The notes under the pieces: generated by a model
What the model saw: the letters and a program-made list of their open reading frames with translations, nothing else
What the model was told of the DNA's origin: nothing
Databases searched by the model: none
Program-made: the position numbers and the translations under genes
NCBI GenBank assembly: GCA_017443405.1
Contig: JAFRXS010000208.1
Coordinates: 625 to 64,624 of the forward strand
From: Clostridia bacterium
Lineage (GTDB): Bacteria; Bacillota; Clostridia; Oscillospirales; Acutalibacteraceae
Reading direction: 5' to 3'
DNA length: 64,000 nucleotides
Shown here: piece by piece, positions 1-64,000 of the stretch
Position numbering within the stretch: position 1 is the stretch's first letter
Layout of the letters: each line of letters starts with the position of its first letter

Positions 1-199
1 GAGGGAAGGTCAGGACGATGTTCTTCCTGCCGGGCAGGGCCTTGGGGAGGGAAAAGAAGGTGTTCCTGCCCATTATGACGCTCTTGCCCATCGTCACGCG
101 CTTGAAGAACGGCAGATCGCCGTCGAGCTTCCAGATAAGATCGTTGTTTTTGCCGAGCTCGCCGTTTTTGCCGACGGCGGCTATCATCGAAAGTATCAT
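1..199 (-). CDS. folA: dihydrofolate reductase, N-terminal part (gene runs off the left edge)
   Basis: Reverse translation from the ATG at complement 197-199 gives MILSMIAAVGKNGELGKNNDLIWKLDGDLPFFKRVTMGKSVIMGRNTFFSLPKALPGRKNIVLT. This is the canonical DHFR N-terminus (MGR.TF.S...LPGR.NIV). A GAGGGA RBS lies upstream, and the gene sits directly downstream of thyA. Confidence 0.9.
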   Translation of the reverse strand, partial: MILSMIAAVGKNGELGKNNDLIWKLDGDLPFFKRVTMGKSVIMGRNTFFSLPKALPGRKNIVLTFP

Positions 200-215
200 A
201 ATAATTCCCTCATTT

Positions 216-1118
216 TCAGGTCGCTATCGGGAACAGCAGCTTGCCCATGTGCTCGTAGCCGATGAGCTTCACGTCCTTACAGTCGCGTGAGTTGTCGAAG
301 TCGAAGAAGTCTTTTACCTCCGGGTTCAGCCAGAGCTGCGGCGCGGGCAGGGAGCCGTTCTTTTCAAATCGGGAGAGCTGCTCCTTTATCGGGTCGATCT
401 GGTTGACGTAGATATGGGCGTCCTTGATGCTCCAGAAGAGCCTGCCCGGCTTGAGTGAGCACACCTGCGCGAGCATCGACAGCAGCACGGAATACTGCGT
501 GACGTTGAACGGCAGACCCAGCGGCACGTCGCAGCTGCGCTGATGCACCCAGGCGTTGAGCGTCCCGTCGGTCACGTCCCACTCGCTGCTCCAGACGCAG
601 GAGGGCAGTACCGCGGTGTCGAGATAGTCGTTCTGCCACAGGGACATGACCATACGGCGGTCCTCCGGATTGTTTTTCAGCTTGTCGATGAGGTTTTGAG
701 TGAGACCGAATTTGCGGACTATCCAGCCGTAGGCGGTGCCGATCGTGTGCGCCCACTCTTTGCCGAAATCCTTGCGGACCTGCGTCTTTACGAGCTTTCC
801 GTCCGGACCGGGGAGCATCTGCTCGGCGGTCCAGAAGCCGTCCCCGTCGATCTCCCACTCGTTCCAGATGTTGACGTCCCTTTCCCGGAGCCACCGGACG
901 TCGTTCGACTGCGCCTGATATATCCACAGCATCTCGAGCACCGCCTGGCGGATGAAAAGCTGCTTGGTCGTGAGTATCGGGAACTCTTCCGAAAGATCGA
1001 ACTCAAAGCTGTAAGCCGGCAGCTTCACGGTGTCCGTTCCGGTGCGGTTGCGCACACGGCGGCCGTCGGTCAGTATCCTGTCGCACAGGCCGAGATACAT
1101 TTCATCCCATTTAGACAT
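216..1118 (-). CDS. thyA: thymidylate synthase (ThyA type)
   Basis: ORF 216..1148. ThyA hallmarks are present: LPSC (nucleophile Cys), RSCDVPLGLPFNVTQYSVLLSMLAQV and DAHIYVNQ. The ATG at 1148 lies inside the predicted -10 box and has no RBS. The ATG at 1118 (MSKWDEMYLGL) is preceded by AAGGGG, so I prefer 1118 as the start. Confidence 0.9.
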   Translation of the reverse strand: MSKWDEMYLGLCDRILTDGRRVRNRTGTDTVKLPAYSFEFDLSEEFPILTTKQLFIRQAVLEMLWIYQAQSNDVRWLRERDVNIWNEWEIDGDGFWTAEQMLPGPDGKLVKTQVRKDFGKEWAHTIGTAYGWIVRKFGLTQNLIDKLKNNPEDRRMVMSLWQNDYLDTAVLPSCVWSSEWDVTDGTLNAWVHQRSCDVPLGLPFNVTQYSVLLSMLAQVCSLKPGRLFWSIKDAHIYVNQIDPIKEQLSRFEKNGSLPAPQLWLNPEVKDFFDFDNSRDCKDVKLIGYEHMGKLLFPIAT

Positions 1119-1146
1119 ATCGAGCGCCCCTTTTCGGTTTTTTGTC

Positions 1147-1175
1147 ATTGTATCATATCGCCGCGGCTATTGCAA
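1147..1175 (-). promoter_or_regulatory. sigma-A type promoter for thyA-folA
   Basis: On the minus strand: TTGCAA (complement 1170-1175), 17-nt spacer, TACAAT (complement 1147-1152). Confidence 0.55.
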
Positions 1176-1261
1176 GAATCAGAAACCGCGGCGGCTCGGC
1201 GATAGGTTTTCTTCGGGAGGTTACAAATTGTAATTTTTTTTGAAAAACAGCCCCGTACCCC

Positions 1262-1290
1262 TTGAATTCCGCTTTGATATTTGGTAATAT
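1262..1290 (+). promoter_or_regulatory. sigma-A type promoter for murA (extended -10)
   Basis: TTGAAT (1262-1267), 17-nt spacer ending in TGG, TAATAT (1285-1290). Confidence 0.55.
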
Positions 1291-1363
1291 ATCAGCAATG
1301 ATACTATAAGTATAAGTGCGATCATTCGATCCTGTTCAAAGACGAGCGACGGGGACTGAGGAT

Positions 1364-2716
1364 TTGAGGATATACAGAATAAACGGCTCAGGACCTCTTA
1401 ATGGAACTGTCCGGATCAACGGATGCAAGAATTCCGTTGTTGCCATACTTCCGGCGACGATACTCGTCAGGGGGGTATGCAGGCTTACAAACGTGCCCGA
1501 TATCTCGGATATCAGGCTTGAGCTTAAAATGCTCGAGGAGCTCGGCGCAAAGGTCGACGCTTCAGGTCTTGCGTCCGATAATATAATAGAGATCGACACC
1601 TCGGATCTTAGTCCCAAGCCCATAACCGCCGATTTTGCCGACAAGTTCCGCGCTTCGTACTATTTCTGGTCCGTTATGACGGCGCGTTTCGGACGCTGTT
1701 ATTCGGCGCTTCCCGGTGGGGACGATATCTGCGGCAAAAGGGGCAGACCGGTCAATTACCACACCGATCTGCTCAAGGCGCTCGGCGCGTCGGTCATCGA
1801 GATACCCGACAGCTACGATCCGAAATACATCAATATCAGTCTCGACGACGACGGTTTGTTCCGCGGGGCGGAGATCGACGGGAGATTCTCCGTCGGCGCG
1901 ACGATAAACGCGATGCTCGCCTCCGTGCTTGCGGACGGGCCCACCGTCATCAAAAAAGCCGCGATGGAGCCGCATATAGTCGACGTGGCGAACTTCCTCA
2001 ACATTTGCGGAGCCAATATCACGGGAGCGGGCACGCCGGTCATAAAGGTCGGCGGAAGAGACAGGAATTACTGCTGCTCCGAGGATTACGGCAAGGAGGG
2101 CGTCCGGCTCCTGCACGGCGGCGAATACGACGTGATGCCGGATCAGATAGAAGCGGGCACTTATATGCTCGCGGTCGCCGCCGCGGGCGGGGACGTCAAT
2201 CTCGAAAACCTCACCCCTCAGCATCTTGACACCGTCATAAACACGCTTATGCAGTGCGGCGCGACGATAGAGTGCTCGTTCTACGACATGATCCGCGTAA
2301 AGGCGGACAGGCGCATGGACGCGTGCAGCATTACCACCGCCCCGCATCCGGGGTTCCCGACCGACCTGCAGGCGCAGTTCAGCGCGATGCTCGCGACCGC
2401 GAACGGCAAAAGCTCCGTGACGGAGAGCATCTGGCAGAACCGTTTCAAATACGCGAATGAACTCGTGAAGATGGGCGCGGACATCACCCGGCTCAATGAT
2501 CAGCACATAGATATTTTCGGGCTCGACCGTCTGCGCGGAGCCGACACCGTCTGCCCGGATATACGCGGCGGAGCCGCGATAATCATAGCCGCCCTTACCG
2601 CGGACGGCACCACGACCATAAGAGGCGTGGAGCATATCGAGCGCGGTTATCAGGATATAGTCGGCAAGCTCAGCGCTATAGGCGCCGACATAAGCATTGA
2701 AGAGACGGAAGACTGA
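1364..2716 (+). CDS. murA: UDP-N-acetylglucosamine 1-carboxyvinyltransferase
   Basis: ORF 1316..2716. The N-terminus LRIYRINGSGPLNGTVRINGCKNSVVAILPA matches the MurA/EPSP-synthase fold signature. The rest of the protein looks MurA-like throughout (GGDDICGKRGRPVNYH with the active-site Cys, PGFPTDLQAQF, RGYQDIVGKL). The likely start is the TTG at 1364, preceded by GGGGACTGAGGA. Confidence 0.85.
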   Translation: MRIYRINGSGPLNGTVRINGCKNSVVAILPATILVRGVCRLTNVPDISDIRLELKMLEELGAKVDASGLASDNIIEIDTSDLSPKPITADFADKFRASYYFWSVMTARFGRCYSALPGGDDICGKRGRPVNYHTDLLKALGASVIEIPDSYDPKYINISLDDDGLFRGAEIDGRFSVGATINAMLASVLADGPTVIKKAAMEPHIVDVANFLNICGANITGAGTPVIKVGGRDRNYCCSEDYGKEGVRLLHGGEYDVMPDQIEAGTYMLAVAAAGGDVNLENLTPQHLDTVINTLMQCGATIECSFYDMIRVKADRRMDACSITTAPHPGFPTDLQAQFSAMLATANGKSSVTESIWQNRFKYANELVKMGADITRLNDQHIDIFGLDRLRGADTVCPDIRGGAAIIIAALTADGTTTIRGVEHIERGYQDIVGKLSAIGADISIEETED

Positions 2717-3681
2717 TGGGTACCGCTGTCGACATCTACAAAAAGTCGTTCATAACGCGCTACGACGACAACGGCTTTATAAAATACTACTCCGCGGCGG
2801 ATTTTCCCGGTCTTGAGGACGCGCCGTGCAGCTTCAGGTCCGGCGAAAACACCCTCTCGGGGCATTTTTATTCCTATCCCGGGGCGGGCGGCACGCTTGT
2901 CGTGTTCAGTCACGGCATAGGCGGCGGTCACCGCTCGTACATGCGCGAGATAGAAAAGCTCTGCTGTGCGGGCTATACCGTTTTCGCCTACGACTGCACA
3001 GGCTGCTTCGAGTCGGGGGGCAGGGACATACGCTGCATGGGGCAGTCGCTCGCCGACCTTGACGCCGCCTTCGGCTTCCTGGAAACTCAGGGGCATCTTG
3101 CCCGATTTGAGCGCGTGTGCGTGATGGGGCACTCCTGGGGCGGCTACGCCGCGGCGAACATCGCCTCCTGCCGCGAGGGAATAGACAGGGCGGTCGTGCT
3201 CTCGGGCTTCAATTCCGTCGAAAGCATGCTCACGGGCATGCTCAGAGGCGCGAACGGTATACTCGGCAGAGCGGCGCTCAACGATATACTCTCTTATGAG
3301 AAGCGCATGCTGCCCGATTATTACGGCGCGCAGGCGGTCGACTCCGTGCTTACCGGCCGCACGAAATATCTGTTCATACAGTCGGACGATGACAGGAAGG
3401 TCTCCCCGGGGCGCAATTTCGTCTATATCAAGATGCGCTGCGCCGGCTCGGACGCGCGTTTCATCCTCTGTCACGGCAAGAACCACAATCCCAACTACAC
3501 GAAGGACGCCGTCCGCTACATGGACCGCGTTTTCGGGGAATTCACGCTGCGAAGCAAGCTCGGGCTGCTCGGCACGATTGAAAAGAAGAAGGCATATTTC
3601 AAGGATACGGACTGGGAGCGTATGACCCGCCAGGACGATGACGTCTGGAACGAGATACTTTCGTTCCTCGCAAAAAAGTGA
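2716..3681 (+). CDS. alpha/beta-fold hydrolase (unknown substrate)
   Basis: GHSWGG nucleophile elbow (VMGHSWGGYAA) and an HG-type oxyanion segment (VVFSHGIGGGH). The start codon overlaps the murA stop (TGATG). Confidence 0.6.
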   Translation: MGTAVDIYKKSFITRYDDNGFIKYYSAADFPGLEDAPCSFRSGENTLSGHFYSYPGAGGTLVVFSHGIGGGHRSYMREIEKLCCAGYTVFAYDCTGCFESGGRDIRCMGQSLADLDAAFGFLETQGHLARFERVCVMGHSWGGYAAANIASCREGIDRAVVLSGFNSVESMLTGMLRGANGILGRAALNDILSYEKRMLPDYYGAQAVDSVLTGRTKYLFIQSDDDRKVSPGRNFVYIKMRCAGSDARFILCHGKNHNPNYTKDAVRYMDRVFGEFTLRSKLGLLGTIEKKKAYFKDTDWERMTRQDDDVWNEILSFLAKK

Positions 3682-3692
3682 AGGTGATCCGA

Positions 3693-5423
3693 ATGAATTT
3701 TGAAGCTCACAGTAAATACAATTCGTGGCTCTTCCATGAGACCGATCCCGCTCTCAGGGCGGAGCTTGAGGCGATCAAGGGCAATAATTCCGAGATAGAG
3801 AGCCGCTTCGGCGCCGATCTTGAGTTCGGCACGGGCGGCCTGCGCGGCGTGCTCGGCGCGGGAACGGACAGGATGAACATCCGCTCCGTCGGCAGGGCGA
3901 CTCAGGGGCTCGCGGCGTATCTGAACGCCAATTTCGCGAACCCGTCCTGCGCAATAGGCTACGACTCGCGGCACTGCTCCGAGGAATTCGCCAGGACGTC
4001 CGCGTGCATCCTCGCCGCGAACGGCGTCCGCGTATGGATATATCCGTCGCTGCGCCCCACCCCGATGCTCTCCTTCGCCGTCAGGCGGCTTCACTGCTCG
4101 TCGGGCATAGTCATCACCGCGTCGCACAATCCTTCGCAGTACAACGGCTATAAATGCTACGACTCCAACGGCTATCAGATGACGGACGAGGCGGCGGCGG
4201 AGACCTTCCGCTACATCAAGGCTGTCGATCCGTATAAGGACGTCCGCACGATGGGCTTCGAGGAGGCGATAGTCTCCGGGCTCGTCAGCTATATCGGCGA
4301 GGAGATCGACAACGACTTCTACAACGCCGTGCTCGGTCTGCGCCTCGACCCGGAGCTTCCCGCGAGGTCCGACCTGAAGATCATCTACACGCCGCTCAAC
4401 GGCGCAGGCAATATCCCCGTAAGGCGCATCCTCTCCGACATGGGCTTCCCCGAGGACAACGTCCGCGTGGTCCTTTCGCAGGAGAAGCCCGACGGCGACT
4501 TCCCGACCTGTCCGTATCCCAATCCCGAGATACGCCAGGTGTTCGAGGAAGCCTTCGCCATGACGTCGGAATTCCCCGCCGACCTCATCATCGCGACCGA
4601 TCCCGACTGCGACAGGGTGGGGCTCGCGGTCAGGCGTCCCGACGGCACCTACAGCCTGCTCACGGGCAACGAAACGGGCTGCCTGCTCGCCGATTACATA
4701 CTCAGCCGCCGCGCGGAGCTCGGCACGCTGCCGCAGTCTCCGATAGTCGTCAAGACGATAGTCACGACCCCGCTCATCTCCGCCATAACCGCGGCGTCCG
4801 GCGGCGTCATCTACGACCTGCTCACCGGCTTCAAATATATCGGCGAGCTCATCACCACACTCGAAAAGGCGGGCGAGGCGAACCGCTTCGTGTTCGGCCT
4901 TGAAGAGAGCTACGGCTACCTGACCGGCACTCACGTCAGGGACAAGGACGCCGTCAACGCCGCGATGCTGACCGCCGAGATGGCGGCTTACTACAAGGAG
5001 CGCGGTGTCGACCTGCGCGAGCGTATGGAGCAGCTTTACGCTCAGTACGGCATGTACCTCTGCACCCAGCAGAACTTCCAGTTCGCGGGCGAGAACGCCA
5101 TGGCGCGCATGCAGGCTATCATGACCGGTCTTCGAGCCAATATCCCGACGCAGGTCGCGGGGCTCGGCGTCGTCAGCGTCGCCGACTACCTCGAGGGCAC
5201 CTATAAGGACCTCGCCGCGGGCACGGTGACTGAGATAACGCTTCCCAAGTCGAACGTCATCAGCCTCGGTCTGCCGGGCGGCAGCAAGGTCATAATCCGT
5301 CCGTCCGGGACGGAGCCCAAGGTCAAGGCGTATATCACCGCTCACTGCGCTGACCGCGCCGACGCCGTCGTTCTCACCGACCTCATCGCCGCGGATATCA
5401 AGAAGATACTCGGGATAGAGTAA
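3693..5423 (+). CDS. phosphoglucomutase/phosphomannomutase family protein (alpha-D-phosphohexomutase)
   Basis: ORF 3678..5423. Supporting motifs are GTGGLRG, the catalytic-Ser loop ITASHNPSQYNGYK, the metal loop ATDPDCDR and the phosphate-binding RPSGTEPK. The ATG at 3693 is preceded by GAAGGTGA. Confidence 0.85.
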   Translation: MNFEAHSKYNSWLFHETDPALRAELEAIKGNNSEIESRFGADLEFGTGGLRGVLGAGTDRMNIRSVGRATQGLAAYLNANFANPSCAIGYDSRHCSEEFARTSACILAANGVRVWIYPSLRPTPMLSFAVRRLHCSSGIVITASHNPSQYNGYKCYDSNGYQMTDEAAAETFRYIKAVDPYKDVRTMGFEEAIVSGLVSYIGEEIDNDFYNAVLGLRLDPELPARSDLKIIYTPLNGAGNIPVRRILSDMGFPEDNVRVVLSQEKPDGDFPTCPYPNPEIRQVFEEAFAMTSEFPADLIIATDPDCDRVGLAVRRPDGTYSLLTGNETGCLLADYILSRRAELGTLPQSPIVVKTIVTTPLISAITAASGGVIYDLLTGFKYIGELITTLEKAGEANRFVFGLEESYGYLTGTHVRDKDAVNAAMLTAEMAAYYKERGVDLRERMEQLYAQYGMYLCTQQNFQFAGENAMARMQAIMTGLRANIPTQVAGLGVVSVADYLEGTYKDLAAGTVTEITLPKSNVISLGLPGGSKVIIRPSGTEPKVKAYITAHCADRADAVVLTDLIAADIKKILGIE

Positions 5424-5451
5424 GACGCAGTAATTCATACCTCAATTATTT

Positions 5452-5490
5452 CGGCCGCGACGGATAGATTCCGCCGCGGCCGTTTTGTTT
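5452..5490 (+). terminator. rho-independent terminator after the phosphohexomutase gene
   Basis: CGGCCGCG (5452-5459) pairs with CGCGGCCG (5475-5482) and is followed by TTTTGTTTT. Confidence 0.6.
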
Positions 5491-5512
5491 TATGAAAAGT
5501 CCGATATCATCC

Positions 5513-5541
5513 TTGACAAAAACAATACTTCGTGATATGAT
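5513..5541 (+). promoter_or_regulatory. sigma-A type promoter for the padR operon
   Basis: TTGACA (5513-5518), 17-nt spacer, TATGAT (5536-5541). Confidence 0.6.
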
Positions 5542-5565
5542 GTATATCGTGAAAGGAGGTATCGT

Positions 5566-5886
5566 ATGGACGTTCAGCTCAAACGCGGGCTTCTGGACGT
5601 GTGCGTCCTTGCCGCGATCAAGGACGAAGAATCCTACGGGTACAAGATCATCAAGGATATGCAGCCGTACGTGCGGCTGTCCGAGTCCACGCTCTATACT
5701 ATCCTCAAGCGTCTGGAGGACGCAGGTATGCTGACCGTGCGAAACGCTCTGCACGGCGGAAGGCTGCGCAAATACTACCGCATAACGGCTTCCGGCCGTA
5801 AAAGGATAGATGATTTTAAAGCCGACTGGGAGGAGATAATGGCCGTCTATCGGTTCATAACAAAGGAGGACAGGCGATATGACTAA
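5566..5886 (+). CDS. PadR-family transcriptional regulator
   Basis: A winged-helix PadR signature is present: LDVCVLAAIKDEESYGYKIIKDM...STLYTILKRLEDAGML...RKYYRITASGRK. Confidence 0.85.
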   Translation: MDVQLKRGLLDVCVLAAIKDEESYGYKIIKDMQPYVRLSESTLYTILKRLEDAGMLTVRNALHGGRLRKYYRITASGRKRIDDFKADWEEIMAVYRFITKEDRRYD

Positions 5887-6463
5887 ACAGGCATTTTTGT
5901 CGCGTCTTGAAAAGGGACTGTCCGGGCTGCCCCGGGAAGAGGCGGCCGCCCGCGCGGCGTTTTACTCGGAGATCATCGACGACAGGATGGAAGAAGGTCT
6001 TTCGGAGGAGGACGCTGTCGCCGGAGTCGGTCCGGTGGATAAGATAGTAGCGCAGATAATAGAGGAAACGCCTTTTTCGACGCTCGCCAAACAAAAGATC
6101 CGCCCGAAGCGCCCCATGAGCGCGTGGGAGATCATATTGCTTATTCTGGGCTCTCCGCTCTGGCTCTCGCTGCTTATCGCTCTGTTCGCCGTCGTCCTCG
6201 CGGTATTCGCCGTGATCTGGACGGTCGTTCTGGTATTCTGGATCGTCGACCTCGTTCTGTTTTGCGGCTTTCTCGGCGGAGCCGCGGGCGGCGTTCTGCT
6301 GCTTGCAGGCAGCTCGGGGTTTGCCGGGCTGGCGCTGTTCGGCGCGGGGATCGTTCTGACGGGGCTGTCGCTGCTGCTGTTCTTCGTATGCAGGGCGGTG
6401 ACTCTTTTCGCGGCTTTCCTGACGCGAAAGATCGCGCTGATGTTCAAAATGCTGTTTGTTTGA
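5879..6463 (+). CDS. DUF1700-like membrane protein (PadR-associated)
   Basis: The N-terminus MTKQAFLSRLEKGLSGLPREE...YSEIIDDRMEEGLSEEDAV is followed by several TM helices. This protein commonly follows PadR regulators. Its start overlaps the padR stop. Confidence 0.6.
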   Translation: MTKQAFLSRLEKGLSGLPREEAAARAAFYSEIIDDRMEEGLSEEDAVAGVGPVDKIVAQIIEETPFSTLAKQKIRPKRPMSAWEIILLILGSPLWLSLLIALFAVVLAVFAVIWTVVLVFWIVDLVLFCGFLGGAAGGVLLLAGSSGFAGLALFGAGIVLTGLSLLLFFVCRAVTLFAAFLTRKIALMFKMLFV

Positions 6464-6474
6464 GGTGAAGCGTA

Positions 6475-7380
6475 ATGAAAAGAGCTGCTAAAGTATGTCT
6501 TATCATCGCGGTCATACTGATAATTTCCGGCGGCGCCGTCTTCTGCGCCGCGATGCAGAAGATCGGCTGGGACTTCTCCTCCTTCGGCGGCGGAAAATAC
6601 GTGACCCGCACGGTCCCGGTGACCGGGGATTTTCAAAATATATCGGTCTCCGGCGACACGGACGACGTTTCCTTCCTCTTGTCGGACGACGGGAAATGCC
6701 GCGTGGAATTCTATGAGTCGGAAAAAAGACCGCACGACGCCTCGGTCGAAAACGGGACGCTGTCCGTCCGCTGCGCCGACACGCGGGAGTGGTACGTTAA
6801 GTTCCCGGTCGTCTCCGTCGAAACGCCGGTAATAAAGATATATCTGCCCCGAAAGGAGTACGGCGCGGTCTCGGTGCGCTCGGATACGGGCGACGTCACG
6901 GTCCCGAAGGAGTTTTCGTTCGAGAGCGTCGGCATCACTACCGACACCGGCGACGTCGATCTCCTGGCGTCCGCGTCGGGGACGGTAAGGATAGAGACCG
7001 ATACCGGAGATATCCTTTGCGAGGGCGTAAAGGCGGATGAGGTCAGTCTCACCGTGAACACGGGCAAGGTCGACGCGATCTCCGTTTCCTGCGGAAGCTT
7101 CGCTTCAACGGGCGACACCGGCGATATCTCCATGAAGGACGTTATCGCTGCGCGGACTCTCACGGTCGTGCGCGGGACCGGAGACGTGAGCTTTAATAAA
7201 TGCGACGCGGGTTCGCTGTCCGTCGAAACGGATACGGGCGACGTCGGGGGCTCCCTTCTCACTCCAAAGGTCTTTATCGCGACAAGCGACACGGGCAGTA
7301 TCGACGTTCCCGGCTCGGCGTCGGGAGGCGCCTGCACGGTCACGACAGATACCGGCGATATCAAACTGACCGTAGATTGA
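6475..7380 (+). CDS. DUF4097-like beta-strand repeat protein (putative adhesin fold) with N-terminal TM anchor
   Basis: About nine protein-level repeats of (T/S)DTGD(V/I). It is the third member of the common PadR/DUF1700/DUF4097 triad. Confidence 0.65.
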   Translation: MKRAAKVCLIIAVILIISGGAVFCAAMQKIGWDFSSFGGGKYVTRTVPVTGDFQNISVSGDTDDVSFLLSDDGKCRVEFYESEKRPHDASVENGTLSVRCADTREWYVKFPVVSVETPVIKIYLPRKEYGAVSVRSDTGDVTVPKEFSFESVGITTDTGDVDLLASASGTVRIETDTGDILCEGVKADEVSLTVNTGKVDAISVSCGSFASTGDTGDISMKDVIAARTLTVVRGTGDVSFNKCDAGSLSVETDTGDVGGSLLTPKVFIATSDTGSIDVPGSASGGACTVTTDTGDIKLTVD

Positions 7381-7391
7381 TAACAGACGGC

Positions 7392-7431
7392 AAAAAAAGC
7401 CGCGGTCCCTTCCGGGCAGCCGCGGCTTTTT
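7392..7431. terminator. bidirectional terminator between convergent genes
   Basis: A-run, GCCGCGG (7399-7405), loop, CCGCGGC (7420-7426), then TTTTT. Confidence 0.6.
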
Positions 7432-7445
7432 GCGTATCTTTGGTT

Positions 7446-8960
7446 TTATTCCGGAGAGCAGACGGTCGCTTCCTCCCCGGCGGATCCCCGCTTTGCTCTT
7501 CTCGCCTTTATCTCTTTCAGCATCTGCTCGTGGTTTTCGCGCGTGATGCCGTAGAACTTCATCGGTATGAGCATAAGCAGGTAGCCCGCCATCGGTATGA
7601 GCGTGATGCACATGAGAAGCGCGAGCCTCGCGGAGAACGGCTGAGCCGCCGGGAGGGCGTCGTTGTGCGAAACGTAAGCCGCGGCGGACAGCGTCCACAG
7701 ACCTATGGTCGACGAAACGGAATTCGTCAGCTTGCCGGTGAACGACATCAGCGAGAGCATGATGCCCTCCGCGCGCCTGCCTGTTTTGTACTCGACGTAG
7801 TCGACCGTCTCCGCCTCCATCTCCTTGCCGAGTAGGTTCTTGAACTCGAGCGGTATCGCGACGAGAGCGATGAACGCCATCATGATGACGACCCAGTACC
7901 ATTCGAGCCTGCCGTTTATCGGGTCGAAGTAGACGAGCTTTTTATAGCAGACGGCGAAGAACAGACCGTCCATCGCGGCGGCGATAAGGCAGCAGGAACG
8001 GTAGATCTTGGCGAAATCCGCCTTTTTGCCGAGCTTTTCGACGACCATCGGCACGAAGACGCCGGCTATGAACGGCGCGGGCGCGACCGCTATCTGCAAA
8101 GGCGCCTGGAAGGAGGAATTGCCCAGCAGGTCGACCGCGACGAAGGTCGTGACCGAGCTGTTGACCGTGACGAGCAGGAAAGCCATGTTCGCCAGAAACA
8201 GCATGAACAGCGGCTTGTTCTTTATCAGCAGGCGGAAGCACTCGGATACCGTCGGCTCCTCGCTGTCGTGGTGCGCGCGCTCGCGCGTGTTCTTGTACGC
8301 GGGGCGCGAGAGCAGTATCATGCCGACTCCGGCGGCCAGAGCCGAGAGCATATAAAGCGGAGCGGTCGTCGTCTTGAAGTAGGGCACCATGAGCCCTATC
8401 ATCACGAAGCCCTGCGGTATCGCGCCGAGCACCGCGCGCATTATCGAGCTCACGCCGTAGAGCTTCGTGCGCTCCGTGGAGTTGCCCGTCATCGAGAACG
8501 CCAGCGCGCCCATCGGTATGTCGAACGCCGTGTAGGACATATCCCAGCCGACCATGGCGACGACGGCTATCGCGAATCTCAGCCACACCGGGAGGCTTAT
8601 CCTCGCGATGAAGAGCAGGACCGTGAAAAACGCCGATATCGCCGGGGCGACGCGGATGTACGGGCGCATCTGCCCGTCCTTCGTCCTCGTCTTATCGACG
8701 AGTATGCCCATTATCGGGTCGTTGAACGCGTCCCAGATGCCGCACCACAGACGGATGTGCCCGACCGCCTTCTCGCTTATGTCCAGCAGGTTCGTCATGA
8801 AGTAGTTGATGTTGGTCGAGCTCATCATGGACGTGCTCATGCCCTGCGCGCCGCGCCCCATGCCGTACGACAGGGTCTCGCGCCAGGTAAGGACGGTCTC
8901 CTCCGTTTCGGAGTTGTTCTTTACCGTCTTCGAGTCGAGAAAATCTTTTATGCGTGACAT
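7446..8960 (-). CDS. MFS-type glycoside-pentoside-hexuronide (GPH):cation symporter family transporter
   Basis: A 504-aa protein with about 12 TM helices. The N-terminal WRETLSYGMGRGAQGM segment is typical of MelB/XylP-like GPH symporters. Confidence 0.65.
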   Translation of the reverse strand: MSRIKDFLDSKTVKNNSETEETVLTWRETLSYGMGRGAQGMSTSMMSSTNINYFMTNLLDISEKAVGHIRLWCGIWDAFNDPIMGILVDKTRTKDGQMRPYIRVAPAISAFFTVLLFIARISLPVWLRFAIAVVAMVGWDMSYTAFDIPMGALAFSMTGNSTERTKLYGVSSIMRAVLGAIPQGFVMIGLMVPYFKTTTAPLYMLSALAAGVGMILLSRPAYKNTRERAHHDSEEPTVSECFRLLIKNKPLFMLFLANMAFLLVTVNSSVTTFVAVDLLGNSSFQAPLQIAVAPAPFIAGVFVPMVVEKLGKKADFAKIYRSCCLIAAAMDGLFFAVCYKKLVYFDPINGRLEWYWVVIMMAFIALVAIPLEFKNLLGKEMEAETVDYVEYKTGRRAEGIMLSLMSFTGKLTNSVSSTIGLWTLSAAAYVSHNDALPAAQPFSARLALLMCITLIPMAGYLLMLIPMKFYGITRENHEQMLKEIKARRAKRGSAGEEATVCSPE

Positions 8961-9045
8961 ATCGCTGACCTTTCCGGCGCAGCCGCGCCCGTGATCGATT
9001 GAAAACCGCCGTATGTAATTCCGTGTTTCAGGATAGTGTACTGCA

Positions 9046-10299
9046 TTATAGATTCAGACTGTTTTCGTTCAGCAAAAAGTCATAGATGCTCATGACCTGT
9101 ATGCCCTCTTCGGTATACCAGACCGTCGGCGAATCACGGGTCACTATGATTTTTTTGAAATTATCTTCTATCTTCAGCAGAGGACGCTGCTCCTGCTCGG
9201 TTTTTGCCCGGTCGGGCATGGCAAACGCGGATTGGATATAATACCTTGCAGACCCCTTGTTGCAGACAAAGTCGACTTCAAGCTGATTTCTTGTCATTTT
9301 GCCGTCTTCATTCTTTGCGTTTATCGGAACGATCCCGACATCGACGTTGAAACCTCTGGCGCACAGCTCGTTGTATATGACGTTTTCCATCGTGTGCGTT
9401 TCTTCAAGCTGACGGAAGTTTATGCGCGCGTTTCTCAGCCCGATATCCGTGAAATAATACTTGAGAGGGGTGTCGATATACTTCTTTCCCCGGATATCGT
9501 AGCGGTGCGCGGCGCTGATAAGAAACGCGTCGCAAAGATACTCCAGATAATTGCCGATCGTATTGGGGCTGATAGACACCTGTTTGACGCTTTTGAACGT
9601 GGCGGACAGCTTCCTCGGATTTGTAAGCGAACCGATAGACGACGACAGGATATTGAGCAGGTCCTCCATTTCCGCGCGGTTGCGGACGTTATGGCGGCCG
9701 ACTATATCGCTTACATAGGTTTCATCCATGAGCGACTTGAGAAGAGCGGCTTTTTGTTCCGCGGTCGGCAGCAGTACGACCTGAGGCAAACCGCCGTACA
9801 GCATGTATTCCTGCCAGCCGTCATAGCGGTTGCCGGAATAATTATCCATAAATTCACAGAAACGCAGAGGTCCGATATGAAGTTCGTCTCCGCGACCGCG
9901 GAACTCGGTGATGATATCTTTTGACAGGAACTTCGCGTTGCTTCCGGTCACGTATACGTCGACGTTCTTCATTCGAAGAAAACCGTTGAGGACGGATTCG
10001 AACTCACCGAGCAGCTGCACCTCGTCGAAGAGAAGATAGTACATGCCGTCGTCGGTCAAAAGGCTTTTGATATACGGATAAAGCACTTCGGGATCGCGAT
10101 ACTTCTTCATGTCAAATGAATCAAAGCTCATCCCGATGATATGATCCGCCGGTACGCCCTGTAAAAGCAGATGTTCCCGGAACAGTTCAAAAAGCAGATA
10201 TGATTTACCGCAGCGGCGTATACCCGTGATGACCTTGACCAGGCCGTTGTGTTTTTTTTGTATCAGTCTGTCGAGCCATATCTCTCTTTTGAATTCCAT
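9046..10299 (-). CDS. AAA-family ATPase (DUF4143-type ATP-binding protein)
   Basis: Walker A ITGIRRCGKSY and Walker B-like YLLFDEVQ, with the overall layout of the widespread AAA+DUF4143 orphan ATPases. The gene is visibly more AT-rich than its neighbours. Confidence 0.7.
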   Translation of the reverse strand: MEFKREIWLDRLIQKKHNGLVKVITGIRRCGKSYLLFELFREHLLLQGVPADHIIGMSFDSFDMKKYRDPEVLYPYIKSLLTDDGMYYLLFDEVQLLGEFESVLNGFLRMKNVDVYVTGSNAKFLSKDIITEFRGRGDELHIGPLRFCEFMDNYSGNRYDGWQEYMLYGGLPQVVLLPTAEQKAALLKSLMDETYVSDIVGRHNVRNRAEMEDLLNILSSSIGSLTNPRKLSATFKSVKQVSISPNTIGNYLEYLCDAFLISAAHRYDIRGKKYIDTPLKYYFTDIGLRNARINFRQLEETHTMENVIYNELCARGFNVDVGIVPINAKNEDGKMTRNQLEVDFVCNKGSARYYIQSAFAMPDRAKTEQEQRPLLKIEDNFKKIIVTRDSPTVWYTEEGIQVMSIYDFLLNENSLNL

Positions 10300-10309
10300 A
10301 CGCAGACTC

Positions 10310-10330
10310 CTATTGCATATTTTTGCGTAT
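10310..10330. repeat. 21-nt direct repeat, copy 1 (in the leader of the ATPase gene)
   Basis: CTATTGCATATTTTTGCGTAT. It matches copy 2 at 19 of 21 positions, and the two copies start exactly 90 nt apart. Confidence 0.7.
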
Positions 10331-10355
10331 TTATGTAATTCTGTTCAATAGCTTG

Positions 10356-10384
10356 ATTATACCCCGCGTTTCGATATTTGTCAA
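10356..10384 (-). promoter_or_regulatory. sigma-A type promoter for the AAA ATPase gene
   Basis: On the minus strand: TTGACA (complement 10379-10384), 17-nt spacer, TATAAT (complement 10356-10361). Confidence 0.6.
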
Positions 10385-10399
10385 CAGTTTGGCGCCGTT

Positions 10400-10431
10400 C
10401 TATTGCACGTTTTTGCGTATAGACGCAAAAA
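10400..10431. repeat. 21-nt direct repeat, copy 2, overlapping an inverted repeat
   Basis: CTATTGCACGTTTTTGCGTAT (10400-10420). The inverted repeat is TTTTTGCGT-ATAG-ACGCAAAAA (10410-10431). Confidence 0.7.
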
Positions 10432-10495
10432 TATTCAGTAGGAGCGTTTCGGCCCCGCGCTTTTTGTTGCCCTCTCGTACGGCCGCGGTTGCGAA

Positions 10496-10524
10496 TTGAC
10501 TTTGTTTTGTCGAGGGGTTATAAT
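10496..10524 (+). promoter_or_regulatory. sigma-A type promoter for the CHAP-dockerin gene
   Basis: TTGACT (10496-10501), 17-nt spacer, TATAAT (10519-10524). Confidence 0.6.
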
Positions 10525-10562
10525 AAAACAGTAACGATGTCAGTTTCCGGGAGGGTCATACC

Positions 10563-12773
10563 ATGTCAAAGGGAGTAAGGTTTCGCCGGTTTTTCGCTGC
10601 GCTGGTCGCGGCGGTGCTGCTTTGTGCGGTCATTCCGCTTCAGTCGGGTGCGACGGCGTATTATACCGTCAGAACGACGGAGCCCGGCGTATCGAACGCC
10701 TATTACCGTCATACCTCCGCCGGCGGTCTCAACGAGTGCATAAAGATCGCGGACAACGGATACGTCCTGCCGAACTGCGTCGGCTACTGCTGGGGACGCG
10801 CGTACGAAGTGCTCGGGACCAGGCCGAACCTGAGCAGAGGGCACGCCAACCAGTGGTACAGCTATAATATCAACAGCAGAACGTACGGCTACGGAACGGG
10901 GATCAGACCCGGCGCGATCGCCTGCTATTCCGGAGGGACGTACGGCCACGTCCTGTTTATCGAGGAGGCAGTGAACGGCAGATACAGGATCAGTGAATCG
11001 GCTTACAGCGGCGGGGCGTTTTCCACGTCGGTCCTGAGCGAGGCGCAGATAAAATCCAGAAGCCCGGGCGGTTTCCAGGGCTTCATATATCTGGACGCAG
11101 CCCCCAAAAGTCCGAATGTGTCCCTCGACGTGAATCTGGTGGCCAACGGCATCGCGTCGAACGTCGGCCACGATTCGACGACGTTCGATGTTTGGATCAA
11201 TGGTCAGCGCGCAGCGGACGACGTGAAGGATTTCTATCATGAATACAACCCCGGTTGCTCTTATGAAGTGAACGACATCAAGGTCTCCGGATGCTTTAAA
11301 AACGTCGGGCAGCAGTCGTATACCGGCACGCTGAACGCAAACGCCGTGGTGACTATCTCCATTGAGACCGCTCATACTGTCGAGATAATACCCGCCGTCG
11401 AGCCGACCTGCACCGAGACCGGTCTTACCGAGGGCAGCGTCTGCTCGGTCTGCAAAGAGACTCTGACGGCGCAGGAGGAGATACCCGCGCTCGGGCACGA
11501 GTTCAAGACGACCATGCTTTCCGCTACCTGCGCCGATCCCGCGAGGTTCTATAAGACCTGCGAAAGGTGCGGCGCCGTCGAGACCGAGTTCGTCGATGAT
11601 ATCTTTACGGACTGGAGCGAGGAGGAACCGCCCGCGGACGCCGTCGCCTCCGAGAAAAAGACTCAGTACAGAAGCGCGTCCGCCGTCGATCAGTGGACAC
11701 AGGTCGATTCCGGTTCGTTCGTATACGCGGCGTCCTGGCCCGCGGGCTTCGACCGCGGCAATCCGCTTTTCGCGCAGTACAACAAGACGCCTGTGGCCGC
11801 CACGGAGACCGAGACCGAACGCGTCGTCGTGAATACGGCTCCGGCGGGTTATATCTACTGGCACTGGTGCTATAATTCCTACGCGTACGGTCCGATAAAC
11901 AGGAAGATAAGCTCGGCGCAGTCCTCGACTTATCCCGGTTTCCACGCTTTTGTGTCCGATCAGGACGTACCCGTGACCGAGAGCGCGCACGCGAGACAGC
12001 TCGCGAACGGAGCGGTCTGCAAGGACACTTACTGGTGGCTTGTTGAAAGAGTCGAGCTTTACTCCTGCAACTATACGAAGTATGAAAAGACGAGCTCCGA
12101 CGAATGGTCCGAGTGGGGCGAGTGGCAGGACGAGGAGATAGCCGAGGCGGACGGCGTCAAGGTCGAGACTCGCACGGTAAACCGTTGGGCGACCCGGGAC
12201 ACCGCCGGGATGCCCGACCACGTTTGGGATGCCGGCACTCTGACGAAAGCTGCGACCTGCGCCCAACCCGGCGAGATGCTTTACGTTTGCGCCGTCTGCA
12301 AGACGACGAGGAGCGAAGCCGTTCCGGCGGCGGGACATAAGGCGGAGATGGTCGCCGGAAAAGCCGCGACCTGTACCGAAACGGGCCTTACCGACGGCGA
12401 AAAGTGCGCGGTATGCGGTGAGATCATAACCGCGCAGGAGGTCATCCCTTCGCTCGGGCACACCGAGTCCGGCGCGGACGGAAAGTGCTCGCGCTGCGGC
12501 GAGCGGCTCGTCGCTCCCGAGCCGCCGACGACAGAACCGGCCAAGGTCGGCTACCTGCCCGGCGACGTCGACCGCGACGGCAAGGTGACGTCCACCGACG
12601 CCCGCCTCGCGCTGAGGGCGGCGGCAAAGCTGGACACGCTTGACGAGCTCGGAACGCGCATCGCCGATATGGACGGCGACGGAAACGTGACCTCGACCGA
12701 CGCGCGCGTGATACTTCGAATCGCCGCCAAGCTCGACGCGCAGCCGGACAAGCTGATATACGCCGCCGCGTGA
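10563..12773 (+). CDS. secreted CHAP-domain protein with Cys-rich repeats and a C-terminal type-I dockerin
   Basis: The signal peptide is MSKGVRFRRFFAALVAAVLLCAVIPLQSGATA. The CHAP catalytic Cys and His contexts are NCVGYCWGRAY and YGHVLFIEE. C-x(9-10)-C-x2-C modules recur (for example EPTCTETGLTEGSVCSVCKE and AATCTETGLTDGEKCAVCGE). Two dockerin Ca-binding segments are present: GDVDRDGKVTSTDARLALR and DMDGDGNVTSTDARVILR. Confidence 0.8.
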   Translation: MSKGVRFRRFFAALVAAVLLCAVIPLQSGATAYYTVRTTEPGVSNAYYRHTSAGGLNECIKIADNGYVLPNCVGYCWGRAYEVLGTRPNLSRGHANQWYSYNINSRTYGYGTGIRPGAIACYSGGTYGHVLFIEEAVNGRYRISESAYSGGAFSTSVLSEAQIKSRSPGGFQGFIYLDAAPKSPNVSLDVNLVANGIASNVGHDSTTFDVWINGQRAADDVKDFYHEYNPGCSYEVNDIKVSGCFKNVGQQSYTGTLNANAVVTISIETAHTVEIIPAVEPTCTETGLTEGSVCSVCKETLTAQEEIPALGHEFKTTMLSATCADPARFYKTCERCGAVETEFVDDIFTDWSEEEPPADAVASEKKTQYRSASAVDQWTQVDSGSFVYAASWPAGFDRGNPLFAQYNKTPVAATETETERVVVNTAPAGYIYWHWCYNSYAYGPINRKISSAQSSTYPGFHAFVSDQDVPVTESAHARQLANGAVCKDTYWWLVERVELYSCNYTKYEKTSSDEWSEWGEWQDEEIAEADGVKVETRTVNRWATRDTAGMPDHVWDAGTLTKAATCAQPGEMLYVCAVCKTTRSEAVPAAGHKAEMVAGKAATCTETGLTDGEKCAVCGEIITAQEVIPSLGHTESGADGKCSRCGERLVAPEPPTTEPAKVGYLPGDVDRDGKVTSTDARLALRAAAKLDTLDELGTRIADMDGDGNVTSTDARVILRIAAKLDAQPDKLIYAAA

Positions 12774-12796
12774 AACGCGCCCGGCAAAACGGACCG

Positions 12797-12820
12797 CCCG
12801 CCCTTCGGGGCGGGTTTTTA
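12797..12820 (+). terminator. rho-independent terminator
   Basis: CCCGCCC-TTCG-GGGCGGG followed by TTTTT. Confidence 0.75.
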
Positions 12821-12867
12821 TGTGTCCCGAAAAAATATCCGCGCCGGATCAAGTTGACGGTACCGCA

Positions 12868-12896
12868 TTGACTTTGCCGTGATAAGGGAATATAAT
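12868..12896 (+). promoter_or_regulatory. sigma-A type promoter for the SGNH/NUDIX pair
   Basis: TTGACT (12868-12873), 17-nt spacer, TATAAT (12891-12896). Confidence 0.6.
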
Positions 12897-12934
12897 ACGT
12901 TCGGTATCATTTTGACCGAAAGGCGGTATTTTTT

Positions 12935-13552
12935 ATGAAAACTTGGCTGTTCCAGGGCGATTCGGTGACAGATTACGGGCGCGGGCGCGGCGACGACCCC
13001 AATATGGGCGCGGGCTATCCGCTGCTTATAGCGGCGAAGCTCTCGTATGAGCGTCCCGGCGAGTTTAAATTCGTCAACCGCGCGATAAGCGGCAACAGGA
13101 CGGTCGACGTCCTCGCGCGCAGCCGTGAGGACATCACGCAGATCGAGCCTGATATCCTTACCGTCCTCATCGGCGTCAACGACTGCTGGCGCATGTTCGA
13201 CGGCAACAGCTGGCTCACCGCGGACCAGACGCGCGATATGATGGACCTGATGCTGCGCTACGTCAAGGGGGACAGACCCGAATGCCGCGTCATCGTCATG
13301 GAGCCCTTCATCCTGCACGGACCGGCGACCGACGGGAGTTACGACGCCTTCCGCAGCGAGGTCGAAAAGCATTCCGCCGCTCTTAAGAGCGCCGCGGAGG
13401 CGAACGGCTGCGAGTTCATGCCGCTGCAGTACCGTTTTGACGAAGCCGCGAAGAACGCTCCCGCGGAGCTGTACCTGAGGGACGGCGTTCATCCCGCTCC
13501 CGCGGGGCACGAGCTCATCGCCCGCGCGCTTATGGAGTTCGTCGGAGTATGA
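12935..13552 (+). CDS. SGNH/GDSL-family hydrolase
   Basis: Block I is FQGDSVTD at the N-terminus. A GxND block (LIGVNDC) and a C-terminal DGVHP block (Asp-x-x-His) are also present. Confidence 0.8.
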   Translation: MKTWLFQGDSVTDYGRGRGDDPNMGAGYPLLIAAKLSYERPGEFKFVNRAISGNRTVDVLARSREDITQIEPDILTVLIGVNDCWRMFDGNSWLTADQTRDMMDLMLRYVKGDRPECRVIVMEPFILHGPATDGSYDAFRSEVEKHSAALKSAAEANGCEFMPLQYRFDEAAKNAPAELYLRDGVHPAPAGHELIARALMEFVGV

Positions 13553-14181
13553 ATGTCGTAAGACTGTTCGAGTCGAGATTCGTCAGGCTTTTCGATCTTG
13601 TCTACGCGCCGGGCAAGCACTATTACGACGCTTCCCGGCGTGAGGAAAAGGACCTCGTCGCCCTTAAGAGCGACGGGGAATTCAGATCCATGACGCCCGA
13701 CGCGGTGAGCTGCTTCGTCGTCGTCGACGACGGCGTGAACGCGCCCGCTCTGCTGCTGTCGCGGGAGTACCGCTACCCCGCGGGGCGTTATCTTTTGAGC
13801 GTCCCCGCGGGGCTCATCGATCCGGAGGACGAACGGGAGGAACAGCCGCTTTTCTCCGCGGCAAAAAGGGAGATATTCGAGGAGACCGGCGTCCGTGTGA
13901 CGGACGCCGACAGGATGTCCGTCATAAATCCCTGCGTATTCAGCACTCCCGGCATGACGGACGAGAGCAACGCCCTCGTCGGCGCGGTTCTCACCCGCGA
14001 CGTGCGGCCGGAGCTCACGCACTCCGGCGCGGTCGGCTCCGAGAAGTTCGACGGCTTCCTGTTGGCGGACGAGGAGACAGCCCGGGGGATGATCGCCTCC
14101 GGCGCGGACGACAGGGGGATATATTATCCGCTCCACACCTACGCCGCGCTGCTGTACTTCCTCTCCGGCGCGTGGAAATGA
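13549..14181 (+). CDS. NUDIX hydrolase
   Basis: NUDIX box GLIDPEDEREEQPLFSAAKREIFEETGV (Gx5Ex7REUxEExGU). The ATGA start overlaps the upstream stop. Confidence 0.8.
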   Translation: MNVVRLFESRFVRLFDLVYAPGKHYYDASRREEKDLVALKSDGEFRSMTPDAVSCFVVVDDGVNAPALLLSREYRYPAGRYLLSVPAGLIDPEDEREEQPLFSAAKREIFEETGVRVTDADRMSVINPCVFSTPGMTDESNALVGAVLTRDVRPELTHSGAVGSEKFDGFLLADEETARGMIASGADDRGIYYPLHTYAALLYFLSGAWK

Positions 14182-14184
14182 CAA

Positions 14185-14211
14185 GGCGCCGCTTTGCGGC
14201 GTCTTTTTTTT
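14185..14211 (+). terminator. rho-independent terminator
   Basis: A GC-rich hairpin (GGCGCCGC-TTT-GCGGCGTC) followed by a T8 run. Confidence 0.7.
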
Positions 14212-14221
14212 GACTGACCGC

Positions 14222-14250
14222 TTGACATATACACGTTATCCGTGTATAAT
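14222..14250 (+). promoter_or_regulatory. sigma-A type promoter for higBA
   Basis: TTGACA (14222-14227), 17-nt spacer, TATAAT (14245-14250). The -10 box ends only 7 nt before the likely higB ATG. Confidence 0.6.
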
Positions 14251-14257
14251 ATGGATG

Positions 14258-14542
14258 ATGATCAAGAGTTTTGCGGATAAGGAAACAAAAAAGGTATACG
14301 ATCAGGTTTTCTCAAGAAAACTTCCCGAATCGATACAGAAAGTGGCTCTACGCAAGCTGATCATGATAGACAATGCTCAAAAGTTAGAGGACTTGAAAGT
14401 CCCGCCGAACAACCGGTTGGAGCTTTTGACCGGAGACCGGAAGGGACAATACAGCATTCGAATTAACGATCAGTTCCGCATTTGTTTTTCTTTCAGGGAA
14501 AACAACTGTTATGATGTGGAGATCACAGATTATCATCATTGA
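14258..14542 (+). CDS. higB: HigB-type (RelE superfamily) toxin, plasmid maintenance system killer family
   Basis: ORF 14210..14542. MIKSFADKETKKVYDQ...LEDLKVPPNNRLELLTGDRKGQYSIRINDQFRICF is the typical HigB pattern. The upstream part of the ORF overlaps the promoter, so the start is probably 14255 or 14258. Confidence 0.8.
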   Translation: MIKSFADKETKKVYDQVFSRKLPESIQKVALRKLIMIDNAQKLEDLKVPPNNRLELLTGDRKGQYSIRINDQFRICFSFRENNCYDVEITDYHH

Positions 14543-14556
14543 GAGGCGGTGTGAAA

Positions 14557-14850
14557 ATGGAAAAGACAATAGATACTCCGACTGCGGGGGAGATCTTATT
14601 TGAAGAGTTTATGGAACCCTTCGGTATCTCGGCATACAAGCTGGCGAAAGATATCGGCGTGCCCACTTCAAGGATACAGGATATACTGCACTGCAGGAGA
14701 AAAATAACCGCGGATACTTCGCTGAGACTCGCCAGATATTTCGGGGTGTCGGACAGCTATTTCCTTGATATCCAGAACGATATCGATTTGAGGGAGCTTC
14801 GCGGTTTGATGTCCTCTGAGCTGGACAGCATCAGGGCTTTCGCAGGATAA
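14557..14850 (+). CDS. higA: HigA-type antitoxin (XRE-family HTH)
   Basis: ORF 14539..14850. GEILFEEFMEPFGISAYKLAKDIGVPTSRIQDILHCRRKITADTSLRLARYFGVS is the HigA/VapI HTH signature. The ATG at 14557 follows a GAGG RBS. The toxin-first gene order is typical of hig modules. Confidence 0.85.
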   Translation: MEKTIDTPTAGEILFEEFMEPFGISAYKLAKDIGVPTSRIQDILHCRRKITADTSLRLARYFGVSDSYFLDIQNDIDLRELRGLMSSELDSIRAFAG

Positions 14851-14914
14851 ACCGATCCGATCATAATTTGCGTAGCTTTTATTGCTGCGTGATCCCTTCA
14901 TGAAAAACTTATTA

Positions 14915-14937
14915 AAAACCCCTTGACAAGGGGTTTT
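14915..14937 (+). terminator. hairpin terminator after higA
   Basis: AAAACCCCTT-GAC-AAGGGGTTTT, a 10-bp stem. Confidence 0.55.
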
Positions 14938-14951
14938 GCCGCGTGTATAAT
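14923..14951 (+). promoter_or_regulatory. sigma-A type promoter for the symporter gene
   Basis: TTGACA (14923-14928, inside the hairpin loop), 17-nt spacer, TATAAT (14946-14951). A 12-nt palindrome CGCTTTAAAGCG lies at 14959-14970, just downstream. Confidence 0.55.
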
Positions 14952-15003
14952 AATTTAGCGCTTTAAAGCGTCTATTCGTTAAATCGTTTTCGGAGGCAAT
15001 CGG

Positions 15004-16533
15004 ATGTCACAGGTCGCGATCATTTACACGACTATAGCGGTATACGTTGTGATGATAGCCGTCATCGGCGTCATAACGGGGCGCAGGTCCCGCGGTATAT
15101 CGGATTTCACCGTGGGAGGCAGGAACGCGGGCGCGTGGCTGTCCGCCCTTTCCTACGGCACGGCGTATTTCTCCGCCGTCATGTTCGTCGGCTACGCCGG
15201 CGGCACGGGCAAGGGCTTCGGACTCTGGGGCATTCTCGCGGGTCTCGGCAACGCCGTTTTCGGCTCGTGGCTCGCTTGGAAGGTGCTCGCGCGCCGCACG
15301 CGCGACGTTTCCTCGAGACTCAAGCTCAAGACCATGCCCGAATACTTTGAGCAGAGGTACGGCTCCACGGCGCTCAAATACTTCGCCGCCGCCGTCATCT
15401 TCGTCTTCATGGTCCCGTATTCCGCGTCCGTCTACAAGGGGCTCGCGTCGATAGCCGACGAGCTTCTCGGCATAGACGTCAACGTCTGCATGATAATCAT
15501 CGCCGTCATGGCGATGCTGATACTCGTGCTGGGCGGCTACCTCGTCCAGGCGAGGGCGGACTTCGTGCAGGGCATCATCATGTTCGCGGGCATCGTGCTG
15601 CTGCTCGTGTTCGTCATCAAGAGCGACAAGCCCCTGTTCGACGGCGGTATGTCCGGCATAATCGAGTACGCCCGCACCGCGGAGGGTCTCCCGAAACTGA
15701 ACGCCTCGCAGTGGATCACGCTTTGGGCGACCGTCCTCATGACGTCCTTCGGCACCTGGGGACTTCCCCAGATGGTCACTAAATACTTCGGCATAAAGGA
15801 CGACAGGCAGGCGAAGCGCGGCGTCACGATCTCGACGGTCTTTGCTCTTCTCGTCGCGGGCGGCGGATACTTTATCGGCGCGCTGTGCTACATGTACTTC
15901 AACAAGGCGGACGTCCTCGCCGGCACTCCCGCGCAGGATTATCTGGTGCCGAAGATGCTCAAGCTGACCAGTCTGCCGACGGTCCTGCTCGGCATAGTCA
16001 TAGTTCTGCTTCTGTCCGCTTCCGTTTCGACGCTTTGCTCGGTCTCCCTGACCGCGAGCTCGGTGCTTTCCGTCGACCTTATCAACGACCGCGCCAAAAA
16101 GCCGCTCGGGCAGAAGAAGCTGACCGCGCTGACCAAGATACTCTGCGCCGTCTTTGTCGTCATCTCCTTCGTCGTCGCCAACACCGAGACGCCGATACTC
16201 GACATGATGAGCTATTCCTGGGGCGTCATCTCGGGCTCGTTCCTCGCTCCTTACGTCCTCGCGCTCTACGATAAGAAGATCACGAAAAAGGGAGCCTGGG
16301 CGGGCGTTCTCACCGGCTTCTGCATCGCCATGATCCCTGCGGTATCGAAGATCATCACCATGTTCGCGGCTCCCGAGCTCGCGGTCAAACTTGCCGGCAT
16401 GGGCCCGACGTTCGCCTGCATAGCGATGATCGCCTCGATAATCGTCACCGAGGTCGTCAGCAGGCTCACCTATAAGCCCTCGGACGAGCTGTACATCGCT
16501 CCGTTCTATTCGGAGGTCAAAGAGGAGGAATAA
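15004..16533 (+). CDS. sodium:solute symporter family (SSF) transporter
   Basis: A 509-aa protein with about 13 TM helices. The N-terminal FTVGGRNAGAWLSALSYGTAYFSAVMFVGYAG segment is typical of PutP/PanF-like SSF proteins. Confidence 0.75.
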   Translation: MSQVAIIYTTIAVYVVMIAVIGVITGRRSRGISDFTVGGRNAGAWLSALSYGTAYFSAVMFVGYAGGTGKGFGLWGILAGLGNAVFGSWLAWKVLARRTRDVSSRLKLKTMPEYFEQRYGSTALKYFAAAVIFVFMVPYSASVYKGLASIADELLGIDVNVCMIIIAVMAMLILVLGGYLVQARADFVQGIIMFAGIVLLLVFVIKSDKPLFDGGMSGIIEYARTAEGLPKLNASQWITLWATVLMTSFGTWGLPQMVTKYFGIKDDRQAKRGVTISTVFALLVAGGGYFIGALCYMYFNKADVLAGTPAQDYLVPKMLKLTSLPTVLLGIVIVLLLSASVSTLCSVSLTASSVLSVDLINDRAKKPLGQKKLTALTKILCAVFVVISFVVANTETPILDMMSYSWGVISGSFLAPYVLALYDKKITKKGAWAGVLTGFCIAMIPAVSKIITMFAAPELAVKLAGMGPTFACIAMIASIIVTEVVSRLTYKPSDELYIAPFYSEVKEEE

Positions 16534-16578
16534 GGCGGGTCCTGCGTTTTGCGGACCGCGTCTGACGCAGAAATAATA

Positions 16579-16606
16579 AGTCCCACCCGAGAGGGTGGGC
16601 TTTTTG
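16579..16606. terminator. bidirectional terminator between convergent genes
   Basis: AAG-TCCCACCC-GAGA-GGGTGGG-CTTTTT. Confidence 0.7.
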
Positions 16607-16632
16607 TCGGAAAGACGGGGCGCGGAACATTT

Positions 16633-17559
16633 TTAATTCGAAAAACGCTTAAGCTTTTCGTATTCTTCGTCGTCTATCTCCATCACCCCTCCGTGCTTGA
16701 AGCCGTAGGGGAAGGAGAAGAGGCCGGGTGCGGGGGAGAAGCGGGCGTCGCCGGGGGCGGGGGAAACGTAGGGGCGGTAGCCCATCTCGGGTTTCGGGCA
16801 GCCGAAAAAGTCCGCCATAAGGCACCATCTGCCGTCGGGCAGGACGAAAGTCGTCGGCGCCTCGTACGCGCCGGGCATGTCTATCGCGTCCATGCGGGCG
16901 TTGAAGTCTTCGTCGTCCTCATATTCGCCGTAAAGACTGTCCGAGGTCGCGAGGGAGACGCGCCCGGGAACGCAGTTTTTGTAAAAGAGGAAGTACCTGT
17001 CCCCGATCTTTCGCAGGTGCGAGTCGAGACAGCCGTTTTCGCGTGAGAAAAACAGCTCGGGGCGGGAGAAGGACTTAAAATCGCGCGTTTCGCTGCGGTA
17101 TATCTGCGTGTGCTTGAAGCCGTTCTCCGACGTCGTGGAGCTGAAATGGACGACGTAGACCCCGCGGTCCCCGTCGTAAAAGACCTCGGGCGCCCATACG
17201 CAGCCGAAATCCTCCCTGCCGACGGGGATCGTCTCCTGCTCTCCGAAAGAGGTGAGCGTATCTCCGCGCCACACGGAAATGTTCCTGCTTCCGTGGCTGT
17301 TTATATACGCCCAGTCGACGTTGCAGTTTTCGTCCATGTGCTTTACTATGCACAGGTCGGTCGCGACGATGACGAAACCGCCGTCACGCAGGCGGACTAT
17401 CTCTATATCCCGGCAGCCGCCCGCGCCCCTGTCGCAGGTCAGCGCGGGGCTGCCCCCGTTGACCTCTTCCCACAGAAAACCGTCGCGGCTGACCGCGAAA
17501 TAGACCTGCTCGCCGTCGACGGTCGTTTTTTCCTTGAAATGAGCGAAAAGATAAGGCAT
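16633..17559 (-). CDS. five-bladed beta-propeller glycoside hydrolase-like protein (GH43-like)
   Basis: LFAHFKE...EQVYFAVSRDGFLW, WAPEVFYD and a C-terminal FKHGGVMEIDDEEYEKL resemble GH43-type propellers. No signal peptide is apparent. Confidence 0.5.
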   Translation of the reverse strand: MPYLFAHFKEKTTVDGEQVYFAVSRDGFLWEEVNGGSPALTCDRGAGGCRDIEIVRLRDGGFVIVATDLCIVKHMDENCNVDWAYINSHGSRNISVWRGDTLTSFGEQETIPVGREDFGCVWAPEVFYDGDRGVYVVHFSSTTSENGFKHTQIYRSETRDFKSFSRPELFFSRENGCLDSHLRKIGDRYFLFYKNCVPGRVSLATSDSLYGEYEDDEDFNARMDAIDMPGAYEAPTTFVLPDGRWCLMADFFGCPKPEMGYRPYVSPAPGDARFSPAPGLFSFPYGFKHGGVMEIDDEEYEKLKRFSN

Positions 17560-17560
17560 A

Positions 17561-18232
17561 TCACAGTTTACCGAGCTTCGCCATGACTATCGCGCCCAGG
17601 AGCGAGGAGATGACGCCGACGAACAGAAGGTTGCCGGAGGACATCGTGCCCGCGAAGATGAGTATCACGCACATCAGAACGACGGGGAAAACGCTTATCT
17701 TCAGGTGCTTCATGAAGTACGGAGCGCCCAGAGCGCCGAAAAGGGCGGGGACCACGTTTTTCAGAGCCGGAGCGAACGCCGAGCCCTCGGCCGTCAGATA
17801 CGGCAGCAGGGAGCGCAGCGGCAGGACGAACAGCGCGAGTATCACCGTCGTGACTATCGCCGAGGTCGAGATCGCGATGGTCGATATGACGTCGCCCTCC
17901 TCCGTGTCGCCTCTGACTCCCGCGTTGTCAAGAGCCGCGAGAGCGCAGGGGAGCTTTAAGTTGCTTATGTTGCCGGTCGTGAAGCAGAGGAAGATGCTGC
18001 CGACGCCGATGAGCGGCGTATAGGCGATGACCTCGACCGCGCCGGTCACGTAGAACAGCGGAGCGACCTTGACGAGTCCCGCGGCGACCGCGCCGCCTAT
18101 GCCGCGGACGCCGTAGCGCGCGCCGATGATCGCGGGGACGGCAAGCATAGCGGCGAGCAGGACGATATCCCACACCGTGCCGCGGATATACATGAGCTCG
18201 GAGTAGCTTCTTTCCTTCTTTTCCCTTGCCAT
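17561..18232 (-). CDS. polytopic membrane protein (unknown, putative transporter subunit)
   Basis: ORF 17561..18277. The likely start is MAREKKERSY at 18232, 2 nt after the upstream stop. About 6 hydrophobic helices. Confidence 0.5.
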   Translation of the reverse strand: MAREKKERSYSELMYIRGTVWDIVLLAAMLAVPAIIGARYGVRGIGGAVAAGLVKVAPLFYVTGAVEVIAYTPLIGVGSIFLCFTTGNISNLKLPCALAALDNAGVRGDTEEGDVISTIAISTSAIVTTVILALFVLPLRSLLPYLTAEGSAFAPALKNVVPALFGALGAPYFMKHLKISVFPVVLMCVILIFAGTMSSGNLLFVGVISSLLGAIVMAKLGKL

Positions 18233-18234
18233 GT

Positions 18235-19110
18235 TCACGCCCCCATTGCCGTTATCGCCGCCGCGACCGGACGCCATTCAAGATTCGCTATGCTTTCGGG
18301 CAGCACGCGCGAAAGCAGTACGCAGACCCCCAGAGCCGCGAACATCGAGATAGGCATCGCGAAATCTTTGAGCCAGCGTATGTTTTTCTTCTCGGCGAGA
18401 GTGCCGAGGATGAGCATGAATATCACGGCGGAAATGAGCGTCGCGACGGACAGCACGCCCGCGCCGTCGCCGTTGGACATGAATACGCCGTCGACCGTCT
18501 TGCCTGTGTCCTGCCCGATGAGCGAGCGCGCTACGAAAACGGCGATGAGTCCGATGAACGCGGCTGCGGAAAGAGCGTCTATGAGCTTCGGGTCCTTCGC
18601 CGCCGTGACCTTGTTCATCTTCTTTTTCAGGGTTTTGAGGACTATCGGAAGGATGATCAGCGGGCTTATGCTGCCGACTGTCATTACCCACGCGACCGTA
18701 GTGAAAACGGCGGGGTCGGTTATAGAGCTGCCGAGGCCGCCCGCTCCGGCAGCCTCGACCGCTGCGGAAGCGGCGGTCGTTTCATACATGATGTTGCCGA
18801 TGACCGTAAGGCGCATCCATGGCAGCACGATGCCCAGAGCAGGCGCGAGCGCGAGCACCGTCGCGACTATCGCGAGTGCGGGCGTGACTGTGAAGAGCGC
18901 GGAGGATATGATCGTGGAGCGCATCGTCCGGCTGTCCAGACCGAGTTTTTTCCCTCTGCGCCAGGCGTGGATGAGGAAGCTGAGGGACTGCGCGAGTATC
19001 AGCGCGACTATCCCCAGCCCGAGGGCTATCATGAAGCCGTTTTCTTTGAAGTCCTGCATGTTTGTCAAGTCCTTTTCGGTTAACAAGGATGAAGAGCGCG
19101 AAAGAGCCAA
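18235..19110 (-). CDS. polytopic membrane protein (unknown, putative transporter subunit)
   Basis: A 291-aa protein with multiple TM helices, tightly coupled to the next gene. Confidence 0.5.
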   Translation of the reverse strand: MALSRSSSLLTEKDLTNMQDFKENGFMIALGLGIVALILAQSLSFLIHAWRRGKKLGLDSRTMRSTIISSALFTVTPALAIVATVLALAPALGIVLPWMRLTVIGNIMYETTAASAAVEAAGAGGLGSSITDPAVFTTVAWVMTVGSISPLIILPIVLKTLKKKMNKVTAAKDPKLIDALSAAAFIGLIAVFVARSLIGQDTGKTVDGVFMSNGDGAGVLSVATLISAVIFMLILGTLAEKKNIRWLKDFAMPISMFAALGVCVLLSRVLPESIANLEWRPVAAAITAMGA

Positions 19111-19164
19111 AAAGACCCGGCCAAAGGCGATTCGGGTTCGACTCCCCTTACCCTAAGAAGTGAT

Positions 19165-20400
19165 TCAGCCGACCGTCCAGAGTCCGAGAGCGGGATTGCT
19201 TATATAGTAGAAGCCGTCGTGTTCCCCGTCCGTGAGAGTTTCGGGGTCGTAGAGCCGGGCGGCCTCGCCGTAGGGCATATAGTCGAAGCCCGCGCCGCGC
19301 ACCTCCCGCTCGGTGAGGTACCGGGTGCAGTAGGTGATCGAGAACCTGCCGTCGGACGAGCCGTGTATCAGGTGCGCCGCGACGGAAAGATTCGCCCTTA
19401 AGTCCTCGTTTTCGGCGACGAGCTCGAGTATCCTCTTCCGCCCGACGTAGCCGTATTTGCGGATGAGCCGGTCGTTTTCGTCGTCCTCGCCGAACCTGCG
19501 CACGCCCGGCGCGAGCACGACGAGGCTGCCGCCGTCGGCTATCGCCATCCTCGTGCGGTAGACCGCCTTGTTGCCCAGCCACGTGCTTTTGAATTCCGAC
19601 GGATCGAGGTAGACGACCGCCTTTTTTATCGGCTCCTTCATGTGGACGAGGTTCACGTCCTGCGAATGGCCGACCGCCTGCTCGAAGCTGCGTCTGCCCT
19701 CGCCGGAGTATATACCGCGAAGCACCGTTTCGCCCCCGTCGGAGGTCGTTACGGTCATGATATAGGATATCGGGAAGGCGGCGAGGAAATGCTCCTGCGC
19801 GTAGTCGAAGACCTTGCGGACGGGCGAGAAATCCCTGCCCATTATGCGCTCGAGCCCGTAGAACGCGCCGAGCATATGCGACGAGTTGATCATGGACGAG
19901 CCGCCGCAGCCGACGAAGATGTTTTTGGAGTAGTTCGCCATGCCGACGACCTCGTGAGGGACGACCTGACCGACGGAAACGATGAGGTCGTAGGACGGGT
20001 CGGCGATGAGGCGGTTGACTTCGACGTCTATCCTGTCGTTGACGAGCCCCTCGGAAACGGAGGAAACGAAGTCCGCAGGCACCTCGCCGAGCTTCACGAC
20101 GTCCGTGCGCCAGTTGTGGACTATCAGCTTTCCGGGGTCGACGCCCGGGCCGAAAAACTTCATGCTCTCTTCCGCCGTCATCGGCGCGTGCGTGCCCAGA
20201 GCGGGCATTATATCCACCCGCGCGCCGCGCGAGAGGAACATTTCGTTGAGTATTGCCGTTATCTTTCCCGCGCCGGAGTACATCCTCGTGAAATCCGGCG
20301 GGAGGATCAGTACTTTTTTGACGCTCCTGCCGCCGTAAAGCTCCTCGAGGAAGCCGCGCAGACGGGCGTCGCTTATGCCGTTATCGTCTTTGATAAACAT
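19165..20400 (-). CDS. LarA-like (DUF2088) nickel-pincer-dependent racemase/epimerase family protein
   Basis: A 411-aa protein. The layout KKVLILPPDFTRMYSG...DIMPALGTHAPMT...VPHEVVGM...GCGG resembles the lactate racemase N-terminal domain family. Confidence 0.5.
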   Translation of the reverse strand: MFIKDDNGISDARLRGFLEELYGGRSVKKVLILPPDFTRMYSGAGKITAILNEMFLSRGARVDIMPALGTHAPMTAEESMKFFGPGVDPGKLIVHNWRTDVVKLGEVPADFVSSVSEGLVNDRIDVEVNRLIADPSYDLIVSVGQVVPHEVVGMANYSKNIFVGCGGSSMINSSHMLGAFYGLERIMGRDFSPVRKVFDYAQEHFLAAFPISYIMTVTTSDGGETVLRGIYSGEGRRSFEQAVGHSQDVNLVHMKEPIKKAVVYLDPSEFKSTWLGNKAVYRTRMAIADGGSLVVLAPGVRRFGEDDENDRLIRKYGYVGRKRILELVAENEDLRANLSVAAHLIHGSSDGRFSITYCTRYLTEREVRGAGFDYMPYGEAARLYDPETLTDGEHDGFYYISNPALGLWTVG

Positions 20401-21938
20401 CAGTACACATCCGATTCAACGTAGTCGACGCCGAGGCTCCTCGCGTACTCGAAGCTGTCGGGGTCGTTGCAGGTCCATACCGCGAATTCGAGCCCTGCGT
20501 CGTGGAAGAGCTTTACCGCCTCCGGCGTCGCGATATAAACGTCCATATCCATAGAGAAACCGAGGTCGACGATGGTCTGCAGTTCTATTCTGTCCTTTTC
20601 GCCGCAGCCGTAGGTCATCATTATCGCGAGCTCCGGGTAGAGCCTTTTCGCGGTCTTGAGGTTGTCGAGGTCGAAGGACTGCAGTATCACCCTGTCCATG
20701 CGGTAGACCTCTTTGACGAGCTCGAAGGACCTGACCACGAGCTCCTCCGAGAATCTGCCCTTGAACTCGACGAAGCAGATAAGGCCGTATTCGCGGCATA
20801 TCTCGAGGTATCTTTTGAAGGTGCAGAGATATACGTCGCCGTTGTCGAACTTGTTGAACAGCGGCTGCGCCGTCAGCTCGGCGTAGGTCGAATCGGCGAC
20901 GACAAGCTTCGTGCCGTCGGCGAGGACGGCGGTATCGTCGTGAGAGCAGACGAGGACGCCGTCCTTTGTTGAGCGGATATCGGTCTCGACCCCGCCGGAA
21001 TAGTGCTTCGCCGCGGCGACGAAAGCCGCCTCGGTGTTCATCACGTATTTCGAGGAATAGCCCCTGTGACCGATAAGCGTGATGCCCTGCGCTACCGTCT
21101 CGATGAACGGCGCGAGTGAGCAGACGAAACTGTCCGGGCTGTGGCTGTGCCACGCGACGGCTATATTCAGCCTGCGGCTGTACATCACTATCTGACCTAT
21201 CATGCCGCCCTTGCTCAGAAAGCTCGTGTGGCCCTCTTTTTTAAGGCAGATCTCGTTTTTTTCGGCGTAGTCGACCCACTGCTCGCTCAGCAGCCTTTTG
21301 CCGTCCCATACGCCGCGGTCAAGATAAAGCTTTCCGAGCTTGACGACGTCGGACGCCCTCATCGACGAGCCGGACGAGCCGACCGTGTAGCCCTGCGGGC
21401 AGCGCGCCCACGATACCTGGCGGAAGCCCATCGGCTTGAGAAGCTCGTCGTAAATGAACTGATCCGCGATCTTGCCCGTGACCGCGGTTATGACTCTTGA
21501 CAGCAGGTAATGGGCCGTGTCCGTGTATTTCGCGACTGAGCCCGGCTCGCTGACGGGCGGACAGTCAAAGGCGGTTTTGAGCCAGTTGCAGCCCGCCTTC
21601 GCCGTAAGTTCATCGTCGTCTATATTGATCACCTCGCGGTCGATGCCCATGCGGTGCTGCAGGCAGTTGAGGACCGTCACGCGGTCCCATATAGGGTCGT
21701 AATCAAAATCTATCTGACCGCGCAGAAGGTCCGTCAGCCTGTCCTCCGGTTTTACTAGGCCGCGGTCGATGAGGACTCCGATCGCGGTCGAGATGAATAT
21801 CTTTGTGACGGAGTAATTCTCGCTGCAGGGGTTGCAGGGGCAGTAATAACGCTCCTCCGCGCCCTCGTCCGAAATCATCGCGATATCGTAGACGTCGATG
21901 TGCTCGCGTTTTATGTAACGTTCGACTTTTTCAAGCAT
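20400..21938 (-). CDS. fusion protein: beta-lactamase/PBP-fold serine hydrolase (N) + glycerophosphodiester phosphodiesterase domain (C)
   Basis: The N-terminal half has SxxK (SVTK) in a class-C-like context. The C-terminal half has GHRGYSS...NTEAAF...GVETDIRSTKDGVLVCSHDDT, the GDPD signature (HRG, E.D, H.D). Confidence 0.7.
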   Translation of the reverse strand: MLEKVERYIKREHIDVYDIAMISDEGAEERYYCPCNPCSENYSVTKIFISTAIGVLIDRGLVKPEDRLTDLLRGQIDFDYDPIWDRVTVLNCLQHRMGIDREVINIDDDELTAKAGCNWLKTAFDCPPVSEPGSVAKYTDTAHYLLSRVITAVTGKIADQFIYDELLKPMGFRQVSWARCPQGYTVGSSGSSMRASDVVKLGKLYLDRGVWDGKRLLSEQWVDYAEKNEICLKKEGHTSFLSKGGMIGQIVMYSRRLNIAVAWHSHSPDSFVCSLAPFIETVAQGITLIGHRGYSSKYVMNTEAAFVAAAKHYSGGVETDIRSTKDGVLVCSHDDTAVLADGTKLVVADSTYAELTAQPLFNKFDNGDVYLCTFKRYLEICREYGLICFVEFKGRFSEELVVRSFELVKEVYRMDRVILQSFDLDNLKTAKRLYPELAIMMTYGCGEKDRIELQTIVDLGFSMDMDVYIATPEAVKLFHDAGLEFAVWTCNDPDSFEYARSLGVDYVESDVY

Positions 21939-22728
21939 TTATCTCATCTCCGTGGAAATACGTTCCTATGCTGTGGCCGTCAAAGAGCTTGTAGATATCG
22001 TCAGGGTCGGCGCCGTTCATCAGCACGGTGTCTATCCCTGCCTCAGCCGCGCTTTTCACCGCGCTGAGCTTCGTGACCATGCCGCCCGTGCCGCGCGTAG
22101 AGCCGGCGGAGCCCGCGGAATCGAGCATCTCCTCCGTCACACGGCGGACGTCGGTTATCAGCCGGGCGTCCTCGTCCGTCCTCGGGTCGGCGGTATAAAG
22201 ACCGTCGATATCGCTGAGTATCACGAGAGCGTCGGCGTTTATCAGCTTCGCGACCGTGGCGGAAAGATTGTCGTTGTCGCCGAAAACTATCTCCTCGACC
22301 GCGATGCCGTCGTTTTCGTTGATGACGGGTATAACGCCGTAGGAGAACATCTTCTCGAAGGCGTTGATGAGGTTCGTGCGCCTTTCGTCGTTTTCGACGT
22401 CGCTGCGCGTCATGAGCAGCTGACCTATGTTCTTGCCGTACTCGAGAAACGCCTTGTCGTACATATATATCAGCTCGCACTGACCGATACAGGACGCCGC
22501 CTGACGCGAGCGCGTGTCCTCCGGGCGTTTTTCGAGGCCGAGCTTGCTGACTCCGACCGCTATGGCGCCCGAGGTCACGAGTGCTATGTCGAGCCCGCGG
22601 TTGGAAAGGTCCGACAGGACCCTCGCGAGCGCGCGCAGACGGCGGATATTCGGCTTGTGGTTCTCGTAGGTCAGGGTCGAAGTGCCGACCTTAAATACTA
22701 TACGGTGTTTTTTCTCAAACTGATTCAT
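21931..22728 (-). CDS. proB: glutamate 5-kinase (short form without PUA domain)
   Basis: RIVFKVGTSTL, VTSGAIAVG, IPVINENDG and GTGGMVTKL are typical ProB amino-acid-kinase motifs. At 265 aa the protein has no room for a PUA domain. Confidence 0.85.
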   Translation of the reverse strand: MNQFEKKHRIVFKVGTSTLTYENHKPNIRRLRALARVLSDLSNRGLDIALVTSGAIAVGVSKLGLEKRPEDTRSRQAASCIGQCELIYMYDKAFLEYGKNIGQLLMTRSDVENDERRTNLINAFEKMFSYGVIPVINENDGIAVEEIVFGDNDNLSATVAKLINADALVILSDIDGLYTADPRTDEDARLITDVRRVTEEMLDSAGSAGSTRGTGGMVTKLSAVKSAAEAGIDTVLMNGADPDDIYKLFDGHSIGTYFHGDEINA

Positions 22729-25183
22729 CTTTTATCTCCGTTGTATCGGCGGCGCCTCCCTCGAAGAGGCTCCTTGCGTATTTTACGGACCCGGGCGCGT
22801 CGCGGCTGTAGGAATCCGCGCCTATTTCGGCGGCGTATTCCGCGGTGAGCACCGCGCCGCCGACCATGACCTTGGTTCCGGGCGATAATTCGTGCACGAG
22901 CTTTACCGTTTGCGCCATCGCGGGCAGGGTGGTCGTCATCAGCGCGGACAGCCCGACGAGGCGTATCCCGTTGTCTCTCGCGGCAGTCGCGACCGCCTCG
23001 GGCGGGACGTCGCGGCCGAGGTCGAGCACCTCGAAGCCGCTGTTTTCAAGCAGGGCGCGCACGATGTTCTTGCCTATGTCGTGGACGTCGCCGGACACCG
23101 TCGCGAGCAGTACCCTGCCCTTGGGGTCCGCGCAGGTCCCCTCGTTTTTGAGCGCTTCCCTTATCACGTCGAAGGCCGCCTGCGCCGCGTTCGCCGACGC
23201 GAGAAGAGCGGGAAGGAAGATCCTTTTCGCGCCGTAGGCGTCGCCCGTCTTTTCGAGGGCGGGGACTATACATGCGTTGATTATATCCTGCGGCGGCCTG
23301 TCTTTGAGAAGCTGAGCGCAAAGGCTTTTCGCTTCGTCGGACCTGCCGCCCGTGACGGCGGAGATCAGCCTGCCCTCCGGCGTTTCGTAGGCTTCCGTCG
23401 AGGGACCGGCGGACGTCCCCGGAGTTTTTATTGACTCCTGCGCCGCGGCGGGGTGCTCCTCGCAGAACGCGACGTAGTCCTTAAAATCCCCGTCGCGCCC
23501 GGTAAGAGCGCGGAACGCGCGGAAAGCTCCCGACACGGCGGCGTCGCATGGGTTGACTATCGCGGCGGAGAGACCGTGAGTCAGCGCCATGGTAAGGAAT
23601 ACGGAATTGATGAGCTCGCGGCGGGGAAGACCGAAGGAGACGTTGGAAACTCCCAGAGCCGTCCTTCCGCCTTTCGCGGCGATCTCCGAGAGCGCGCCGA
23701 GAGTTATCTGCGCCGCTTCCGGGTCGACGCCTACGGTCATCGTGAGCGCGTCGACGATTATGTCTTTCTTTTTTATGCCGTATTTTTCCGCTTCAGCGTA
23801 TATCCTGCCGGCCGCCGCGACCCGCCGCTCCGCGGTATCGGGTATGCCGTTTTCGTCTATCGTAAGGGCGATGAGCGCGCCGCCGTATTTCTTCGCGAGA
23901 GGGAACACGGCGTCCATGACGTCCTGCCGCGCGTTGACGGAGTTGATGAGGGGCCTGCCGTTGTACGCGCGCAGCGCAGCCTCCATCGCCGACGGGTCGG
24001 ACGTGTCTATCTCGAGCGGCAGCGGGCAGGAAGCCTGTATCTTGCCGATGAGAGCGGTGAGCGCCGCTTTTTCGTCTATGCCCGGCACGCCGACGTTGAC
24101 GTCGAGGATGTCCGCTCCGGCGGCGAACTGCTCCGCGGCGAGGGTGACGGCGGTCTCGCTGTCCCCGGCCTTGAGCGCGGCCTTGAGCTTCGGCTTGCCT
24201 GTGGGGTTTATCCTTTCGCCGATCATGACAGGCGATCTGCCTATCTCGACGCTGCGGGCGTAGGACGTTACGAAGCATCTGCCGTTTTCGCGGACGGGAA
24301 GCGGCTCGAGCTCCGATACGGCGCTTACCATCGCCGAGATATGCTCCGGCGTCGTGCCGCAGCAGCCGCCGAATATCCGGGCGCCGAGCTTCGCCGCCTC
24401 TGTCATGTCGCGGGCGAATTCCGATGGAGTCAGCCTGTATACCGCCCTGCCGTTCACTATCTCCGGCATGCCGGCGTTCGGCGAGACCATTACCGGCAGC
24501 GAGCAGGCGCCGGTCAGCATCGGGACCAGCTTCGGGATGACGTCGGGTCCGGTGCCGCAGTTCATCCCGCCGGCGATGACGCCCAGCCCCTCGAGCATCG
24601 GCATGACCGCGTAGGGGTCCGCGCCGCACTGCGTCTTCCCGCCGGAGTCGTAGGTCGCGGTCACGATGACCGGAACGTCCGAATTCTCCTTCGCCGCGAG
24701 GACCGCCGCCTTCATCTCGAGCGTGTCGCTCATCGTTTCGATGAGTATAACGTCCGGGCGGTGTTTTGCCGCAGCCCTTACGGACTCGGCGAAATGCCCC
24801 ACCGCCTCGTCGAACGGAAGGTCGCCGAAGGGCTCTATGAGCCTGCCGAGCGGACCGATATCGAACGCTTTATAACGCTGTTTGCCGCCGACTGAGGCTA
24901 TCGCCTCGTCCGCGCGGGCGAAGGCGGCGTCGATCAGGTCGACATAGGAAAGGCCCTCCCCCTCGGGGAAGGCGAGCCTGTTCGCGCCGAAGGTGTTGAG
25001 GGTCAGAACGTCGCTGCCCGCCCCGAGATAAAGAGAGTGCAGACGGACGGTCTCCTCAGGCCTGTTTATGTTCCACAGCTCCGGACGTTCTCCGGCGGAC
25101 AGGCCGCGCTCCTGAAGATAGGTGCCCGTCGCTCCGTCGAAGAAGACGAAACCGCTTTTGAGTTTTTCCTCAAACGTCATCAA
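22715..25183 (-). CDS. metH: methionine synthase (Hcy S-methyltransferase + pterin-binding + B12-binding modules; no AdoMet reactivation module)
   Basis: The N-terminus has FFDGATGT and GGCCGTTP (the Zn/Hcy domain). The pterin-binding middle region follows. SGDVHDIGKNIV supplies the DxHxxG cobalamin motif. The ORF ends about 120 aa after that motif. Confidence 0.85.
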   Translation of the reverse strand: MMTFEEKLKSGFVFFDGATGTYLQERGLSAGERPELWNINRPEETVRLHSLYLGAGSDVLTLNTFGANRLAFPEGEGLSYVDLIDAAFARADEAIASVGGKQRYKAFDIGPLGRLIEPFGDLPFDEAVGHFAESVRAAAKHRPDVILIETMSDTLEMKAAVLAAKENSDVPVIVTATYDSGGKTQCGADPYAVMPMLEGLGVIAGGMNCGTGPDVIPKLVPMLTGACSLPVMVSPNAGMPEIVNGRAVYRLTPSEFARDMTEAAKLGARIFGGCCGTTPEHISAMVSAVSELEPLPVRENGRCFVTSYARSVEIGRSPVMIGERINPTGKPKLKAALKAGDSETAVTLAAEQFAAGADILDVNVGVPGIDEKAALTALIGKIQASCPLPLEIDTSDPSAMEAALRAYNGRPLINSVNARQDVMDAVFPLAKKYGGALIALTIDENGIPDTAERRVAAAGRIYAEAEKYGIKKKDIIVDALTMTVGVDPEAAQITLGALSEIAAKGGRTALGVSNVSFGLPRRELINSVFLTMALTHGLSAAIVNPCDAAVSGAFRAFRALTGRDGDFKDYVAFCEEHPAAAQESIKTPGTSAGPSTEAYETPEGRLISAVTGGRSDEAKSLCAQLLKDRPPQDIINACIVPALEKTGDAYGAKRIFLPALLASANAAQAAFDVIREALKNEGTCADPKGRVLLATVSGDVHDIGKNIVRALLENSGFEVLDLGRDVPPEAVATAARDNGIRLVGLSALMTTTLPAMAQTVKLVHELSPGTKVMVGGAVLTAEYAAEIGADSYSRDAPGSVKYARSLFEGGAADTTEIKDESV

Positions 25184-26042
25184 AGCACAGCCCCTTGAGG
25201 TTCGCCTGTATCGCCCGCGCGATCTCCGGCTTGTTCATAGTGTAGAGATGTATCCTGTCGACGCCGTTGGCGACGAGCTCGAGTATCTGCTCCGTCGCGT
25301 AGATTATCCCCGCGCGTTTCATGCTCTCGGGGTCGGAGCCGAAACGGTCGAGCAGGGAAGTGAACTTGCGCGGCAGCGCCGTGCCGGTCATATCGCGCGT
25401 GCGGATGATCTGCTTTACGTTGGTTATCGGCATTATGCCGGCGAGCACCGGGACGGTTATCCCCGCCTCGCGGATCTGATAGAGGAAGTTATACATGATG
25501 TTGTTGTCGAAGAACATCTGCGTCGTCAGAAAATCGCAGCCGGAATCGACCTTGATCTTCAGGTTTTCTATGTCCTTTTTCCTGTTCTCGCACTCGGGAT
25601 GCCCCTCGGGGTAGCAGGCGGCGCCCACGCAGAAATCGCCCTTTTCCCTGATGAACGGGATGAGCTCGCTCGTGTGCGCGAAAACGCCGGGCTCCTTTAT
25701 GCCCTCGCGCGGAACGTCCCCCCTGAGCGCCATGATATTCTCTATCCCCGCCGACTTCATCTCGTTTATCTGTCGTTCGAGCGCTTCGAGCCCTGAGCCT
25801 ATGCAGGTCATGTGCGCGAGAGCGGGCACTCCGTACTCGTTCTGGATGCGCGACGCGATCTCCGTCGTGTTGCGGCTGTTCGAGCCTCCCGCGCCGTAGG
25901 TCACGCTCATGAAGGCGGGCTTCAGCGCGGCTATCCCGAGAGCGGCGGCAGTCACGCCGTCGTGCCTGTCGTCGTTTTTCGGCGGAAAGACCTCGAAGGA
26001 AAGAAGAGGTCCGCCGGTGGAAAACAAGTCGGTTATTTTCAT
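25170..26042 (-). CDS. metF: 5,10-methylenetetrahydrofolate reductase
   Basis: LSFEVFPPK, TYGAGGS, HMTC, IENIMALRGD and CYPEGHPE are typical MetF blocks. Confidence 0.85.
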   Translation of the reverse strand: MKITDLFSTGGPLLSFEVFPPKNDDRHDGVTAAALGIAALKPAFMSVTYGAGGSNSRNTTEIASRIQNEYGVPALAHMTCIGSGLEALERQINEMKSAGIENIMALRGDVPREGIKEPGVFAHTSELIPFIREKGDFCVGAACYPEGHPECENRKKDIENLKIKVDSGCDFLTTQMFFDNNIMYNFLYQIREAGITVPVLAGIMPITNVKQIIRTRDMTGTALPRKFTSLLDRFGSDPESMKRAGIIYATEQILELVANGVDRIHLYTMNKPEIARAIQANLKGLCFDDV

Positions 26043-26123
26043 ATTTCCGGATCCTTTTCGGAGGTTTTTGACCGTTTACCGGTGTTTGCGTACAATGCGA
26101 CATTTTTATTCATCGTAACCCGT

Positions 26124-26151
26124 ATTTTACCATAACCGCAACGGGTTGTAA
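26124..26151 (-). promoter_or_regulatory. candidate promoter for metF-metH-proB (extended -10)
   Basis: On the minus strand: TTACAA (complement 26146-26151), 16-nt spacer, TGGTAAAAT (complement 26124-26132). Confidence 0.4.
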
Positions 26152-26164
26152 AGTGCTTTATCGG

Positions 26165-26193
26165 TTGACTTGTGAGCTTATATATGATATAAT
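26165..26193 (+). promoter_or_regulatory. consensus sigma-A promoter heading locus operon 1
   Basis: TTGACT (26165-26170), 17-nt spacer, TATAAT (26188-26193). It sits about 60 nt upstream of the ATG at 26253, which has an AAGAAGG RBS. Confidence 0.65.
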
Positions 26194-26252
26194 TATTATA
26201 GATTGGTATATTGTCCCTTAGTGGTTGATCAGTCGGCCATATTGAAGAAGGC

Positions 26253-27764
26253 ATGGGTTTGAGAGTATTACTGTTTAACGCGAATTTCAACGCGGAGACA
26301 TTGACATATGCAAGAATGAGCGGGTTGCCCCTCGGTGTCATGTCGATTGCGACCTATCTCAATAAAAACGGGCACGAAGCTTTTTTTGTCGACCGCTTCT
26401 ACGACTCGACCCCCCTTGACGAGCTGACCCTGCGCTATTCCCCCGACGTCGTCGGCATCGCGCTTATGTCGGACACGATGCTTCTCGACACGATGCGTTT
26501 AGGCGAGTATTTCAGGGACAATGGCGTACCCGTCGTTATCGGCGGAACGCACGCGTCCATTATCCCCGAGATGCTCATCCGCGAGGAAAAGGCGGATTAC
26601 GTGGTGATCGGCGAGGGGGAGCAGACCTGGCTCGAGCTCGCGGACGCGCTTCGCGACGGCGCCGACCCGCGTAAAGTCCCGGGGCTTTATTATTCCGACG
26701 GCGGGGAGCCTGTGTTCTCCGGTCAGAGAGAGCATATCGATCTTTCCGCTCTGGGGCCGACCGATTTTACCCTCGTGCCGGACGTCAGCAGGTATTTCCA
26801 GTCGGTCTATTTCTACGACAAGATGCTATACCTGTATATGTCGAAGGGCTGCACAGGAACCTGCCGCTTCTGCTTCAACCCCTATTTCCACCGCTGTCAG
26901 CGGCGCGTACGCCCGGTAGAACACCTTTTCGGCGAGATAGAGTATCTGATCCGAGAGTGCGGGCTGAAGACGGTTTATTTTGCCGACGAGCTGTGGGGGC
27001 TTACCCGAAGCGAGCGCGAGAGCTTTTACGCCGAGAAGAAAAGGCGCGGACTCGATTTCGTCTGGGGCTGTCAGACGCGTATCGGCGTGCTGAAACGCGA
27101 CGATATAAAAGAAATGCACGAAAACGGCTGCCGCTGGATAATGTTCGGCGTCGAGGCGCCGCCCGGCAAGCTCGAAAAGCTCGTAGACAAGCGTATCCCC
27201 TATAATCTTATCCAGCCCACGCTTCTCGACTGCCGCGCCGTGGGGATGATAACGAATATCTCGTTTATCATCAATTATCCGTTTACCGAAGAGCAGGATC
27301 TGAGGGATACGGTCTCGTTCGCGAAGACGCTTACCCCGACCTATATCAGCTTCCATTATTACGTTCCCCTTGAAAAAAGCGAGCTTTACGACATCATCGT
27401 GGAAAACGGCATGTACAAGCCGCCCGAAACGCTTGACGAGATGTCGCGCCGCTTTTTGTGGGAAACGGTAATTCCCGAGTTTTCCGACGTTCCCGAGATC
27501 GATTTCAGGGTCGTGCGCGGCTCGTTCCAGCTGAAATCCCTGCTCACCCGCACACCGCGCAGCTATTCCGGCGGGAAATCGTTTATCGTCGAGGCGGTCA
27601 AGAGCGTTCTGCTGAACCTCGGCGCGGGGACGTTCAGGACCCGGGTGACCGGCTTCTTTTATACCGCCAAATACTTTTTCGACACGGTCGGGAGCGTGTT
27701 GCTGCATCCGCGCATAAGAAAAAAATACGGTCTGGAGATCGGCTATATCTTACGCAGCGCGTAA
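26253..27764 (+). CDS. B12-binding-domain radical SAM protein, short class (rSAM-A1)
   Basis: The N-terminal Rossmann-like cobalamin-domain pattern is LRVLLFNAN...PLGVMSIATYLNKNGHEAFFVD...PDVVGIALMS...VPVVIGGTHAS. The 4Fe-4S motif is SKGCTGTCRFC (CxxxCxxC). It is a paralog of 48932..50416(-) and 60051..61517. Confidence 0.8.
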   Translation: MGLRVLLFNANFNAETLTYARMSGLPLGVMSIATYLNKNGHEAFFVDRFYDSTPLDELTLRYSPDVVGIALMSDTMLLDTMRLGEYFRDNGVPVVIGGTHASIIPEMLIREEKADYVVIGEGEQTWLELADALRDGADPRKVPGLYYSDGGEPVFSGQREHIDLSALGPTDFTLVPDVSRYFQSVYFYDKMLYLYMSKGCTGTCRFCFNPYFHRCQRRVRPVEHLFGEIEYLIRECGLKTVYFADELWGLTRSERESFYAEKKRRGLDFVWGCQTRIGVLKRDDIKEMHENGCRWIMFGVEAPPGKLEKLVDKRIPYNLIQPTLLDCRAVGMITNISFIINYPFTEEQDLRDTVSFAKTLTPTYISFHYYVPLEKSELYDIIVENGMYKPPETLDEMSRRFLWETVIPEFSDVPEIDFRVVRGSFQLKSLLTRTPRSYSGGKSFIVEAVKSVLLNLGAGTFRTRVTGFFYTAKYFFDTVGSVLLHPRIRKKYGLEIGYILRSA

Positions 27765-27778
27765 GAGGGAGACAGGAT

Positions 27779-29695
27779 TTGAGCAAAAGAAGGGTCTATC
27801 TGTTCCAGCCCACGTTTATGACGGGGTCTGACGTATATCTGCCGTACGCCATAGGCGCGCTGGCGTCATACGCATGGAAATTTGACTCCGTCCGCGATAA
27901 TTACGAGCTTGCCGGGGCTTTCTTCCTGCGCGAACCCGTAGACGACGTATTCGACAGGGTCGGGGACCCCGACGTCGCGGCTTTCAGCTGCTACATGTGG
28001 AATTACGAGTACAACAAGACCCTCGCTTCGCGTATCAAACGGAAATACCCCGAATGCTTCATCATCTTCGGCGGTCAGCAGGTCGCGCCCGGAGAGGGGG
28101 TCCTCGAGGAGTGTCCGTTTGTCGACGCGATCATCCACAATGAGGGCGAGATACCCTTCCGCGAGCTGCTCGAATGTCTCGCGGCCGGCGGCGACCCCTC
28201 GGAGGTCGGTTCGCTTTCGGTGAGGACGCCTCACGGCATCGTGACGACTCCGCCGTCGAAGAACAGGGATTTTGACTTTCCGTCGCCTTATCAGAGCGGT
28301 TTCTTTGAAAGCATCATCAAAAGATATCCCGATTTGAATTTCGTTCCCCTTGTGGAGACGAACAGGGGCTGCCCGAACAAATGCACGTACTGCAGCTGGG
28401 GCAGCATGAAGGCGGGAGTCAGGCTGTTCCCTATGTCGAGGGTCATGTACGATATAGAATGGTGCAGCAGTCACGGGCTTAAGTATCTCGTCATATCCGA
28501 CGCGAATTTCGGGATCATCCCGCGCGACGAGGAGATAACCGACAGAATAGTCGAGCTCAAAAAAAACACCGGCTGCCCCGAAAAGTTCCAGGTGTCCTAC
28601 ACTAAGGACTCCAACGACCGTGTTTTCAGGATAACCGAAAAACTCAACGCCAATAAGATGGACAAGGGAGTTACGCTGTCCTTCCAGACGATGTCGCCTA
28701 TCGTTCAGAAGAACATCGGCAGGGAAAACATAGATCTGGAAAGCTACAAGGCGCTGCTCAAAAGATATTCCGACGCAGGCATCCCGACTTATACCGAGCT
28801 TATCCTCGGACTTCCGGGCGAGACAGTCGAAAGTCTCACCGACGGCATAGAAGAACTGCTTGAAATGGGGCAGCACGTGGCGTTTTTCGTGCATATGTGC
28901 GAGTGGCTGCCCTGCGCCGAAATGGGAAACCGCGAGTATATGGAAAGATTCGGTCTCAAGTACAGCACGATACCGATAAACAGGGCGCATACCGCAAAAG
29001 GCTCCGGCGACGACATTCCCGAGTATTCGAGGATAATCACCGCGTCGTCGTCCATGTCCTCCGACGACTGGATACAAATGAACCTCATCTCCTACTGCGT
29101 CATCTGCTTCCATCATCTGGGGCTGCTGCAGTGTTTCGCGCTTTATCTCTACCGCGAAAAAGGCATAAGATACGTCGATTTCTATTCCGATCTGCTGAAA
29201 TACCTTCTTGAGAAGGATAACGGCGCGGCGCCGGTGTTCCGCTTTATCCGCGAGAGGCTCGCGGGGATCGTCAACGGCGAGGCGTCAGCCATCTGCTTCG
29301 ACGACAGATTCGGAGACGTCGCCTGGACGTTCGAGGAGTACGCGTATCTTACGGTCGTCGCCGAAAAGGATGAGTTTTATAAGGCCGTCGGGCCGTTCCT
29401 TAAAAAGTACGTCGGAAACGACGGCATATGCGACGAGATACTCCGGTATCAGTCGTTCATTATGAAATCCGTCGGCGATACCCGCCGCGAGTTCACCGGT
29501 ACGTACGACTGGAATAAGTATTTCGTCGCCCTGCGCTCCGGAAAGGACGCCGCGCTTGATAAAAGACCGGTCAGGTACGCGGTCAACGATCCGTCCGCCG
29601 TTCCCTCGTGGGACAGGTACGCCGTCGAAGTAATGTGGTACGGCAGAAAAGGCGGAAAGAACATTTATACCAACGAGATAGAATATGTCGGATGA
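27779..29695 (+). CDS. B12-binding-domain radical SAM protein, long class (rSAM-B1)
   Basis: ORF 27458..29695. The 5' 107 codons overlap the upstream gene and are Arg-rich nonsense. The TTG at 27779 follows GGGAGACAGGA. Supporting sequence: DVAAFSCYMWNYEYNKTLASRIKRKYPECFIIFGGQQV and ETNRGCPNKCTYCSWG. It is a paralog of 30407 and 32335. Confidence 0.8.
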   Translation: MSKRRVYLFQPTFMTGSDVYLPYAIGALASYAWKFDSVRDNYELAGAFFLREPVDDVFDRVGDPDVAAFSCYMWNYEYNKTLASRIKRKYPECFIIFGGQQVAPGEGVLEECPFVDAIIHNEGEIPFRELLECLAAGGDPSEVGSLSVRTPHGIVTTPPSKNRDFDFPSPYQSGFFESIIKRYPDLNFVPLVETNRGCPNKCTYCSWGSMKAGVRLFPMSRVMYDIEWCSSHGLKYLVISDANFGIIPRDEEITDRIVELKKNTGCPEKFQVSYTKDSNDRVFRITEKLNANKMDKGVTLSFQTMSPIVQKNIGRENIDLESYKALLKRYSDAGIPTYTELILGLPGETVESLTDGIEELLEMGQHVAFFVHMCEWLPCAEMGNREYMERFGLKYSTIPINRAHTAKGSGDDIPEYSRIITASSSMSSDDWIQMNLISYCVICFHHLGLLQCFALYLYREKGIRYVDFYSDLLKYLLEKDNGAAPVFRFIRERLAGIVNGEASAICFDDRFGDVAWTFEEYAYLTVVAEKDEFYKAVGPFLKKYVGNDGICDEILRYQSFIMKSVGDTRREFTGTYDWNKYFVALRSGKDAALDKRPVRYAVNDPSAVPSWDRYAVEVMWYGRKGGKNIYTNEIEYVG

Positions 29696-30410
29696 TTACA
29701 GGCTCTCGGTGCTCATCTGCGCCGTAGACGAGACGGAGTCCCTTGAAAAATGCGTCGCTCAGCTGAGGGACGCCGTGGACGCTTACGAATACGTTTTTGT
29801 TCTGTCGCGCGACTGTCTGCCCGAAACGAGGCGGACCGTACTGCGCTTATGCGAGGCGCCGGACTGCAGATACCTTGTCCAGGATTCCTACGGCTACGGC
29901 AACGCGATAAGAAACGGCATAGCCGCTACGGCTGGCACGCATATGCTCATGTGGACCGCGGACGGCGGGCTCGACGTGTCGTCGGTGCCGGAGATGAAAA
30001 GGATATCCGAGAGCGACCCGAAAAATATAGTCAAGGTCAGCAGATGGTTGCCCGGCGGCGGCTTCGTGAACTACGGAAGGTTAAGAAAGATCGCGAATTA
30101 TCTGTCGCAGAAGGCATTCGCCGTTCTGTACGGCGTAAAGCTCACCGACTTTACGAACGGGGCGCTAATCGCCCCCCTCGACTTATTCAAAAACATCAGA
30201 TGGGACAATAAGGATTTCTCCTTCGTTCCCGAAATGATATTCAAGCCCCTGCGCCTCGGCGTGCGTTTCACTGAGGTGCCGTGCGTCAACTACGAGCGCC
30301 GCGAGGGCGTCTCGCACGTGTCCTTCGCCCATCTCGTAAAGTATTATCTGGTCATATTCAGGATCAGATTCGAGGACAGATCGAAATTGATCTTAAACTC
30401 CGGTAAATGA
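29685..30410 (+). CDS. family-2 glycosyltransferase, soluble DPM1/Ppm1-like type
   Basis: LSVLICAVDETESL (GT-A N-terminus), YGYGNAIRNG and WTADGG (DxD-like). There are no TM helices. The gene overlaps both flanking rSAM genes. Confidence 0.7.
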   Translation: MSDDYRLSVLICAVDETESLEKCVAQLRDAVDAYEYVFVLSRDCLPETRRTVLRLCEAPDCRYLVQDSYGYGNAIRNGIAATAGTHMLMWTADGGLDVSSVPEMKRISESDPKNIVKVSRWLPGGGFVNYGRLRKIANYLSQKAFAVLYGVKLTDFTNGALIAPLDLFKNIRWDNKDFSFVPEMIFKPLRLGVRFTEVPCVNYERREGVSHVSFAHLVKYYLVIFRIRFEDRSKLILNSGK

Positions 30411-32338
30411 AAAAACTCTGTTTCGTTCAGCCTAATAACGCGTACGGCGGGTCGTATTATTTTCCCTACGCCTGCGGCTGTCTCGCCGCGTACGCTTACT
30501 CCGACGAACGGATAAGAGCGTCTTACGGAAAACCGGTATTCTTCTACAGGCGCGATCCCGTCGACGAAGTGCTCGACAGGATGGAGGGCGTCGACGTCGC
30601 GGCGTTTTCGTGCCTCGTTTACACGTTCGAGTACAATAAAGCGCTCGCGAAGAAAGTCAAGGAGAGATACCCCGGCTGCGCCGTTGTTTTCGGCGGTCAC
30701 GTGATCTCCGACAATTACGACGTTTTCCCGGAACTGCCTTACGTCGATTACCTCGTTTACGGCGAGGGCGAGCGGGCGTTCAGGGACGTGCTGGACTGCA
30801 TAGACGGCTTGCGCGATCCGCATTCGGTGCCGAATATCGCTTTCCGCGACGGCGGGCGCATAGTCAAAACGCCGCGCGAATACCCGGACTCTCTCGACGA
30901 CCTCCCGTCGCCGTATCTCACGGGCATGTTCGACGGCATAATAGAAGAGGATCCGGACGCGCTTTTCTCCGCGTCGGTCGAGACGAACAGGGGCTGTCCC
31001 TACGGCTGCGCGTACTGCGACTGGAGCTTCACTAAAAAAATACGGGCGTTCCCGATAGACCGGGTCAAGCGGGAGATAGACTGGTTCGGCAGGCACGGTA
31101 TAGACTACGTTTTCTGCACCGACGGCAATTTCGGCATACTCGAGCGCGACGTCGAGATCGCGCGTTTCGTCTGCGAAACGAAGAAAAAATACGGTTTTCC
31201 GCATATTTTCAACGCGGACTACGCGAAAAAGAGCAACGACAGGGTCTTCGATATCTCCCGTATGTTTTTCGATCTGGGACTCACAAAGGGAGTCACGCTG
31301 TCTTTCCAGTCGGTCAACGAACAGGCGCTCAAAAACATCGGCAGGGAGAATTTTTCGCTCGACGAGTTTTCGCGGCTGATAAAAAAATACAACGAGTACG
31401 GCATCCCGACTTACACGGAGATGATACTCGGCCTGCCCGGCGAAACGCGGGACAGCTTCTGCCGCGGACTTTGCGACCTGATAGAATCCGGGCAGCAGAA
31501 CGCGATATCTGTTTTTTCCTGCCAGGTCTATCACAACGCCGTTATGGGGGATCCGGACTACCGGCGGCGCTTCGGGATAAAGACCGCGCACGTGCCCCAG
31601 AACATCTGGCACAGGAGCGTGCAGGAGGACGATATCGCCGAATATACGGACGTCGTCGTCGAGACCGCGACGATGCCGTTCGAGGATACTCTGCGGTGCC
31701 TTATGTTCACCGCGTGCCTCCAGTGTTTCCATAATATCGGTCTTCTCAAGTTTTTCGCGCTTTACCTCAGATATGAGAAAAACGTGAGTTATTACGGTTT
31801 CTACTCGGCGCTGTTTGAATATATACTCAACAGCGAAGGGACGCTCCTCAACTCGATATTCCGCAGGCTCATCTCGGAGTGCAGGGAGTTCAAATACGGC
31901 GAGTGGTCGTATTTCGACCCGAGGTTCGGCGATATCGGCTGGTTCATGGAGGAGGGCGTTTTTATGGAAACGGTCTGCTCTTTCGACCGGTTCAGCCGCG
32001 AGATAACGCCTTTCCTCAGTAGTTTCGGCGTCGCGCCCGACGTATTCGGAGAGCTCCTGCGTTATCAGCGGTTCACTCTTTTGATGCCGGGGATGACTCG
32101 CGCGAGCGCCGAATTCGACTACGACTTCTACTCCTATTTCAACCGCGCGCTCATAGGCGAGCGCAGCCGTCTTGAAAAAAAACGGACCCGGATAAGCGTT
32201 AAGATCGCCGAGCCCGTATCCGACTGGAAGGAATACGCCCTGAAGATAATGCTTCGCGGAAAGAAAAAGGGCAGACCGCTGATCGTAAACGACAGGGAGA
32301 ACGTAGAGATCTCTTACCCGAATGGTGAAGGACAATGA
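30407..32338 (+). CDS. B12-binding-domain radical SAM protein, long class (rSAM-B2)
   Basis: DVAAFSCLVYTFEYNKALAKKVKERYPGCAVVFGGHV and ETNRGCPYGCAYCDWS. ATGA overlaps occur at both ends. Confidence 0.8.
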   Translation: MKKLCFVQPNNAYGGSYYFPYACGCLAAYAYSDERIRASYGKPVFFYRRDPVDEVLDRMEGVDVAAFSCLVYTFEYNKALAKKVKERYPGCAVVFGGHVISDNYDVFPELPYVDYLVYGEGERAFRDVLDCIDGLRDPHSVPNIAFRDGGRIVKTPREYPDSLDDLPSPYLTGMFDGIIEEDPDALFSASVETNRGCPYGCAYCDWSFTKKIRAFPIDRVKREIDWFGRHGIDYVFCTDGNFGILERDVEIARFVCETKKKYGFPHIFNADYAKKSNDRVFDISRMFFDLGLTKGVTLSFQSVNEQALKNIGRENFSLDEFSRLIKKYNEYGIPTYTEMILGLPGETRDSFCRGLCDLIESGQQNAISVFSCQVYHNAVMGDPDYRRRFGIKTAHVPQNIWHRSVQEDDIAEYTDVVVETATMPFEDTLRCLMFTACLQCFHNIGLLKFFALYLRYEKNVSYYGFYSALFEYILNSEGTLLNSIFRRLISECREFKYGEWSYFDPRFGDIGWFMEEGVFMETVCSFDRFSREITPFLSSFGVAPDVFGELLRYQRFTLLMPGMTRASAEFDYDFYSYFNRALIGERSRLEKKRTRISVKIAEPVSDWKEYALKIMLRGKKKGRPLIVNDRENVEISYPNGEGQ

Positions 32339-34245
32339 AAAAGCACGTTTATTTTGTTCAGGTGGGCTTCGAATTCGACGGAGCGGTGTATCTTCCGTAC
32401 GCCGCCGGCGCAATGATCGCTTACGCGCGGACCGTACCTGAGATAACGGATAATTACGATTTCCCGGATATCATCTATATGCGGGAAAAGCTCGCCGACG
32501 CGCTCGAAAAGATAAAGGACCCCGCCGTCGTCGCTTTCTCCTGCAGCGTATGGAATATCGAATACAACAAGGAGCTGGCGAGGCGCGTAAAGGAGCGATA
32601 TCCCGACTGCGTCATCTGCTTCGGCGGTCACAGCGTGCTTGAAAACGGCGAACTCCTCTCTCAGGCGGAATATATCGACATCCTGACCTTCGGCGAGGGC
32701 GAGCAGACGATGACGAACCTGATGCTCAATCTCCTTCACGGAGAGCCAGAAAAAACAAAGAACGCTGCTTTCCGCAGGGGCGGGGAGACGATCTGCACCG
32801 AGAGGGAGTATTACTACGACATTTCGAATTATCCCTCGCCCTATCTGACGGGCGAGTTCGATGAGCTCATGAGCAAAAAGACCGACGTCGAATGGCTGAC
32901 GGTGCTCGAGACCAACCGCGGCTGCCCGTATTCCTGCGCGTACTGCGACTGGACGGGCGGGCGTCGCATGCGCTTTTTCCCGATCGAGAAGGTGCTGGGC
33001 GAGGTCACGTGGCTCGCGGAGCATAAGGTGACCTACTGCTTCTGCGGCGATTCGAATTTCGGTATGTACGACCGCGACGTCGATATCGCGGATTTTATAG
33101 TCGAAACCAAGAAGAAATACGGCTACCCGCAGGTCTTCCGGCCCTGTTACGAAAAGAACAGCGAGGACAGAGTCTTCCGTATCTGCAAGGCGCTCAACAG
33201 CGTCAAGCTCGACAAGGGCGCGACATTCGCCTATCAGACGCTTTGTGACGAAGCGCTTAAAAACATCGGCAGGAAGAATCTGACGATGGAGCATTTCTCC
33301 GGGCTCATGAAAAAATACAACGAGGAGGGCATACCGTCTTATTCGGAGCTCATCCTCGGACTTCCGGGCGAAACGCTGGACAGCTTCTGCCGCGGCATTT
33401 GCCGCCTGCTTGAAAACGGCCAGCACAATTCGCTTTCCGTCTACTACTGCGAGGTGCTTCCGAATTCCCGTCTTGCAGAGCCGGACTATATAAAACAGCA
33501 CGGCATAGACATCATAAGGGTCGCGTTCAACCATCTGCACAGCGCCCCGGGCAAAGACGAGGAGGTAAAAGAATACTCTAACCTCGTCCGGGCGACGGCC
33601 TCGATGAGCCGCGACGACTGGACCGCGTCGAACCTGTTCTCGATATGCGTGCAGGTGTTCCACAGCCTCGGCGTGCTGCGCTGCTTCGGTATGTATCTGC
33701 ACAGCGAGGGCGGCATGAGCTACTACGATTTTTACGGCAGTCTGCTCGAGTTTATCCAAAACTCCGACGGCAGGCTCCATTCCCTTTGGGAGAGCTTCAA
33801 GAACAAGTACGATCACTCGCTCGAGGGCGACTGGAACTATTACAACGAAAAGTTCGGCAACGTGACCTGGTTCTTCGAGGAAGGCGCTTTCATAGAGATA
33901 GCCGACGAGCCCGATCTGTTCTACGGGGAACTGAAGCCGTTCCTCGATTCCCTCGATATGGAGCCGGAGCTTAAAAATCAACTGCTGCGCTATCAGCGGC
34001 TTATCCTGAGGATGCCGGATTCCTCGCCGAGGACGGAGACCTTCGACTGGGATTTCCATTCGTTCATCAACGCGGTATTCCGCAGCGAACCGGCTAAACT
34101 GGTCAAAAAGAAGACAAGGGTGAGCATAAAGCCCGAAATGCATTTCAGGGATATCGCGCAGTACGGCAAGGAAGCCGTCTGGTGGGGCAGACGCCGCGGC
34201 GACACGATGATCTCAAACAGGGAAATGACGGTAGAATATATCTGA
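32335..34245 (+). CDS. B12-binding-domain radical SAM protein, long class (rSAM-B3)
   Basis: AVVAFSCSVWNIEYNKELARRVKERYPDCVICFGGHSV and ETNRGCPYSCAYCDWT. Confidence 0.8.
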   Translation: MKKHVYFVQVGFEFDGAVYLPYAAGAMIAYARTVPEITDNYDFPDIIYMREKLADALEKIKDPAVVAFSCSVWNIEYNKELARRVKERYPDCVICFGGHSVLENGELLSQAEYIDILTFGEGEQTMTNLMLNLLHGEPEKTKNAAFRRGGETICTEREYYYDISNYPSPYLTGEFDELMSKKTDVEWLTVLETNRGCPYSCAYCDWTGGRRMRFFPIEKVLGEVTWLAEHKVTYCFCGDSNFGMYDRDVDIADFIVETKKKYGYPQVFRPCYEKNSEDRVFRICKALNSVKLDKGATFAYQTLCDEALKNIGRKNLTMEHFSGLMKKYNEEGIPSYSELILGLPGETLDSFCRGICRLLENGQHNSLSVYYCEVLPNSRLAEPDYIKQHGIDIIRVAFNHLHSAPGKDEEVKEYSNLVRATASMSRDDWTASNLFSICVQVFHSLGVLRCFGMYLHSEGGMSYYDFYGSLLEFIQNSDGRLHSLWESFKNKYDHSLEGDWNYYNEKFGNVTWFFEEGAFIEIADEPDLFYGELKPFLDSLDMEPELKNQLLRYQRLILRMPDSSPRTETFDWDFHSFINAVFRSEPAKLVKKKTRVSIKPEMHFRDIAQYGKEAVWWGRRRGDTMISNREMTVEYI

Positions 34246-34287
34246 TTTTCGGTACCGGTTTCGTAATGAAGAGCTGAGCCCGTTCTT

Positions 34288-35544
34288 ATGAAGAAAATGA
34301 TCGGCAGGTACAGATACGGCGCGTGGATATTCCTCCTCGGGGGGATATACGCGTTCGTTTTCCCCGGAGCTCTCGCGCCGTGGCGTGAGGGCGCCGTTCC
34401 GTATGTCTTCTATCTTGTCGACTACAGTATGGGCTTCTGCACGCGGTTTCTGCCCGGGGCGGTATACAAGCTTCTTATCGGCGTATACACGCATGAAGCC
34501 GAGACCGCGTTCGTCATCGTTCTCCAGACGCTGTTTTTCGCCGCTGCGTCCCTTGTGTGCGGAAGGCTCGTGTCGCGCGTCGAGTCCGAAAACCGGCCCT
34601 GCGTCCTCCTGCTTCTGTTTTTCCTATTTACGGGACCGTATTCGCTTTCGATATTCAGCGCGACGCCCGGCATGCTCGATTTTTACTGGCTTCTTTTTTC
34701 TTTTGCGGCGGTCCTTTTGATCGCGAACAAAAAGACGGTATGGCTTGCCGTCCCGTTTTTCGCGCTTCTTATTCTCGTCCATTACGCGTCTGTTTTTACC
34801 TATATCCCGCTTCTCGCTCTGCTGCTTCTTTATAAGGCGGTCTATTCCCCGGGCGGGAGCGAAAGACGGACGTACGTTGCCGTGCTTGCCGTTTCTCTCG
34901 CGCTTGCCGCCGGGCTGTTTGTGTATTTCGTTCTGTTCGAGCGCAGCAATCTTACTTACCCGCTCGAAGAATTTGCGGAAATACTCTATTCCCGCGGGGC
35001 CGGAAAGGGAATGGATGTATATTATGATTACGTTCTCTACCGCGATCTTATTGACCCGGAGACGAAAGCGCGAATGGCGGCGGAAAAGGGGCTGACCGAT
35101 TTCGGCGGCGACGCCTCCGCGCTTACCGGTGGATTGGCTGGCCTTATCCGCGTCGTTCTGCAGCAGATCGGCTCGACCGTCGTGCTGTGGGACCTTGACG
35201 GCAAGGTGCCCGCCATGCTGATCTCTCTGCCCGCGGCCGCTCTGCTTTTTGTCTTCGTGTTCTATATTGTAAAAAAAGAACACGGTTTTATGAAAAGGCT
35301 CGCGCTCGTCGGCGGACCGCTCGTTTATCTGCTTGCCGCCGTCGGAGGCTGCCTGTTCTCGAGCGATATCAACAGATGGCTCTCGCACGCCTTCGTCGCG
35401 CTTTTCGTTTTCGTCCTTTTCCTGATGAACGAGCGGCGCGGCTGCGAAGCGTTTTTTAAAAAGGCTTTCAAACGCCTGCCCTCGGTCCTGATCTTCGCCT
35501 ATATGTTCATATACGCTGTCACGGTGGTGGCGCCTTATGACTGA
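34288..35544 (+). CDS. polytopic membrane protein, tandem paralog 1 of 4 (unknown family)
   Basis: About 10 TM helices. Shared motifs are VDYSMGFCTRFLPGAVY after TM1, TGPYS, GMLDFYW, HYAS and SSDINRWLSHA. Confidence 0.6.
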   Translation: MKKMIGRYRYGAWIFLLGGIYAFVFPGALAPWREGAVPYVFYLVDYSMGFCTRFLPGAVYKLLIGVYTHEAETAFVIVLQTLFFAAASLVCGRLVSRVESENRPCVLLLLFFLFTGPYSLSIFSATPGMLDFYWLLFSFAAVLLIANKKTVWLAVPFFALLILVHYASVFTYIPLLALLLLYKAVYSPGGSERRTYVAVLAVSLALAAGLFVYFVLFERSNLTYPLEEFAEILYSRGAGKGMDVYYDYVLYRDLIDPETKARMAAEKGLTDFGGDASALTGGLAGLIRVVLQQIGSTVVLWDLDGKVPAMLISLPAAALLFVFVFYIVKKEHGFMKRLALVGGPLVYLLAAVGGCLFSSDINRWLSHAFVALFVFVLFLMNERRGCEAFFKKAFKRLPSVLIFAYMFIYAVTVVAPYD

Positions 35545-36814
35545 GAAGATGATAACAAAGACGTCCGCGTTGAAAAAGCTGATATCGCGCCGCAGGTACT
35601 CCCTTTTCATCTTCGGTTTTCTTCTTGTTTATTCTTTCATCGTTCCCGGGGAGCTGAAGCCGTGGCGCGAGGGCGCGGTCGTTTACGCCTTCCACGCGGT
35701 GGATTACGGCATGGGCTTCTGCTCGAGATTCCTGCCCGGGGCGATCTACGGCGCCCTTATCGGTAAATACAATGAAACTGCGATGACGGTATATGAGCTC
35801 GTTTTGCTCGTGCTGTTTTTCCTGCTCGTTTCGCTGATGCTCGAAGGCGTGCTCAAGAGAGTAAAGGATAAGGACCGTCCGTATGTCGCTGTCCTGATGT
35901 TTTTCCTCCTTACGGGACCCTACGCGCTGCCGATCTTCGCGAGAAGGCTCGGTATGCTCGATTTTTACTGGGCGCTGTTCTGCATCCCCGTCGTGTTCTG
36001 TCTTTCGAACAGAAAACTGTACTTTTTCGCCGTCCCGTTTTTCGCGCTGCTGATATTGACGCACTACGCGGCGATACTCAATTACGTTCCGCTTTTGCTG
36101 CTTATGACGCTTTATAAGCTGGCGTGCGCGGACGAAAAAAAAGAAAAAGCGGCTCTCGGCGCGGTTTTCGCTCTTTCTCTCGCGGTCTCCGTCGGGCTCA
36201 CGCTGTATTTCGTATTGCACGAACGGGAAAACCTCGTTTATCCGATGGACGAGTTCGCGCGGCTGCTCATTTCACGGGGAGTCGACTCGCGCGAGGGGCT
36301 TTACTATGATTACGTCCTGTACCGCGACGTTTACGATCCCGAGCTCAAACAGTATTTCGCCGAAAAATACTCCTTCGACGTTTTCGGTATGACGGACGGG
36401 AGCGCCCCGTCTGTCGTCCGGCAGCAGATAATATCGAGTCTCGGGCGTATCGATCTCTCGGATAAGATACCTCAGCTGCTCCTGTCGGCTCCTGTCGCCG
36501 CGCTGTTGTTCTCATTCGTCGTAACTGAGATCAAAAAGCGGGACGGTCACTTGAAAAAACTCGTCCTTTGCTGCGTTCCGATCCTGTTCGTCGTCGCTTT
36601 CGCCGGCGGGTGCTGTTTCTCGACCGACGCCAACAGATGGGCGGCGCACGCGCTTATAGGTCTTTTCGCGTTCGTCCTGTTCGTCATACACGAAGAAAAA
36701 GGCGATCCGGCGTCTTATTTCCGCGAAGTCTTTTCGCGCGTTCCCGTGCGCCTGCTCGTCCTTTATATGATCATATACTGTCTGAAGGTTGCGGAACCCT
36801 ATGAATCCTCTTGA
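35537..36814 (+). CDS. polytopic membrane protein, tandem paralog 2 of 4
   Basis: VDYGMGFCSRFLPGAIY, TGPYA, GMLDFYW, HYAA and STDANRWAAHA. An 8-nt ATGACTGA overlap links it to paralog 1. Confidence 0.6.
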   Translation: MTEKMITKTSALKKLISRRRYSLFIFGFLLVYSFIVPGELKPWREGAVVYAFHAVDYGMGFCSRFLPGAIYGALIGKYNETAMTVYELVLLVLFFLLVSLMLEGVLKRVKDKDRPYVAVLMFFLLTGPYALPIFARRLGMLDFYWALFCIPVVFCLSNRKLYFFAVPFFALLILTHYAAILNYVPLLLLMTLYKLACADEKKEKAALGAVFALSLAVSVGLTLYFVLHERENLVYPMDEFARLLISRGVDSREGLYYDYVLYRDVYDPELKQYFAEKYSFDVFGMTDGSAPSVVRQQIISSLGRIDLSDKIPQLLLSAPVAALLFSFVVTEIKKRDGHLKKLVLCCVPILFVVAFAGGCCFSTDANRWAAHALIGLFAFVLFVIHEEKGDPASYFREVFSRVPVRLLVLYMIIYCLKVAEPYESS

Positions 36815-38078
36815 GCCGGGACTCAAAAAACAGAATATAATAAAGCGTCACAGGTTTTTTATCGCCGCTTTTGTTGTTCTTATGCTTTACTCCGCGATCC
36901 CTGCGGGCTTCAAGCTCTGGAGCGTCGACGAAAACACTTTTATCTTCCATACCGTGGATTTTTCTCTGGGGTTCTGTACCCGCATGCTGCCCGGCGCGAT
37001 CTACGGACTGTTTTTCCCCGAGCGCTCTCCCGAAACGGCGAGCCTATTCGACAGCGTCATGCTCGTACTTCTGTTCCTGATGACCGCGTATCTCTGCGAA
37101 AAGCTGCTGCTTTCCGTCGGAGCCGGGGCAAGATCCGCGACGGCGACAGCGCTGCTGTTCTTCCTTACCGGACCCTGTACCTTCTCGATATTCGTCAACA
37201 GGCTCGGGATGATCGATTTTTACTGGATATTCTTCTCAGCCGTCGCGTTGATACTGCTTGAAAAAAAACGTCTCGTTTTCGCTGTTGTGCCGATCTTCTT
37301 CCTGCTCGTCCTCAACCACTACGCTTCTGTGATGGATTATATCCCGTGGCTGTGGATGATAATGCTGTACAAGATATTCTGCACGGAGGATAAAAAAGAG
37401 AAGAAGACCCTGTGGATCGTTCTGGCGCTGTCGGTCGCGGTCGCCGCCTCATCTTTCCTGTATTTCGTTATGTACGACAGGAACAATCTCGTTTATTCGC
37501 AGGAGGAGTTCGACAGCATACTGCTTTCGCGCGGCGCGGTCGATACGTTCTATTATGATACGGGGCTTTACCGCGATCTGCATAACGTTCTTGACGAATC
37601 GCACATTCAGACCGTCGAGGGGGGAATGTCCGGGGTCGGTTCGGCGCTGGCGTCGGTCCTGCAGCAGCTTCAGATCAGTTTGCAGGAAGCTCACCCTTAT
37701 ATTTTGCTGCCCCCGCTTATCGTGATCCTTCCCTGCCTTCTGGTATTATTAAGTTTTGTTGTTTCGCGGCGCCTCAGTGAAGAGAACAGAGGTAAAAAGC
37801 TGCTGCTGACTGTTTCGCCGATACTGTTTTTGCTGTCGATCGCCGGCGAGTGCCTGCTTTCGACCGATCTCATCAGATGGCTTGACCACGCTTATATATG
37901 TTTCTTTGCCTTTATCCTGTACGTTGTCTATAAGGAGAAGGACGCGTGCGCGGATCATTTCAGGTCGGTCTTTGATAAGGTGCCCGCGCCTTCGTGTTTC
38001 GTGTATTTTCTGTTCTATACGTTCGCCGTCTTCGATCCTTATATCGACGGCGTAGGCACTGTGTTCTGGACGTCATGA
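36801..38078 (+). CDS. polytopic membrane protein, tandem paralog 3 of 4
   Basis: ORF 36789..38078, with an ATG at 36801. Motifs: VDFSLGFCTRMLPGAIY, TGPCT, GMIDFYW, HYAS and STDLIRWLDHA. Confidence 0.6.
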   Translation: MNPLEPGLKKQNIIKRHRFFIAAFVVLMLYSAIPAGFKLWSVDENTFIFHTVDFSLGFCTRMLPGAIYGLFFPERSPETASLFDSVMLVLLFLMTAYLCEKLLLSVGAGARSATATALLFFLTGPCTFSIFVNRLGMIDFYWIFFSAVALILLEKKRLVFAVVPIFFLLVLNHYASVMDYIPWLWMIMLYKIFCTEDKKEKKTLWIVLALSVAVAASSFLYFVMYDRNNLVYSQEEFDSILLSRGAVDTFYYDTGLYRDLHNVLDESHIQTVEGGMSGVGSALASVLQQLQISLQEAHPYILLPPLIVILPCLLVLLSFVVSRRLSEENRGKKLLLTVSPILFLLSIAGECLLSTDLIRWLDHAYICFFAFILYVVYKEKDACADHFRSVFDKVPAPSCFVYFLFYTFAVFDPYIDGVGTVFWTS

Positions 38079-39328
38079 AAAAAGCTTTTGTCAAGCACCG
38101 GTACTCGGTCGGCGTATTCGCGTTCCTGCTGCTGCACTCTTTTCTCGTGTCGGGCGGAGCGAAGCCGTGGAGCAACGATTTTGTGACCTACTCGTTCCAC
38201 GCCGTGGATTTCTCCATGGGCTTCTGCACGCGCATACTGCCCGGAGCGGTGTATAAGCTCCTTGTCGGAAAATGGAGCATGGAAGCGGTCAACGCCTTTG
38301 ACTCCGTTTTTATGATACTGCTTTTCGCCGTTCTTTCCGTTTTCTGTGAGAAGCTCATCCTCGGCGTCGGGAAAAAAGACAGGCTCGCTTTTCTGCTTGT
38401 GGTACTGCTGTTCCTGACCGGTCCGTGCACCTTCCCGATGTACATTATCGAGCTCGGGATGATAGACGTCTGGTGGGTGTTCTTCACCGCCGCGGCGGTC
38501 GTTCTGCTGTCGTGCAGACGCCTGTTTCCGCTGGTTGTCCCGATAGGCGCTCTGTGCGTTACGATACACTTTTCGGCTATGTACACCTTCGTTCCGCTCA
38601 TAGTTCTGCTTATCCTATATAAATGTGCTTCGGAGCAAAATAAGAAAACAAAGGCTGCGCTTTTCTCCGTCGCCGTCCTTACGGCAGCGGCAGCCTGCGC
38701 GACGGCTGTCTACTTCCTTGTAAACGAAAAGAACAACCTCGTCTATACCCGCGAGGAGTTCGACGCCGTACTCGCTTCGCGCGGCGTGACGTTTTTCGAT
38801 TATTACGATTACGCTTTTTACGGTTTTATCTCGGACGCGCAGCCGCGCCTCGTGGAGGCGATGTCGTCATCGGAACCGGTATCTTTTATCCAGCGTGTCA
38901 TGCAGCAGATCAGCATTAATGCTTCCACTCTGGAATTCGCCACAAAGCTGTACGTACTCGTTCTGATGATCCCCGCCGTCGTTCTGCTTTTCGGATTTGT
39001 CTTTACTGCGGTGAAGGGCAGGAGCGGCAAAGCCGAAAAAGCCGTATTGCTTTCAGCTCCCGCGCTGTTCGTCGTCTCACTCGGCTTCGGCTGGCTGTTT
39101 TCGACTGACGTGATCAGATTCCTCGGTCACAGCTTCCTCGGTTTGTTCACATTCGTTATGTTCGTTATTTATATCGATAATAAAGACAGGAACGCGGAAA
39201 ACGGTCCGTCCGAAAACAAAGATCCCGCGTCGTATTTTACCGATGTTTTCCGGCGTATAGATCCGAAAATAACGTTCATTTACTTCGCGATGTACGTTTT
39301 GACGGTATGGGAACCGTACAGGACATAA
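38075..39328 (+). CDS. polytopic membrane protein, tandem paralog 4 of 4
   Basis: ORF 37994..39328. The ATG at 38075 (MKKAFVKHRYS) forms an ATGA overlap with the paralog 3 stop. Motifs: VDFSMGFCTRILPGAVY, TGPCT, GMIDVWW, HFSA and STDVIRFLGHS. Confidence 0.6.
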   Translation: MKKAFVKHRYSVGVFAFLLLHSFLVSGGAKPWSNDFVTYSFHAVDFSMGFCTRILPGAVYKLLVGKWSMEAVNAFDSVFMILLFAVLSVFCEKLILGVGKKDRLAFLLVVLLFLTGPCTFPMYIIELGMIDVWWVFFTAAAVVLLSCRRLFPLVVPIGALCVTIHFSAMYTFVPLIVLLILYKCASEQNKKTKAALFSVAVLTAAAACATAVYFLVNEKNNLVYTREEFDAVLASRGVTFFDYYDYAFYGFISDAQPRLVEAMSSSEPVSFIQRVMQQISINASTLEFATKLYVLVLMIPAVVLLFGFVFTAVKGRSGKAEKAVLLSAPALFVVSLGFGWLFSTDVIRFLGHSFLGLFTFVMFVIYIDNKDRNAENGPSENKDPASYFTDVFRRIDPKITFIYFAMYVLTVWEPYRT

Positions 39329-39342
39329 GGCAGGTGTCAGGC

Positions 39343-40173
39343 ATGAAAAAATATATCAATATGCTCGTCGGCGCTCTGATGATATCCGCCTGGGTAGTGG
39401 CGGAGATCTATCTTGAGCTCAAGCTCGAAAGGGCGGAGACCTGGCTGTATATCTCCGGGGTCCTGTTGTTCTTCGTGTCGGCAGGTTTCTGCCTGTTTAT
39501 GAAGGACCTGAAAAAGGCGATGATCGTATCCCTTTTCTGCGCTGCGGTCATGTGCGTTTTGTCGCGCGGACTTATCTGGACGGCGCTTCCCGTCGTTATA
39601 ATGTTCTGGGAATACAGGTGCGTCTCGGACAGGCTCAAGGGCGAAAACACGGCCTTTCACGCTGTGGTATTTACCGCTTTATCTGCGATATATGCGGCGG
39701 CCGCCGTTACGCGTATCGTGACCGCTTCCCCCAAAAGCGGGGCTCCGTCAACAAGATTTTTCGCCGTCGGCGATATTTGCGTCGCGGTCATTCTTTTCGC
39801 TGCGTTCGTCTTCCTCGCCATTGTCTGCGAGGGGCGGAAAAAACGCGAGTCGACGCCGGCAACAAAGAAAAACAGCCGGCCGGGCAAAAAGGGCGGCGAT
39901 AAGGCGGTCATCTCGCGCTTCCCGATAGGGTATAAAGAAATGTATATCCAGTGCGCCGCGCTTCTGGCGCTGAGTATGTGGGTCTGCTTCGCGCCCGGCG
40001 TGCTCGGCTACAGATACACGCTCAGGATGACGCTTTACCCGTGGCTCATGTTCGTCTACCTGACGCAATGCCGCGACAGGGCGCTAATGGGAGTTCTCGG
40101 TAAGATCAGGTCCCGCGGCCTTGAGATAGTCGCCTCTGACGGGCCGGAGCCCGCCTCTGCGGAAGAACGGTAA
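39343..40173 (+). CDS. polytopic membrane protein (orphan)
   Basis: ORF 39307..40173, with an ATG at 39343 (MKKYINMLVGAL) 14 nt after the upstream stop. It has about 6 TM helices and a Lys-rich loop (RKKRESTPATKKNSRPGKKGGDK). Confidence 0.5.
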   Translation: MKKYINMLVGALMISAWVVAEIYLELKLERAETWLYISGVLLFFVSAGFCLFMKDLKKAMIVSLFCAAVMCVLSRGLIWTALPVVIMFWEYRCVSDRLKGENTAFHAVVFTALSAIYAAAAVTRIVTASPKSGAPSTRFFAVGDICVAVILFAAFVFLAIVCEGRKKRESTPATKKNSRPGKKGGDKAVISRFPIGYKEMYIQCAALLALSMWVCFAPGVLGYRYTLRMTLYPWLMFVYLTQCRDRALMGVLGKIRSRGLEIVASDGPEPASAEER

Positions 40174-41078
40174 TGGCAAACGTTAAAAATAAGGGCTCAG
40201 GTCCCGCCCGCCGGGGTCCCGGCGGCAAATACGGTAAAGGTCAGAAGACGGCAGCCGTTCGCCCGGAGTCGTCTCGCGTCGAAAAAAGACCCGCCGTGAA
40301 AACGGTCTCCCGGAGGGATATAATAAAAAGAGCGTCATACGCTCTGATCGTTATCGCTCTTTGTTTGGTCTGGGCGCTTTCTTACAGCGGTCTGAAGACT
40401 ATCGGTGGTTCCGAGGGAAGGAATACGGTCGTTGCTTTCATCCTTTTTGTTCTCGGCGCGATTTCATGTTTTTTGTTCCGCCCGCTATACGTTTCCCTGC
40501 CTCTTGCCGTGGGTTTTTTCTCGGCGATGATACTTGTAAGAAGCGATTTGATCTTCTGCGCCCTTTGTCCCGCCGCCGTCTGTCTTTACCGCAGATGCCT
40601 GCGTGAATGCGGACGGTCACGCCCGTCAAAATATCTCGCGATAGGCGCGGGCGTTCTCGCAGCCGTTTGCGTGCCGGTCCCCATGTCGGTTCTGGCGTCG
40701 AACGGGGAGTTTTACGGTTTGTCTCATATCCCTCAGGTCTACAGAACGGGGGAGATGCGCTCGCTCGTTCTTATGGCGGCGATCTATATCGTCGTTCTCG
40801 CCGTCACGGTCTTTGTCAGGAGCCCCGCGCCGGAGAAGATCGGTCACGTTTATCTTTACGTTTTGTGCCTTGTTTCTCTGTTTGAGACGGCGGTATATTA
40901 TCATCCGACCGTCAACACGGACAATTTCTACTTTACCTATCTGCCGTCGCTGCTGCTTTTTTTCGCGGCGGTCGGCATGCCGTCGCCGGGAGTTGTACGA
41001 GCGTTGAAAAAGCTGCGTGAGCGCGTCGCGGGACCGCCCGCACCCGCTCCGGCGGACGAAGCGCAAAACCCCGGCTGA
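40173..41078 (+). CDS. polytopic membrane protein with basic Gly/Lys/Arg-rich N-terminal tail (orphan)
   Basis: A TAATG overlap links it to the upstream gene. The N-terminal roughly 55 aa (MANVKNKGSGPARRGPGGKYGKGQK...) are followed by about 6 TM helices. Confidence 0.5.
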   Translation: MANVKNKGSGPARRGPGGKYGKGQKTAAVRPESSRVEKRPAVKTVSRRDIIKRASYALIVIALCLVWALSYSGLKTIGGSEGRNTVVAFILFVLGAISCFLFRPLYVSLPLAVGFFSAMILVRSDLIFCALCPAAVCLYRRCLRECGRSRPSKYLAIGAGVLAAVCVPVPMSVLASNGEFYGLSHIPQVYRTGEMRSLVLMAAIYIVVLAVTVFVRSPAPEKIGHVYLYVLCLVSLFETAVYYHPTVNTDNFYFTYLPSLLLFFAAVGMPSPGVVRALKKLRERVAGPPAPAPADEAQNPG

Positions 41079-41090
41079 CCGGACAACCTC

Positions 41091-41135
41091 GAAAGACGGC
41101 AAAACCCCGCTAACCGCGGGGTTTTGCCGTCTTTC
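41091..41135. terminator. 20-bp perfect hairpin between the convergent operon ends (no clear U tract)
   Basis: GAAAGACGGCAAAACCCCGC (41091-41110), loop TAACC, GCGGGGTTTTGCCGTCTTTC (41116-41135). Confidence 0.6.
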
Positions 41136-41144
41136 GGATGACAT

Positions 41145-43067
41145 TCAGCGCCGCGGTATCCTTATCATATAACCGACGTCGCTTTCGGTCACCTCACAGT
41201 CATAGTTCGTTGTCCAGTATTTAAGCCGGTCTTTCGTCGGGTCGTTCACGTCAGGCCCGACCTCGAACATGCTGTCGACGAAATTGCCGTATTTATACCG
41301 CAGCACCGAAAGGTTCGTTATGTTGAAAAAGCCGCGGCACTCATATTTCGGTATATAAACATATTCCGGGAATTTATCCGGGTGCAGTTTCCAGTAAAGG
41401 AGCTGACGCGATTCGAAGTCCCTGTCCACGTACCACGTGCTGTAACAGGCGTAGGGTCTGTCGACGTAAAGATACAGCCACGCGTAATCGTGCACGTAGA
41501 ACGCGCCGTTCCCATTGTCCTTTATCGCGTCCATATCGTCCAGCAGCTTGTCGTAAATCTCCGCTGCCGAGCTTGTCGTCAGTATCCCCTTCATCGGTCC
41601 GCGGTCAAGTTTCGTGTCGAGCTTTTCATCGTTGAAATCGCCGTAGCGGTACTCAAAATAAGGGTACCGCGTTTCATATATGAAGGTACCGATCTCTCCG
41701 AGCGGCGCCGAGACGGCGACGAGACATAGAGCGACGACTGCTGCGCGGTTTAATAATATAATAGCTTTCCCTTTTGCGCTTTTTCCGCCCGCGTCTTCTC
41801 TTTCTTTATTGTCGGTCCTGATCTCGCCTATGATCTTTTCGATCATGATCAGCACCGCGGGGGCGACGAATACCCCGCCCAGCAGGAAGCCGAGAACATA
41901 AGCGTCCGATGAGATATCGAAAAGCTCGGAATACACGAAACCGCTGAGCAGCCAGAACAGCAGGGCTTTATTGTTTTTTTTGTCTTTAAGGAGCAGCCAC
42001 GCGAAAAGCCCGAACAGGAACAGGGGGATATAGCGGGGAATGGTCGTGACGAGCAGCCATTTCTCTGTCGCGCAGTCGAGATACAGCTTGTTTATATGGA
42101 TCAGGAAAACGATATTGAAAACGCCTGCGACGATCAGATAGACCGGTCTGCGTTTGAGCCTTTTTATATCAACGAGGACTATCAGGAAAAGAGCCGCTTC
42201 GATGATATAATAGACCGGACCCATGATATATACGGCGGTATACCAGTCATTTGCTATGAGGGTCTGAGGTCTGCCGGAAAGGACCGGGAAAATGTATTCG
42301 GAGTCCGTAAAGAAATTCGGAAGGGCTTCGATATACTCTTTGAGCGTTCCCCTTGTGAACATAAAGGTCAGGAAGACAGCTGCCGCAGCGGCGACGCCGG
42401 CTGTGACGAGAAGGAACGTCTTTAAGCTCAGCAGTCCCGGTTTTCTGCGGTACTTCGGGAAACACGCGCGGATAACGACCACGGCGGCGTATATGAAATA
42501 TACGACCGCGAGCAGCGGTTCGCTCAAGACCGCGCAGGCGGCGACGACTCCCGCGACGATATAGCCGGGCGTTCCGAGCGGCTTCCCTGCGAACAGGAGC
42601 GCGCAAAGTATCGCGCAGAACATGATGCTCTCGGTGTAATAGCAAAGATCGGGGACAAAGACGAAATGGCAGAAGGTCAGCGAGGCTATCAGCGCCGTTA
42701 TCCCGTGCTCGCGCAGCCGTATGAACAGAAAGACCGAAACCGCGAGCTGACAGCAGACGAACAGCCGACGCGCGTACAGCAGCATCCCTTCGGTTCCGAA
42801 CAAAGAGTAATATAGCTTTACCGGCAGGTATATGAACGGAGAGGAAAACTGAGATACGTGCCACTCGTCTATGAGCAGTCTGTCGCCGAAGAACATCCTG
42901 TGCGGGAAATTAAGATAAAAGGTCTCGTCTATATAACCGAGCCCGCGCCCTGCGAGGATGAACAAATAGACGGCGAGCGCGGTGAAGCAGACCGCCGCGA
43001 ACGGGTACAGCAGTTTTTTATCGTTTATCGCGGAGATGATGCCGTTGATCCGTTTATTTCGTTCCAT
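41145..43067 (-). CDS. GT-C-like polytopic membrane protein with C-terminal extracytoplasmic domain (paralog G1 of 6)
   Basis: A 640-aa protein. An Asp-Glu motif follows TM1 directly (GLGYIDETFYLNFPHRMFFGDRLLIDEWHVSQF). About 11 TM helices come next, then a roughly 200-aa soluble tail with GPMKGILT, WLYLYVD and PEYVYIP. Confidence 0.55.
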   Translation of the reverse strand: MERNKRINGIISAINDKKLLYPFAAVCFTALAVYLFILAGRGLGYIDETFYLNFPHRMFFGDRLLIDEWHVSQFSSPFIYLPVKLYYSLFGTEGMLLYARRLFVCCQLAVSVFLFIRLREHGITALIASLTFCHFVFVPDLCYYTESIMFCAILCALLFAGKPLGTPGYIVAGVVAACAVLSEPLLAVVYFIYAAVVVIRACFPKYRRKPGLLSLKTFLLVTAGVAAAAAVFLTFMFTRGTLKEYIEALPNFFTDSEYIFPVLSGRPQTLIANDWYTAVYIMGPVYYIIEAALFLIVLVDIKRLKRRPVYLIVAGVFNIVFLIHINKLYLDCATEKWLLVTTIPRYIPLFLFGLFAWLLLKDKKNNKALLFWLLSGFVYSELFDISSDAYVLGFLLGGVFVAPAVLIMIEKIIGEIRTDNKEREDAGGKSAKGKAIILLNRAAVVALCLVAVSAPLGEIGTFIYETRYPYFEYRYGDFNDEKLDTKLDRGPMKGILTTSSAAEIYDKLLDDMDAIKDNGNGAFYVHDYAWLYLYVDRPYACYSTWYVDRDFESRQLLYWKLHPDKFPEYVYIPKYECRGFFNITNLSVLRYKYGNFVDSMFEVGPDVNDPTKDRLKYWTTNYDCEVTESDVGYMIRIPRR

Positions 43068-43069
43068 TC

Positions 43070-44962
43070 CTATTTTTTCCTTATAACCTTGACCGTGTAT
43101 CCGACATCGCTTTGTGTGACCTCGCAGTCGAACAGGGAAAGTATGAGCCGGAGTCTTTCCGCAGCCTCTGACCCGTTGTCGAGGAAGCCCGAATAATAAA
43201 ACTTGGGGATGTAAACGTATTCCGGCGTTTTCTCGGGATTCAGCTCCCAGTAATCGATCTGCCTTGGGTCAAAATCTTCCGCGATGAACCAAGTTGCGTA
43301 ACAGGAATACGGTTTGTCTGTATAAAGGTATGCCCAGGCGAACAATTCGTAAACGTAAACGGGACCCGTCGCGTTTTCTCTGATAACGTCAAGGTCGGAA
43401 AGCATCTTATTATACCGGTCTCCCGTTTCCGGAAGAGTGTAGATCCCCTTGAAAGGACCGGCGGAGAGCTTGTACGACAGATCTGGTGAAGGTGACTTAT
43501 AAGCCCCGTTGTAAGCTGAAAAAGAATCGTCAAATTCCTCGGTCCTTTCGCTGACGTTCTCAAAAAGCAGAAAGTCTTTCTCGAACAGCAGGGAGGCAGC
43601 CTCGCAGACGGGGTGCGCCCAGATGAGGACGCATAGCAGCGCGCAGACGGCTTTTTTGACGGGAAAGCTTCGTTTTTTATCCTTATTTGCGTCCGCGGCG
43701 GCTTCCGCCGCGGATGCTCTTATTTCGTCGAGCAGAGCTTTCGCGAGTATGAAAACGGCGATATTCGATATGACTCCGCCGAGCATGCATACCACAAGAT
43801 AGTTTTCGGAGGAGACGTCCATCATCGCCGAATACAGTATACCCGCCGCGTAGAACGCAAAAAACCGTTTGTATTTGCTCTTGTTTTCGATCAGCAGACA
43901 GCAGAACGCGCCGAAGATGAAAAACGGAATATGCCTCCAGAAATACATGAGCTTCGAGGCGAAGCCCATTTTGATAAGTATGCAGGCATACGTCGCGATC
44001 GCCAAAACAGCCGCGGCGGTGATATAGACAAGTCTGTGCTTCAGCCTTTTTCGGTCGGCGAGGACGGCTGTGAACAGTACGGCGTCCGCTATGAAGAAAG
44101 GAAGCCAGATCTTTCCGAGGATGTCAAACAGATCGAGGCTGAACAGGTTCTGTTTTCCGCCGTTGAGGAGCGGGAACTGATACTCGGAGTCGGTAAAGAA
44201 ATTCGGCAGGGCGGCGAGGTATTCGCTCAAAGACCCTCTTGACAGAATAAATGCGAAAAACGCCGCGGCGGAAACAACGACTCCCGCGGCGATGAACAAA
44301 AACGGTTTAAGATCGAGCAGATAGAGCGGTTTTATTTTCTTCTTAAAAATGAGAGATACAATGACTGCTATGACGTAGATAAAAAAGAAAACCGCGAGCA
44401 GCGGCTCGCTGAGCACGGCGGCACCTATAAGAAGACCGGTAATAATCAGCGTGACGGGGCGTTTGGGCTCTTTTCCGGTGAACAGAAGCAGGCAGATAAG
44501 GGTGCACGACATAAGGCTCATCGTGTAATAGCTGAGAGCCGGGCAGTTCATTACGAGATAGTGGCAGTACAGTAGAGAGCCTGCGGCAGCCGCGAAGCCG
44601 TATTTCCGCAGACGGAAGAACGCGAACAGCGAGACCCCGAACTGCGCCGCGAGATACAGATATCTGAAAGCCAGAACGATCCCTTCGGTGCCGAACAGGG
44701 CGTAATAGATCCTGAACGGTATATAGATAAGCGGCGCCGCGAACTGCGACACGTGCCATTCCTCAATAAGCAGTCTGTCGCCGAAGAACAGTCTGTGGGG
44801 AAAGGTCAGATAGACGGCTTCGTCGACCGTTCCGAGTCCCCGGTGTATATACCACACCATATAGGCGGCGAGCAGAACAAATGCTGCCCCCGTTGCGATA
44901 TACAGAGACTTATCGCGAAGTGTCGACATGATCGATCCGTTTTTTCGGCCTTTTTCAGACAT
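43070..44962 (-). CDS. GT-C-like polytopic membrane protein (paralog G2 of 6)
   Basis: ORF 43070..45025. The ATG at 44962 (MSEKGRKNG) gives an 8-nt ATGTCTGA overlap with the upstream stop. Motifs: GLGTVDEAVYLTFPHRLFFGDRLLIEEWHVSQF, GPFKGIYT and PEYVYIP. Confidence 0.55.
   Translation of the reverse strand: MSEKGRKNGSIMSTLRDKSLYIATGAAFVLLAAYMVWYIHRGLGTVDEAVYLTFPHRLFFGDRLLIEEWHVSQFAAPLIYIPFRIYYALFGTEGIVLAFRYLYLAAQFGVSLFAFFRLRKYGFAAAAGSLLYCHYLVMNCPALSYYTMSLMSCTLICLLLFTGKEPKRPVTLIITGLLIGAAVLSEPLLAVFFFIYVIAVIVSLIFKKKIKPLYLLDLKPFLFIAAGVVVSAAAFFAFILSRGSLSEYLAALPNFFTDSEYQFPLLNGGKQNLFSLDLFDILGKIWLPFFIADAVLFTAVLADRKRLKHRLVYITAAAVLAIATYACILIKMGFASKLMYFWRHIPFFIFGAFCCLLIENKSKYKRFFAFYAAGILYSAMMDVSSENYLVVCMLGGVISNIAVFILAKALLDEIRASAAEAAADANKDKKRSFPVKKAVCALLCVLIWAHPVCEAASLLFEKDFLLFENVSERTEEFDDSFSAYNGAYKSPSPDLSYKLSAGPFKGIYTLPETGDRYNKMLSDLDVIRENATGPVYVYELFAWAYLYTDKPYSCYATWFIAEDFDPRQIDYWELNPEKTPEYVYIPKFYYSGFLDNGSEAAERLRLILSLFDCEVTQSDVGYTVKVIRKK
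43599..43655. repeat. 57-nt block identical to 45493..45549
   Basis: GCCTCGCAGACGGGGTGCGCCCAGATGAGGACGCATAGCAGCGCGCAGACGGCTTTT occurs in both G2 and G3, offset by 1894 nt. Confidence 0.9.
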
Positions 44963-46862
44963 TATATTTTCTCCCGAGGATCCTGATGGTATATCCGACT
45001 TCGCTCGTTTCGACCTCGCACTCAAACAAAGAAAGCGTTTTCTCCAGCCGCTCGGCAGCCTCCGGGTAGAAGTCGTGGAAACCCGAATGGTAGATTCTCG
45101 GTATGTATATGTATTCCGGCGATCTTTGAGGGTGCAGGTCCCAGTATTCTATCTGCCTCGTTTCGAAATCAAGCGGTATGAACCACGCGGTATAAGCGGA
45201 GTACGGCTTGTCAAGACTCATATACATCCACGAAAACAAGCCGAAAACATATACGGGGCCGGTCGCTTTATCGCGGATCGCGTTCAGATCCCTCAAAAGC
45301 GCGTCGTACTTCTCCGCCGCCTGAGGCAGGGTGTATATCCCCTTGAGCGGACCGGCGGTCAGCTTCTCAGACAGATCCGGCGACTCGCTGCCGTAAGCCC
45401 CTCCGTAAACCGAGAAGGAGTCGACGTACAGCTCGCTCCTGCCGCAGATGTTCTCAAACAGAAGAAAATCCTTTTCGAACGCAAGGGAGGCCGCCTCGCA
45501 GACGGGGTGCGCCCAGATGAGGACGCATAGCAGCGCGCAGACGGCTTTTGCCGGAATACGAAGGTTTTTGCGATTATTTATCTTTATTTCCGTATCCTGT
45601 CCGGACGCTTTTATCTCGTCGAGCAGTGCTTTTGCGAATATGAACACGGCGATATTCGATATGACTCCGCCGAGCATGCAGACCACAAGATAGTTTTCGG
45701 AGGAGACGTCCATCATCGCCGAATACGGTATCCCCGCCGCGTAAAAGGCGATAAGCCTTTTGTGTTCCTTTTTGTTTTCGAGCAGCAGGCAGCAGAACGC
45801 GCCGAAGATGAAAAGCGGAATGTGCCGCCAGAGGTACATCAGGCGCGACGAAACGCCCATCCGTATCAGTATGCAAATATACGTCGCGATCGCGAGAACG
45901 GCAGCAGCGGCGATATAGACGAGCCTGCGCTCAAGTCTTTTCCTGTCCGCGAGAACGGCGATGAACAGTACCGCGTCCGCGATAAAGAACGGCAGCCATA
46001 TCTTTGACAGGACGTTGAAAAGACCGGCGTCGAAAAGGTTCTGTCCGCCGCCGCTGAGCAGCGGGAAACGGTATTCGGAGTCGGTGAAGAAGTTCGGCAA
46101 GGCGGAGAGATATTCGCTCAGAGAACCCCTTGAAAGCAAAAAAGCGAAAAAAGCCGCGGCGGAAACAACGATTCCCGCGGTGATGAATAAAAACGATTTA
46201 AGATCGAGCAGATAGAGCGGTTTTCTTTTCTTCTTGAGTATCAGAGATACCGCGACTGCGATAACGTAGATGAAATAAAACACGGCGAGCAGCGGCTCGC
46301 TGAGTACCGCCGCGCCGGTGAGCAGACCGGTAATCAAAAGCGTGAGCGGTTTCTTTGGCTCGTCGCCCGTGAACAGAAGCAGGCAGATGAGCGTGCACGA
46401 CATCAGGCTCATCGTGTAGTAGCTCAGAGCCGGGCAGTTCATCACGGTGTAGCGGCAGTACATCAGAGAAGCAACGGCGGCGATGAAACCGTATTTCCTC
46501 AGCCGGAAAAACGCGAAAAGCGAAACGCCGAACTGCGCTATAAGATACAGATACCTGAAGAAAAGTATTATGCCCTCCGTACCGCGCAGCGAGTAATAGA
46601 TCCTGAACGGAAGATACACAAGCGGTGCGGAGAACTGCGACACGTGCCACTCGTCTATCAGCAGTCTGTCGCCCTGAAGGAGCCTATGCGCGACGTTCAG
46701 GTACATGCTTTCGTCCATCGCGCCCATCCCGCGATGGATATACCATACCATATAAGCGGCGAGAAGCGCGAAGCAGCCGAGTGAGATCCCGTAAAACAAA
46801 GCGGCGTTCCGCCGCGTGAGCGGAGCGCGTAATTTTTCGATCGTCGCGCTGTTTTTTGTCAT
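44955..46862 (-). CDS. GT-C-like polytopic membrane protein (paralog G3 of 6)
   Basis: GMGAMDESMYLNVAHRLLQGDRLLIDEWHVSQF, GPLKGIYT and PEYIYIP. It is very close to G2 through the TM core. Confidence 0.55.
   Translation of the reverse strand: MTKNSATIEKLRAPLTRRNAALFYGISLGCFALLAAYMVWYIHRGMGAMDESMYLNVAHRLLQGDRLLIDEWHVSQFSAPLVYLPFRIYYSLRGTEGIILFFRYLYLIAQFGVSLFAFFRLRKYGFIAAVASLMYCRYTVMNCPALSYYTMSLMSCTLICLLLFTGDEPKKPLTLLITGLLTGAAVLSEPLLAVFYFIYVIAVAVSLILKKKRKPLYLLDLKSFLFITAGIVVSAAAFFAFLLSRGSLSEYLSALPNFFTDSEYRFPLLSGGGQNLFDAGLFNVLSKIWLPFFIADAVLFIAVLADRKRLERRLVYIAAAAVLAIATYICILIRMGVSSRLMYLWRHIPLFIFGAFCCLLLENKKEHKRLIAFYAAGIPYSAMMDVSSENYLVVCMLGGVISNIAVFIFAKALLDEIKASGQDTEIKINNRKNLRIPAKAVCALLCVLIWAHPVCEAASLAFEKDFLLFENICGRSELYVDSFSVYGGAYGSESPDLSEKLTAGPLKGIYTLPQAAEKYDALLRDLNAIRDKATGPVYVFGLFSWMYMSLDKPYSAYTAWFIPLDFETRQIEYWDLHPQRSPEYIYIPRIYHSGFHDFYPEAAERLEKTLSLFECEVETSEVGYTIRILGRKYNV
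45493..45549. repeat. 57-nt block identical to 43599..43655
   Basis: Exact copy of the block at 43599..43655. Confidence 0.9.
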
Positions 46863-46863
46863 A

Positions 46864-47976
46864 TCAGCCTCCGAAGCGGTCGCAGGCGTCTATTATCCGT
46901 TCGATCTCTTCACGGGTAAGCTCCGGGAACAGCGGCAGCGTGACGCAGTGCGCGGCGTGATACTCGCTGACGCCCAGCGGAAAGCGGGGAGCGGGAACGT
47001 CCCCGAACGCTTTCATCAGATGGCAGGGGAGCGGGTAATGGACGCGGCAGTCTATGCCGAGATCGCTCATGTGCCGAAGGAAACGGTCGCGTTCGCTGAC
47101 GTGTATGACGTACAGATGCCGCGCGGGGGAGGAATCCTCATTGTATTTCTGTTTCACGATAAGCGGATTCGTTATGCCGCGGTCGTAGATCCCGCTTATC
47201 TCCCGGCGTCGTTGGAGAGCCCCGTCGAGATGCCTAAGTTTGACTGAGAGAATTGCCGCCTGGATATCGTCCATCCTCATATTGAAGCCGACGTCGGAAT
47301 GATCTCCGTCCGCCGTTGTGCAATGCGTCTTGAACGAGTTTATAAGCTTGATCTTCTCACGGTCGCCGGATACGACGCAGCCCGCGTCCCCGCACGCGCC
47401 GAGATTTTTGGTCGGATAAAAGCTGAAGCAGCCCAGTTCACCGAGCGAGCCGGTCTTCTTGCCCTTATACAGCGCGCCGTGAGCCTGGGCGCAGTCCTCA
47501 ACGACGGGTATGCCGTGCGCGTCGGCTATGCCTTTCACCCGGTCAAAGTCGAACGGCACGCCGTAGAGATGCACGCCGACTATCGCCTTTGTCGCTTTCG
47601 TTATCCTTTTTTCGAGATCGGCGGGATCGATCTCCCACGTGTCGGGGTCTATGTCGCAGAATACCGGCGTCGCTCCGTTGTAAACGGCGCCCCACGCCGT
47701 CGCGACAAAGGTATTCGAGGGTATTATGACTTCGTCGCCTTCCCCTATGCCGAGCGCCTTGAGCGCAAGGAAGACCGCGTCGGTGCCGTTGTCGACGGCC
47801 GCTGCGTATGAAACCCCGCAGAAAGCCGCGAAGTCCTTTTCAAATCCCTTTACGAAGCGCCCGTTGCAGAAGTCGGCCGTCCCGAGGACTTCTCCCGCGG
47901 CCCTGACGTATTCGTCGTAAAGGCGCCTGTGCTGCCTGCTCAGGTCGCAGAACGGTATGGGTACTTTATTCATCAT
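46864..47976 (-). CDS. DegT/DnrJ/EryC1/StrS-family PLP-dependent sugar aminotransferase
   Basis: IPFCDL, AVDNGTDAVFLALKALGIGEGDEVIIPSNTFVATAW, VEDCAQAHGA, and FSFYPTKNLGACGDAG carrying the PLP Lys. Confidence 0.85.
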   Translation of the reverse strand: MMNKVPIPFCDLSRQHRRLYDEYVRAAGEVLGTADFCNGRFVKGFEKDFAAFCGVSYAAAVDNGTDAVFLALKALGIGEGDEVIIPSNTFVATAWGAVYNGATPVFCDIDPDTWEIDPADLEKRITKATKAIVGVHLYGVPFDFDRVKGIADAHGIPVVEDCAQAHGALYKGKKTGSLGELGCFSFYPTKNLGACGDAGCVVSGDREKIKLINSFKTHCTTADGDHSDVGFNMRMDDIQAAILSVKLRHLDGALQRRREISGIYDRGITNPLIVKQKYNEDSSPARHLYVIHVSERDRFLRHMSDLGIDCRVHYPLPCHLMKAFGDVPAPRFPLGVSEYHAAHCVTLPLFPELTREEIERIIDACDRFGG

Positions 47977-48916
47977 TCAACAGACTTTCCTCGACAATAT
48001 AACGCGGTCTGTTTTTTGAGTTCAGACCCGAAGAGTAAATATATTCCCCGAGTATCCTCAGCGCGAAAAGAAGCATCGCCGCGACAAGGAAAACGCAGGA
48101 TAAAACGAGAGCGGTCGAGGGGAAACCGCCGCGGCAGACTTTGACGAGCGAACAGATGAAGCCGGCGACCGACAGGAGAAAGCTCGCAAGGCTCATAAGA
48201 CCGATAAGGCGTATCGGCGCGCTGCTGTAGGAGGTGACCGCGCCGACGGCCATGCGGAAAAGCGATTTGAAATTATAGTGCGAGCTCCCCGCCTCGCGCG
48301 GCTTTCTGTCGTGGCAGACCACGCTGTGCTTAAAGCCCAGGAGCGGCACCTCGGCGGGCAGGAAAACGTCCGATCCGCCTCGGTCCAGCAGCGCTTCGAC
48401 CGCTCTTTTGCTCATCAGCCTGTACTGTGAATGCTCGCGGACGAATTCTATTCCGCAAAAGTCGATAAGACGGTAAAATGCACCGGACGTAAGGCGTGTC
48501 ATGAGCGGTTCGTTTCCGCGCGAGCGCCTGACGCCGTAGACTATCTCGCTGCCCTTTGCGTATTCTCTCAGCATTTCGTCTATTGCGTCCGTGCCGTCCT
48601 GAAGGTCGGCGTCAGTCGTGATCACGACGTCGGCGAAGCTTATCGCCGCCTCCATGCCCGCGAGGTTCGCGTTCTGCTCCCCGCTGTTGTGCGCCAGGCT
48701 TATGCCGGTGAACAAACTGTCGTTCTCGGACGCTTCACGGATGAGCTCCCACGTGCGGTCGGTCGAACAGTCGTTGACCATAAGGACGCGGCTCTTCGGA
48801 GAAACCAGCCCCTCGCCGATGAGCGCGCGGAGCTTTTCTTGCATGGCCGGAATGGTCAGCGGCAGCACTTCCGCCTCGTTATAGCAGGGGAGAACGATAC
48901 ACAGAGTATCCGCCAA
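47966..48916 (-). CDS. polyprenyl-phosphate glycosyltransferase, GT2 of the GtrB/ArnC/CsbB type
   Basis: IVLPCYNEAEVL, VNDCSTDRT, TTDADLQD and YRLMSKRAV are followed by two C-terminal TM helices and LGEYI...K.RPRYIVEE. This is the typical bactoprenol-P sugar synthase architecture. Confidence 0.8.
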   Translation of the reverse strand: MADTLCIVLPCYNEAEVLPLTIPAMQEKLRALIGEGLVSPKSRVLMVNDCSTDRTWELIREASENDSLFTGISLAHNSGEQNANLAGMEAAISFADVVITTDADLQDGTDAIDEMLREYAKGSEIVYGVRRSRGNEPLMTRLTSGAFYRLIDFCGIEFVREHSQYRLMSKRAVEALLDRGGSDVFLPAEVPLLGFKHSVVCHDRKPREAGSSHYNFKSLFRMAVGAVTSYSSAPIRLIGLMSLASFLLSVAGFICSLVKVCRGGFPSTALVLSCVFLVAAMLLFALRILGEYIYSSGLNSKNRPRYIVEESLLNDE

Positions 48917-48931
48917 GAGAGATCACGTCCT

Positions 48932-50416
48932 TTATTTCAGATCGTATTTTTTGAGGATGAGAGGGAAGAAATAGCGGTTGACGAAAACGCTCAGGAACTG
49001 ATAGGCGGCGGCAAACGCCTCGGAGAAAAAGTATATGACGCCGTGGCCGAACAGACCCTTTACCGCGTCGGTGACGGTCTTTACCGCGAAGCTGTGCTCC
49101 TGCTCTTTGCCGTCGGCGCTCCCCTTTGCCCAGAAGCTCTGCCACAGGAAGAACGCCCTGACGACCTTGAGGTCGCGGTTCGGTATCTCCGAATAGTTTT
49201 TAAGGACCTTGTAAAGCGAAAACGCTCTTGCTTCCCTTTTGAGATCGAAGGTCCTCGCGTGGAGTTTTTCATAGTCCGGCAGGTTGTTGTACATGGCGGA
49301 CCGCGCGAAGGGCAGGTAAAAATTGAACTGGTACTGGGAAGTCCTTATCTTTTTCGCGAAGTCGACCGTCTGCTTGAAATCCTCCGTCTTCTCGCCCGGC
49401 AGGGCGATGATGAACGCCGTGACGGTATTGAGCCCCGCGTCGTAAGCGGCGTTGACGGAAGCGGCAGCGGCGTCGAGGTCCAGCCCCTTGCAAACCGTTT
49501 TCTGCATGCGCGGGCTGCCCGTTTCTATGCCGATGAAGACCCAGCGGCAGCCGACGGAATACATCAGATCGTAATCCTCTCTGCTGAAGATGTCCGCCCT
49601 GGTCTGGCAGCCCCATTTGATGTCGAGCCCGGAGTCGCGCAGCTTTTCGCAGAACTCTTTGAGCCACGCTCTGCCGGTGCCGAAGCACTCGTCGGCGAAA
49701 TAAGCCGCGCGCATATCGTATCCATCATGAAGCATCTTAAGCTCTGCGATAACGTCGTCTATCGGCCGCAGCCGCTGCCTGCACAGATGGAAATACGGGT
49801 TGTAGCAGAAGGTGCAGGACCCCGGGCAGCCCTTTGAGGCGTAGACGTGAAGGCCGTTTTTGCAGCCGTAAAAGGTCTCGAAATACTTGGCGACGGGCAC
49901 GAGCGACCAGTCGAGCACGCCGAGTTCGGCAAGATCCAGGAACGGGGCGCGTCGGTTCGTGACCATTTTGCCGTCCTTTAAATAAGCTGCCGAGCCGACG
50001 TCCTCTATCTTCCTTTTGCCCTCGTAGTACTCTATAATGTGGAGCCACGAGATCTCGCCCTCGCCGATCGAAACTATGTCGCCTATGCGGTTGTGAAGCA
50101 TCGATTCGGGCATCATGGAAGCCACCGGACCGCCGGCTACGACGTGCGCGCCGTGCTCTCTCGCCATTGAGGCTATGAACACCGCATCCTCGAGTCCCAG
50201 AGCGGATACCGTGGATATCCCGACTATATCGGGTCGCCTGAGCGTTAGCTCCTCCTTAAGGTCGAGGTGGTTCATCATTCGGTCGCAGATCCACGCTTCG
50301 TGCCCCCGCCGGTTCAGAAAGGTACACAACGAAATGGCCCCCAGCGGAGCGGCCGGCGAACCTGTGTATTTTTCTGCCATGGGGAGAACAAAGAGTATCT
50401 TCACGTTGACGTCCAA
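48932..50416 (-). CDS. B12-binding-domain radical SAM protein, short class (rSAM-A2)
   Basis: PLGAISLCTFLNRRGHEAWICD, PDIVGISTVS, AHVVAGGPVAS and ASKGCPGSCTFC. The start is uncertain (TTG at 50416 or GTG at 50404), and no strong RBS is visible. Confidence 0.8.
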   Translation of the reverse strand: MDVNVKILFVLPMAEKYTGSPAAPLGAISLCTFLNRRGHEAWICDRMMNHLDLKEELTLRRPDIVGISTVSALGLEDAVFIASMAREHGAHVVAGGPVASMMPESMLHNRIGDIVSIGEGEISWLHIIEYYEGKRKIEDVGSAAYLKDGKMVTNRRAPFLDLAELGVLDWSLVPVAKYFETFYGCKNGLHVYASKGCPGSCTFCYNPYFHLCRQRLRPIDDVIAELKMLHDGYDMRAAYFADECFGTGRAWLKEFCEKLRDSGLDIKWGCQTRADIFSREDYDLMYSVGCRWVFIGIETGSPRMQKTVCKGLDLDAAAASVNAAYDAGLNTVTAFIIALPGEKTEDFKQTVDFAKKIRTSQYQFNFYLPFARSAMYNNLPDYEKLHARTFDLKREARAFSLYKVLKNYSEIPNRDLKVVRAFFLWQSFWAKGSADGKEQEHSFAVKTVTDAVKGLFGHGVIYFFSEAFAAAYQFLSVFVNRYFFPLILKKYDLK

Positions 50417-50427
50417 AATAAAATAAC

Positions 50428-50455
50428 TTGACTATAATTCAATTATCATTATAAT
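50428..50455 (+). promoter_or_regulatory. consensus sigma-A promoter for operon 3 (CotH side)
   Basis: TTGACT (50428-50433), 16-nt spacer, TATAAT (50450-50455). Confidence 0.6.
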
Positions 50456-50476
50456 ATATACAGAAGTTCATGTCAA
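50448..50476 (-). promoter_or_regulatory. consensus sigma-A promoter for operon 2 (rSAM-A2 side)
   Basis: On the minus strand: TTGACA (complement 50471-50476), 17-nt spacer, TATAAT (complement 50448-50453). Its -10 overlaps the plus-strand -10 within ATTATAAT. Confidence 0.6.
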
Positions 50477-50534
50477 TATAAATCACCCTTAACGCTGCAG
50501 CGCGACGCGAAGAAAACCGATCACACCGAACGGT

Positions 50535-52547
50535 GTGTGGCGATATGAAAAACGCCGAACAGCGCCCCGGGCGGAACGCTCTGTCGTTGTGAAGAATCAG
50601 CGGTCGCAGCGGACAAAAGGCTCCGCTCCGGTAAAAGACCGGCGACCGCCCGAAGCCGAGAGTCCAGACTTGAAGAAAAAAAGACCGACAGCGATGATAA
50701 TCGCCGCCGCGGCGCTGGTTCTCGCGGCGGCTATCGCCGTCGTCGTGTTTTTTTACTTTTACGGCAAAAACAGCCGCTCTCCGACGATCCTAGTGAATCC
50801 CTACGGCGGCGAACCTGATTCGCCTGATACGATATCGGTGAGGAACGAGGGCGATAGCTACCGTCTCGATCTCCCCGCCGACGCCGACCGGAAAAACCTT
50901 AAAGTCTGGTGGTATCCCGAGGAACAGAGCATGAGCGTCAACGGGAAGCAGCTCGCCTACGGCGAGTCGACCTCCGTTTTCGGCGTCAGGGACAGCTACT
51001 CGCTAACGTTCGGAGGTGAAAACTATTCCCTTAAACTGGAGCAGTCGCTCGACCTCCCCGCCGTGTTTCTTGTGACGGACTCACGAAAAACAGAATACCT
51101 TTTGGCCGACAAGGACAACAAGGAGCCCGGGCGCGCGGTCGTGCGCGAGAACGGCGAAGCCGTGATCGACGCGGAGCTCGAGCATATCAAGGGCAGGGGG
51201 AACCACTGGGACGAATACGGCGCGCCGGCAAGACTCGCCAGACCCTACAACATTAAATTTAAGGAAAAAACAGAGCTTCTGGGTATGGCGTCCGCCAAAA
51301 AGTGGGTGCTTAAGCCTACAGGCATCGTGGAGGACAACAGCGCCTACGCTCTGGCGCGCCGCATGGGGCTAAGCTTTACCCCCGAGCTGCGCAGCGCGGA
51401 CGTCTACCTCAACAACGTCTATCTCGGAAAGTATCAGATAAGCTCGAGCGTCCAGGTCTCCGGCAGCAGGGTCGACATCGCCGACCTTAAGGAACTTAAC
51501 GAAAAAGCGAACCCTTCCGTCGACTTTAAAACGCTTCCCAAAAGCGGCACGAGCGCGCCAGATGACCTGAGTCCCGGCTGCAGAAAATGGGTGGAGGCGC
51601 CGAACGACCCGGACGATATCACCGGCGGGTACCTGATCGAGGTCGACGATTCCGACCATTACGCCGAGGACGTTTCCGGTTTCATCACCGACCGCGGATT
51701 CTCCCTGGTGATCAAGGACCCAGAATACGCAACGCGCTCCGAGGTTGAGTATATCGCCGACTACTGGCAGGAAGCAGAGGACGCGCTGTATTCCGAGACC
51801 GGATATAATTCTCTGGGAAAGCATTACGGCGAGTATTTTGATATGGATTCTCTTGTAAGGATATATATCCTTCAGGAGATAACCAAAAACGCCGACTCCG
51901 GCGTCACGAGCTGCTTTTTCTACAAGGACGCGGGCGGAAAGCTTTTCGCCGGTCCCGCCTGGGATTACGACGCCGCGCTCGGCCTCGAGTACGAATACGA
52001 GGGGCTCGATCTCAACGATCCCGGGACCTGGTGGGTCAACCAGCGCGTGCGCGATTGGTGGGACGACTATCCGCTGCTGTTCTGCGCGCTTTATTCCCGC
52101 GAGGATTTCAGGTCGGCGGTGTTCGATATGTGGGAGGAAAACGCCGACGCCTGGCTGAGCGAAGATTATTTCTCGGAGCTTTACGCCTTCGGGGAGTCAC
52201 TTGCCGCGACGAGCGCCGGCGTGTTTTCGCAGAGAGGCGCGGCGTATATTGAGTCGCGGGACAGGGTGATCCGGTTCCTGAAAGAAAGAAAAACTGCTCT
52301 CGATCTGGGGTTTTCGCCCGACGCGGCTTACGTCCGCTACGACGCCGGCGGCGGGACCGGGCACATCTACGAGACCGCCATGTACAGGATCGGGGACGGG
52401 TACACGCTTAAGGAAAACGCATATGAAAAGGACGGCTCCGAATTTAAGGGCTGGAGCACGGTCCCCGGCGGAGAAGCAGAGTATCAGCCGGGCGACAGGA
52501 CGACCCTCGAAACGGGATATACCGTTTTTTACGCAGTTTGGGAATGA
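50535..52547 (+). CDS. CotH-family (atypical kinase fold) protein with N-terminal membrane anchor and C-terminal Listeria/Bacteroides-type repeat
   Basis: The TM anchor is MIIAAAALVLAAAIAVVVFFYF. The CotH-like core includes KPYNIKF, KKWVLKP, DVYLNNVYLGKYQ, YLIEVD and FFYKDAGGKLFAGPAWDYD. The C-terminal segment is YDAGGGTG...YEKDGSEFKGWSTVPGG...TVFYAVWE. The start is uncertain: TTG at 50670 or ATG at 50694 is more plausible than 50535. Confidence 0.65.
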   Translation: MWRYEKRRTAPRAERSVVVKNQRSQRTKGSAPVKDRRPPEAESPDLKKKRPTAMIIAAAALVLAAAIAVVVFFYFYGKNSRSPTILVNPYGGEPDSPDTISVRNEGDSYRLDLPADADRKNLKVWWYPEEQSMSVNGKQLAYGESTSVFGVRDSYSLTFGGENYSLKLEQSLDLPAVFLVTDSRKTEYLLADKDNKEPGRAVVRENGEAVIDAELEHIKGRGNHWDEYGAPARLARPYNIKFKEKTELLGMASAKKWVLKPTGIVEDNSAYALARRMGLSFTPELRSADVYLNNVYLGKYQISSSVQVSGSRVDIADLKELNEKANPSVDFKTLPKSGTSAPDDLSPGCRKWVEAPNDPDDITGGYLIEVDDSDHYAEDVSGFITDRGFSLVIKDPEYATRSEVEYIADYWQEAEDALYSETGYNSLGKHYGEYFDMDSLVRIYILQEITKNADSGVTSCFFYKDAGGKLFAGPAWDYDAALGLEYEYEGLDLNDPGTWWVNQRVRDWWDDYPLLFCALYSREDFRSAVFDMWEENADAWLSEDYFSELYAFGESLAATSAGVFSQRGAAYIESRDRVIRFLKERKTALDLGFSPDAAYVRYDAGGGTGHIYETAMYRIGDGYTLKENAYEKDGSEFKGWSTVPGGEAEYQPGDRTTLETGYTVFYAVWE

Positions 52548-52550
52548 CAG

Positions 52551-54461
52551 ATGAAAAAAACAGCCGCGGGAAAGAAGATCGCAACCGTATCCGCCCTCGC
52601 CTTATGCGCGGCGGCTGTTGCTTTTTGTCTTTTTTTCTTTTTGCGCGGCGGCTCCGACCCGCTTGAAAACCTCCGGGTGAATCCGTACGGCGGCTCGAAA
52701 AACGACGCCGATACCGTCGTATGGAACAAGATAGGGGAGAGTTATTATCTCTTTCTTCCGTCGGACGCAGACGTTTCCTCGCTGCGCGTGTTTTTCCGGC
52801 CCTTCACGAAAGTGACCGTTGACGGCGACCCCGTTGTCAGCGGCAGAGAGACGGACGTCTTTTCCGGCGGCGGCAGGTTTACTCTCGAGTGCCGCGGGAC
52901 GGAGTATCCTCTCACGGTCATGCGGTCCGAAAACATCCCCGCCGTGTTCATCACCACCGATACCGGCGGACTTGCGTATATCCACAAGGACAAGGACAAC
53001 AAAGTCCCCGGGAGGCTCATCGTCCGTGAAGGCGGGCGTATCACGCTCGACGAGAGGCTCAGCCGCATAAAAATGCGGGGCAACAGCTGGGAGGAAACGC
53101 CTGAGGATTATCTCAAGGCGTATAACATAAAATTCGAGACCCGGCAATCCCTGCTCGGGCTCGGCAAAGCGAAAAAATGGTCGCTTTTGTACTCCGAGGT
53201 CGAGCGAAATCAGTTCGCTCTCGGTCTGGCTAAACGCGCCGGGATAGAGTTTACCCCGGACTGCGCGCCCGCCGATCTTTATATCGACGGCGACTACCGC
53301 GGGACTTATCTTTTCTGTGAGAGCGTGCAGATCGCGAAGAACCGCGTGGACATCCCCGATCTCAAGGATGCGAACGAAGCCGCCAATCCCGGCGTCGACA
53401 TAAAAAAGTGTGCTCTTGCGGGCGACAGGAACAGCGAATCCACAATACCCGGATCTCGAAAGTGGGTCGAAATACCGAACGATCCGTCAAATATCAGCGG
53501 GGGATATCTGATAGAACTTGACTCGTACGAAAGGTACTGCGAGGAGATCTCCGGATTCGTTTCGAGCCTTTCTACGCCCATAGTCATAAAATCCCCCGAG
53601 TACGCCTCTGAAGCCGAGGTCGATTATATTTCGGATTACTGGCAGGAAGCGGAGGACGCTCTGTACTCCGATACGGGCTATAACTCTCAGGGAGGCTACT
53701 ACTCCGATTATTTCGATCTTGATTCGCTCGTTAAAGTCTTTATCGTACAGGAGTTCTGCATGAACGGCGACGCCGGGGGAACAAGCTGCTTTTTCTACAA
53801 AAAGCCGGACGGAAAGCTTTACGCAGGGCCGGTATGGGATTACAACGGAGCGTTGGGTGCGGAAAAGATTGATTACGAGGGCTTGAAGCTCGGAGACCCG
53901 ACGACCTGGTGGACGGTCCAGCGTGTTCGCGAAGAGGTGGACGACGTGCCGTTCTTCTTCGGTATGCTTTTCCGTCACGGCGATTTCCGCGAAGCGGTGC
54001 AAAAAGCTTGGCCCGATTTCTCGTCTGTCTATCTCGACGGCGCGGCGGAAAGTGTCGACGCTTCGGGCGCTTCCCTGTCGGCTTCGTCCGTCATGAAGGC
54101 TATGCGCTGGCAACTGTACGGCTCTGTCGCCACGCCCGAGCTGACCGGCAGCATCTACCGCTCCAAGGTCGTCGCTCTGAGAAAATATATAACCGCCAGG
54201 ACCGCGAACCTCGACAGGGGCTTCTCGGCGGATTCGGCTTATTTCAGATACGATCCCAACGGCGGACGCGGCCACGTTTACGATTCTCCGATACTTTCCG
54301 CCGGGGAAAAGATAAAGCTGTCGGGTAACGCTTATTCAAAAGACGGGGCGGTCTTTATCGGTTGGAATACCGAGGCGGACGGAAGCGGTACGGATTGCTT
54401 CCCGGGTGAAGAGGTGACTCTTGACGCCGGGTATACGGTGTTCTACGCCCAATGGAAATAA
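52551..54461 (+). CDS. CotH-family protein, paralog 2, same architecture
   Basis: The anchor is IATVSALALCAAAVAFCLFFFL. Core motifs are KAYNIKF, KKWSLLY, DLYIDGDYRGTYL, YLIELD and FFYKKPDGKLYAGPVWDYN. The C-terminal segment is YDPNGGRG...YSKDGAVFIGWNTEADGSG...TVFYAQWK. Confidence 0.65.
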   Translation: MKKTAAGKKIATVSALALCAAAVAFCLFFFLRGGSDPLENLRVNPYGGSKNDADTVVWNKIGESYYLFLPSDADVSSLRVFFRPFTKVTVDGDPVVSGRETDVFSGGGRFTLECRGTEYPLTVMRSENIPAVFITTDTGGLAYIHKDKDNKVPGRLIVREGGRITLDERLSRIKMRGNSWEETPEDYLKAYNIKFETRQSLLGLGKAKKWSLLYSEVERNQFALGLAKRAGIEFTPDCAPADLYIDGDYRGTYLFCESVQIAKNRVDIPDLKDANEAANPGVDIKKCALAGDRNSESTIPGSRKWVEIPNDPSNISGGYLIELDSYERYCEEISGFVSSLSTPIVIKSPEYASEAEVDYISDYWQEAEDALYSDTGYNSQGGYYSDYFDLDSLVKVFIVQEFCMNGDAGGTSCFFYKKPDGKLYAGPVWDYNGALGAEKIDYEGLKLGDPTTWWTVQRVREEVDDVPFFFGMLFRHGDFREAVQKAWPDFSSVYLDGAAESVDASGASLSASSVMKAMRWQLYGSVATPELTGSIYRSKVVALRKYITARTANLDRGFSADSAYFRYDPNGGRGHVYDSPILSAGEKIKLSGNAYSKDGAVFIGWNTEADGSGTDCFPGEEVTLDAGYTVFYAQWK

Positions 54462-54531
54462 ACAGGTATCTGTCGGATCGTATCATTATTGAATATCAGT
54501 GTTTTTCTGTAATATCACGGAGGATGCGTCA

Positions 54532-56346
54532 TTGTTTGATAAACGTACCGCCAAAACAGTATATACGGATATCGCATTTATTGTGGCGTTGGTATCGTTT
54601 TGTTCGCTTTTTGTCTATAAGGCGTTTCACTCAGTCTGCGATAACGACGAGAGCTCGATCATTTTTTACGCGCTTAGGTATGTCACAGGCGCGCGCGTAT
54701 TGTTTGAGGAAAGGCTCTCCGGCATCTTCGTTCTGCCCGTCGTAAAGCTGTGGTACGCTCTCGCCGGGACGACCGAGGGCATCGTACTGTTTTCGCGGCT
54801 GTCATTCGTCGCGTCGCAGACGGCGGTTGCCGCTTTCCTTTACTCACGGCTGAGAAAATACGGCGTTTTCTCTGTGCCCGCCGTCCTGATTTGGTATTTC
54901 AACGTCCCGTCCTGGTCGATGACCCTGCTGTATTACAATACCGTAGTCGTCATGATGACGGGCGTCGTCGCAGCGCTGGTGCTATCGATCCCAAAGCGTC
55001 GTTCGGGGCTCCATATGTTCTTTATCGGTTTTGCCGGGGCTGTCGCGATCCTCTGCTCTCCCTTTTCTGCTTCGGCATATTTTGCCTATACCGTCGCGGT
55101 TGCGGTCTGCTTTATCCGAGCGAAAAAACGCCCCGCGAGCTTCGCCGCGCCCGTCATGCTCAGGCCAGGCTCGTGGCTGCTCGTGACGCTCGGAGCTTTC
55201 TTTGTTGCTGCTGCCGTCGTTGTTTACCTGTTTCAAGGGACGTCTCCGGAACAGGTTCTCGCTGAGTATACGTTCTTTAACGGTGACGGTTCGTCCGGCG
55301 GCGCGATATCCGTTATCTTCGGTTCAAAGGATAAACTGGCTCCGCTGTTCCTGGCGTATCTTCCTCTGACTGTCGGAGTCATCCTGCCCCCGTCGATCCT
55401 GACGCTCGCCGCGGCGGTCGATAAAAAACGGGTCGGTCACGGGGAGGTCTACATCATCGCCGGGACTGTCGTCTGTATCGTGTGTGACGCCGTGATCCTG
55501 TTTTATAAAACATACTCAGAAGTAAACAGGGCGCTTGAGAACATTCTGCTTTTGTATGCCGTATTCGCTCTTTACGGTCTGCTTTGCTATCTCGTTACCG
55601 AAAAAAAGGAGCGTTTGGTCTTTACCACGCTGTTTTGCGGAGGTCTTTTTGCCGCGATCATGAGGTGCTGCGAATCGCAAAGCTTCGTATTCGCCGGCGC
55701 TGCGGTGATGTCAGGTTGTCTCGCGGGCGCGGCCGTATCTGCTGGAAAGAAGGCGGAGGAGGGCTTCGTCAGGGGAAGCAAATCAGGGAAAGCGATCGCG
55801 GTCCTGATCGCCGCCGCCATGAGCGTTCAGCTTTTTTCTCAGGTCTTTCTGTTCCTGAATATGAGGTTTTCAGTTGAAAACCACTACGGCGCAAGCATCA
55901 GCGCGGACAGGCTCGACTCTCGTATCGGTTCCGGTCCTCTGAAAGGTATATACACGACTGAAGCCATGGCGGAATACTATTCCGGTATTATGTCGGATAT
56001 CGAAGTTATCAAAGCCGAGACCGAAGGACAGGTCCTTACGACAAACGAGCTCACCTGGATATATCTTGCCCTGGGTGACAGAGCGACCGCTATGTACAGC
56101 GAGTATTTGGACAACGAATGGGTCGACGCAGAGAGTATGCGGCAGTACTACGAGCGTTATCCCGATACGGTCCCGGGCTGCATCTACGTCACATACCGGG
56201 ATGTCTCCTCAACACGTTCCGGAGTCATTCTGCCGTCTGTTCGCGTCGCAGAACCGGAACAGAAGGACCTGTTCAGGGAAATAATCAATAATTATCCGGG
56301 GAGAGTCACGTTCGGGGAATCGGGATATATAATAGATCTTCGATAA
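54532..56346 (+). CDS. GT-C-like polytopic membrane protein (paralog G4 of 6)
   Basis: ORF 54499..56346. The TTG at 54532 lies 9 nt after a GGAGG. Motifs: CDNDESSIIFYALRYVTGARVLFEERLSGIF, GPLKGIYT, and WIYLALGD in the tail. Confidence 0.5.
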   Translation: MFDKRTAKTVYTDIAFIVALVSFCSLFVYKAFHSVCDNDESSIIFYALRYVTGARVLFEERLSGIFVLPVVKLWYALAGTTEGIVLFSRLSFVASQTAVAAFLYSRLRKYGVFSVPAVLIWYFNVPSWSMTLLYYNTVVVMMTGVVAALVLSIPKRRSGLHMFFIGFAGAVAILCSPFSASAYFAYTVAVAVCFIRAKKRPASFAAPVMLRPGSWLLVTLGAFFVAAAVVVYLFQGTSPEQVLAEYTFFNGDGSSGGAISVIFGSKDKLAPLFLAYLPLTVGVILPPSILTLAAAVDKKRVGHGEVYIIAGTVVCIVCDAVILFYKTYSEVNRALENILLLYAVFALYGLLCYLVTEKKERLVFTTLFCGGLFAAIMRCCESQSFVFAGAAVMSGCLAGAAVSAGKKAEEGFVRGSKSGKAIAVLIAAAMSVQLFSQVFLFLNMRFSVENHYGASISADRLDSRIGSGPLKGIYTTEAMAEYYSGIMSDIEVIKAETEGQVLTTNELTWIYLALGDRATAMYSEYLDNEWVDAESMRQYYERYPDTVPGCIYVTYRDVSSTRSGVILPSVRVAEPEQKDLFREIINNYPGRVTFGESGYIIDLR

Positions 56347-56369
56347 GACGTCTGCCCGGGGAGGCGAAT

Positions 56370-58217
56370 ATGAATACCGGCGGTTCTGCCCGCGGAAAAA
56401 TCAGCATATATGACGTGGCTTTTATTGCTGGAGCAATGATCTGCGTCGGGCTGCTCGCGTACAAGGCGTTTTTTTCGTTAGGCTACGATGACGAGAGCGA
56501 GATCATACTCAACTCCCTGCGTTTTGTACGCGGGGACAGGATGCTCGTCGACGACTGGCACGTTTCCCAGTTGAGCTCGTTTTTTCTTTATCCTTTTATC
56601 CTGGCGTATCATAAGCTGACCGGCTCGGCAGAAGGGATCGTTCTTTTCTCCCGCGTCGTTTACGTCTTCGTCAAGACGTTCGTTTCTGCGGCGGCGTATA
56701 TCACGCTGCGCCCGTATAAAAAAGGAGCCGTCGCCGCCTCGCTGCTTTTCCTCATCCACGAGCCGGTCTGGACCTCGTTGACCATTTACTACAACACCGG
56801 TCTGCTTCTTGCCGGCGAGTGCCTTTCGCTTCTGCTGTTTTCCCTTGATTCCGGGCGCGCGCGGCTGAAAACGTATCTTATAGGCGTGTGCTGCGCGTTA
56901 TGCGTCGTCGCCTCGCCCTATACAGCCGTCCTTTTCGCGGGCTATACCGCCGCCGTGACCGCCGCTGCCGTCAAGGGGCGGATAAAAAAAGCGCGCGGCG
57001 CGGACGGAGGGAAAGCCGCAGGCTTTTCTTTGCTGACTGCGAAGAGCTGGCTCACCGTTTCGGCGGGCATAGCGACCGTCGCGCTCGTTTTCTTCGCGTA
57101 TCTGATGAGAAGCAACTCGTTCGGAGAGATAGTCAAAAACCTGCCGATGGTCTTTTATGACGACGAGTACACCGCCGGCGTGCTTTCCGGCTTCGCCGAC
57201 CTGCCGGTCAACATGAAGAGGTATCTGCTTCATGTCGCCTCCGTAATCCCCGTGTGGGCGAGCGCCGCCGGCGCGGCCGTTCTCATAGCCGCAGCCGTCG
57301 ACAGGGGACGGGTCAGACGCCGCATAGTCTATATCGTCCCGATGTTTGCGGTCTGCCTGTTCGGAGTCGTATATCCTTACGCCTCCGGGGATGGAGCGGC
57401 GGGGGATCGCAGATATGAATCGTTGATCTTCGCGGCATTCGGCGTTCTGTGCTATATGCTGACGGTCGGCAGGAATAAAAGAGTTTTTCGTTTTCTGTTC
57501 GTCCCCGGTGCGCTCATGACCATCCTTCGGACGCTGGAGTCCGATATCTTCTTTGCCTCCGGGGCGATGATCGCTCCGGTCGCCCTGACCGGCGCCGCGC
57601 TGATGATCGCAGACTGCTTCCGCGAGATCGTAAAGAACGCGCCGTCAAGGGCTTTCTCCCGCTGCGCGGCGGTATTCGCCGCCCTGTTCTTCGCCGTCCA
57701 GTTCTGCTACCGGTTCGACAATCTGCGTTCGCCCGCCTCCTTCGTGGAGTATGAGTACGGCGACAGCGTCACCGCGGGCAAAATGTCCGAAAGACTCGGG
57801 CGCGGCCCGATGAAAGGGCTTTTTACTGCGAGGTGGACGGCGAGGATGTACTGTTCGGCGCTGGACGACCTCGATCTGATAGCCTCGCGGTGCGACGGGC
57901 CGGTGATGGTCCCCGACGAGGTCTGCTGGATCTATATGTACCTTGACGATATGCCGATGGGCTCGTACAGCGGTTATATCGTCGCCGAAAACTGGGTGGA
58001 GTTCGACAGCGTCAAAATGCGCCGGTATTACGAGCGTCACCCCGAGCGGTATCCGTCCGTTATCTACATTCCGTATTTCACGGCGAATTACGAGCGCAAA
58101 AATCCGGCTCTGCGCGAGGTCGTCGACTCGATAAGGGCAGAGTACCCCGGGGAAATAAATAAAGGTCGGGCGGGATATATCTACTATGTCTCCCGCGGAG
58201 AAACGAATGAGGAATAA
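56370..58217 (+). CDS. GT-C-like polytopic membrane protein (paralog G5 of 6)
   Basis: LGYDDESEIILNSLRFVRGDRMLVDDWHVSQL, GPMKGLFT, WIYMYLDD and PSVIYIPY. Confidence 0.55.
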   Translation: MNTGGSARGKISIYDVAFIAGAMICVGLLAYKAFFSLGYDDESEIILNSLRFVRGDRMLVDDWHVSQLSSFFLYPFILAYHKLTGSAEGIVLFSRVVYVFVKTFVSAAAYITLRPYKKGAVAASLLFLIHEPVWTSLTIYYNTGLLLAGECLSLLLFSLDSGRARLKTYLIGVCCALCVVASPYTAVLFAGYTAAVTAAAVKGRIKKARGADGGKAAGFSLLTAKSWLTVSAGIATVALVFFAYLMRSNSFGEIVKNLPMVFYDDEYTAGVLSGFADLPVNMKRYLLHVASVIPVWASAAGAAVLIAAAVDRGRVRRRIVYIVPMFAVCLFGVVYPYASGDGAAGDRRYESLIFAAFGVLCYMLTVGRNKRVFRFLFVPGALMTILRTLESDIFFASGAMIAPVALTGAALMIADCFREIVKNAPSRAFSRCAAVFAALFFAVQFCYRFDNLRSPASFVEYEYGDSVTAGKMSERLGRGPMKGLFTARWTARMYCSALDDLDLIASRCDGPVMVPDEVCWIYMYLDDMPMGSYSGYIVAENWVEFDSVKMRRYYERHPERYPSVIYIPYFTANYERKNPALREVVDSIRAEYPGEINKGRAGYIYYVSRGETNEE

Positions 58218-60054
58218 GACGCGCGGCGTCGGAAAGATCGATAAATGGGACCTCGTTTTCGCTGCGGGTCTTATTGCCTGCGTCTGTCTTATGCTTTATA
58301 AGGCGCTTATGTCGACCGGCGATGACGACGAGCACGTGCTTATCCTCAACGCCTTCCGTCTTGCCCGGGGCGACCGACTGCTTGTCGACGACTGGCACAT
58401 GTCGCACATGAGCGGCATTTTCCTCGCTCCGTTTCTTTGGGTCTTCCACGCTGTCACCGGCTCATGCGACGGCATGGTACTTTATTCCCGCTGCGTCTTT
58501 ATCGCCGTTCAGGCGGCTGTCGGCGCCGCGACCTATCTCACCCTGCGGAGATACGGCCGTCCGTCCGCAGCGGCTGCGTCGCTCGTTTTCTTTTTCAACG
58601 TGCCGACCTACACCGATATGGTGCTTTACTATAACTCAACGCTCTGTCTGGCGGCTCAGCTCTGCTCTTTGCTGCTTATCTCCGTCTGCGGACGTTTCTC
58701 GTTCGTAAAAGCCGTGCTCGCAGGCGTGCTGTTCTCTGTCTGTGTTATTTCGTCCCCCTACGCCGCATTTATTTTCCTCGCATACACCCTGTCCGTTCCC
58801 GTATACCGCGCGGTCGTAAAGAAACGCGGCGGAGCGTTCGCTCCCGTTTTCGGCTTTAAATGCTGGGCGGGCGTTACTCTGGGCGTCGTTCTTTCGGCGG
58901 CGGTTTTCGCCGCGGCCGTGCTGAGCCGCGCGAGCCTCGACGAGCTTCGCGTGAGCATACCGATGCTGCTGAGCGACGGCGATTATCCCGGCGGCGCGGC
59001 GGACGGCATAATCAATCTGTTCTCGAAGTACAAAAAGTTTTTCACCCGTCACAGCTTTGCCTTCATAGCGCCCTTCGCTGCGGCCGGAGGTGTTCTTGCC
59101 CTCGTCGCGGCGTTTGACCGCGGACGGAAAAGGCGGCGCTGTGTATACGTCCTGCTCGCCTGCGCATGGTACGCGGCGTCTGTCGCCGCGACGCTCCTGC
59201 ATAAAGCTTCCCTGACGGTGAAGCCGCAGATCGCCGTCGCTCTGCCGGGCATGATCTTCACGCTCGCGGGCTTTGTCGTTTATATCTGCGTATCAAAGAA
59301 AAACAAACCGGTCTATCTGATACCGACCGTGCTCGGCCTGCTTGCCGCGTTCGCCAGGAGCTGCGAATCCGAGATGGTAATTTTCGCTTTCGGGACCGTC
59401 GTGCCCGTCTGTCTTACCGGCGCGGTCATGGCGTTCGGCGGCGCCGCGCGCGAGCTCTTTGTCGACGGCGGCGCGCGCGCGGGGCTCAAAAAGGCGGCGG
59501 CAGTTTCGCTTGCCGTTGTCACCGCGCTCGAGCTGTCTGTTCAGGCAGGCGTGAACGTCTACCCCAAATTCAACGACGAGTATACCTATTACGGCGTCGC
59601 CCGAAGCGAAAAGCTCGACACAAGGATAAGCGTCGGCCCGCTTAAGGGGCTTTACACGACCGCGAACGAGGAAAAGCTCTACCTCGACACGCTTGCCGAC
59701 CTCGACCTCATCAAATCCGAGTGCGAAGGGCCCGTCATGGTCGCCTCCAAGCTCTCGTGGGCATATCTGTATATGGATTCGCTGACGGTAGGCGCGTTCA
59801 GCGGCTGCCTTGACAGCAGCGACTGGCTGCCGTACAAGAGCGAAAAGATGAAGCTGTATTTCAAGCAGTATCCCGAGCGTTATCCCGAGTTCATCTATAT
59901 ACCTTATTACGACAACCACGCCAGGGTATATTATCTTCTGAGAGTGAAGACCCCGGTCGAGATACAAAAGGGCATTTTCGAGAACGTCAGAGAGGATTAT
60001 CCCGGCGAGCTCACTCGCGGCAAGGCCGGATATATTATCAGGACGCAGGCATGA
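58207..60054 (+). CDS. GT-C-like polytopic membrane protein (paralog G6 of 6)
   Basis: ORF 58186..60054, with an ATG at 58207 (MRNKTRGVG). Motifs: STGDDDEHVLILNAFRLARGDRLLVDDWHMSHM, GPLKGLYT, WAYLYMDS and PEFIYIPY. Confidence 0.55.
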   Translation: MRNKTRGVGKIDKWDLVFAAGLIACVCLMLYKALMSTGDDDEHVLILNAFRLARGDRLLVDDWHMSHMSGIFLAPFLWVFHAVTGSCDGMVLYSRCVFIAVQAAVGAATYLTLRRYGRPSAAAASLVFFFNVPTYTDMVLYYNSTLCLAAQLCSLLLISVCGRFSFVKAVLAGVLFSVCVISSPYAAFIFLAYTLSVPVYRAVVKKRGGAFAPVFGFKCWAGVTLGVVLSAAVFAAAVLSRASLDELRVSIPMLLSDGDYPGGAADGIINLFSKYKKFFTRHSFAFIAPFAAAGGVLALVAAFDRGRKRRRCVYVLLACAWYAASVAATLLHKASLTVKPQIAVALPGMIFTLAGFVVYICVSKKNKPVYLIPTVLGLLAAFARSCESEMVIFAFGTVVPVCLTGAVMAFGGAARELFVDGGARAGLKKAAAVSLAVVTALELSVQAGVNVYPKFNDEYTYYGVARSEKLDTRISVGPLKGLYTTANEEKLYLDTLADLDLIKSECEGPVMVASKLSWAYLYMDSLTVGAFSGCLDSSDWLPYKSEKMKLYFKQYPERYPEFIYIPYYDNHARVYYLLRVKTPVEIQKGIFENVREDYPGELTRGKAGYIIRTQA

Positions 60055-61517
60055 ACGTATTGCTCATAGAACCCGCGGTCGGCTTTTACGACCGTACTAT
60101 GTCGACTCCGCTGGGGCTTCTCTCCATCGGGTCCTATTTGAAGTATCACGGTCATAACGTCCGCATCCTTGACAGGAGCCTCGAAAAAACGACTCTGAAA
60201 ACGGTCTGCGATGAGTTCCGCCCCGACGTCGCCGGCGTTTCCGTCATGTCGTCAAGAGGACTTTCCGACGCGATCGGGGTTTCAAAGCTTCTTAAGTCAT
60301 TCGGTCTTACCGTCGTCTGGGGCGGTCAGCTGCCCACGTTTTATCCTGAGCTCGTTATTGAAAAGGAGTATGTGGATATCGTGTCCGTGGGCGAGGGCGA
60401 GGAGACGTGGCTGGAGCTTCTTGACCGGTTCTCCAAGGGCGCAGATATCGACGGAGTACTCGGCGTGGTTTATAAAAAAGACGGCGCCGTCATCCGTACC
60501 GCTTGCCGCCCGTTCAGCGACCTCAGCTCTTTCCCGCCGACGGATTGGTCGCTGATAGACGTGCCCAAATATATGCAGACGTACATCGGCTGCAAAAAAA
60601 TGATGTACCTTTATTCCTCCAAGGGCTGCCCGGGGCGCTGCGCGTTCTGCTCAAACGTCACCTACCACAAAAGCACGCACCGCGACCGGCCGAACGAACA
60701 GGTCGTCGCCGAGATCAGGTATCTTTACGAGAACTACGGGCTGGACGGCGTTTACTTCTCAGACGAGGTCTGGCGCCTCAGGCGCTCCGATATGCAGGAT
60801 TTCTGCCGCCGCATGAAGGAGGAGGGTATGCCCGTCAGGTGGGGCGTCGACCTGCGCGTCGGCATATTCAACGAGGAGGATTACCGCCTTATGTATGAGG
60901 CGGGCTGCCGGTGGATCTTCTTCGGCATAGAGAGCGGCTCGCGCGAGATGCAGCGTCTGATACACAAGAACATAGACTACGACGCGATAAAACCGACTGT
61001 TGAGCTTCTCAACCGCATCGGCTATACGACCATGTCGTCCTTTATCGTCGGTTTTCCCGACGAGACCGAACAGCAGCTTCGCGACACGGCCGCGATGCTC
61101 AATTCACTTCCGATCGGCCTCACGCCGATCTTCCACTTCACCCCGCTCCCCGGCACGGAGCTTTACGAAAAACTGGTCGCCGACGGACGGCTGATCCCGC
61201 CGCGCAGGCTCGAGGACCTGCTCGAGGTCATACCGACCGAGACCTTGGGCGTCAATTACTCCGCCGTACCCGACCGGGACCTCAAGGTCGTTCGCAACTG
61301 GTTCCACTGGAAGAGCTTCACGAAGAAAAACGCCATTCAGGACTCAAAGCCGTTCGAGTTCGCGCGGCAGACGATCAAAAGCACGCTGAAAGAGATCTCA
61401 AAAATGGGGTTCCACGGTTTGTTTGTGAACGTCTTTTCCGCCGCTTTTGAGTTCCTTTACGTGTTTTGGTATTCGCATATGTTTCCGGGCGTAAAGAAAA
61501 AATACGGACTGAGGTGA
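60051..61517 (+). CDS. B12-binding-domain radical SAM protein, short class (rSAM-A3)
   Basis: PLGLLSIGSYLKYHGHNVRILD, PDVAGVSVMS, LTVVWGGQLPT and SKGCPGRCAFC. An ATGA overlap links it to G6. Confidence 0.8.
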   Translation: MNVLLIEPAVGFYDRTMSTPLGLLSIGSYLKYHGHNVRILDRSLEKTTLKTVCDEFRPDVAGVSVMSSRGLSDAIGVSKLLKSFGLTVVWGGQLPTFYPELVIEKEYVDIVSVGEGEETWLELLDRFSKGADIDGVLGVVYKKDGAVIRTACRPFSDLSSFPPTDWSLIDVPKYMQTYIGCKKMMYLYSSKGCPGRCAFCSNVTYHKSTHRDRPNEQVVAEIRYLYENYGLDGVYFSDEVWRLRRSDMQDFCRRMKEEGMPVRWGVDLRVGIFNEEDYRLMYEAGCRWIFFGIESGSREMQRLIHKNIDYDAIKPTVELLNRIGYTTMSSFIVGFPDETEQQLRDTAAMLNSLPIGLTPIFHFTPLPGTELYEKLVADGRLIPPRRLEDLLEVIPTETLGVNYSAVPDRDLKVVRNWFHWKSFTKKNAIQDSKPFEFARQTIKSTLKEISKMGFHGLFVNVFSAAFEFLYVFWYSHMFPGVKKKYGLR

Positions 61518-61540
61518 CCCTCAGTCCGTATTCGTTTATT
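61502..61540. terminator. bidirectional terminator closing operon 3 and the convergent acyltransferase gene
   Basis: ATACGGACTGAGG-TGAC-CCTCAGTCCGTAT, a 13-14 bp stem. The rSAM-A3 stop codon lies in the loop. An A-run precedes the stem and a T-rich tail follows it. Confidence 0.7.
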
Positions 61541-61545
61541 CGGCG

Positions 61546-62673
61546 TTACCCGGCAGCCGCCCGATCCTTCTTTTCTCCGGGCTTCCGGCATTTCGCCGCC
61601 TTTTTTATCCTGTTCCAGAGCAGGCTCGCCCCGACCGTCAGCAGGCAGACGGCGACGGAGAGCGGCGCTCCCGCGGCGGGGTGAAGGAGACCGCCGGATG
61701 AAAGCTTGACGGCGATATACCCGATCAGCATGAACGGCCACTGCAGCACGTAGATATTCGTGATATTGCGCGAAAGATACTCCGCGCCCTTCTTCGCTCT
61801 GCCTTTTACGATATGCGCCGCGGCGAAGAACAGCGCCGCCCACACGACCTCCTGACTGATATACCATACGGCGGCGGGCAGTATCTGCGAATGATACATG
61901 TCCGTGAGTAAATAATCCGTGATATCGAAGTCGGTGAGGCGGAATATCACGCTCGCCGCCGCGCAGACCGCCGCTCCGCAGGCTGCGCAGATGATATAGA
62001 ATCTGCGTTTGTTCGCCGTCCGTTTAAGAAGCCCGCCGAAAAGCATCCCGGATGCCGCGTATATGAAGAACGGGAAAAGAGGGTACATCGTGATCGACGT
62101 CGAGCCGGTGAACAACAGCGTGCCCGCGAGATACCTCACGGCGGTCGGGCTCCCGTCGAACGCTCCCGTCAGGAACGTGGAGGCGCAAAGCTGCATAACG
62201 AGCGCCGTCAGCGCGATCGCCCACGGCCTGAACCTCAGTTTTTTGAGCAGGGCGGTCAGCAGGAAAGTCAGCCCCGCGAACTGCAGTATCTCCGTCGTGA
62301 AGACGAGGTACAGATCTCCGCCGGCGGCGAGCTCCTTCACGTTGAAGCCGGTGAATATCAGGCTCGGTAAAACGTCCTTCGCGAAATTGAGAAGGTAGCC
62401 CTCAAGCATCAGCTTGACGCCGCGTTTCGCGAATGCGTCGGGGGAGGAGCGCGACGTGTAGACCATGCCTATCCCCATACAGAAGATAAAAAGCCCCGAT
62501 GCGGAGTTTCCCAGATAGTATATAACATGTTTCAGAAGATCGTCGTTCACGCCGGCTGTCGTCATAAGATCGAACACGTGGCATACTATCATGGTTATGA
62601 TGCTGAACGCTTTTATGAGGTCTATCTCGAACTGTCTTCCCGCGTTCGGGAATCCGGTCTTCAAGTCGGTCAT
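61546..62673 (-). CDS. acyltransferase-3/DUF1624-like integral membrane protein
   Basis: RQFEIDLIKAFSIITMIVCH fits the R-x3-(I/L)D-x2-(R/K)-x9-H N-terminal signature of membrane O-acyltransferases. About 10 TM helices. Confidence 0.5.
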   Translation of the reverse strand: MTDLKTGFPNAGRQFEIDLIKAFSIITMIVCHVFDLMTTAGVNDDLLKHVIYYLGNSASGLFIFCMGIGMVYTSRSSPDAFAKRGVKLMLEGYLLNFAKDVLPSLIFTGFNVKELAAGGDLYLVFTTEILQFAGLTFLLTALLKKLRFRPWAIALTALVMQLCASTFLTGAFDGSPTAVRYLAGTLLFTGSTSITMYPLFPFFIYAASGMLFGGLLKRTANKRRFYIICAACGAAVCAAASVIFRLTDFDITDYLLTDMYHSQILPAAVWYISQEVVWAALFFAAAHIVKGRAKKGAEYLSRNITNIYVLQWPFMLIGYIAVKLSSGGLLHPAAGAPLSVAVCLLTVGASLLWNRIKKAAKCRKPGEKKDRAAAG

Positions 62674-62694
62674 TTCACTTAAGCTCCGTCTCTG

Positions 62695-62723
62695 TTGACT
62701 TTATAGAATAATGATAGTATAAT
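62695..62723 (+). promoter_or_regulatory. consensus sigma-A promoter for paaK
   Basis: TTGACT (62695-62700), 17-nt spacer, TATAAT (62718-62723). Confidence 0.6.
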
Positions 62724-62739
62724 ATTAATGTTTTGTCAA
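62711..62739 (-). promoter_or_regulatory. sigma-A promoter for the acyltransferase gene
   Basis: On the minus strand: TTGACA (complement 62734-62739), 17-nt spacer, TATCAT (complement 62711-62716). It interdigitates with the paaK promoter. Confidence 0.55.
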
Positions 62740-62773
62740 GCTGATCCAATCCTTAAACTCCCGGGGGACTCCA

Positions 62774-64000
62774 ATGCGTATTTCCGAATTTCAGTTTGAT
62801 CTCATAAGACGCGAGGTCGCAGTCCTGCCTTCGGTCTCTGAATTTTACAGAAAAAAATACGAGGGCGTCGACGTGAACTCTGTCAGGACTCTCGAGGACT
62901 TTCAAAAACTGCCCTTCCTGAGCAAGGAGGATCTGCGAGAGGCGTACCCCATGGGGCTCGCTGCCGTTCCGGCCGACCGGATCGTCAGGGTGCATTCCTC
63001 GTCCGGCACGACCGGGACGCCGGTCATAATACCCTACACGGCGAAGGACGTCGAGGATTGGGCGGTCATGATGGAGAGATGCCTCATGTACGCCGGCGTC
63101 ACAAGACAGGATATAGTCCAGATCACCCCGGGTTACGGTCTCAACACGTCCGGCATCGGTTTCCAGACTGCGGTCGAAAGGCTCGGCGCAATGGCCCTCC
63201 CGATAGGTCCGGGCAATACCGACAAGCAGCTGAAAATGATGACGGATCTCGGCTCCACGGTCATCGGCGCCACCGCGTCGTACGCTCTTGTCCTCGCTGA
63301 GGAGATAGCGAAAAGGGGCATAGGCGATAAGATAAAGCTCCGTACCGGTCTTATCGGCTCGGAGCGCTGCGGTCCGAAGATGCGCGAGCGCATCAAAAAC
63401 GAGCTCGGCATAGAGTATCACGAGCTTTTACGGCATCACCGAGATCTACGGTCCCGGAGTCGCCGTGTCCTGCAAACACGACTGCGGCATGCATATCTGG
63501 ACCGACTTTTACTATATCGAGATCATAGATCCCGTTACGGGCGAGGTCCTGCCCGACGGTGAGATCGGCGAGCTCGTTTTCACCACCCTGCGCAAGGAGG
63601 GCGCGCCGCTTATCCGCTACAGGACTCACGATCTTACGCGCATCATCCCGGGCGACTGCCCCTGCGGCAGCGAGTATCCCCGCATAGACGAGATCTTCGG
63701 CAGGAGCGACGATATGGTCAAGATCAAGGGCGTCTGCGTGTTCCCGGGGCAGGTCGATTCCCTGCTTGCGGACGTTCCGTTCGCGAGCAGCGAGTTCCGG
63801 CTCGTCGTCGACCGAAAGGACGGGCGCGATACCTGCGGGCTCGAGGTCGAGATCCTGCCCGGCGCCGATCCGGGCGCAGCCGCGGCCGCGATCGCTTCGG
63901 AATTCAGAAAAAAAACGGGTATCTCCGCCGTCGTAAGGGTTTCGGAGATCGGCAGTCTTCCCAGAAGCGAGGGCAAGACCAAAAGAGTGATCGACAAGAG
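62774..64000 (+). pseudogene. paaK: phenylacetate-CoA ligase with an apparent +1 frameshift (or homopolymer sequencing error); C-terminus at or beyond the window edge
   Basis: Frame 1 (62774..63425) contains SSGTTGTPV (AMP-binding P-loop) and typical PaaK blocks. From 63426 a different frame continues the homology: FYGITEIYGPGVAVSC...GRSDDMVKIKGVCVFPGQV...LPRSEGKTKRVID. The switch falls at the T4 run 63426-63429. Confidence 0.75.

Follow-up and report, generated by a model that had tools for sequence, protein, structure and literature searches.

A gene cluster of an uncultured rumen bacterium that most likely places unusually methylated sugars on the cell surface

The cluster occupies about 36 kb of the window, a 64,000-nucleotide stretch of DNA from an uncultured rumen bacterium. 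It encodes six B12-binding radical SAM enzymes, two GT2 glycosyltransferases, one DegT aminotransferase, two CotH proteins and twelve polytopic membrane proteins; the last make up 12 of the 23 genes and lie in paralogous arrays. There are three dense transcription units, at 26253-41078 (+), 50416-41145 (-) and 50535-61517 (+), and the ORFs are found where an earlier note on this DNA had placed them. The tight packing and coupling described there are evident in operon 1, where junctions range from -85 to +42 nt and most genes overlap. The promoters it had claimed are present as promoter-like sites: TTGACT-17-TATAAT with an extended TG precedes operon 1 (26165-26193, +; 11/12 matches), and a divergent overlapping pair serves operons 2 and 3 (50428-50476; 11/12 matches on the + strand at 50428-50455, 12/12 on the - strand at 50476-50448). 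Both hairpins are also there, with slightly wider limits than the 41091-41135 and 61502-61531 first given. The convergent operons 1 and 2 share a bidirectional terminator (41089-41137; perfect 22-bp stem, -43 kcal/mol, z = -9.2). The other hairpin (61501-61532; stem of 14-15 bp, T-run on both strands) is common to operon 3 and a convergent gene for an Acyl_transf_3/HGSNAT-type membrane acyltransferase, assigned by Pfam (61546-62673, -; promoter-like site at 62739-62711). This gene lies just beyond the end first set for the locus but is probably a fourth unit of the system; the related locus L001 conserves it, beside CotH.

HMM searches of the ORFs were run against Pfam and NCBIfam, and the twelve membrane proteins had no match. 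Several classes had been listed as missing: phosphoglycosyltransferase, Wzx/Wzy/Wzz, ABC exporter, LCP, regulator and nucleotide-sugar synthase. Pfam finds none of them in the locus, which also lacks a flippase homologue and any gene that can be recognised as acceptor-specific.

The radical SAM proteins (g01, g02, g04, g05, g12 and g23) have the Pfam B12-binding and Radical_SAM domains, and each has exactly one CxxxCxxC motif. They fall into the two size classes previously described. The rSAM-A trio (488-503 aa, one per operon) shares 34-36% identity: g01 (rSAM-A1, 503 aa; 26253-27764, +; B12-binding 61.7 bits, Radical_SAM 46.5 bits; CTGTCRFC at residue 200), g12 (rSAM-A2; 48932-50416, -; 50.1 and 69.9 bits) and g23 (rSAM-A3; 60051-61517, +; 60 and 79.9 bits). 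NCBIfam matches of g01 to QCMT, BchE and HpnJ are weak and all under cutoff; among PDB sequences, g12 matches QCMT (9ccb, 5e-22) and AprD4 (3.5e-21). The rSAM-B trio (about 636-643 aa, 36-42% identity) is confined to operon 1. It consists of g02 (rSAM-B1, about 638 aa; 27779-29695, +), g04 (rSAM-B2, 643 aa; 30407-32338, +; motif CPYGCAYC) and g05 (rSAM-B3, 636 aa; 32335-34245, +; 42% identical to g04). The start of g02, which is 36-40% identical to g04 and g05, is set at about 27779 (TTG after GAGGGAG) in place of the GTG at 27458 in the mechanical ORF list.

Judged by sequence, the rSAM-B proteins are close homologues of the iterative C-methylases TokK and CysS; g04 matches TokK (7kdx) at E 1.4e-104 over residues 18-586 and CysS (9n1b) at E 8.5e-49. 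They resemble TokK/ThnK (carbapenem side-chain) and CysS (cystobactamid) in full-length architecture, CxxxCxxC motif and B12-binding domain. Unlike those enzymes, they are encoded in a membrane and sugar locus rather than an antibiotic cluster, and they occur as three to five paralogues per locus or as fused doublets of about 1288 aa. Scores against the NCBIfam KedN5 family are 222-243 bits (222 for g02), below the 700-bit cutoff.

Pfam, TM prediction and PDB sequence matches bear out the soluble GT2, the GtrB/ArnC-type GT2 and the DegT protein. The soluble enzyme, g03 (GT2s, 241 aa; 29685-30410, +; Glycos_transf_2 35 bits), has no TM helix and has weak NCBIfam matches to AglJ and to a dolichyl-phosphate hexose transferase; in relatives, genes of this type always lie among rSAM-B genes. 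The second, g13 (GT2m; 47966-48916, -; Pfam GT2 67.6 bits), has two TM helices at the C-terminus. Its full-length matches to GtrB (sll0501, E 4e-30) and ArnC (E 7e-22) identify it as a homologue of GtrB/ArnC-like polyprenyl-phosphate glycosyltransferases. The aminotransferase, g14 (46864-47976, -), belongs to the DegT/DnrJ/EryC1 family (Pfam 362 bits).

The six large membrane paralogues (615-651 aa) form one superfamily, with 26-73% identity among members. Three are in operon 2: g15 (M630a; 44955-46862, -; no Pfam or NCBIfam match), g16 (M630b; 43070-45025, -; 73% identical to g15 and 40% to g17) and g17 (M630c; 41145-43067, -). The true start of g16 is probably downstream of the listed TTG. 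Operon 3 encodes g20 (M615a; 54499-56346, +; 26-32% identical to other members), g21 (M615b; 56370-58217, +) and g22 (M615c; 58186-60054, +), the last two likewise assigned by identity. An AlphaFold model of g17 (pLDDT 80.3) has a GT-C fold. Its top seven Foldseek matches in the PDB are all GT-C enzymes, with STT3, AglB, AftA and EmbB at the head (E 5.5e-4 to 4e-3; probability 0.95-1.00; TM-score 0.36-0.46); transporters (flippases, MFS/MATE) reach a probability of 0.03-0.14. The first loop after TM1 carries a near-invariant D47/E48 in M630. The model thus supports a GT-C-like fold for the six paralogues, by a modest match (TM-score at most 0.46, E about 1e-3).

The four paralogues of about 420 aa are 33-48% identical: g06 (M420a; 34288-35544, +; 10 TM helices, 48% identical to g07, no Pfam or NCBIfam match), g07 (M420b; 35537-36814, +), g08 (M420c; 36789-38078, +; 36-39% identical to the others) and g09 (M420d; 37994-39328, +; 33-39%). 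They belong to a Pfam-less family of about 900 representatives with conserved D56, G60, F61, D142, W145, S362, D364 and R367. Six of the first 19 residues are K or R, which predicts that the N-terminus is inside; the CotH-TM-M420 fusion P0051 fits this. With that topology the conserved D56, D142, W145, Y256, S362, D364 and R367 would lie on the outer face. The AlphaFold model of g07 (pLDDT 86.6) has no significant fold match in the PDB (best E 0.28); PglB and DPY19 give its highest TM-scores (0.39-0.46). Profile comparison of M420 with M630 shows no relation. Both families alternate in one slot downstream of the GtrB-like GT2: M420 with M250 in L022, L025 and L027; M630 in the window, L001 and L034. 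Context and topology are thus the main grounds for regarding M420 as putative GT-C enzymes, an assignment weakly supported by fold. The earlier claim that the membrane paralogues are GT-C enzymes rather than transporters holds for M630 in the Foldseek search; for M420 the fold supports it weakly.

The two small polytopic proteins that end operon 1 had been called orphans, a label that is wrong for g10 and probably also for g11. An M250-type gene directly follows M420 in almost all loci, and a profile was built from 31 such downstream proteins. It finds g10 (39307-40173, +; 6 TM helices) at E 4.9e-12 and, weakly, g11 (40173-41078, +; 7 TM helices) at 5.8e-4. In the fusion P0037, M420 is joined to a g10/g11-like domain, and this N-terminal part matches g10 at 2.5e-11 and g11 weakly at 9.5e-5. 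By these matches and the gene order, g10 is a poorly conserved and obligate M250-type partner of M420, and g11 is probably M250-like.

The CotH proteins, g18 (50535-52547, +; CotH 73.9 bits, Flg_new 26.6 bits; TM 55-73) and g19 (52551-54461, +; CotH 83.7 bits; TM 13-31; 44% identical to g18), each combine CotH and a Flg_new repeat with an N-terminal TM helix. A CotH-like gene is also attached to the exopolysaccharide (pel) loci of Gram-positive bacteria, in non-sporulating contexts (PMC7112168). In pel loci the companions of CotH are a polyphosphate polymerase, DUF4956 and DUF4832, all missing from the present locus; here CotH is linked to M420, to which it is fused in P0051 and P0106.

The families recur together elsewhere, which speaks against the chance juxtaposition that the earlier note had named as a refuting outcome. 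B12-binding radical SAM genes lie within 10 kb in 22 of the 27 genome loci found through M420, and in most related loci the gene just before M420 is a g05 orthologue. Five relatives (L001-L003, L033 and L034) repeat the set of rSAM-A, rSAM-B, GT2s, GtrB-like GT2, DegT, M420 and M630, with CotH in L001 only. Uncultured Oscillospirales MAGs are where the families are found together, frequently alongside GDP-heptose-type nucleotide-sugar genes; the lack of such genes is peculiar to the present locus. Extra genes in relatives encode an HddA-like kinase, an HddC-GmhB fusion, SDR-type dehydratases and reductases, a cupin and an NTP-transferase, which suggests that the cassette processes a nucleotide sugar. 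The kinase, fusion, two SDRs and cupin recall the GDP-6-deoxy-heptose pathways of Campylobacter and Yersinia capsules, but they surround rSAM-B and M420 in the relatives and not in the window. Most of their scores are under equivalog cutoffs; the GmhB half is above (153 vs 149.6 bits). We know of no radical SAM or GT-C-like partner in those pathways. Minimal cassettes (L004, L006, L009, L011 and L013) have no GT2 able to load a lipid carrier, so lipid loading would be encoded elsewhere or done differently.

Enzyme homologies, the M630 fold and gene linkage support the reading first put forward in the earlier note, of lipid-linked sugar donors, GT-C arrays and a radical SAM tailoring arm. We put the probability that the locus is a lipid-carrier envelope glycosylation system of the Gtr/Arn/CsbB-YfhO kind, with a radical SAM sugar-tailoring arm, at about 0.55. 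The following scheme is a proposal for donor, chemistry, sequence of steps and acceptor. In the cytoplasm, the TokK/CysS-like rSAM-B enzymes would C-methylate sugars once or several times at unactivated carbons, rSAM-A would carry out some radical step, and DegT would transaminate the sugar. The GtrB/ArnC-like g13, and possibly also g03, would load the sugars onto polyprenyl phosphate, and the loaded sugars would be flipped across the membrane. At the outer face, M630/M615 would pass them to a wall polymer, lipid or protein acceptor; M420, complexed with small subunits of the g10/g11 type, would also transfer sugars. Membrane-anchored CotH and the flanking acyltransferase may act on the same extracytoplasmic product. 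It counts against this scheme that the substrates of TokK and CysS are small-molecule antibiotics, not sugars, and that CotH would be an extracytoplasmic kinase with no obvious ATP supply. The modest M630 match, the lack of a significant structural match for M420 and of any relation between M420 and M630, the minimal cassettes that have no loading GT2, and the lack here of nucleotide-sugar synthesis, flippase and acceptor-specific genes also weigh against it.

Parallels exist in three groups of systems. The first are the three-component lipid-carrier systems, GtrA/GtrB/GtrC in enterobacterial phages and CsbB/GtcA/YfhO for teichoic acids, which have in common with the locus a GtrB-type GT2 with C-terminal TM helices; here as there it is followed by variable polytopic proteins whose active-site residues are outward-facing, in the locus by prediction. 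The divergent membrane array beside a conserved cytoplasmic part resembles serotype-specific gtrC genes. The present locus, however, has no GtrA or GtcA homologue, its membrane proteins are outside the Pfam GT-C families, and it adds six B12-binding radical SAM enzymes, DegT and CotH, with ten putative transferases rather than one. Operon 2 follows the logic and order of the Arn pathway for lipid A aminoarabinose (ArnB, ArnC, ArnT): a DegT-type enzyme, an ArnC-like GT2 and GT-C-fold proteins. It differs in having no ArnA, ArnD or ArnE/F; a B12-binding radical SAM enzyme replaces the oxidative decarboxylase as upstream partner, and M630, with no Pfam match, is not ArnT/PMT_2. Lipid A would be an unlikely acceptor here, since the host belongs to Oscillospirales (Clostridia). 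The mycobacterial Ppm1- and DPA-dependent arrays (EmbA/B/C, AftA-D, PimE) also comprise multiple GT-C-fold paralogues, working outside the membrane with lipid-linked donors, and M630 has AftA and EmbB among its best fold matches. They are from a different phylum, share no sequence similarity and have no radical SAM arm; arabinose or mannose donor genes are absent here.

A surface glycan could also be built by another assembly logic: sugars made and joined in the cytoplasm, with the membrane paralogues acting as Wzy/WaaL-like polymerases or ligases, flippases or exporters. This is unlikely, though it is the strongest of the alternatives. The lack of a significant GT-C match for M420, the missing loading GT2 of the minimal cassettes and the ABC-2 exporter that adjoins M420-M250 in L026 would fit it. 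It is at odds with the M630 search, where the best matches are all GT-C and flippases and MFS/MATE transporters stay at or below 0.14. RodA, FtsW and WaaL are absent among the matches listed for the M630 and M420 models; the Wzx-type flippase WzxE comes up for M630 alone (probability 0.07) and MurJ for M420 alone (0.04). A GtrB/ArnC-type enzyme lies directly upstream, and such enzymes are the classic partners of GT-C transferases.

Rather less probable is a role in tailoring a membrane lipid or glycolipid instead of a wall polymer, with the membrane proteins as lipid-handling enzymes. The product might be methyl-branched polyprenyl or acyl chains, or a glycolipid head group as made by HpnI/HpnJ for hopanoids. 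Many B12-binding radical SAM enzymes act on lipids, and lipid-modifying radical SAM enzymes are reportedly the subject of a 2026 review (PMC13459092); rSAM-A has weak matches to HpnJ, HpnR and a ladderane-lipid family, and twelve integral membrane proteins without an acceptor-specific gene would suit a lipid product. Those NCBIfam matches are, however, far under cutoff (60-105 bits vs 360-650), relatives have nucleotide-sugar genes rather than lipid-synthesis genes, and the CotH domains and, by the predicted topology, the conserved M420 residues face outward.

It is improbable that the locus makes a secondary metabolite, an aminoglycoside-like compound or another glycosylated small molecule, with TokK/GenK-like tailoring and membrane proteins for export or self-resistance. 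The closest characterised rSAM-B homologues (TokK, CysS, KedN5 family) are all in antibiotic pathways, and aminoglycoside pathways include AprD4 and DegT-type enzymes, but Pfam finds no scaffold enzyme (PKS, NRPS, cyclitol synthase, carbapenem synthase) in the locus. More than half of its genes encode arrayed polytopic membrane proteins, CotH bears the cell-surface Flg_new repeat, and pairing with a GtrB/ArnC-like GT2 and with GDP-heptose genes is typically seen for envelope glycans. A RiPP cluster with PoyC-type peptide methylation is very improbable: B12-binding C-methylases are common in such clusters and there are weak NCBIfam matches to rSAM_ocin_1 and ApyD, but junctions that overlap or span at most 42 nt leave no room for a precursor gene, Pfam finds no protease, RiPP recognition element or ABC exporter in the locus, and the sugar-pathway context is conserved in relatives.

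Searches of the full-text literature found no description of such a radical SAM/lipid-carrier glycosylation locus, in agreement with the earlier statement that no characterised pathway has this composition. The cluster most likely decorates the surface of this rumen bacterium with unusually methylated sugars, and its twelve membrane proteins belong to families that no database names.

The locus is built from three unannotated membrane families, set among radical SAM, glycosyltransferase, DegT and CotH genes. Its map of three operons, drawn in the earlier note, is reproduced by the ORF list and by Pfam scans. Operon 1 (+) starts with rSAM-A1 (g01, 26253-27764), a B12-binding radical SAM enzyme of about 490-500 aa. 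It continues with rSAM-B1 (g02, about 27779-29695), an enzyme of the 640-aa type, a soluble GT2 (g03, 29685-30410), rSAM-B2 (g04, 30407-32338), rSAM-B3 (g05, 32335-34245), four polytopic paralogues of about 420 aa (M420a-d, 34288-39328) and two smaller polytopic proteins, g10 (39307-40173) and g11 (40173-41078). Operon 2 (-) runs from rSAM-A2 (50416-48932) through a GT2 with two C-terminal TM helices (g13, 48916-47966) and DegT (47976-46864) to three polytopic proteins of 635-651 aa (M630a-c, 46862-41145). In operon 3 (+), the genes for two CotH+Flg_new proteins that each bear an N-terminal TM helix (g18 and g19, 50535-54461) are followed by those for three polytopic proteins of 615-622 aa (M615a-c, 54499-60054) and, last, by rSAM-A3 (60051-61517). 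Gene junctions mostly overlap or span a few bases, and none exceeds 42 nt. Paralogy within the protein groups agrees with the previous description, and the promoters and hairpins proposed there are present. A scan found promoter-like sites matching at 11/12, 11/12 and 12/12 and a hairpin at 61501-61532; the hairpin at 41089-41137 has a perfect 22-bp stem (-43 kcal/mol, z = -9.2).

Genes in the window bear locus tags IJM45_104xx and come from an uncultured Clostridia MAG. The locus is flanked by unrelated housekeeping genes (ThyA, an EPSP-synthase-family protein, PGM, MFS, MetH-like, MTHFR, GDPD and others), with one exception. Just past the end of the locus lies a gene for an Acyl_transf_3/HGSNAT membrane acyltransferase (62673-61546, -), with a promoter-like site at 62739-62711. 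Since this gene also adjoins CotH in the related locus L001, it probably belongs to the system, for example in O-acylation of the product. A MetH-like cobalamin-dependent methionine synthase and MTHFR are encoded directly upstream of the locus (22715-26042, -); their placement beside genes with a heavy SAM and B12 demand may be coincidence. An Rfam scan of the whole window gave no family, such as a cobalamin riboswitch. A CHAP-domain protein with a type I dockerin is encoded at 10563-12773 (+), which suggests that the host probably bears cohesin-dockerin (cellulosome-type) surface assemblies.

All six radical SAM enzymes carry one CxxxCxxC motif. In the three rSAM-B enzymes (g02, g04 and g05), Pfam recognises both an N-terminal B12-binding Rossmann domain (28-34 bits against a cutoff of 32.1 bits, with g02 under the cutoff) and a radical SAM core containing the motif. 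The protein g04 aligns with TokK (PDB 7kdx) over residues 18-586 (E 1.4e-104, 354 bits) and with CysS (PDB 9n1b) at E 8.5e-49. In domains and full-length homology, the three enzymes have the features of class B cobalamin-dependent radical SAM methyltransferases of the TokK/ThnK/CysS type. TokK and CysS are cobalamin-dependent radical SAM enzymes that add several methyl groups successively to an unactivated carbon. The best NCBIfam model for rSAM-B is the KedN5 family (NF033712), with 222 and 243 bits over profile positions 16-399 of 624. These scores fall short of the curated cutoff of 700 bits, so that the rSAM-B enzymes are relatives and not members. Two rSAM-B units are fused in one protein of about 1288 aa in the distant relatives L002 (4208-8071) and L003 (4502-8368). 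The rSAM-A enzymes are generic class-I B12-rSAMs, and their best solved relatives are QCMT (PDB 9ccb; PMC12931638) and the radical SAM core of AprD4.

The g13 protein has a Pfam GT2 domain (67.6 bits) and C-terminal TM helices at residues 237-255 and 260-278. It matches GtrB (5ekp; E 4e-30, residues 5-310) and ArnC (E 7e-22), both at full length, and is a polyprenyl-phosphate glycosyltransferase homologue of the GtrB/ArnC type. The soluble GT2 has only weak NCBIfam matches, to AglJ and dolichyl-phosphate hexose transferase. The CotH domains of g18 and g19 score 73.9 and 83.7 bits in Pfam against a gathering score of 23.8 bits; a PDB sequence search with a single CotH sequence (g19) gave nothing useful. 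The predicted extracytoplasmic location of CotH raises the question of its phosphate donor.

No Pfam or NCBIfam match at E <= 0.01 was found for any of the twelve membrane proteins in a scan of all 23 ORFs. M630 and M615 form one superfamily (26-28% identity) with 8-11 hydropathy peaks. The AlphaFold model of M630, from a 20-sequence alignment (pLDDT 80.3), has about 13-14 long helices followed by a 170-residue alpha/beta domain. M630/M615 thus fits the GT-C layout, in which an N-terminal domain of about 11-13 TM helices precedes a soluble domain. Foldseek against the PDB placed STT3, AglB, AftA, OST and EmbA/B as top matches of M630, with E 5.5e-4 to 0.3, probability 0.87-1.00 and TM-scores of 0.32-0.46, which is of modest strength; transporters reached a probability of at most 0.14. 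At that strength the model bears out the earlier GT-C reading of the paralogues of about 615-650 aa, their best folds being predicted as GT-C and not transporter. The loop that follows TM1 has invariant R57, G61 and R63 and a near-invariant pair, D47 and E48, which recalls the loop-1 acidic motif of GT-C enzymes. The K/R-rich N-terminus would put this loop on the extracytoplasmic side; positive-inside counting does not settle the side of the C-terminal domain. Curated GT-C families in Pfam and NCBIfam (PMT, PMT_2/ArnT, STT3, YfhO, GT87 and others) give no sequence match to M630/M615, and a profile search with M630 against PDB sequences found nothing. A polyprenyl-phosphate sugar would be the putative donor, from the genomic context with a GtrB/ArnC-like GT2. 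A repeat word-index search with the M630 alignment again returned 17 proteins, none of them new. An M630-like gene (27% identity, likewise without a Pfam match) occurs in human-gut metagenome contigs (L035-L048 and L050-L058), where it stands alone, away from any rSAM, with serine dehydratase and HAD genes beside it. The superfamily therefore reaches beyond rSAM loci.

The AlphaFold model of M420 is better than that of M630 (pLDDT 86.6). Foldseek gave it no significant match in the PDB (best E 0.28), and TM-scores above 0.3 were obtained only with PglB (0.39) and DPY19 (0.43-0.46), at probabilities of 0.38-0.66. Profile-profile comparison (hhalign) found no relation between M420 and M630, and a profile search against PDB sequences gave nothing useful. 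An exhaustive profile search returned 900 representatives at E < 1e-3 and 213 at E < 1e-30, which shows M420, on sequence grounds, to be a real family. The loop after TM1 carries conserved D56, G60 and F61; other conserved polar residues are D142, W145, N232, Y256, S362, D364 and R367. They would be extracytoplasmic if the N-terminus is inside. There are 6 K/R among the first 19 residues. Two proteins from the profile search, P0051 and P0106, are natural CotH-M420 fusions in the order signal anchor, CotH, extra TM helix, M420; in P0051 this order requires the N-in topology. The fusions are a physical link between the CotH fold and the M420 family.

M420 also has a small partner. In 31 instances across the related loci, the gene that comes next after M420 on the same strand encodes a polytopic protein of 230-293 aa, here called M250. 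Conservation in the M250 family is very low (21% mean identity). Its profile finds g10 at 4.9e-12 and g11 only at 5.8e-4, so the label of orphan formerly given to g10 was wrong. In P0037 (973 aa), a 13-TM N-terminal half that matches g10 at 2.5e-11 and, weakly, g11 at 9.5e-5 is joined to a C-terminal M420 half. The fusion suggests a single complex made up of g10, g11 and M420. Gene order, profile match and fusion together show g10 to be a conserved, subunit-like partner of M420. The low conservation counts against a catalytic role for it.

Ruminant-gut MAGs assigned to Acutalibacteraceae, Oscillospiraceae and Ca. Fimenecus are the source of the related loci. Among these, L001 is closely related to the present locus (72-78% nucleotide identity) and has the same gene set with fewer paralogues. 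Window positions 28958-34772, which span the 3' part of rSAM-B1, the soluble GT2, rSAM-B2 and rSAM-B3, share 94.5% nucleotide and 98-99% protein identity with L001 16132-21920. Outside this block, nucleotide identity is 69-78%, and protein identity for CotH and the membrane proteins is 62-75%. The contrast looks as if the rSAM cassette had recently been exchanged laterally, or else as if the surface-facing genes had diversified strongly. L002 and L003 (about 30-60% protein identity to the window) retain the order rSAM-B1, soluble GT2, fused double rSAM-B, with rSAM-B3 also in L002. Both hold rSAM-A, M630, M420 and M250, and in addition DegT, FdtA-like, SDR, GHMP-kinase, NTP-transferase and carbamoyltransferase genes.

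A genome scan with a motif from a 19-sequence M420 alignment gave 27 M420 loci. In 22 of these a B12-rSAM gene lies within 10 kb, and the families thus recur together elsewhere, as the earlier co-occurrence test had asked. An rSAM-B3-type gene directly abuts M420 in most of the 22; four loci have rSAM-A instead, and three of these four also a GtrB-like GT2. The typical cassette consists of an HddC-GmhB fusion, an SDR (311 aa), a cupin (124 aa), one to five rSAM-B genes, M420, M250, an RmlD-like SDR (293 aa) and an HddA-like kinase (329 aa). The soluble GT2 is present when there are at least three rSAM-B genes. The sugar genes of this cassette probably encode a GDP-heptose or 6-deoxyheptose route. 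Five M420-M250 loci are without any rSAM, and two of these (L006 and L013) keep the heptose genes; tailoring by the rSAMs is therefore an optional addition to a sugar-handling core. In another of the five, L026 (8338-11983), the membrane and ATPase subunits of an ABC-2 exporter are encoded immediately upstream of M420-M250, and a 2379-aa protein comes after; this puts the M420 module into another surface-polymer setting.

A second recurrent sub-cassette comprises an NTP-transferase, a divergent B12-rSAM, rSAM-A and a GtrB-like GT2, followed by M420 and M250 (L025 and L027) or by M630 (L034). L022 has only the rSAM-A, GT2 and M420-M250 part. The window and L001 have its core, rSAM-A and the GtrB-like GT2, then M630 after DegT; they lack the NTP-transferase and the divergent rSAM. 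Since either family follows a GtrB-like GT2 in different loci, M420 and M630 fill one functional slot after the lipid-carrier GT2. This shared slot is the strongest contextual argument for both as outward-facing transferases. Beside the NTP-transferase/rSAM-A cassette of L025 is an amidohydrolase gene (4074-5360). Its product is similar to deaminases of 5'-deoxyadenosine and of MTA/SAH, although its 331 bits fall below the cutoff of the 5'-deoxyadenosine deaminase model, and it could salvage radical SAM by-products.

The logic of the locus is that of Gtr and Arn systems, CsbB/YfhO and mycobacterial GT-C arrays, and it is a member of none of them. ArnB-like and ArnC-like genes are its only Arn-type genes; in Pfam the ArnA dehydrogenase/formyltransferase, the ArnD deformylase, the ArnE/F flippase and PMT_2-family ArnT are missing. 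GtrA is also missing, and there is no match to a curated GT-C family. Capsule, O-antigen and teichoic acid loci, whether Wzx/Wzy- or ABC-dependent, were rejected as their defining genes are missing. Pfam upholds the absence from the locus of a phosphoglycosyltransferase, Wzx/Wzy, ABC exporter, LCP, regulator and nucleotide-sugar synthase; across 26165-62700 it finds no initiating phosphoglycosyltransferase, Wzx/Wzy/Wzz, ABC-2 exporter or LCP ligase. The ABC-2 exporter occurs only in the distant relative L026. The earlier claim that no known pathway has this composition also stands: targeted full-text literature searches found none in which lipid-carrier glycosylation is paired with TokK-type methylases.

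Domain identities, folds, fusions and linkage are shown; any statement on function that goes further is inferred. The favoured model, with a probability of roughly 0.55, is one of sugar tailoring, lipid-carrier loading, outer-face transfer and modification outside the cell. In the cytoplasm, rSAM-B would C-methylate sugars, possibly iteratively, rSAM-A would carry out a radical step and DegT would aminate. Polyprenyl phosphate would be loaded with sugars by g13 and perhaps g03. After flipping, M630/M615 and M420 with g10/g11 would hand the sugars to an envelope acceptor, and outside the cell CotH and the Acyl_transf_3 enzyme would modify the same product. The weak points of the model are the missing fold match for M420 in the PDB, the minimal cassettes without a lipid-loading GT2 and the lack of a flippase homologue in the locus.

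It is unlikely that the membrane proteins are polymerases, ligases or exporters; the fold result for M420 leaves room for this, and the GT-C matches of M630 oppose it. To our knowledge, cobalamin-dependent radical SAM methylases have been found almost exclusively in pathways to antibiotics, cofactors and lipids. Such precedent suits a locus that tailors a lipid or glycolipid, which is nevertheless quite improbable beside the heptose genes of the typical cassette. The same precedent suits a secondary-metabolite cluster, which is very improbable, its defining genes being missing. A RiPP cluster can practically be dismissed, as junctions that overlap or span at most 42 nt leave no room for a precursor ORF and Pfam finds no protease or ABC domains.

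Within the favoured model, a more specific joint reading is offered tentatively, and is doubtful as a whole: envelope-glycan sugars with iterative, TokK-like C-alkyl branches or chain extensions, two GT-C-like families and a glycan-acting CotH. Cobalamin radical SAM methylation would run from methyl to ethyl to isopropyl on a sugar. Delivery would be by a previously unrecognised GT-C-like M630 and by M420 with an M250 subunit, and an extracytoplasmic CotH-fold enzyme would target glycan, not protein. We know of no C-alkyl branching or chain extension of sugars by iterative methylation in primary bacterial glycobiology.

If the favoured model is right, cobalamin-dependent radical SAM methylases would also serve surface-glycan biosynthesis, and the sugars of abundant uncultured Oscillospirales of the rumen and gut would include undescribed structures. 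Three membrane families without database annotation could be given a proposed function; one of them, M420, accounts by itself for about 900 representatives at 50% clustering. Extracellular CotH-fold proteins would gain a concrete partner through gene fusion, which bears on the role of CotH outside spores. Strong divergence of the membrane proteins next to a conserved rSAM cassette points to surface diversification, which would be relevant to phage and host interactions in the rumen.

Follow-up and report, generated by a model that had tools for sequence, protein, structure and literature searches.

A putative envelope glycan-tailoring operon with three TokK-family cobalamin-dependent radical SAM paralogs in an uncultured gut Clostridia bacterium

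The 64,000-nucleotide stretch of DNA analyzed here (the window) comes from an uncultured Oscillospirales (Clostridia) bacterium of the gut and contains an 11-gene region that may well be the heart of an operon for tailoring a cell-envelope glycan; we put the chances of this at about even. The region encodes three TokK-family radical SAM enzymes (B1, B2, and B3) and a small GT2 (GT2s), and its best reading, in which our confidence is middling, is that a nucleotide- or lipid-linked sugar would undergo radical C-methylation and then be exported to the envelope. The argument starts from family and fold assignments, orthogroup structure, synteny, and operon organization; the functional links proposed within the cassette draw on homology and gene neighborhood. 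B12-dependent radical carbon methylation of a cell-envelope sugar, as suggested here for uncultured gut Clostridia, is not yet described, and our literature search found nothing on a TokK-like/GT2 envelope system.

Layout of the operon and the surrounding island

B1, B2, and B3 were confirmed as open reading frames of 638, 643, and 636 aa (Table 1). The gene for sRS_a ends 14 nt upstream of B1, whose TTG start codon has the ribosome-binding site GAGGGAG 8 to 12 nt upstream. A preliminary description had placed a TM-less 241-aa GT2 between B1 and B2 with overlaps on both sides, and this is borne out: B1 and GT2s overlap by 11 nt, GT2s and B2 by 4 nt, and B2 and B3 likewise by 4 nt. Each of the 11 genes overlaps its neighbor or lies ≤42 nt from it behind a single promoter-like site, the top of the scan, with 11/12 matches and an extended −10 (a consensus match only). 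The same description had called the degree of radical tailoring unusual but understated it: the whole island has six B12 radical SAM genes (the three long B1 to B3 and three shorter ones), not three. The window further contains ten paralogous polytopic membrane proteins and, together with an aminotransferase, a second GT2 that is PgfS/ArnC-like; no NDP-sugar activation genes occur near the cassette in the window.

Table 1. Features of the operon and island (positions in the window)
Feature	Position	Strand	Evidence or remark
Promoter-like site TTGACT, 17 nt, TG-TATAAT	26165..26193	+	5' of 11-gene operon
sRS_a, short B12-binding radical SAM protein, 503 aa	26253..27764	+	Operon gene 1
B1, TokK-family cobalamin-dependent radical SAM enzyme, orthogroup T14	27779..29695	+	TokK 7KDX match, CxxxCxxC
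GT2s, predicted TM-less DPMS/ArnC/GtrB-like polyprenyl-phosphate glycosyltransferase catalytic domain	29685..30410	+	PF00535, Foldseek
B2, TokK-family cobalamin-dependent radical SAM enzyme, orthogroup T8	30407..32338	+	TokK and CysS matches
B3, TokK-family cobalamin-dependent radical SAM enzyme, orthogroup T9	32335..34245	+	TokK and CysS matches
M1a-M1d, possibly GT-C-like membrane protein paralogs	34288-35544, 35537-36814, 36789-38078, 38075-39328	+	Tandem, Foldseek
Mx1, Mx2, polytopic membrane ORFs closing operon	39307-40173, 40173-41078	+	7 to 8 hydrophobic segments each
M2a-M2c, paralogs of 635 to 651 aa	41145..46862	-	About 12 TM and C-terminal soluble domain
DegT/PseC-type sugar aminotransferase	46864..47976	-	PF01041, 362 bits
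GtrB/PgfS/ArnC-like membrane-anchored GT2, 316 aa	47966..48916	-	PF00535, 67.6 bits; C-terminal TM segments 232-295
sRS_b, short B12-binding radical SAM protein	48932..50416	-	Pfam B12-binding and Radical_SAM; first in minus-strand operon
M2d-M2f, paralogs of 615 to 622 aa	54499..60054	+	26 to 28% identity to M2a, same invariant columns
sRS_c, third short B12-binding radical SAM protein	60051..61517	+	36% identity to sRS_a

B1 to B3 in the TokK/ThnK/CysS clade

In BLASTP comparisons, B1 and B2 are 39.6% identical (E 6e-162), B1 and B3 36.3% (E 2e-159), and B2 and B3 42.0% (E 0), and the C-terminal 240 aa alone still give 31 to 36% pairwise (E 1e-44 to 1e-56). This likeness is far above chance, and the three are real paralogs. 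Pfam finds Radical_SAM in all three; for B12-binding, B2 (32.8 bits) and B3 (34.2 bits) pass the gathering score of 32.1, while B1, at 28.5 bits, falls just under it. The motifs ETNRGCP..C.YC.W (which includes CxxxCxxC) and GLPGET occur in all three proteins, and the basic tails WYGRKGG, LRGKKKG, and WWGRRRG were found as described previously. Two other motifs had been slightly misread: the N-terminal one is Y(L/F)PYA.G, since B2 has YFPYA, and B3 reads VAFSC, not AAFSC.

Homology to TokK (PDB 7KDX) is full length for each paralog (32 to 35% identity, E 1e-88 to 1e-104), covering residues 19-583 of B1 (E 2.7e-90) and 18-586 of B2 (35% identity, E 1.4e-104), with E 4.1e-88 for B3. CysS is the runner-up for all three (E 8.5e-49 for B2 and 7.7e-58 for B3), and among NCBIfam models KedN5 scores best (222 to 244 bits), with hopanoid/lipid models reaching just 35 to 62 bits. 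These comparisons place B1 to B3 in the iterative C-methylase clade of TokK/ThnK/CysS, whose characterized members are all methylases (10.1101/2021.07.10.451909), so that methylation would be their chemistry. The earlier view of three paralogous class B (cobalamin-type) radical SAM enzymes is thus supported by 36 to 42% identity, by Radical_SAM, and by TokK-family membership over all three domains. Of the C-terminal extension of about 250 aa, the conservation holds up, not the novelty, as it corresponds to the C-terminal substrate-binding domain of TokK/ThnK/CysS. Membership of a functionally defined subgroup unrelated to glycans had been named as a finding that would speak against a glycan role; the nearest characterized enzymes do tailor antibiotics, but with identity at just 32 to 35% and the TokK substrate-contact residues replaced, this stops short of such a finding.

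Active-site positions bear on how the paralogs may differ. All 206 family members contain CxxxCxxC. Trp76 and Trp215, two residues that shape the cobalamin site of the radical methylases TokK, ThnK, and CysS (10.1101/2021.07.10.451909; PMC12931638), have equivalents that are almost invariant. Both are kept in B1; B2 has Tyr at the W76 position, which is occupied by Trp in 12 of 13 orthologs. An invariant His takes the place of TokK Tyr410 throughout the family. The TokK substrate-contact residues are not retained in B1 to B3, and the active site therefore gives no pointer to a sugar. The position aligned with Arg280, the substrate anchor in TokK, is constant inside each orthogroup and varies between orthogroups: Arg in T9 (44 of 45 members, the group of B3), Lys in T10, Gln in T14 (as in B1), T15, and T16, and Asn in T8 (as in B2). 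Moreover, each paralog is nearer its positional orthologs in other genomes (50 to 63% identity; 50 to 53% for B1, 59 to 63% for B3) than the three are to one another. The paralogs are old, forming three separate conserved orthogroups in Oscillospirales gut MAGs, and the closer positional orthologs, together with the orthogroup-fixed Arg280 position, point to distinct, conserved sub-functions.

The small GT2 and the membrane proteins

GT2s matches PF00535 with 35 bits (gathering score 23.3), and a Kyte-Doolittle scan of the protein shows no hydrophobic segment. Its AF2 model (pLDDT 90.6) finds PfDPMS (5MLZ) as the top Foldseek match (TMq 0.80, E 2.5e-13), with ArnC, GpgS, and GtrB next; the structural match to GpgS, whose phospho-acceptor is soluble, is good as well. 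Equivalents of DPMS E12, D91, R117, R131, F177, and R202 are kept. Of the phosphate-contacting residues described for DPMS (PMC5526996), GT2s preserves, identically or conservatively, the Asp for donor phosphate and metal and two of three for the acceptor phosphate; an invariant Asn stands in place of the third, Ser135. GT2s has Thr-Ala-Asp for DxD, so that the leading Asp is missing, as is an equivalent of Gln93, and scores are far under the NCBIfam cutoffs for AglJ and Dol-P-hexose transferase. In relatives, the domain occurs as a fusion with a GT87 GT-C domain, with MprF-type TM domains, or with the cupin of the cassette. The model, the kept residues, and these fusions support a predicted DPM1/Ppm1-like polyprenyl-phosphate glycosyltransferase catalytic domain lacking a membrane anchor, in agreement with the earlier designation as Ppm1-like.

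M1a to M1d (about 415 to 425 aa, about 11 TM, 35 to 49% mutual identity) match no Pfam or NCBIfam family. The top four Foldseek matches of an AF2 model (pLDDT 78.5) are all GT-C enzymes (PglB, DPY19, and AglB), weak ones at E 0.01 to 0.13 and TMq about 0.42, and an invariant Asp45 lies in the first loop past TM1; M1 is tentatively GT-C-like. Mx1 and Mx2 likewise gave no family match in Pfam/NCBIfam searches. M2 has no Pfam, NCBIfam, or PDB sequence match; D47 and E48, an Asp-Glu pair in its first loop past TM1, are invariant in the alignment, and M2 might conceivably be GT-C-like. The island carries four copies of M1 and six of M2.

The short radical SAM proteins form a separate family, sRS_a (Pfam B12-binding 61.7 bits, plus Radical_SAM) being 21 to 25% identical to B1 to B3, and sRS_b 34% identical to sRS_a and sRS_c. 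Their profile best matches QCMT (9CCB, E 2e-30), with AprD4 (a diol dehydratase) almost as good, and they weakly match the NCBIfam models for HpnJ, BchE, and ladderane lipids. The minus-strand operon repeats the same logic, combining sRS_b with a PgfS/ArnC-like GT2 (PgfS 145 bits, ArnC 92 bits), an aminotransferase (PseC 239 bits, ArnB 199 bits), all four scores under cutoff, and polytopic proteins.

Related loci

Within one order, the TokK-like family occurs in species-representative genomes on at least 595 stretches. Related Oscillospirales loci have 1 to 6 TokK-like genes each, with up to 6 long and 8 short B12 radical SAM genes, and 52 of 80 contain GT2s. Two loci (L005 and L073) form a single operon, SDR-cupin-T14-GT2s-T8-T5-T9-M1-x-SDR-GHMP kinase, with gaps of ≤63 nt; in another (L003), the module lies directly behind dltA-D and an acyltransferase-3 gene. 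Sister loci, those nearest in synteny, carry, in the same operon as TokK-like genes, an HddA-like GHMP kinase (164 bits), SDR epimerase/dehydratases, a small cupin, and a fusion of a GmhB-like HAD phosphatase with an HddC-like nucleotidyltransferase. Every score of these heptose-type NDP-sugar genes is under its equivalog cutoff, and no GmhA-type isomerase was seen. The conserved synteny with NDP-sugar genes and GT-C-like membrane proteins, and with the dlt operon in one lineage, strengthens the envelope-glycan link proposed previously.

T9 is the most widespread orthogroup (44 loci, with NDP-sugar genes in 29), adjoining an NTase-HAD gene in 13 loci and M1 in 10. B3 belongs to a module distinct from B1-GT2-B2: T9 is often found in loci with NDP-sugar genes and without GT2s, so B1, B2, and B3 need not have one common substrate.

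Proposed pathway and alternative explanations

For the pathway, we infer the substrate, the methylation chemistry, the order of steps, and the acceptor. A nucleotide-sugar would be supplied by enzymes such as the kinase, phosphatase-nucleotidyltransferase fusion, SDR enzymes, and cupin of the sister loci. At the cytoplasmic face, GT2s would then load this sugar onto polyprenyl (undecaprenyl) phosphate in the manner of DPM1, Ppm1, ArnC, and GtrB. B1, B2, and B3, each with a [4Fe-4S] cluster and cobalamin, would place methyl group(s) on unactivated sp3 carbons of the sugar, one SAM yielding the 5'-deoxyadenosyl radical and a second remethylating cob(I)alamin. Each paralog may have its own position or its own intermediate, and B3 may work earlier, on the nucleotide-sugar. 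The modified lipid-linked sugar would be flipped and passed to a surface polymer via the downstream M1 paralogs. Counting against a sugar, every characterized relative acts on small-molecule antibiotic precursors.

It is unlikely that a lipid is modified instead, either the polyprenyl carrier or a membrane lipid/glycolipid with a GT2-added head group. B12 radical SAM enzymes figure prominently in the tailoring of lipids (hopanoid HpnP/HpnR and GDGT Grs; PMC13459092), the tunnel formed in TokK by the Cbl and C-terminal domains accommodates a long pantetheinyl tail (10.1101/2021.07.10.451909) and could fit an isoprenoid chain, the island is crowded with membrane proteins, and the short radical SAM proteins have their weak lipid-model matches. 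However, in many genomes T9 shares an operon directly with genes for a sugar kinase, a nucleotidyltransferase, SDR enzymes, and a cupin, frequently with no GT2; lipid-synthesis genes do not recur near the cassette among related loci; and B1 to B3 score far lower with hopanoid/lipid models than with KedN5. That the closest characterized enzymes all tailor antibiotics, that several methylases per cluster recall the alkyl "libraries" of carbapenem and cystobactamid pathways, and that a sugar aminotransferase lies nearby would suit a secondary-metabolite cluster making a methylated small-molecule glycoside (aminoglycoside-like or a glycolipid antibiotic; cf. TokK, ThnK, CysS, KedN5, and GenK). We regard this as improbable, given that neither the window nor the recurrent neighbors include PKS, NRPS, carrier-protein, cyclase, resistance, or exporter genes, that those neighbors are GT-C-like polytopic proteins, the dlt operon, and GtrB/PgfS-type GT2s, and that a distribution over at least 595 stretches within one order looks more like an envelope trait of the whole lineage.

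Some or all of the paralogs might not be methylases, catalyzing instead epimerization, ring contraction, dehydration, or C-C bond formation on the sugar (cf. OxsB, BchE, and AprD4-like enzymes). Class B reactions are diverse (PMC12931638), the family-invariant His replaces Tyr410, B2 has Tyr for the Trp beneath the corrin, and the three short proteins match AprD4 nearly as well as QCMT; this is nevertheless a doubtful alternative, as B1 to B3 match the radical methylases TokK and CysS best over their full length and as W76 and W215, hydrophobic residues typical of radical methylases, are kept (PMC12931638). Least probable, and quite remote in our estimate, are redundant duplicates or phase-variable alternatives that share one reaction, with no multistep tailoring. 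Alternative paralogs are frequent in glycan loci, and M1 and M2 are multiplied too, but the age of B1 to B3, their closer orthologs elsewhere, the conserved gene order, the orthogroup-specific substrate-anchor position, and translational coupling with no invertible or repeat elements between the genes all argue against redundancy.

Comparison with known systems

With TokK and ThnK, which alkylate carbapenem C6 (PDB 7KDX/7KDY), B1 to B3 share the Cbl-binding Rossmann N terminus, the CxxxCxxC barrel, the large C-terminal domain, about 590 alignable residues, and the Trp76 and Trp215 equivalents. They differ at Arg280 (Gln/Asn/Arg), Tyr410 (invariant His), and Asn515 (deleted), and in setting: a single gene in a beta-lactam cluster of Streptomyces versus 1 to 6 paralogs per locus in Oscillospirales, here among envelope-glycan genes of an anaerobic Firmicute. 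CysS (cystobactamid alkoxy-group extension; PDB 9N1B) is alike at E 1e-44 to 8e-58 and, with the KedN5 family (NCBIfam NF033712), belongs to the same clade of sequential sp3 C-methylases; B1 to B3 fall far under the 700-bit KedN5 cutoff, align with that model over the N-terminal roughly 390 residues alone, and have no aromatic-acid or NRPS context.

Cobalamin radical SAM C-methylation of carbohydrate carbons has precedent in GenK/GenD1/Fom3-type enzymes, for example at C6' in gentamicin. These represent other class B subfamilies, absent from the significant matches of B1 to B3, and serve antibiotic pathways, not envelope glycans. The GDP-heptose cassettes (HddA, GmhB, and HddC) have counterparts in the sister-locus operons with TokK-like genes, though not in this window, and the SDR and small cupin of those loci are presumably akin to Campylobacter-type heptose tailoring enzymes.

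GT2s has the GT-A catalytic fold of DPMS/DPM1/Ppm1, GtrB, and ArnC, differing from DPMS, GtrB, and ArnC in its altered Asp-x-Asp, and it lacks a TM domain, as do eukaryotic DPM1 and the catalytic domain of Ppm1. Unlike GT2s, neither these enzymes nor the three-component extracytoplasmic glycosylation systems (GtrABC, CsbB-YfhO, and PgfS-PgfM) show translational coupling to radical SAM enzymes, an arrangement found in no paper of the literature searched. As in those three-component systems, polytopic, putatively GT-C-like proteins come after GT2s, and the neighboring operon contains a canonical membrane-anchored GT2, PgfS/ArnC-like, beside its aminotransferase and polytopic proteins.

Radical SAM paralogs of TokK type

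The three radical SAM paralogs B1, B2 and B3 and GT2s, the small GT2-type glycosyltransferase between B1 and B2, were recovered at the positions first assigned to them. B1 (638 aa) starts at a TTG codon at 27779 with a GAGGGAG ribosome-binding site ahead of it; B2 and B3 encode 643 and 636 aa. The overlapping stop and start codons claimed for GT2s are indeed present (11 nt with B1, 4 nt with B2), and B2 and B3 also overlap by 4 nt. A RiPP reading was rejected: genes that overlap leave a precursor peptide no space, and the matches to TIGR03975 score low. The three proteins are 36 to 42% identical to one another over their full lengths (pairwise BLASTP, E ≤ 2e-159), which rules out assembly duplication as their source, and 31 to 36% identical over the C-terminal 240 residues alone. 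All motif blocks reported for them could be found, with errors of single letters (B2 reads YFPYA and B3 VAFSC). The [4Fe-4S] ligands, CxxxCxxC, lie in ETNRGCP(N/Y)xC(T/A)YC in all three and are kept in 206 of 206 related proteins. Pfam Radical_SAM scores 41 to 65 bits against a gathering score of 29.5. The B12-binding model PF02310 (gathering score, 32.1 bits) is reached by B2 (32.8) and B3 (34.2), with B1 slightly under it at 28.5, and the Cbl domain of TokK can be aligned to B1 to B3 from about residue 20.

TokK (7KDX) is matched end to end by each protein (phmmer, PDB sequences; E = 2.7e-90 for B1, 1.4e-104 for B2 and 4.1e-88 for B3), the alignment spanning query residues 5 to 586 or so at 32 to 35% identity over 577 to 599 columns (BLASTP); CysS (9N1B) is the second PDB match in every case. 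The best NCBIfam model is that of the KedN5 family of methylcobalamin-dependent C-methyltransferases (NF033712), which aligns at about positions 15 to 399 only of its 624, covering the N-terminal ~390 residues, and scores 222, 243 and 244 bits against a cutoff of 700. The preliminary description had noted a conserved C-terminal extension. Its conservation among the three stands, and the end-to-end match identifies it as a TokK-type C-terminal domain, which had been described by the authors of the TokK work as unique to TokK and which forms, with the Cbl domain, a tunnel for the pantetheinyl tail of the substrate (10.1101/2021.07.10.451909). In the sequence network of class B enzymes, TokK, ThnK and CysS fall into a single node, and each of them methylates sp3 carbons successively (10.1101/2021.07.10.451909).

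Two tryptophans mark the clade, W76 of TokK, which lies under the corrin, and W215, placed between Cbl and the cluster (10.1101/2021.07.10.451909; PMC12931638). Position 76 is W, Y and W in B1, B2 and B3, position 215 is W in all three, and both equivalents are close to invariant across all orthogroups of the family. The Tyr of B2 (residue 72) occupies a position held by Trp in 12 of the 13 proteins of its orthogroup and in nearly all other family members.

Distribution and orthogroups

When one genome per GTDB species was scanned with a sequence pattern, at least 595 stretches were found to encode proteins of this family, and the 80 that ranked best served as loci. These 80 all come from metagenome-assembled genomes of Acutalibacteraceae, Ruminococcaceae, Oscillospiraceae or unclassified Clostridia, largely from ruminant gut to judge by record titles and isolate names. 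Related loci carry 1 to 6 TokK-like genes within ±10 kb (median, 3), and the 206 proteins fall into 17 groups at about 45% identity, with B1 in T14, B2 in T8 and B3 in T9. Positional orthologs elsewhere are 50 to 53% (B1), 49 to 52% (B2) and 59 to 63% (B3) identical to the window proteins, values that exceed the mutual identities of B1 to B3. To judge from these comparisons, the three paralogs are of old origin and have diverged in function; they did not arise by recent duplication.

The carbapenam contact R280 of TokK is replaced by Gln in B1 and Asn in B2 and is Arg in B3; Y410 is His in all three, and the N515 region is deleted. Because this set is not kept, B1 to B3 would not be carbapenam methylases and should have a different substrate. 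In the alignment of all 206 proteins, the residue at the R280 position is fixed inside each orthogroup and differs between orthogroups: Arg in 44 of 45 T9 proteins and in T1 and T2, Lys in 34 of 36 T10 proteins, Gln in T14, T15 and T16, and Asn in T8. The Tyr410 position is His in virtually all of these Oscillospirales proteins, making this His, absent from TokK, a candidate family-specific active-site residue.

A small glycosyltransferase of the DPMS type

As had been stated, the 241-aa GT2s protein contains no hydrophobic segment. Its sole PDB sequence match is the dolichyl-phosphate mannose synthase of P. furiosus (PfDPMS), a weak one (E = 0.037). An AlphaFold2 model (pLDDT 90.6, pTM 0.89) was built from a 17-sequence alignment collected by a word-index protein search, and its depth is limited accordingly. 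In Foldseek searches, ranks 1 to 11 were taken by PfDPMS and ArnC (E = 2.5e-13 to 1e-9, TMq 0.66 to 0.80). PfDPMS was the best structural match (TMq 0.80, E = 2.5e-13), followed by ArnC, GpgS and, from rank 20 on, GtrB.

We mapped PfDPMS sites (PMC5526996) to GT2s through a HMMER alignment and the family alignment. Glu12 (E16 in GT2s), the metal ligand Asp91 (D93) and the acceptor-phosphate residue Arg117 (R120) are invariant in the GT2s family. The other two acceptor-phosphate residues correspond to R134 (Arg131 in PfDPMS; Arg or Lys in the family) and N138 (Ser135; invariantly Asn). The A-loop residue Arg202, which pairs with Glu12 in PfDPMS (PMC5526996), is nearly invariant (R205), and Phe177 is kept in the window protein (F178). 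Asp89 (T91), Gln93 (G95) and Lys178 (S179) are not kept. The DxD motif of DPMS (DADLQH), which serves the metal and donor diphosphate, aligns with T91-A92-D93-G-G-L; its first Asp is a mannosyl contact in PfDPMS (PMC5526996). The kept acceptor-site residues support a phosphate-bearing acceptor, which may be polyprenyl phosphate.

A profile search of 1.84 billion representatives delineated a discrete family, with 202 members at E ≤ 1e-30, almost all of 230 to 265 aa and free of TM segments. A few members are fused to other domains: a GT87 GT-C domain (P0202), an MprF-type LPG_synthase_TM domain (P0189 and P0286) or the cupin that recurs in the related loci (P0162). P0202 and P0162 sit in sugar-nucleotide operons, the former (L083, 1283-6548) with two SDRs and an RGP-type, UDP-arabinopyranose mutase-like gene adjoining, the latter (L085, 4946-13387) near ManC, SDRs and a Glf-like flavoprotein. 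These two loci may represent polyprenyl-P-furanose pathways outside a radical SAM context. By score, GT2s would be a relative and not a member of the curated equivalogs AglJ (TIGR04182; 38 against 325 bits) and Dol-P-hexose transferase (NF041391; 30 against 375 bits). The label "Ppm1-like" is apt in the sense of "works like," given the DPMS/ArnC/GtrB-type fold and the fusions to membrane domains. There is a good, indirect case for the family as the producer of polyprenyl-phosphate sugars that extracytoplasmic GT-C enzymes then use. GT2s may also use a soluble phospho-acceptor, as GpgS, one of its structural matches, does. Hydrophobic moments were calculated for the two GT2s helices that correspond to the interface helices of DPMS, and they spoke neither for nor against monotopic membrane binding.

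Conserved neighborhoods in related loci

Of the best 80 loci, 52 contain GT2s, and in 35 a TokK-like gene is no more than 200 bp away from it. The same 80 loci repeatedly contain M1, a membrane protein of about 415 aa with 11 TM segments that lies 3' of B3 in the window (21 to 31 loci); an HddA-like GHMP kinase (26); a 121-aa cupin (25); an HddC-like nucleotidyltransferase fused to a GmhB-like HAD phosphatase (24); a GalE/RmlB-like SDR (23); a 2-hydroxyacid dehydrogenase (10); and short (~490 aa) B12 radical SAM proteins, in up to 8 copies per locus (35). The nearest syntenic relatives of the window, L005 and L073, have an operon ordered SDR-cupin-T14-GT2s-T8-T5-T9-M1-x-SDR-GHMP kinase, with gaps of at most 63 nt and the nucleotidyltransferase-phosphatase gene divergent to it. 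The window keeps the order T14-GT2s-T8-T9-M1, without T5. A tblastn search of the window found none of the GHMP kinase, nucleotidyltransferase-phosphatase, cupin, SDR and 2-hydroxyacid dehydrogenase of the sister loci, and the ~260-aa membrane protein found 3' of M1 in those loci (c8) has no counterpart among the window proteins.

The B3 orthogroup, T9, is the most widespread (44 loci). NDP-sugar genes accompany it in 29 of these 44; it directly follows the nucleotidyltransferase in 13 and adjoins M1 in 10. GT2s occurs in 16 T9 loci only, and it is T14 and T8 that travel with GT2s. This linkage pattern marks B3 as a separate module, probably acting near the nucleotide-sugar stage. Upstream of the divergent T4-T9 pairs of L066, L070 and L078, and adjoining them, are genes for a NUBPL/Mrp-type Fe-S carrier ATPase and for a C_GCAxxG_C_C redox protein, and a DUF218 (ElyC/SanA-like) protein lies 3' of T15-T6-T9 or T6-T9 arrays (L060, L063 and L045).

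In two loci (L003, 3760-13863, and L004), GT2s-T8-T5 is immediately preceded, in the same orientation, by a split dltA, dltC, dltB, a dltD-like gene and an acyltransferase-3 gene, which points to a link between this module and D-alanylated polymers of the teichoic acid type. Elsewhere GT2s is followed by six consecutive TokK-like genes (L002, 5371-17910), in a locus that also has three short radical SAM genes and GtrC-like (GT_STM0557_N) proteins. Expansions of the short radical SAM genes, with 5 to 8 copies, were seen in L016, L018 and L025.

The island and its operons

Features of the window and their positions
Feature	Positions	Strand	Description
CHAP-dockerin protein	10563-12773	+	736 aa
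MetH and MTHFR	22715-26042	-	B12-dependent methionine synthase; MTHFR
Glycan island, G+C segment	26001-50000
Promoter-like site	26165-26193		best of the region; ahead of first operon
First operon	26253-41078		11 genes
sRS_a	26253-27764	+	short B12-binding radical SAM protein
B1	27779-29695	+	TokK-family protein, gene 2 of operon
GT2s	29685-30410	+	TM-less GT2
B2	30407-32338	+	TokK-family protein, gene 4
B3	32335-34245	+	TokK-family protein, gene 5
Second operon	50416-41145		convergent to first operon
M2 paralogs	41145-46862	-	three 12-TM proteins
sRS_b	48932-50416	-	short B12-binding radical SAM protein
Third operon	50535-61517
CotH-kinase tandem	50535-54461	+	two proteins; heads third operon
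M2 paralogs	54499-60054	+	three proteins
sRS_c	60051-61517	+	short B12-binding radical SAM protein

The first operon runs sRS_a, B1, GT2s, B2, B3, four M1 paralogs and two more membrane ORFs, with junctions of -26 to +42 nt. The second comprises sRS_b, a membrane-anchored PgfS/ArnC-like GT2, a PseC/ArnB-like aminotransferase and three M2 paralogs; the third, two CotH-kinase proteins with Listeria-Bacteroides repeats, three M2 paralogs and sRS_c. The island thus totals six B12 radical SAM genes, two GT2-type genes resembling polyprenyl-P glycosyltransferases and ten polytopic paralogs, and each of its three operons is headed or ended by one sRS gene. The sRS proteins are 32 to 36% identical and share a C-terminal tail, ...FP.I.KKYGL; among PDB entries they come closest to the glutamine C-methyltransferase QCMT (9CCB) and to the dehydratase AprD4.

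Searches of Pfam, NCBIfam and PDB sequences gave no match for M1 or M2, and profile searches of the PDB gave nothing at E ≤ 1 for either. The predicted M1 model (pLDDT 78.5), limited in depth by its 8 alignment matches, has GT-C enzymes at Foldseek ranks 1 to 4 (PglB, DPY19 and AglB; prob 0.95 to 1.0), with weak matches (E = 0.01 to 0.13, TMq 0.41 to 0.43) and AftA at rank 22. D45, in the first loop after TM1, is invariant. The model is suggestive of a GT-C-like fold. The six M2 paralogs (615 to 651 aa, ~12 TM segments, a C-terminal soluble domain) all carry Asp-Glu at an invariant site of their first loop (...IDE...GDRLLIDEWHVSQ...) and may be an undescribed GT-C-like family; hhalign comparisons of M2 with a GtrC-like protein of L002 and with M1 were not significant.

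Each protein of the CotH-kinase tandem carries its Listeria-Bacteroides repeat at the C terminus, and the pair suggests extracellular phosphorylation tied to the same surface structure. The methyl-cycle genes MetH and MTHFR, divergent from the operon promoter, adjoin the six SAM- and B12-consuming enzymes; this placement fits a high methyl demand and may be coincidence. An Rfam scan of the whole window found no cobalamin or SAM riboswitch near the operon or metH. The island has a G+C content of 0.52 to 0.55, against 0.62 in the upstream metH region, and its membrane-gene stretches have a strongly negative AT skew (T-rich), both of which fit a variable or horizontally exchanged surface locus. 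Farther upstream lies a cell wall hydrolase domain on a cellulosome-type anchor (CHAP amidase domain plus type I dockerin).

Proposed pathway, alternatives and significance

From the families, folds, orthogroups and operon structure of the cassette we infer a substrate, chemistry, step order and acceptor for the pathway of B1 to B3. In the model with the best support, GT2s would transfer a sugar from an NDP-sugar to polyprenyl phosphate; B1, B2 and B3 would then C-methylate the polyprenyl-P-sugar by radical chemistry at distinct positions or stages, B3 possibly acting on the nucleotide sugar instead. The methylated lipid-linked sugar would be flipped, and GT-C enzymes of the M1 type would transfer it to a wall polymer.

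Several alternatives were considered. The lipid and not the sugar could be the substrate of B1 to B3, a reading against which stand the NDP-sugar genes around T9. The cassette could make a small-molecule natural product, as the kinship with TokK and CysS would allow; the related loci bring in M1 and, in two cases, dlt genes. B1 to B3 could carry out nonmethylating radical chemistry, as the dehydratase among the relatives of the sRS proteins might illustrate, next to which stand the successive methylations by TokK, ThnK and CysS. The paralogs could also be redundant, against which stands their difference at a position that is fixed inside each orthogroup.

Returning to envelope-sugar methylation, we hold it possible, if doubtful as a whole, that gut Oscillospirales recruited and massively expanded iterative methylases of the TokK/CysS type, that these build, on nucleotides or undecaprenyl phosphate as carriers, sugars that are C-methylated and may also be ethyl-, isopropyl- or chain-extended, and that GT-C enzymes place the sugars on teichoic-acid-like or other wall polymers. 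If so, bacterial glycans would undergo a class of modification not known before, and the at least 17 orthogroups in the best 80 loci would form a combinatorial set giving rise to strain-specific surface chemistry. Should enzymes of the B1 to B3 types act on envelope sugars, surface glycans with C-alkylated sugars would be present throughout an order of Clostridia that are abundant in gut and rumen and for the most part uncultured, and standard glycomics would miss or misassign these sugars. The cost would be high, each methyl group requiring two SAM, plus cobalamin, a contested nutrient in the gut. Such a cost would imply strong selection, for example to escape phages, host lectins or glycosidases. 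How site selectivity and iterativity are programmed could also be studied across the many TokK-like enzymes that nature provides, which have an orthogroup-specific residue at the substrate-anchor position, and the system is testable through GT2s, which should supply the substrate of B1 to B3.

To our knowledge, most known cases in which unactivated carbons are methylated by B12-dependent radical chemistry belong to the biosynthesis of antibiotics, cofactors and lipids or to protein modification. In the literature accessible outside subscription journals, we found no report of translational coupling between a TokK-type methylase and a polyprenyl-P glycosyltransferase, and none of an expansion of the TokK clade in envelope-glycan loci of gut Clostridia. 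Literature searches likewise returned nothing relevant that connects TokK-like enzymes, or cobalamin radical SAM enzymes at large, with teichoic acids, polysaccharides, heptoses or undecaprenyl carriers, and nothing relevant for KedN5. Both the enzyme clade (TokK/CysS) and the type of GT2 are already known. Within that clade, the sequence evidence leads us to conclude that B1 to B3 would work like TokK-type radical methylases and would not be carbapenam, cystobactamid or kedarcidin enzymes.

Follow-up and report, generated by a model that had tools for sequence, protein, structure and literature searches.

Tandem genes for putative GT-C glycosyltransferases in the genome of a Clostridia bacterium

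The G3-G2-G1 operon and other genes of the cluster

The window, that is, the whole stretch of DNA analysed, comprises 64,000 nucleotides of a Clostridia bacterium genome (GCA_017443405.1 JAFRXS010000208.1:625-64624). The genes G1, G2 and G3, described in an earlier sequence-only reading as encoding three tandem membrane proteins, are real paralogous genes, with all ORFs on the minus strand, and belong to an operon with the following features.

41090-41136, no strand: 21-bp inverted repeat without mismatches, loop of 5 nt, located between convergent operons
41145-43067, minus: G1, ORF of 640 aa (family HMM E = 1e-198)
42924-42929 and 41586-41600, minus: G1 codons for D47-E48 and for GPMKG, respectively
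43070-44962, minus: G2, about 630 aa from the ATG at 44962; D-E codons at 44819-44824
44955-46862, minus: G3, ORF of 635 aa; D-E codons at 46710-46715
46864-47976, minus: DegT/ArnB-type PLP sugar aminotransferase (Pfam DegT_DnrJ_EryC1, E = 4e-108)
47966-48916, minus: GT2 polyprenyl-phosphate glycosyltransferase of the GtrB/ArnC/PgfS type, with two C-terminal transmembrane (TM) helices
48932-50416, minus: B12-binding radical SAM (rSAM) enzyme of the ~490-aa class (Pfam B12-binding + Radical_SAM), first operon gene
50448-50476, minus: sigma-70-type promoter TTGACA-17-TATAAT, 12/12 matches, driving rSAM-GT2-DegT-G3-G2-G1
50428-50455, plus: divergent promoter, 11/12 matches

The six genes follow a single promoter in the order B12-radical-SAM, ArnC/PgfS-like GT2, ArnB-like aminotransferase, G3, G2 and G1, with gaps or overlaps of 1-15 nt, and the inverted repeat is likely a bidirectional terminator ending the G1 transcript. 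The G3 start codon, with the ribosome-binding site GGAGG, is located 1 nt past the aminotransferase stop, and the alignment of G3 with the NCBI MAG protein IJM45_10440 (Clostridia bacterium) shows no difference. The listed G2 ORF (43070-45025, 651 aa) begins with TTG; the ATG at 44962, giving 630 aa, is most likely the start; a GGGAG ribosome-binding site lies about 8 nt upstream, and the ATG gives an 8-nt overlap with the G3 stop codon. G2 and G3 are 73% identical, and G1 shares about 40% identity with each of them, which reflects homology rather than chance.

The quoted x-D-E motifs (YIDETFYL, TVDEAVYL and AMDESMYL) were all found in the translations, as were GDRLLI(D/E)EWHVSQF, GP(M/F/L)KGI(L/Y)T and PEY(V/I)YIP. 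The motif W.YLY.D.PY, ascribed to all three proteins, is present in G1 and G2 and is replaced by WMYMSLDKPY in G3. The number of copies needs correction, since the window holds six: G4-G6, at 54499-60054 on the plus strand, had been overlooked. These and the remaining genes of the cluster are as follows.

26253-34245, plus: sugar-tailoring block of a 490-aa rSAM, a 640-aa rSAM, a 241-aa GT2 and two more 640-aa rSAMs
34288-39328, plus: memD420, four tandem orphan membrane proteins of about 420 aa, co-occurring with the family in other genomes
54499-56346, plus: G4, paralog of G1-G3
56370-58217, plus: G5, paralog of G1-G3
58186-60054, plus: G6, paralog of G1-G3
61546-62673, minus: AT3-family membrane acyltransferase (Pfam Acyl_transf_3/HGSNAT_cat), cluster edge

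The genes G4-G6 are also in tandem. Their products share 26-30% identity with G1-G3 (family HMM E = 1e-128 to 1e-152) and keep the D-E pair and the GPxKG motif. They are located downstream of two CotH genes, and the genes next to them code for CotH/Flg_new proteins that are secreted or anchored. The operon rSAM has paralogs at 26253-27764 and 60051-61517. In the sugar-tailoring block, the 640-aa rSAMs resemble KedN5-type C-methyltransferases, and the 241-aa GT2 (29685-30410, plus strand) resembles AglJ/Dol-P-hexose transferases. The memD420 proteins may represent a distantly related GT-C-like core that lacks the C-terminal domain; the hhalign comparison A5 versus A6 gave a probability of 69.5% over 254 collinear columns.

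Fold, membrane topology and conserved residues

HMM searches of the kind proposed in the sequence-only reading (PMT_2, YfhO, DUFs) assigned G1-G3 to no family, and no transporter or polymerase family matched by sequence. Some 29 members, the six copies of the window among them, had no match to a GT-C family of Pfam-A at E <= 0.1 to 1, with YfhO (PF09586), PMT (PF02366), PMT_2 (PF13231), other Pfam GT-C families and DUFs all unmatched. NCBIfam contained no model matching G1-G3, and the PDB sequence search gave no match, even with a 144-sequence profile. On sequence comparison, G1-G6 belong to a large family unnamed in any database.

The AlphaFold2 model of G1 (pLDDT 79.6, pTM 0.82) contains 13 TM helices, two helices within the first external loop (EL1) and a C-terminal alpha/beta domain. 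Twelve helices thus follow TM1, not "about 10" as previously estimated, and the soluble C-terminal tail does exist, with a length of about 185 aa (G1 residues 457-640) rather than about 200. The predicted number of helices falls within the 8-13 of a GT-C multi-pass core. In a Foldseek search of the G1 model against the PDB, the 18 best specific matches were all GT-C proteins (AglB, STT3, PglB, AftA, DPY19 and EmbB; probability 0.6-1.0, 520-780 aligned columns), followed by unrelated noise with a probability of <= 0.16. These included AglB (5gmy, E = 5e-3, probability 1.0) and PglB (3rce, TMq 0.42). The E-values are weak (5e-3 to 0.1) and the TM-scores just 0.3-0.42, so that it is the uniformity of the matches that carries the GT-C assignment. 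The expected GT-C core is nevertheless borne out by this comparison, the top specific matches being GT-C only.

In a comparison of 168 members, the seven loops placed on the cytoplasmic side all carry a net positive charge (21.3 K+R in 73 residues), versus 8.2 K+R in 132 residues for the loops on the opposite side. This positive-inside bias therefore places the N-terminus inside and EL1 with its D-E pair, as well as the C-terminal domain, outside, in agreement with the extracytoplasmic position assumed for the D-E loop. None of the outcomes named in the sequence-only reading as refuting (lack of a GT-C core, a cytoplasmic D-E motif, transporter or polymerase homology) was thus observed.

No region of the family is better conserved than EL1. 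The D-E pair directly follows TM1 at the start of the loop, with D47 conserved in 97% and E48 in 94% of the 168 members. In the family alignment, R57, G61, W69, Q73, R100, Y143 and P184 are conserved at 94-98%, D62 at 89% and E68 at 85%, and no second acidic loop motif conserved above 75% occurs beyond EL1. D47, E48 and all the other residues just named are on the outer face. An acidic motif in EL1 is a hallmark of GT-C enzymes, and D-E-x is one of its accepted variants (PMC5836110); D47-E48-x of the 168 members has this form.

The C-terminal domain (about 150-185 aa) has no recognisable fold match, and neither sequence nor structure searches assigned it, consistent with the earlier impression that it lies outside known families. 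Between G2 and G3 it is 58% identical, versus 71-85% in other regions, the N-terminal segment with TM1 being lower at 44%. The divergence of the domain in this recent duplicate is the one hint from which we infer that it may select the acceptor.

A conserved Asp-Glu pair in loop 1, essential for activity, is also characteristic of PMTs (GT39), which use a Pol-P-monosaccharide donor; the title of Lommel et al. 2011, reference 78 of PMC7801869, speaks of "a conserved acidic motif crucial for enzymatic activity". Unlike PMTs, the present family is not matched by the PMT/PMT_2 Pfam models, no MIR domain was detected in it, its external domain is C-terminal and not in a loop, and PMT structures are outside the top 50 fold matches.

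Operon enzymes, donor and comparison with known systems

The operon GT2 matches NCBIfam PgfS (3e-42) and ArnC (2.7e-26), both over the full length. PgfS is its closest named family, with a score of 145 bits, far under the family cut-off of 500. The GT2 is 26% identical to E. coli ArnC end to end, including the C-terminal TM helices, and the aminotransferase is 32% identical to E. coli ArnB (E = 9e-53). The aminotransferase is proposed to make an NDP-amino-sugar, the GT2 to be the donor synthase and the operon rSAM to be a sugar-tailoring step. The donor link to the upstream GT2 suggested previously is upheld by the full-length ArnC/PgfS-type enzyme in the same tightly coupled operon and by the same pairing with a family member in two other loci, L009 and L016. 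The latter is from the cultured Ruminococcus sp. JL13D9, where the GT2 adjoining the family member is 38% identical to the operon GT2 and no radical SAM gene occurs within 10 kb of the pair.

It is probable that G1-G6 are extracytoplasmic GT-C glycosyltransferases that use a polyprenyl-phosphate amino-sugar donor. In the cytoplasm, the ArnB-like aminotransferase would produce a nucleotide-activated amino sugar, which the B12-radical-SAM enzyme may tailor further, and the ArnC/PgfS-like GT2 would move it onto undecaprenyl phosphate. The lipid-linked monosaccharide would then be flipped to the outer face, and each paralog would pass the sugar to an extracytoplasmic acceptor. The Asp-Glu pair and the remaining conserved residues of EL1, together with R100 and Y143, which lie at the outer boundary of the membrane, may bind the donor phosphate or a metal and activate the acceptor, while the C-terminal alpha/beta domain, located over the active site, probably helps to position the acceptor.

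No flippase of the GtrA, ArnE/F, SMR, Wzx or MATE type was matched among the cluster proteins scanned, and between 41 and 61.5 kb the genes are packed too tightly, both inside the operons and from one operon to the next, for an extra small gene. Some known systems encode the flippase elsewhere. Two unassigned membrane proteins encoded at 39307-41078 and the memD420 proteins remain flippase candidates. No 4,6-dehydratase or other keto-sugar source for the aminotransferase was recognised in the window.

In the ArnB-ArnC-ArnT pathway, Und-P-L-Ara4N is transferred to lipid A by ArnT, a GT83 enzyme of the GT-C fold with 13 TM helices, the N-terminus inside and the C-terminal domain outside, which is also the layout of the G1 model. 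Both gene sets combine a PLP aminotransferase and an Und-P glycosyltransferase with a multi-TM enzyme whose acidic loop and C-terminal domain are external. Unlike the Arn pathway, the cluster has no recognised equivalents of ArnA, ArnD or ArnE/F, and its operon contains three tandem transferases instead of one and opens with a B12-radical-SAM gene; a host of the class Clostridia, unlike Arn hosts, is expected to lack lipid A. Identity with ArnT itself was rejected, there being no sequence relation (hhalign of E. coli ArnT with the 144-sequence profile gave a probability of 3.9%, and Pfam yielded nothing at E <= 1), and ArnT is absent from the top 50 Foldseek matches of the G1 model.

A GtrB-like GT2 in an operon with a GT-C membrane protein is the hallmark of three-component systems (PMC11127046, PMC5836110), of which GtrA/GtrB/GtrC, CsbB-YfhO, GtlA-GtlB, PgfS-PgfM1 and the GT136 system were compared. 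The G3-G2-G1 operon shows this pairing, with the GT2 at 47966-48916 beside GT-C-fold proteins, and here, too, a single donor could serve several GT-C paralogs. A precedent is GT136, a new CAZy family that was founded by a GT-C orphan in sequence (PMC11127046). The differences are the lack of any Pfam match (YfhO and PMT_2 included) and of a recognised flippase gene in the cluster, as well as tandem arrays of up to seven copies (L017) and the link of a subfamily to B12-radical-SAM and 420-aa membrane proteins.

The fold matches also bring oligosaccharyltransferases into consideration. An OST-, ligase- or polymerase-like enzyme would take an oligosaccharide already assembled on undecaprenyl diphosphate and transfer it en bloc to a protein or a cell-wall polymer, instead of moving a single sugar from Und-P. 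The best fold matches are AglB, STT3 and PglB (GT66), which share with the G1 model 13 TM helices, the N-in orientation, EL1 acidic residues and an external C-terminal domain, and OSTs use diphosphate-linked oligosaccharides, not monophosphate-linked monosaccharides, which counts against the Pol-P donor. Besides, many family members have no adjacent GtrB-like GT2, and many distant ones are solitary genes with no GT2 nearby. However, the OST signature WWDYG is absent (WWD[YWF]G in 0 of 168 members), no second acidic loop motif beyond EL1 exceeds 75% conservation, the C-terminal domain is much smaller than in OSTs, and AftA, DPY19 and Emb, which use Pol-P-monosaccharides, are among the fold matches as well. 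The genomic context of G1-G3 points to Pol-P-monosaccharide donors: recurrent neighbours of family members are Pol-P monosaccharide synthases, and among the cluster genes scanned neither an initiating phosphoglycosyltransferase nor a Wzx flippase nor cytoplasmic GTs for a repeat unit were recognised. En bloc transfer thus seems quite unlikely, and a GT66 identity was rejected on the missing signature and the lack of a PDB sequence match to the deep profile.

Non-sugar transfer on a GT-C-like scaffold (phospho-alcohol or acyl), or a role as a partner or translocator for radical SAM or AT3 products, would agree with the unusual B12-radical-SAM association, with the fusion of the L016 member to an AT3 acyltransferase, with a LicC/LicA-like phosphocholine-activating gene adjoining one member (L010) and with the absence of any sequence tie to proven glycosyltransferases. 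Against this, the structural neighbours of G1 are all glycosyltransferases, the EL1 acidic motif is conserved, the minimal conserved module, as in L016, is a GT2 with a family member, and the radical SAM and AT3 associations are confined to part of the family. The KedN5-like 640-aa rSAMs flank a Dol-P-hexose-transferase-like GT2, which fits donor tailoring. A non-sugar function therefore appears very improbable.

Acceptor and distribution of the family

If G1-G6 are Pol-P-dependent glycosyltransferases, their most likely role is to add unusual sugars to the surface of this Clostridia bacterium of gut or rumen. Serotype-specific GtrC enzymes differ from one another in acceptor site, linkage or donor sugar, and the same most likely applies to the paralogs. 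The most likely acceptor is a cell-wall glycopolymer, because AT3 genes adjoin family members in the window, L001 and L014, and because of the AT3 fusion in L016 and the LicC/LicA-like neighbour in L010; the roles of the AT3 and LicC/LicA families point to a glycopolymer. A surface protein is a less likely acceptor.

With the latter, G1-G6 would be protein O-glycosyltransferases whose targets are Ser/Thr-rich regions in surface proteins, a sub-case that differs in the acceptor and whose probability overlaps with that of the preferred reading. In Streptococcus mutans, PgfS and PgfM1 glycosylate such regions outside the cell (PMC12041528), and both the closeness of the operon GT2 to PgfS and the CotH/Flg_new proteins beside G4-G6 would suit a similar function. 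PgfM1 and PgfM2, however, carry a YfhO domain (PMC12041528), which the G1-G6 family does not match, and the PgfS score of the GT2 is far under the cut-off. No Ser/Thr-rich acceptor candidate was noticed in passing in the 36-52 kb translations, and the AT3 and LicC/LicA associations favour a glycopolymer. Protein O-glycosylation is accordingly considered unlikely.

The family comprises 3180 clusters at 50% identity, and all sampled members come from Clostridia, often as tandem genes. It is conceivable, if rather doubtful, that the family, the B12-radical-SAM C-methyltransferase-like genes, the AglJ-/ArnC-like Pol-P-sugar synthases and the orphan 420-aa proteins constitute a hitherto undescribed system by which gut and rumen Clostridia decorate their envelope. 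Sugars tailored by radical SAM enzymes (C-methylated or branched, aminated) and carried on polyprenyl phosphate would be installed outside by fast-diversifying arrays of GT-C paralogs, giving surface variability similar to serotype conversion. In that case a new CAZy GT family would have to be set up for these proteins, and they would bring to light lipid-linked sugar chemistry of a new kind.

The association with B12-radical-SAM and 420-aa membrane proteins is subfamily-specific. Genes for B12-radical-SAM enzymes of about 490 aa adjoin family members in L001, L002, L008 and L012, and in L003, L004 and L005 the gene order of the block 26253-34245 is repeated upstream of a family member.

Gene family and predicted fold

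The sequence-only reading had described three tandem membrane proteins, G1-G3, at 41145-46862; the three ORFs are present on the minus strand, and all the motifs quoted for them were found in the translations. The tandem is real, but the number of copies was underestimated: an all-against-all BLAST of the ORFs of the window found three extra paralogs, G4-G6, making six. The family members in the window are as follows.

41145-43067, minus strand: G1, ORF of 640 aa
43070-45025, minus strand: G2, ORF as listed, from a TTG
44955-46862, minus strand: G3, ORF of 635 aa
54499-56346, plus strand: G4, paralog
56370-58217, plus strand: G5, paralog
58186-60054, plus strand: G6, paralog

G2 more probably starts from the ATG at 44962 than from the listed TTG, and this codon has a GGGAG ribosome-binding site and gives an 8-nt overlap with the G3 stop. 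The identity is 73% between G2 and G3 and about 40% between G1 and either of them. The G4-G6 proteins share 26-30% identity with G1-G3 and possess the same motifs.

The scans for known or rival families with Pfam-A and NCBIfam models revealed no family for G1-G3 at E <= 1, and some 25 further members likewise gave none at E <= 0.1 to 1. PDB chain sequences gave no match with a 3-sequence profile or with a 144-sequence profile (the latter at E <= 10), and an hhalign comparison of the family profile with E. coli ArnT yielded a probability of 3.9%. The AlphaFold2 model of G1, built from a 19-sequence alignment (mean pLDDT 79.6, pTM 0.82), contains 13 TM helices, including TM1 (residues 17-39) and 12 helices after it, two helices in the external loop (46-59 and 72-90) and a C-terminal alpha/beta domain at about 457-640. 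A Foldseek search of the PDB with this model returned GT-C glycosyltransferases as all of the 18 best specific matches, including AglB (E = 5e-3, probability 1.0), STT3, PglB (TMq 0.42), AftA, DPY19 and EmbB; unrelated helical proteins ranked below them with a probability of 0.16 or less. Both the E-values and the TM-scores of the GT-C matches are modest (TM 0.3-0.42), and the fold call therefore rests on the exclusive, full-length list of matches and not on any single match. The identity of a transporter or flippase was rejected, since MOP, MFS and MATE proteins turned up in the Foldseek list only beneath the GT-C enzymes and at noise level (probability 0.16 or less, TM about 0.1). The GT-C superfamily has been defined by 8-13 TM helices together with a DXD motif or an altered form of it, DEX among these, within an external loop (PMC5836110), and the family shows both the helix count and the acidic motif of the external loop. 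The modelled fold, together with topology, motif conservation and genomic context, supports the earlier suggestion that G1-G3 are GT-C-like. They belong to no named GT-C family (ArnT, PMT, YfhO or oligosaccharyltransferase, OST).

Searched exhaustively with a profile, a set of 1.84 billion cluster representatives gave 3180 matches at E <= 1e-3, of which 1078 reached E <= 1e-30. A separate, word-indexed homolog search listed 17 proteins, and its repetition with the deep profile added none to these. Where members are named in their sources, they are called only 'hypothetical protein' and come from MAGs of Clostridia, Oscillospiraceae and Ruminococcus, with the exception of a fusion with an AT3 acyltransferase ('acyltransferase'). 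All taxonomically placeable members belong to Clostridia (Oscillospiraceae, Ruminococcaceae, Lachnospiraceae). The GTDB genomes with relatives are those of Ruminococcaceae, Oscillospiraceae, Lachnospiraceae and Clostridia MAGs, and their isolate names indicate the rumen, the goat omasum and horse faeces as sources. The counterparts of the window genes in NCBI have locus tags IJM45_10400 to 10480. What is new is a large, unannotated family of thousands of sequence clusters with no Pfam or NCBIfam model, within a kind of system that is already known.

Tandem arrays are common, with six copies in the window and, among the comparison loci from other genomes (L001-L021), four in L001, three in L004 and seven consecutive in L017. 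The seven paralogs of L017 (Clostridia MAG, 2453-14255; 596-647 aa) share one orientation and have no other gene types interspersed. The idea of Gtr-type seroconversion by mobile or phage-borne copies found no support: neither an IMG/VR pattern scan nor a tblastn search of phage and plasmid collections found copies of the family.

Topology, conserved residues and C-terminal domain

The loops were set from the helices of the G1 model, and charges were counted over 168 aligned members. The seven loops assigned to the cytoplasm are all net positive (21.3 K+R in 73 residues), and the loops of the opposite side are net negative or neutral (8.2 K+R in 132 residues). This charge bias gives a topology with 13 TM helices, the N-terminus inside, and the first external loop after TM1 (EL1) and the C-terminal domain outside, and places the D-E motif on the external side, as had been supposed. 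The conserved polar residues of the family map to the outer face, and the highest overall conservation is found in EL1. The candidate catalytic pair, D47 and E48 of G1, is conserved at 97% and 94%, respectively, and further conserved residues include R57 (97%), D62 (89%), E68 (85%), W69 (95%), Q73 (94%), R100 (98%), Y143 (98%), P184 (97%) and S387 (97%).

The C-terminal domain, which the sequence-only reading could not place in a known family, had no sequence match in Pfam or, with the 144-sequence profile, in the PDB. Modelled alone, it reached low confidence (pLDDT 61.6), and Foldseek found only generic Rossmann-like methyltransferases with a probability of 0.15 or less. Neither a methyltransferase nor an SGNH reading was accepted, given the absence of conserved Ser/His and the probable external location, away from SAM. 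The conserved residues of the domain are G490, P491, K493, G494, T497, Y505, D511, Y532, Y558, P567, Y571 and G632; the OST motif WWDYG is absent from the alignment of 168 members. In the recent G2/G3 duplicate, only the short N-terminal segment plus TM1 (44% identity) has diverged more than the C-terminal domain, which is 58% identical as against 71-85% elsewhere. This divergence fits, without proving it, the role in acceptor choice that had been proposed for the domain.

Operon and proposed donor pathway

A six-gene operon on the minus strand ends with G3, G2 and G1 and begins with the following three genes.

48932-50416, minus strand: B12-binding radical SAM (rSAM) gene, first in the operon
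47966-48916, minus strand: GT2 of the ArnC/PgfS/GtrB type
46864-47976, minus strand: DegT aminotransferase, 32% identical to ArnB

The operon has a perfect promoter (TTGACA-17-TATAAT, 50476-50448, minus strand), junctions with gaps of 1-15 nt or short overlaps, and a perfect 21-bp hairpin at its end (41090-41136). The GT2 protein is of the full-length polyprenyl-phosphate glycosyltransferase type with two C-terminal TM helices (NCBIfam PgfS 3e-42, ArnC 2.7e-26) and is 26% identical end to end to E. coli ArnC. With an ArnC-like GT2 and an ArnB-like aminotransferase, the operon therefore shares the gene logic of the arn pathway (arnB-arnC-...-arnT), and it also shares the general logic of three-component extracytoplasmic glycosylation systems (PMC11127046).

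A GT2 of this type is again paired with a family member in L009 (Oscillospiraceae MAG) and in L016, from the complete genome of Ruminococcus sp. JL13D9. In L016, a 38%-identical GT2 lies directly upstream of a 992-aa fusion protein (WP_407724241.1; L016 10001-12979, CP162392.1), which comprises an AT3 O-acyltransferase (residues 11-385) and a GT-C-like part (413-967) and whose cluster has 145 members. A phosphoglucomutase gene is located downstream, and no radical SAM gene was found within 10 kb of the fusion gene. Judging by gene context, this minimal module provides the strongest contextual support for a putative transferase dependent on a polyprenyl-phosphate (Pol-P) sugar. For G1-G3 themselves, we infer the catalytic activity, sugar, flippase and acceptor.

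The 119-nt divergent intergenic region contains back-to-back near-perfect sigma-70 promoters within 50428-50476, that of the plus strand being TTGACT-16-TATAAT and that of the minus strand TTGACA-17-TATAAT. This arrangement suggests co-expression of the two GT-C-containing operons. No Rfam family, including cobalamin riboswitches, was found at threshold anywhere in the window.

Paralog-rich island and possible surface glycans

The region of about 26.2-62.7 kb in the window is an unusually paralog-rich island, in which an AT3 acyltransferase is also encoded. Seven B12-radical-SAM genes lie within about 35 kb at these locations.

26253-34245, plus strand
48932-50416, minus strand
60051-61517, plus strand

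Four of them encode proteins of about 490 aa, one being the first gene of the operon, and three encode proteins of about 640 aa. The larger class matches the KedN5 family of methylcobalamin-dependent C-methyltransferases (1e-66 to 1e-72), and its genes flank a 241-aa GT2 resembling AglJ/Dol-P-hexose transferases. The gene order rSAM640-GT2(241)-rSAM640-rSAM640-rSAM490-family member-memD420 (the last being a membrane-protein orphan of some 420 aa) is kept in L003, L004 and L005, and suggests a second, radical-SAM-tailored Pol-P-sugar donor that may serve some paralogs. In L003, two 640-aa rSAM genes are fused and encode a 1288-aa protein. The rSAM association is restricted to one subfamily; among distant members, solitary genes are frequent (L019-L021).

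On the outside of the bacterial cell, GT-C enzymes decorate surface structures such as teichoic acids, O-antigens, arabinans and glycoproteins, and recognition by phages, recognition by the immune system and antimicrobial resistance are governed by these decorations. To our knowledge, the glycans in the envelopes of Oscillospiraceae and Ruminococcaceae from rumen and gut are largely uncharted; they become directly approachable once the GT-C fold, a candidate catalytic pair and the cognate donor synthase are recognised. The arrays of up to seven copies and their link with B12-radical-SAM sugar-tailoring genes suggest variable, chemically unusual surface sugars. A tentative and rather doubtful reading, testable in the cultured, genetically approachable Ruminococcus sp. 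JL13D9, is that gut Clostridia have a decoration system of lipid-linked sugars tailored by radical SAM enzymes, in which the GT-C arrays diversify.

As for the acceptor, an AT3 acyltransferase is fused to the family member in L016, and AT3 genes are neighbours of family members in the window, in L001 and in L014. In L010 (Oscillospiraceae MAG, 9718-11523), a solitary member is directly followed downstream by a fused gene for an HTH part, a LicC-like nucleotidyltransferase and a choline kinase (LicA-like), which hints at a possible phosphocholine decoration of the same surface polymer. Judged only by the known roles of the AT3 and LicC/LicA families, this fusion and these adjacencies point to a glycan acceptor.

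Four tandem memD420 paralogs with 33-48% mutual identity are located at 34288-39328 (plus strand). They match nothing in Pfam, NCBIfam or the PDB, share the invariant residues D56, G60, F61, D142, W145, S362, D364 and R367, and adjoin members of the GT-C-like family in L003-L006 and L009. An hhalign comparison with this family gave a probability of 69.5% over 254 collinear columns; memD420 may represent either a flippase or a GT-C-like core that lacks the C-terminal domain. The plus-strand membrane-protein operon ends with two adjacent multi-TM proteins of 288 and 301 aa (39307-41078), which have no significant family match and are the remaining candidates for a lipid-linked-sugar flippase.

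Opposite the three 640-aa rSAM genes, long antisense ORFs of 416-689 aa (27866-29116, 30344-32413 and 32314-34143, minus strand) show 29-31% mutual identity; the best explanation is that these are not genes themselves but the shadow ORFs of genes that are paralogous. The plus-strand operon running into G4-G6 is headed by two tandem CotH-kinase-like proteins (50535-54461; 44% mutual identity), each with a C-terminal Listeria-Bacteroides repeat (Flg_new) and the first with an N-terminal membrane anchor. In L001, family members are likewise flanked by CotH genes, alongside VTC and DUF4956 genes. A CHAP-domain protein encoded at 10563-12773 (plus strand) carries a type I dockerin, which suggests a cellulosome-bearing host from Ruminococcaceae or Oscillospiraceae.
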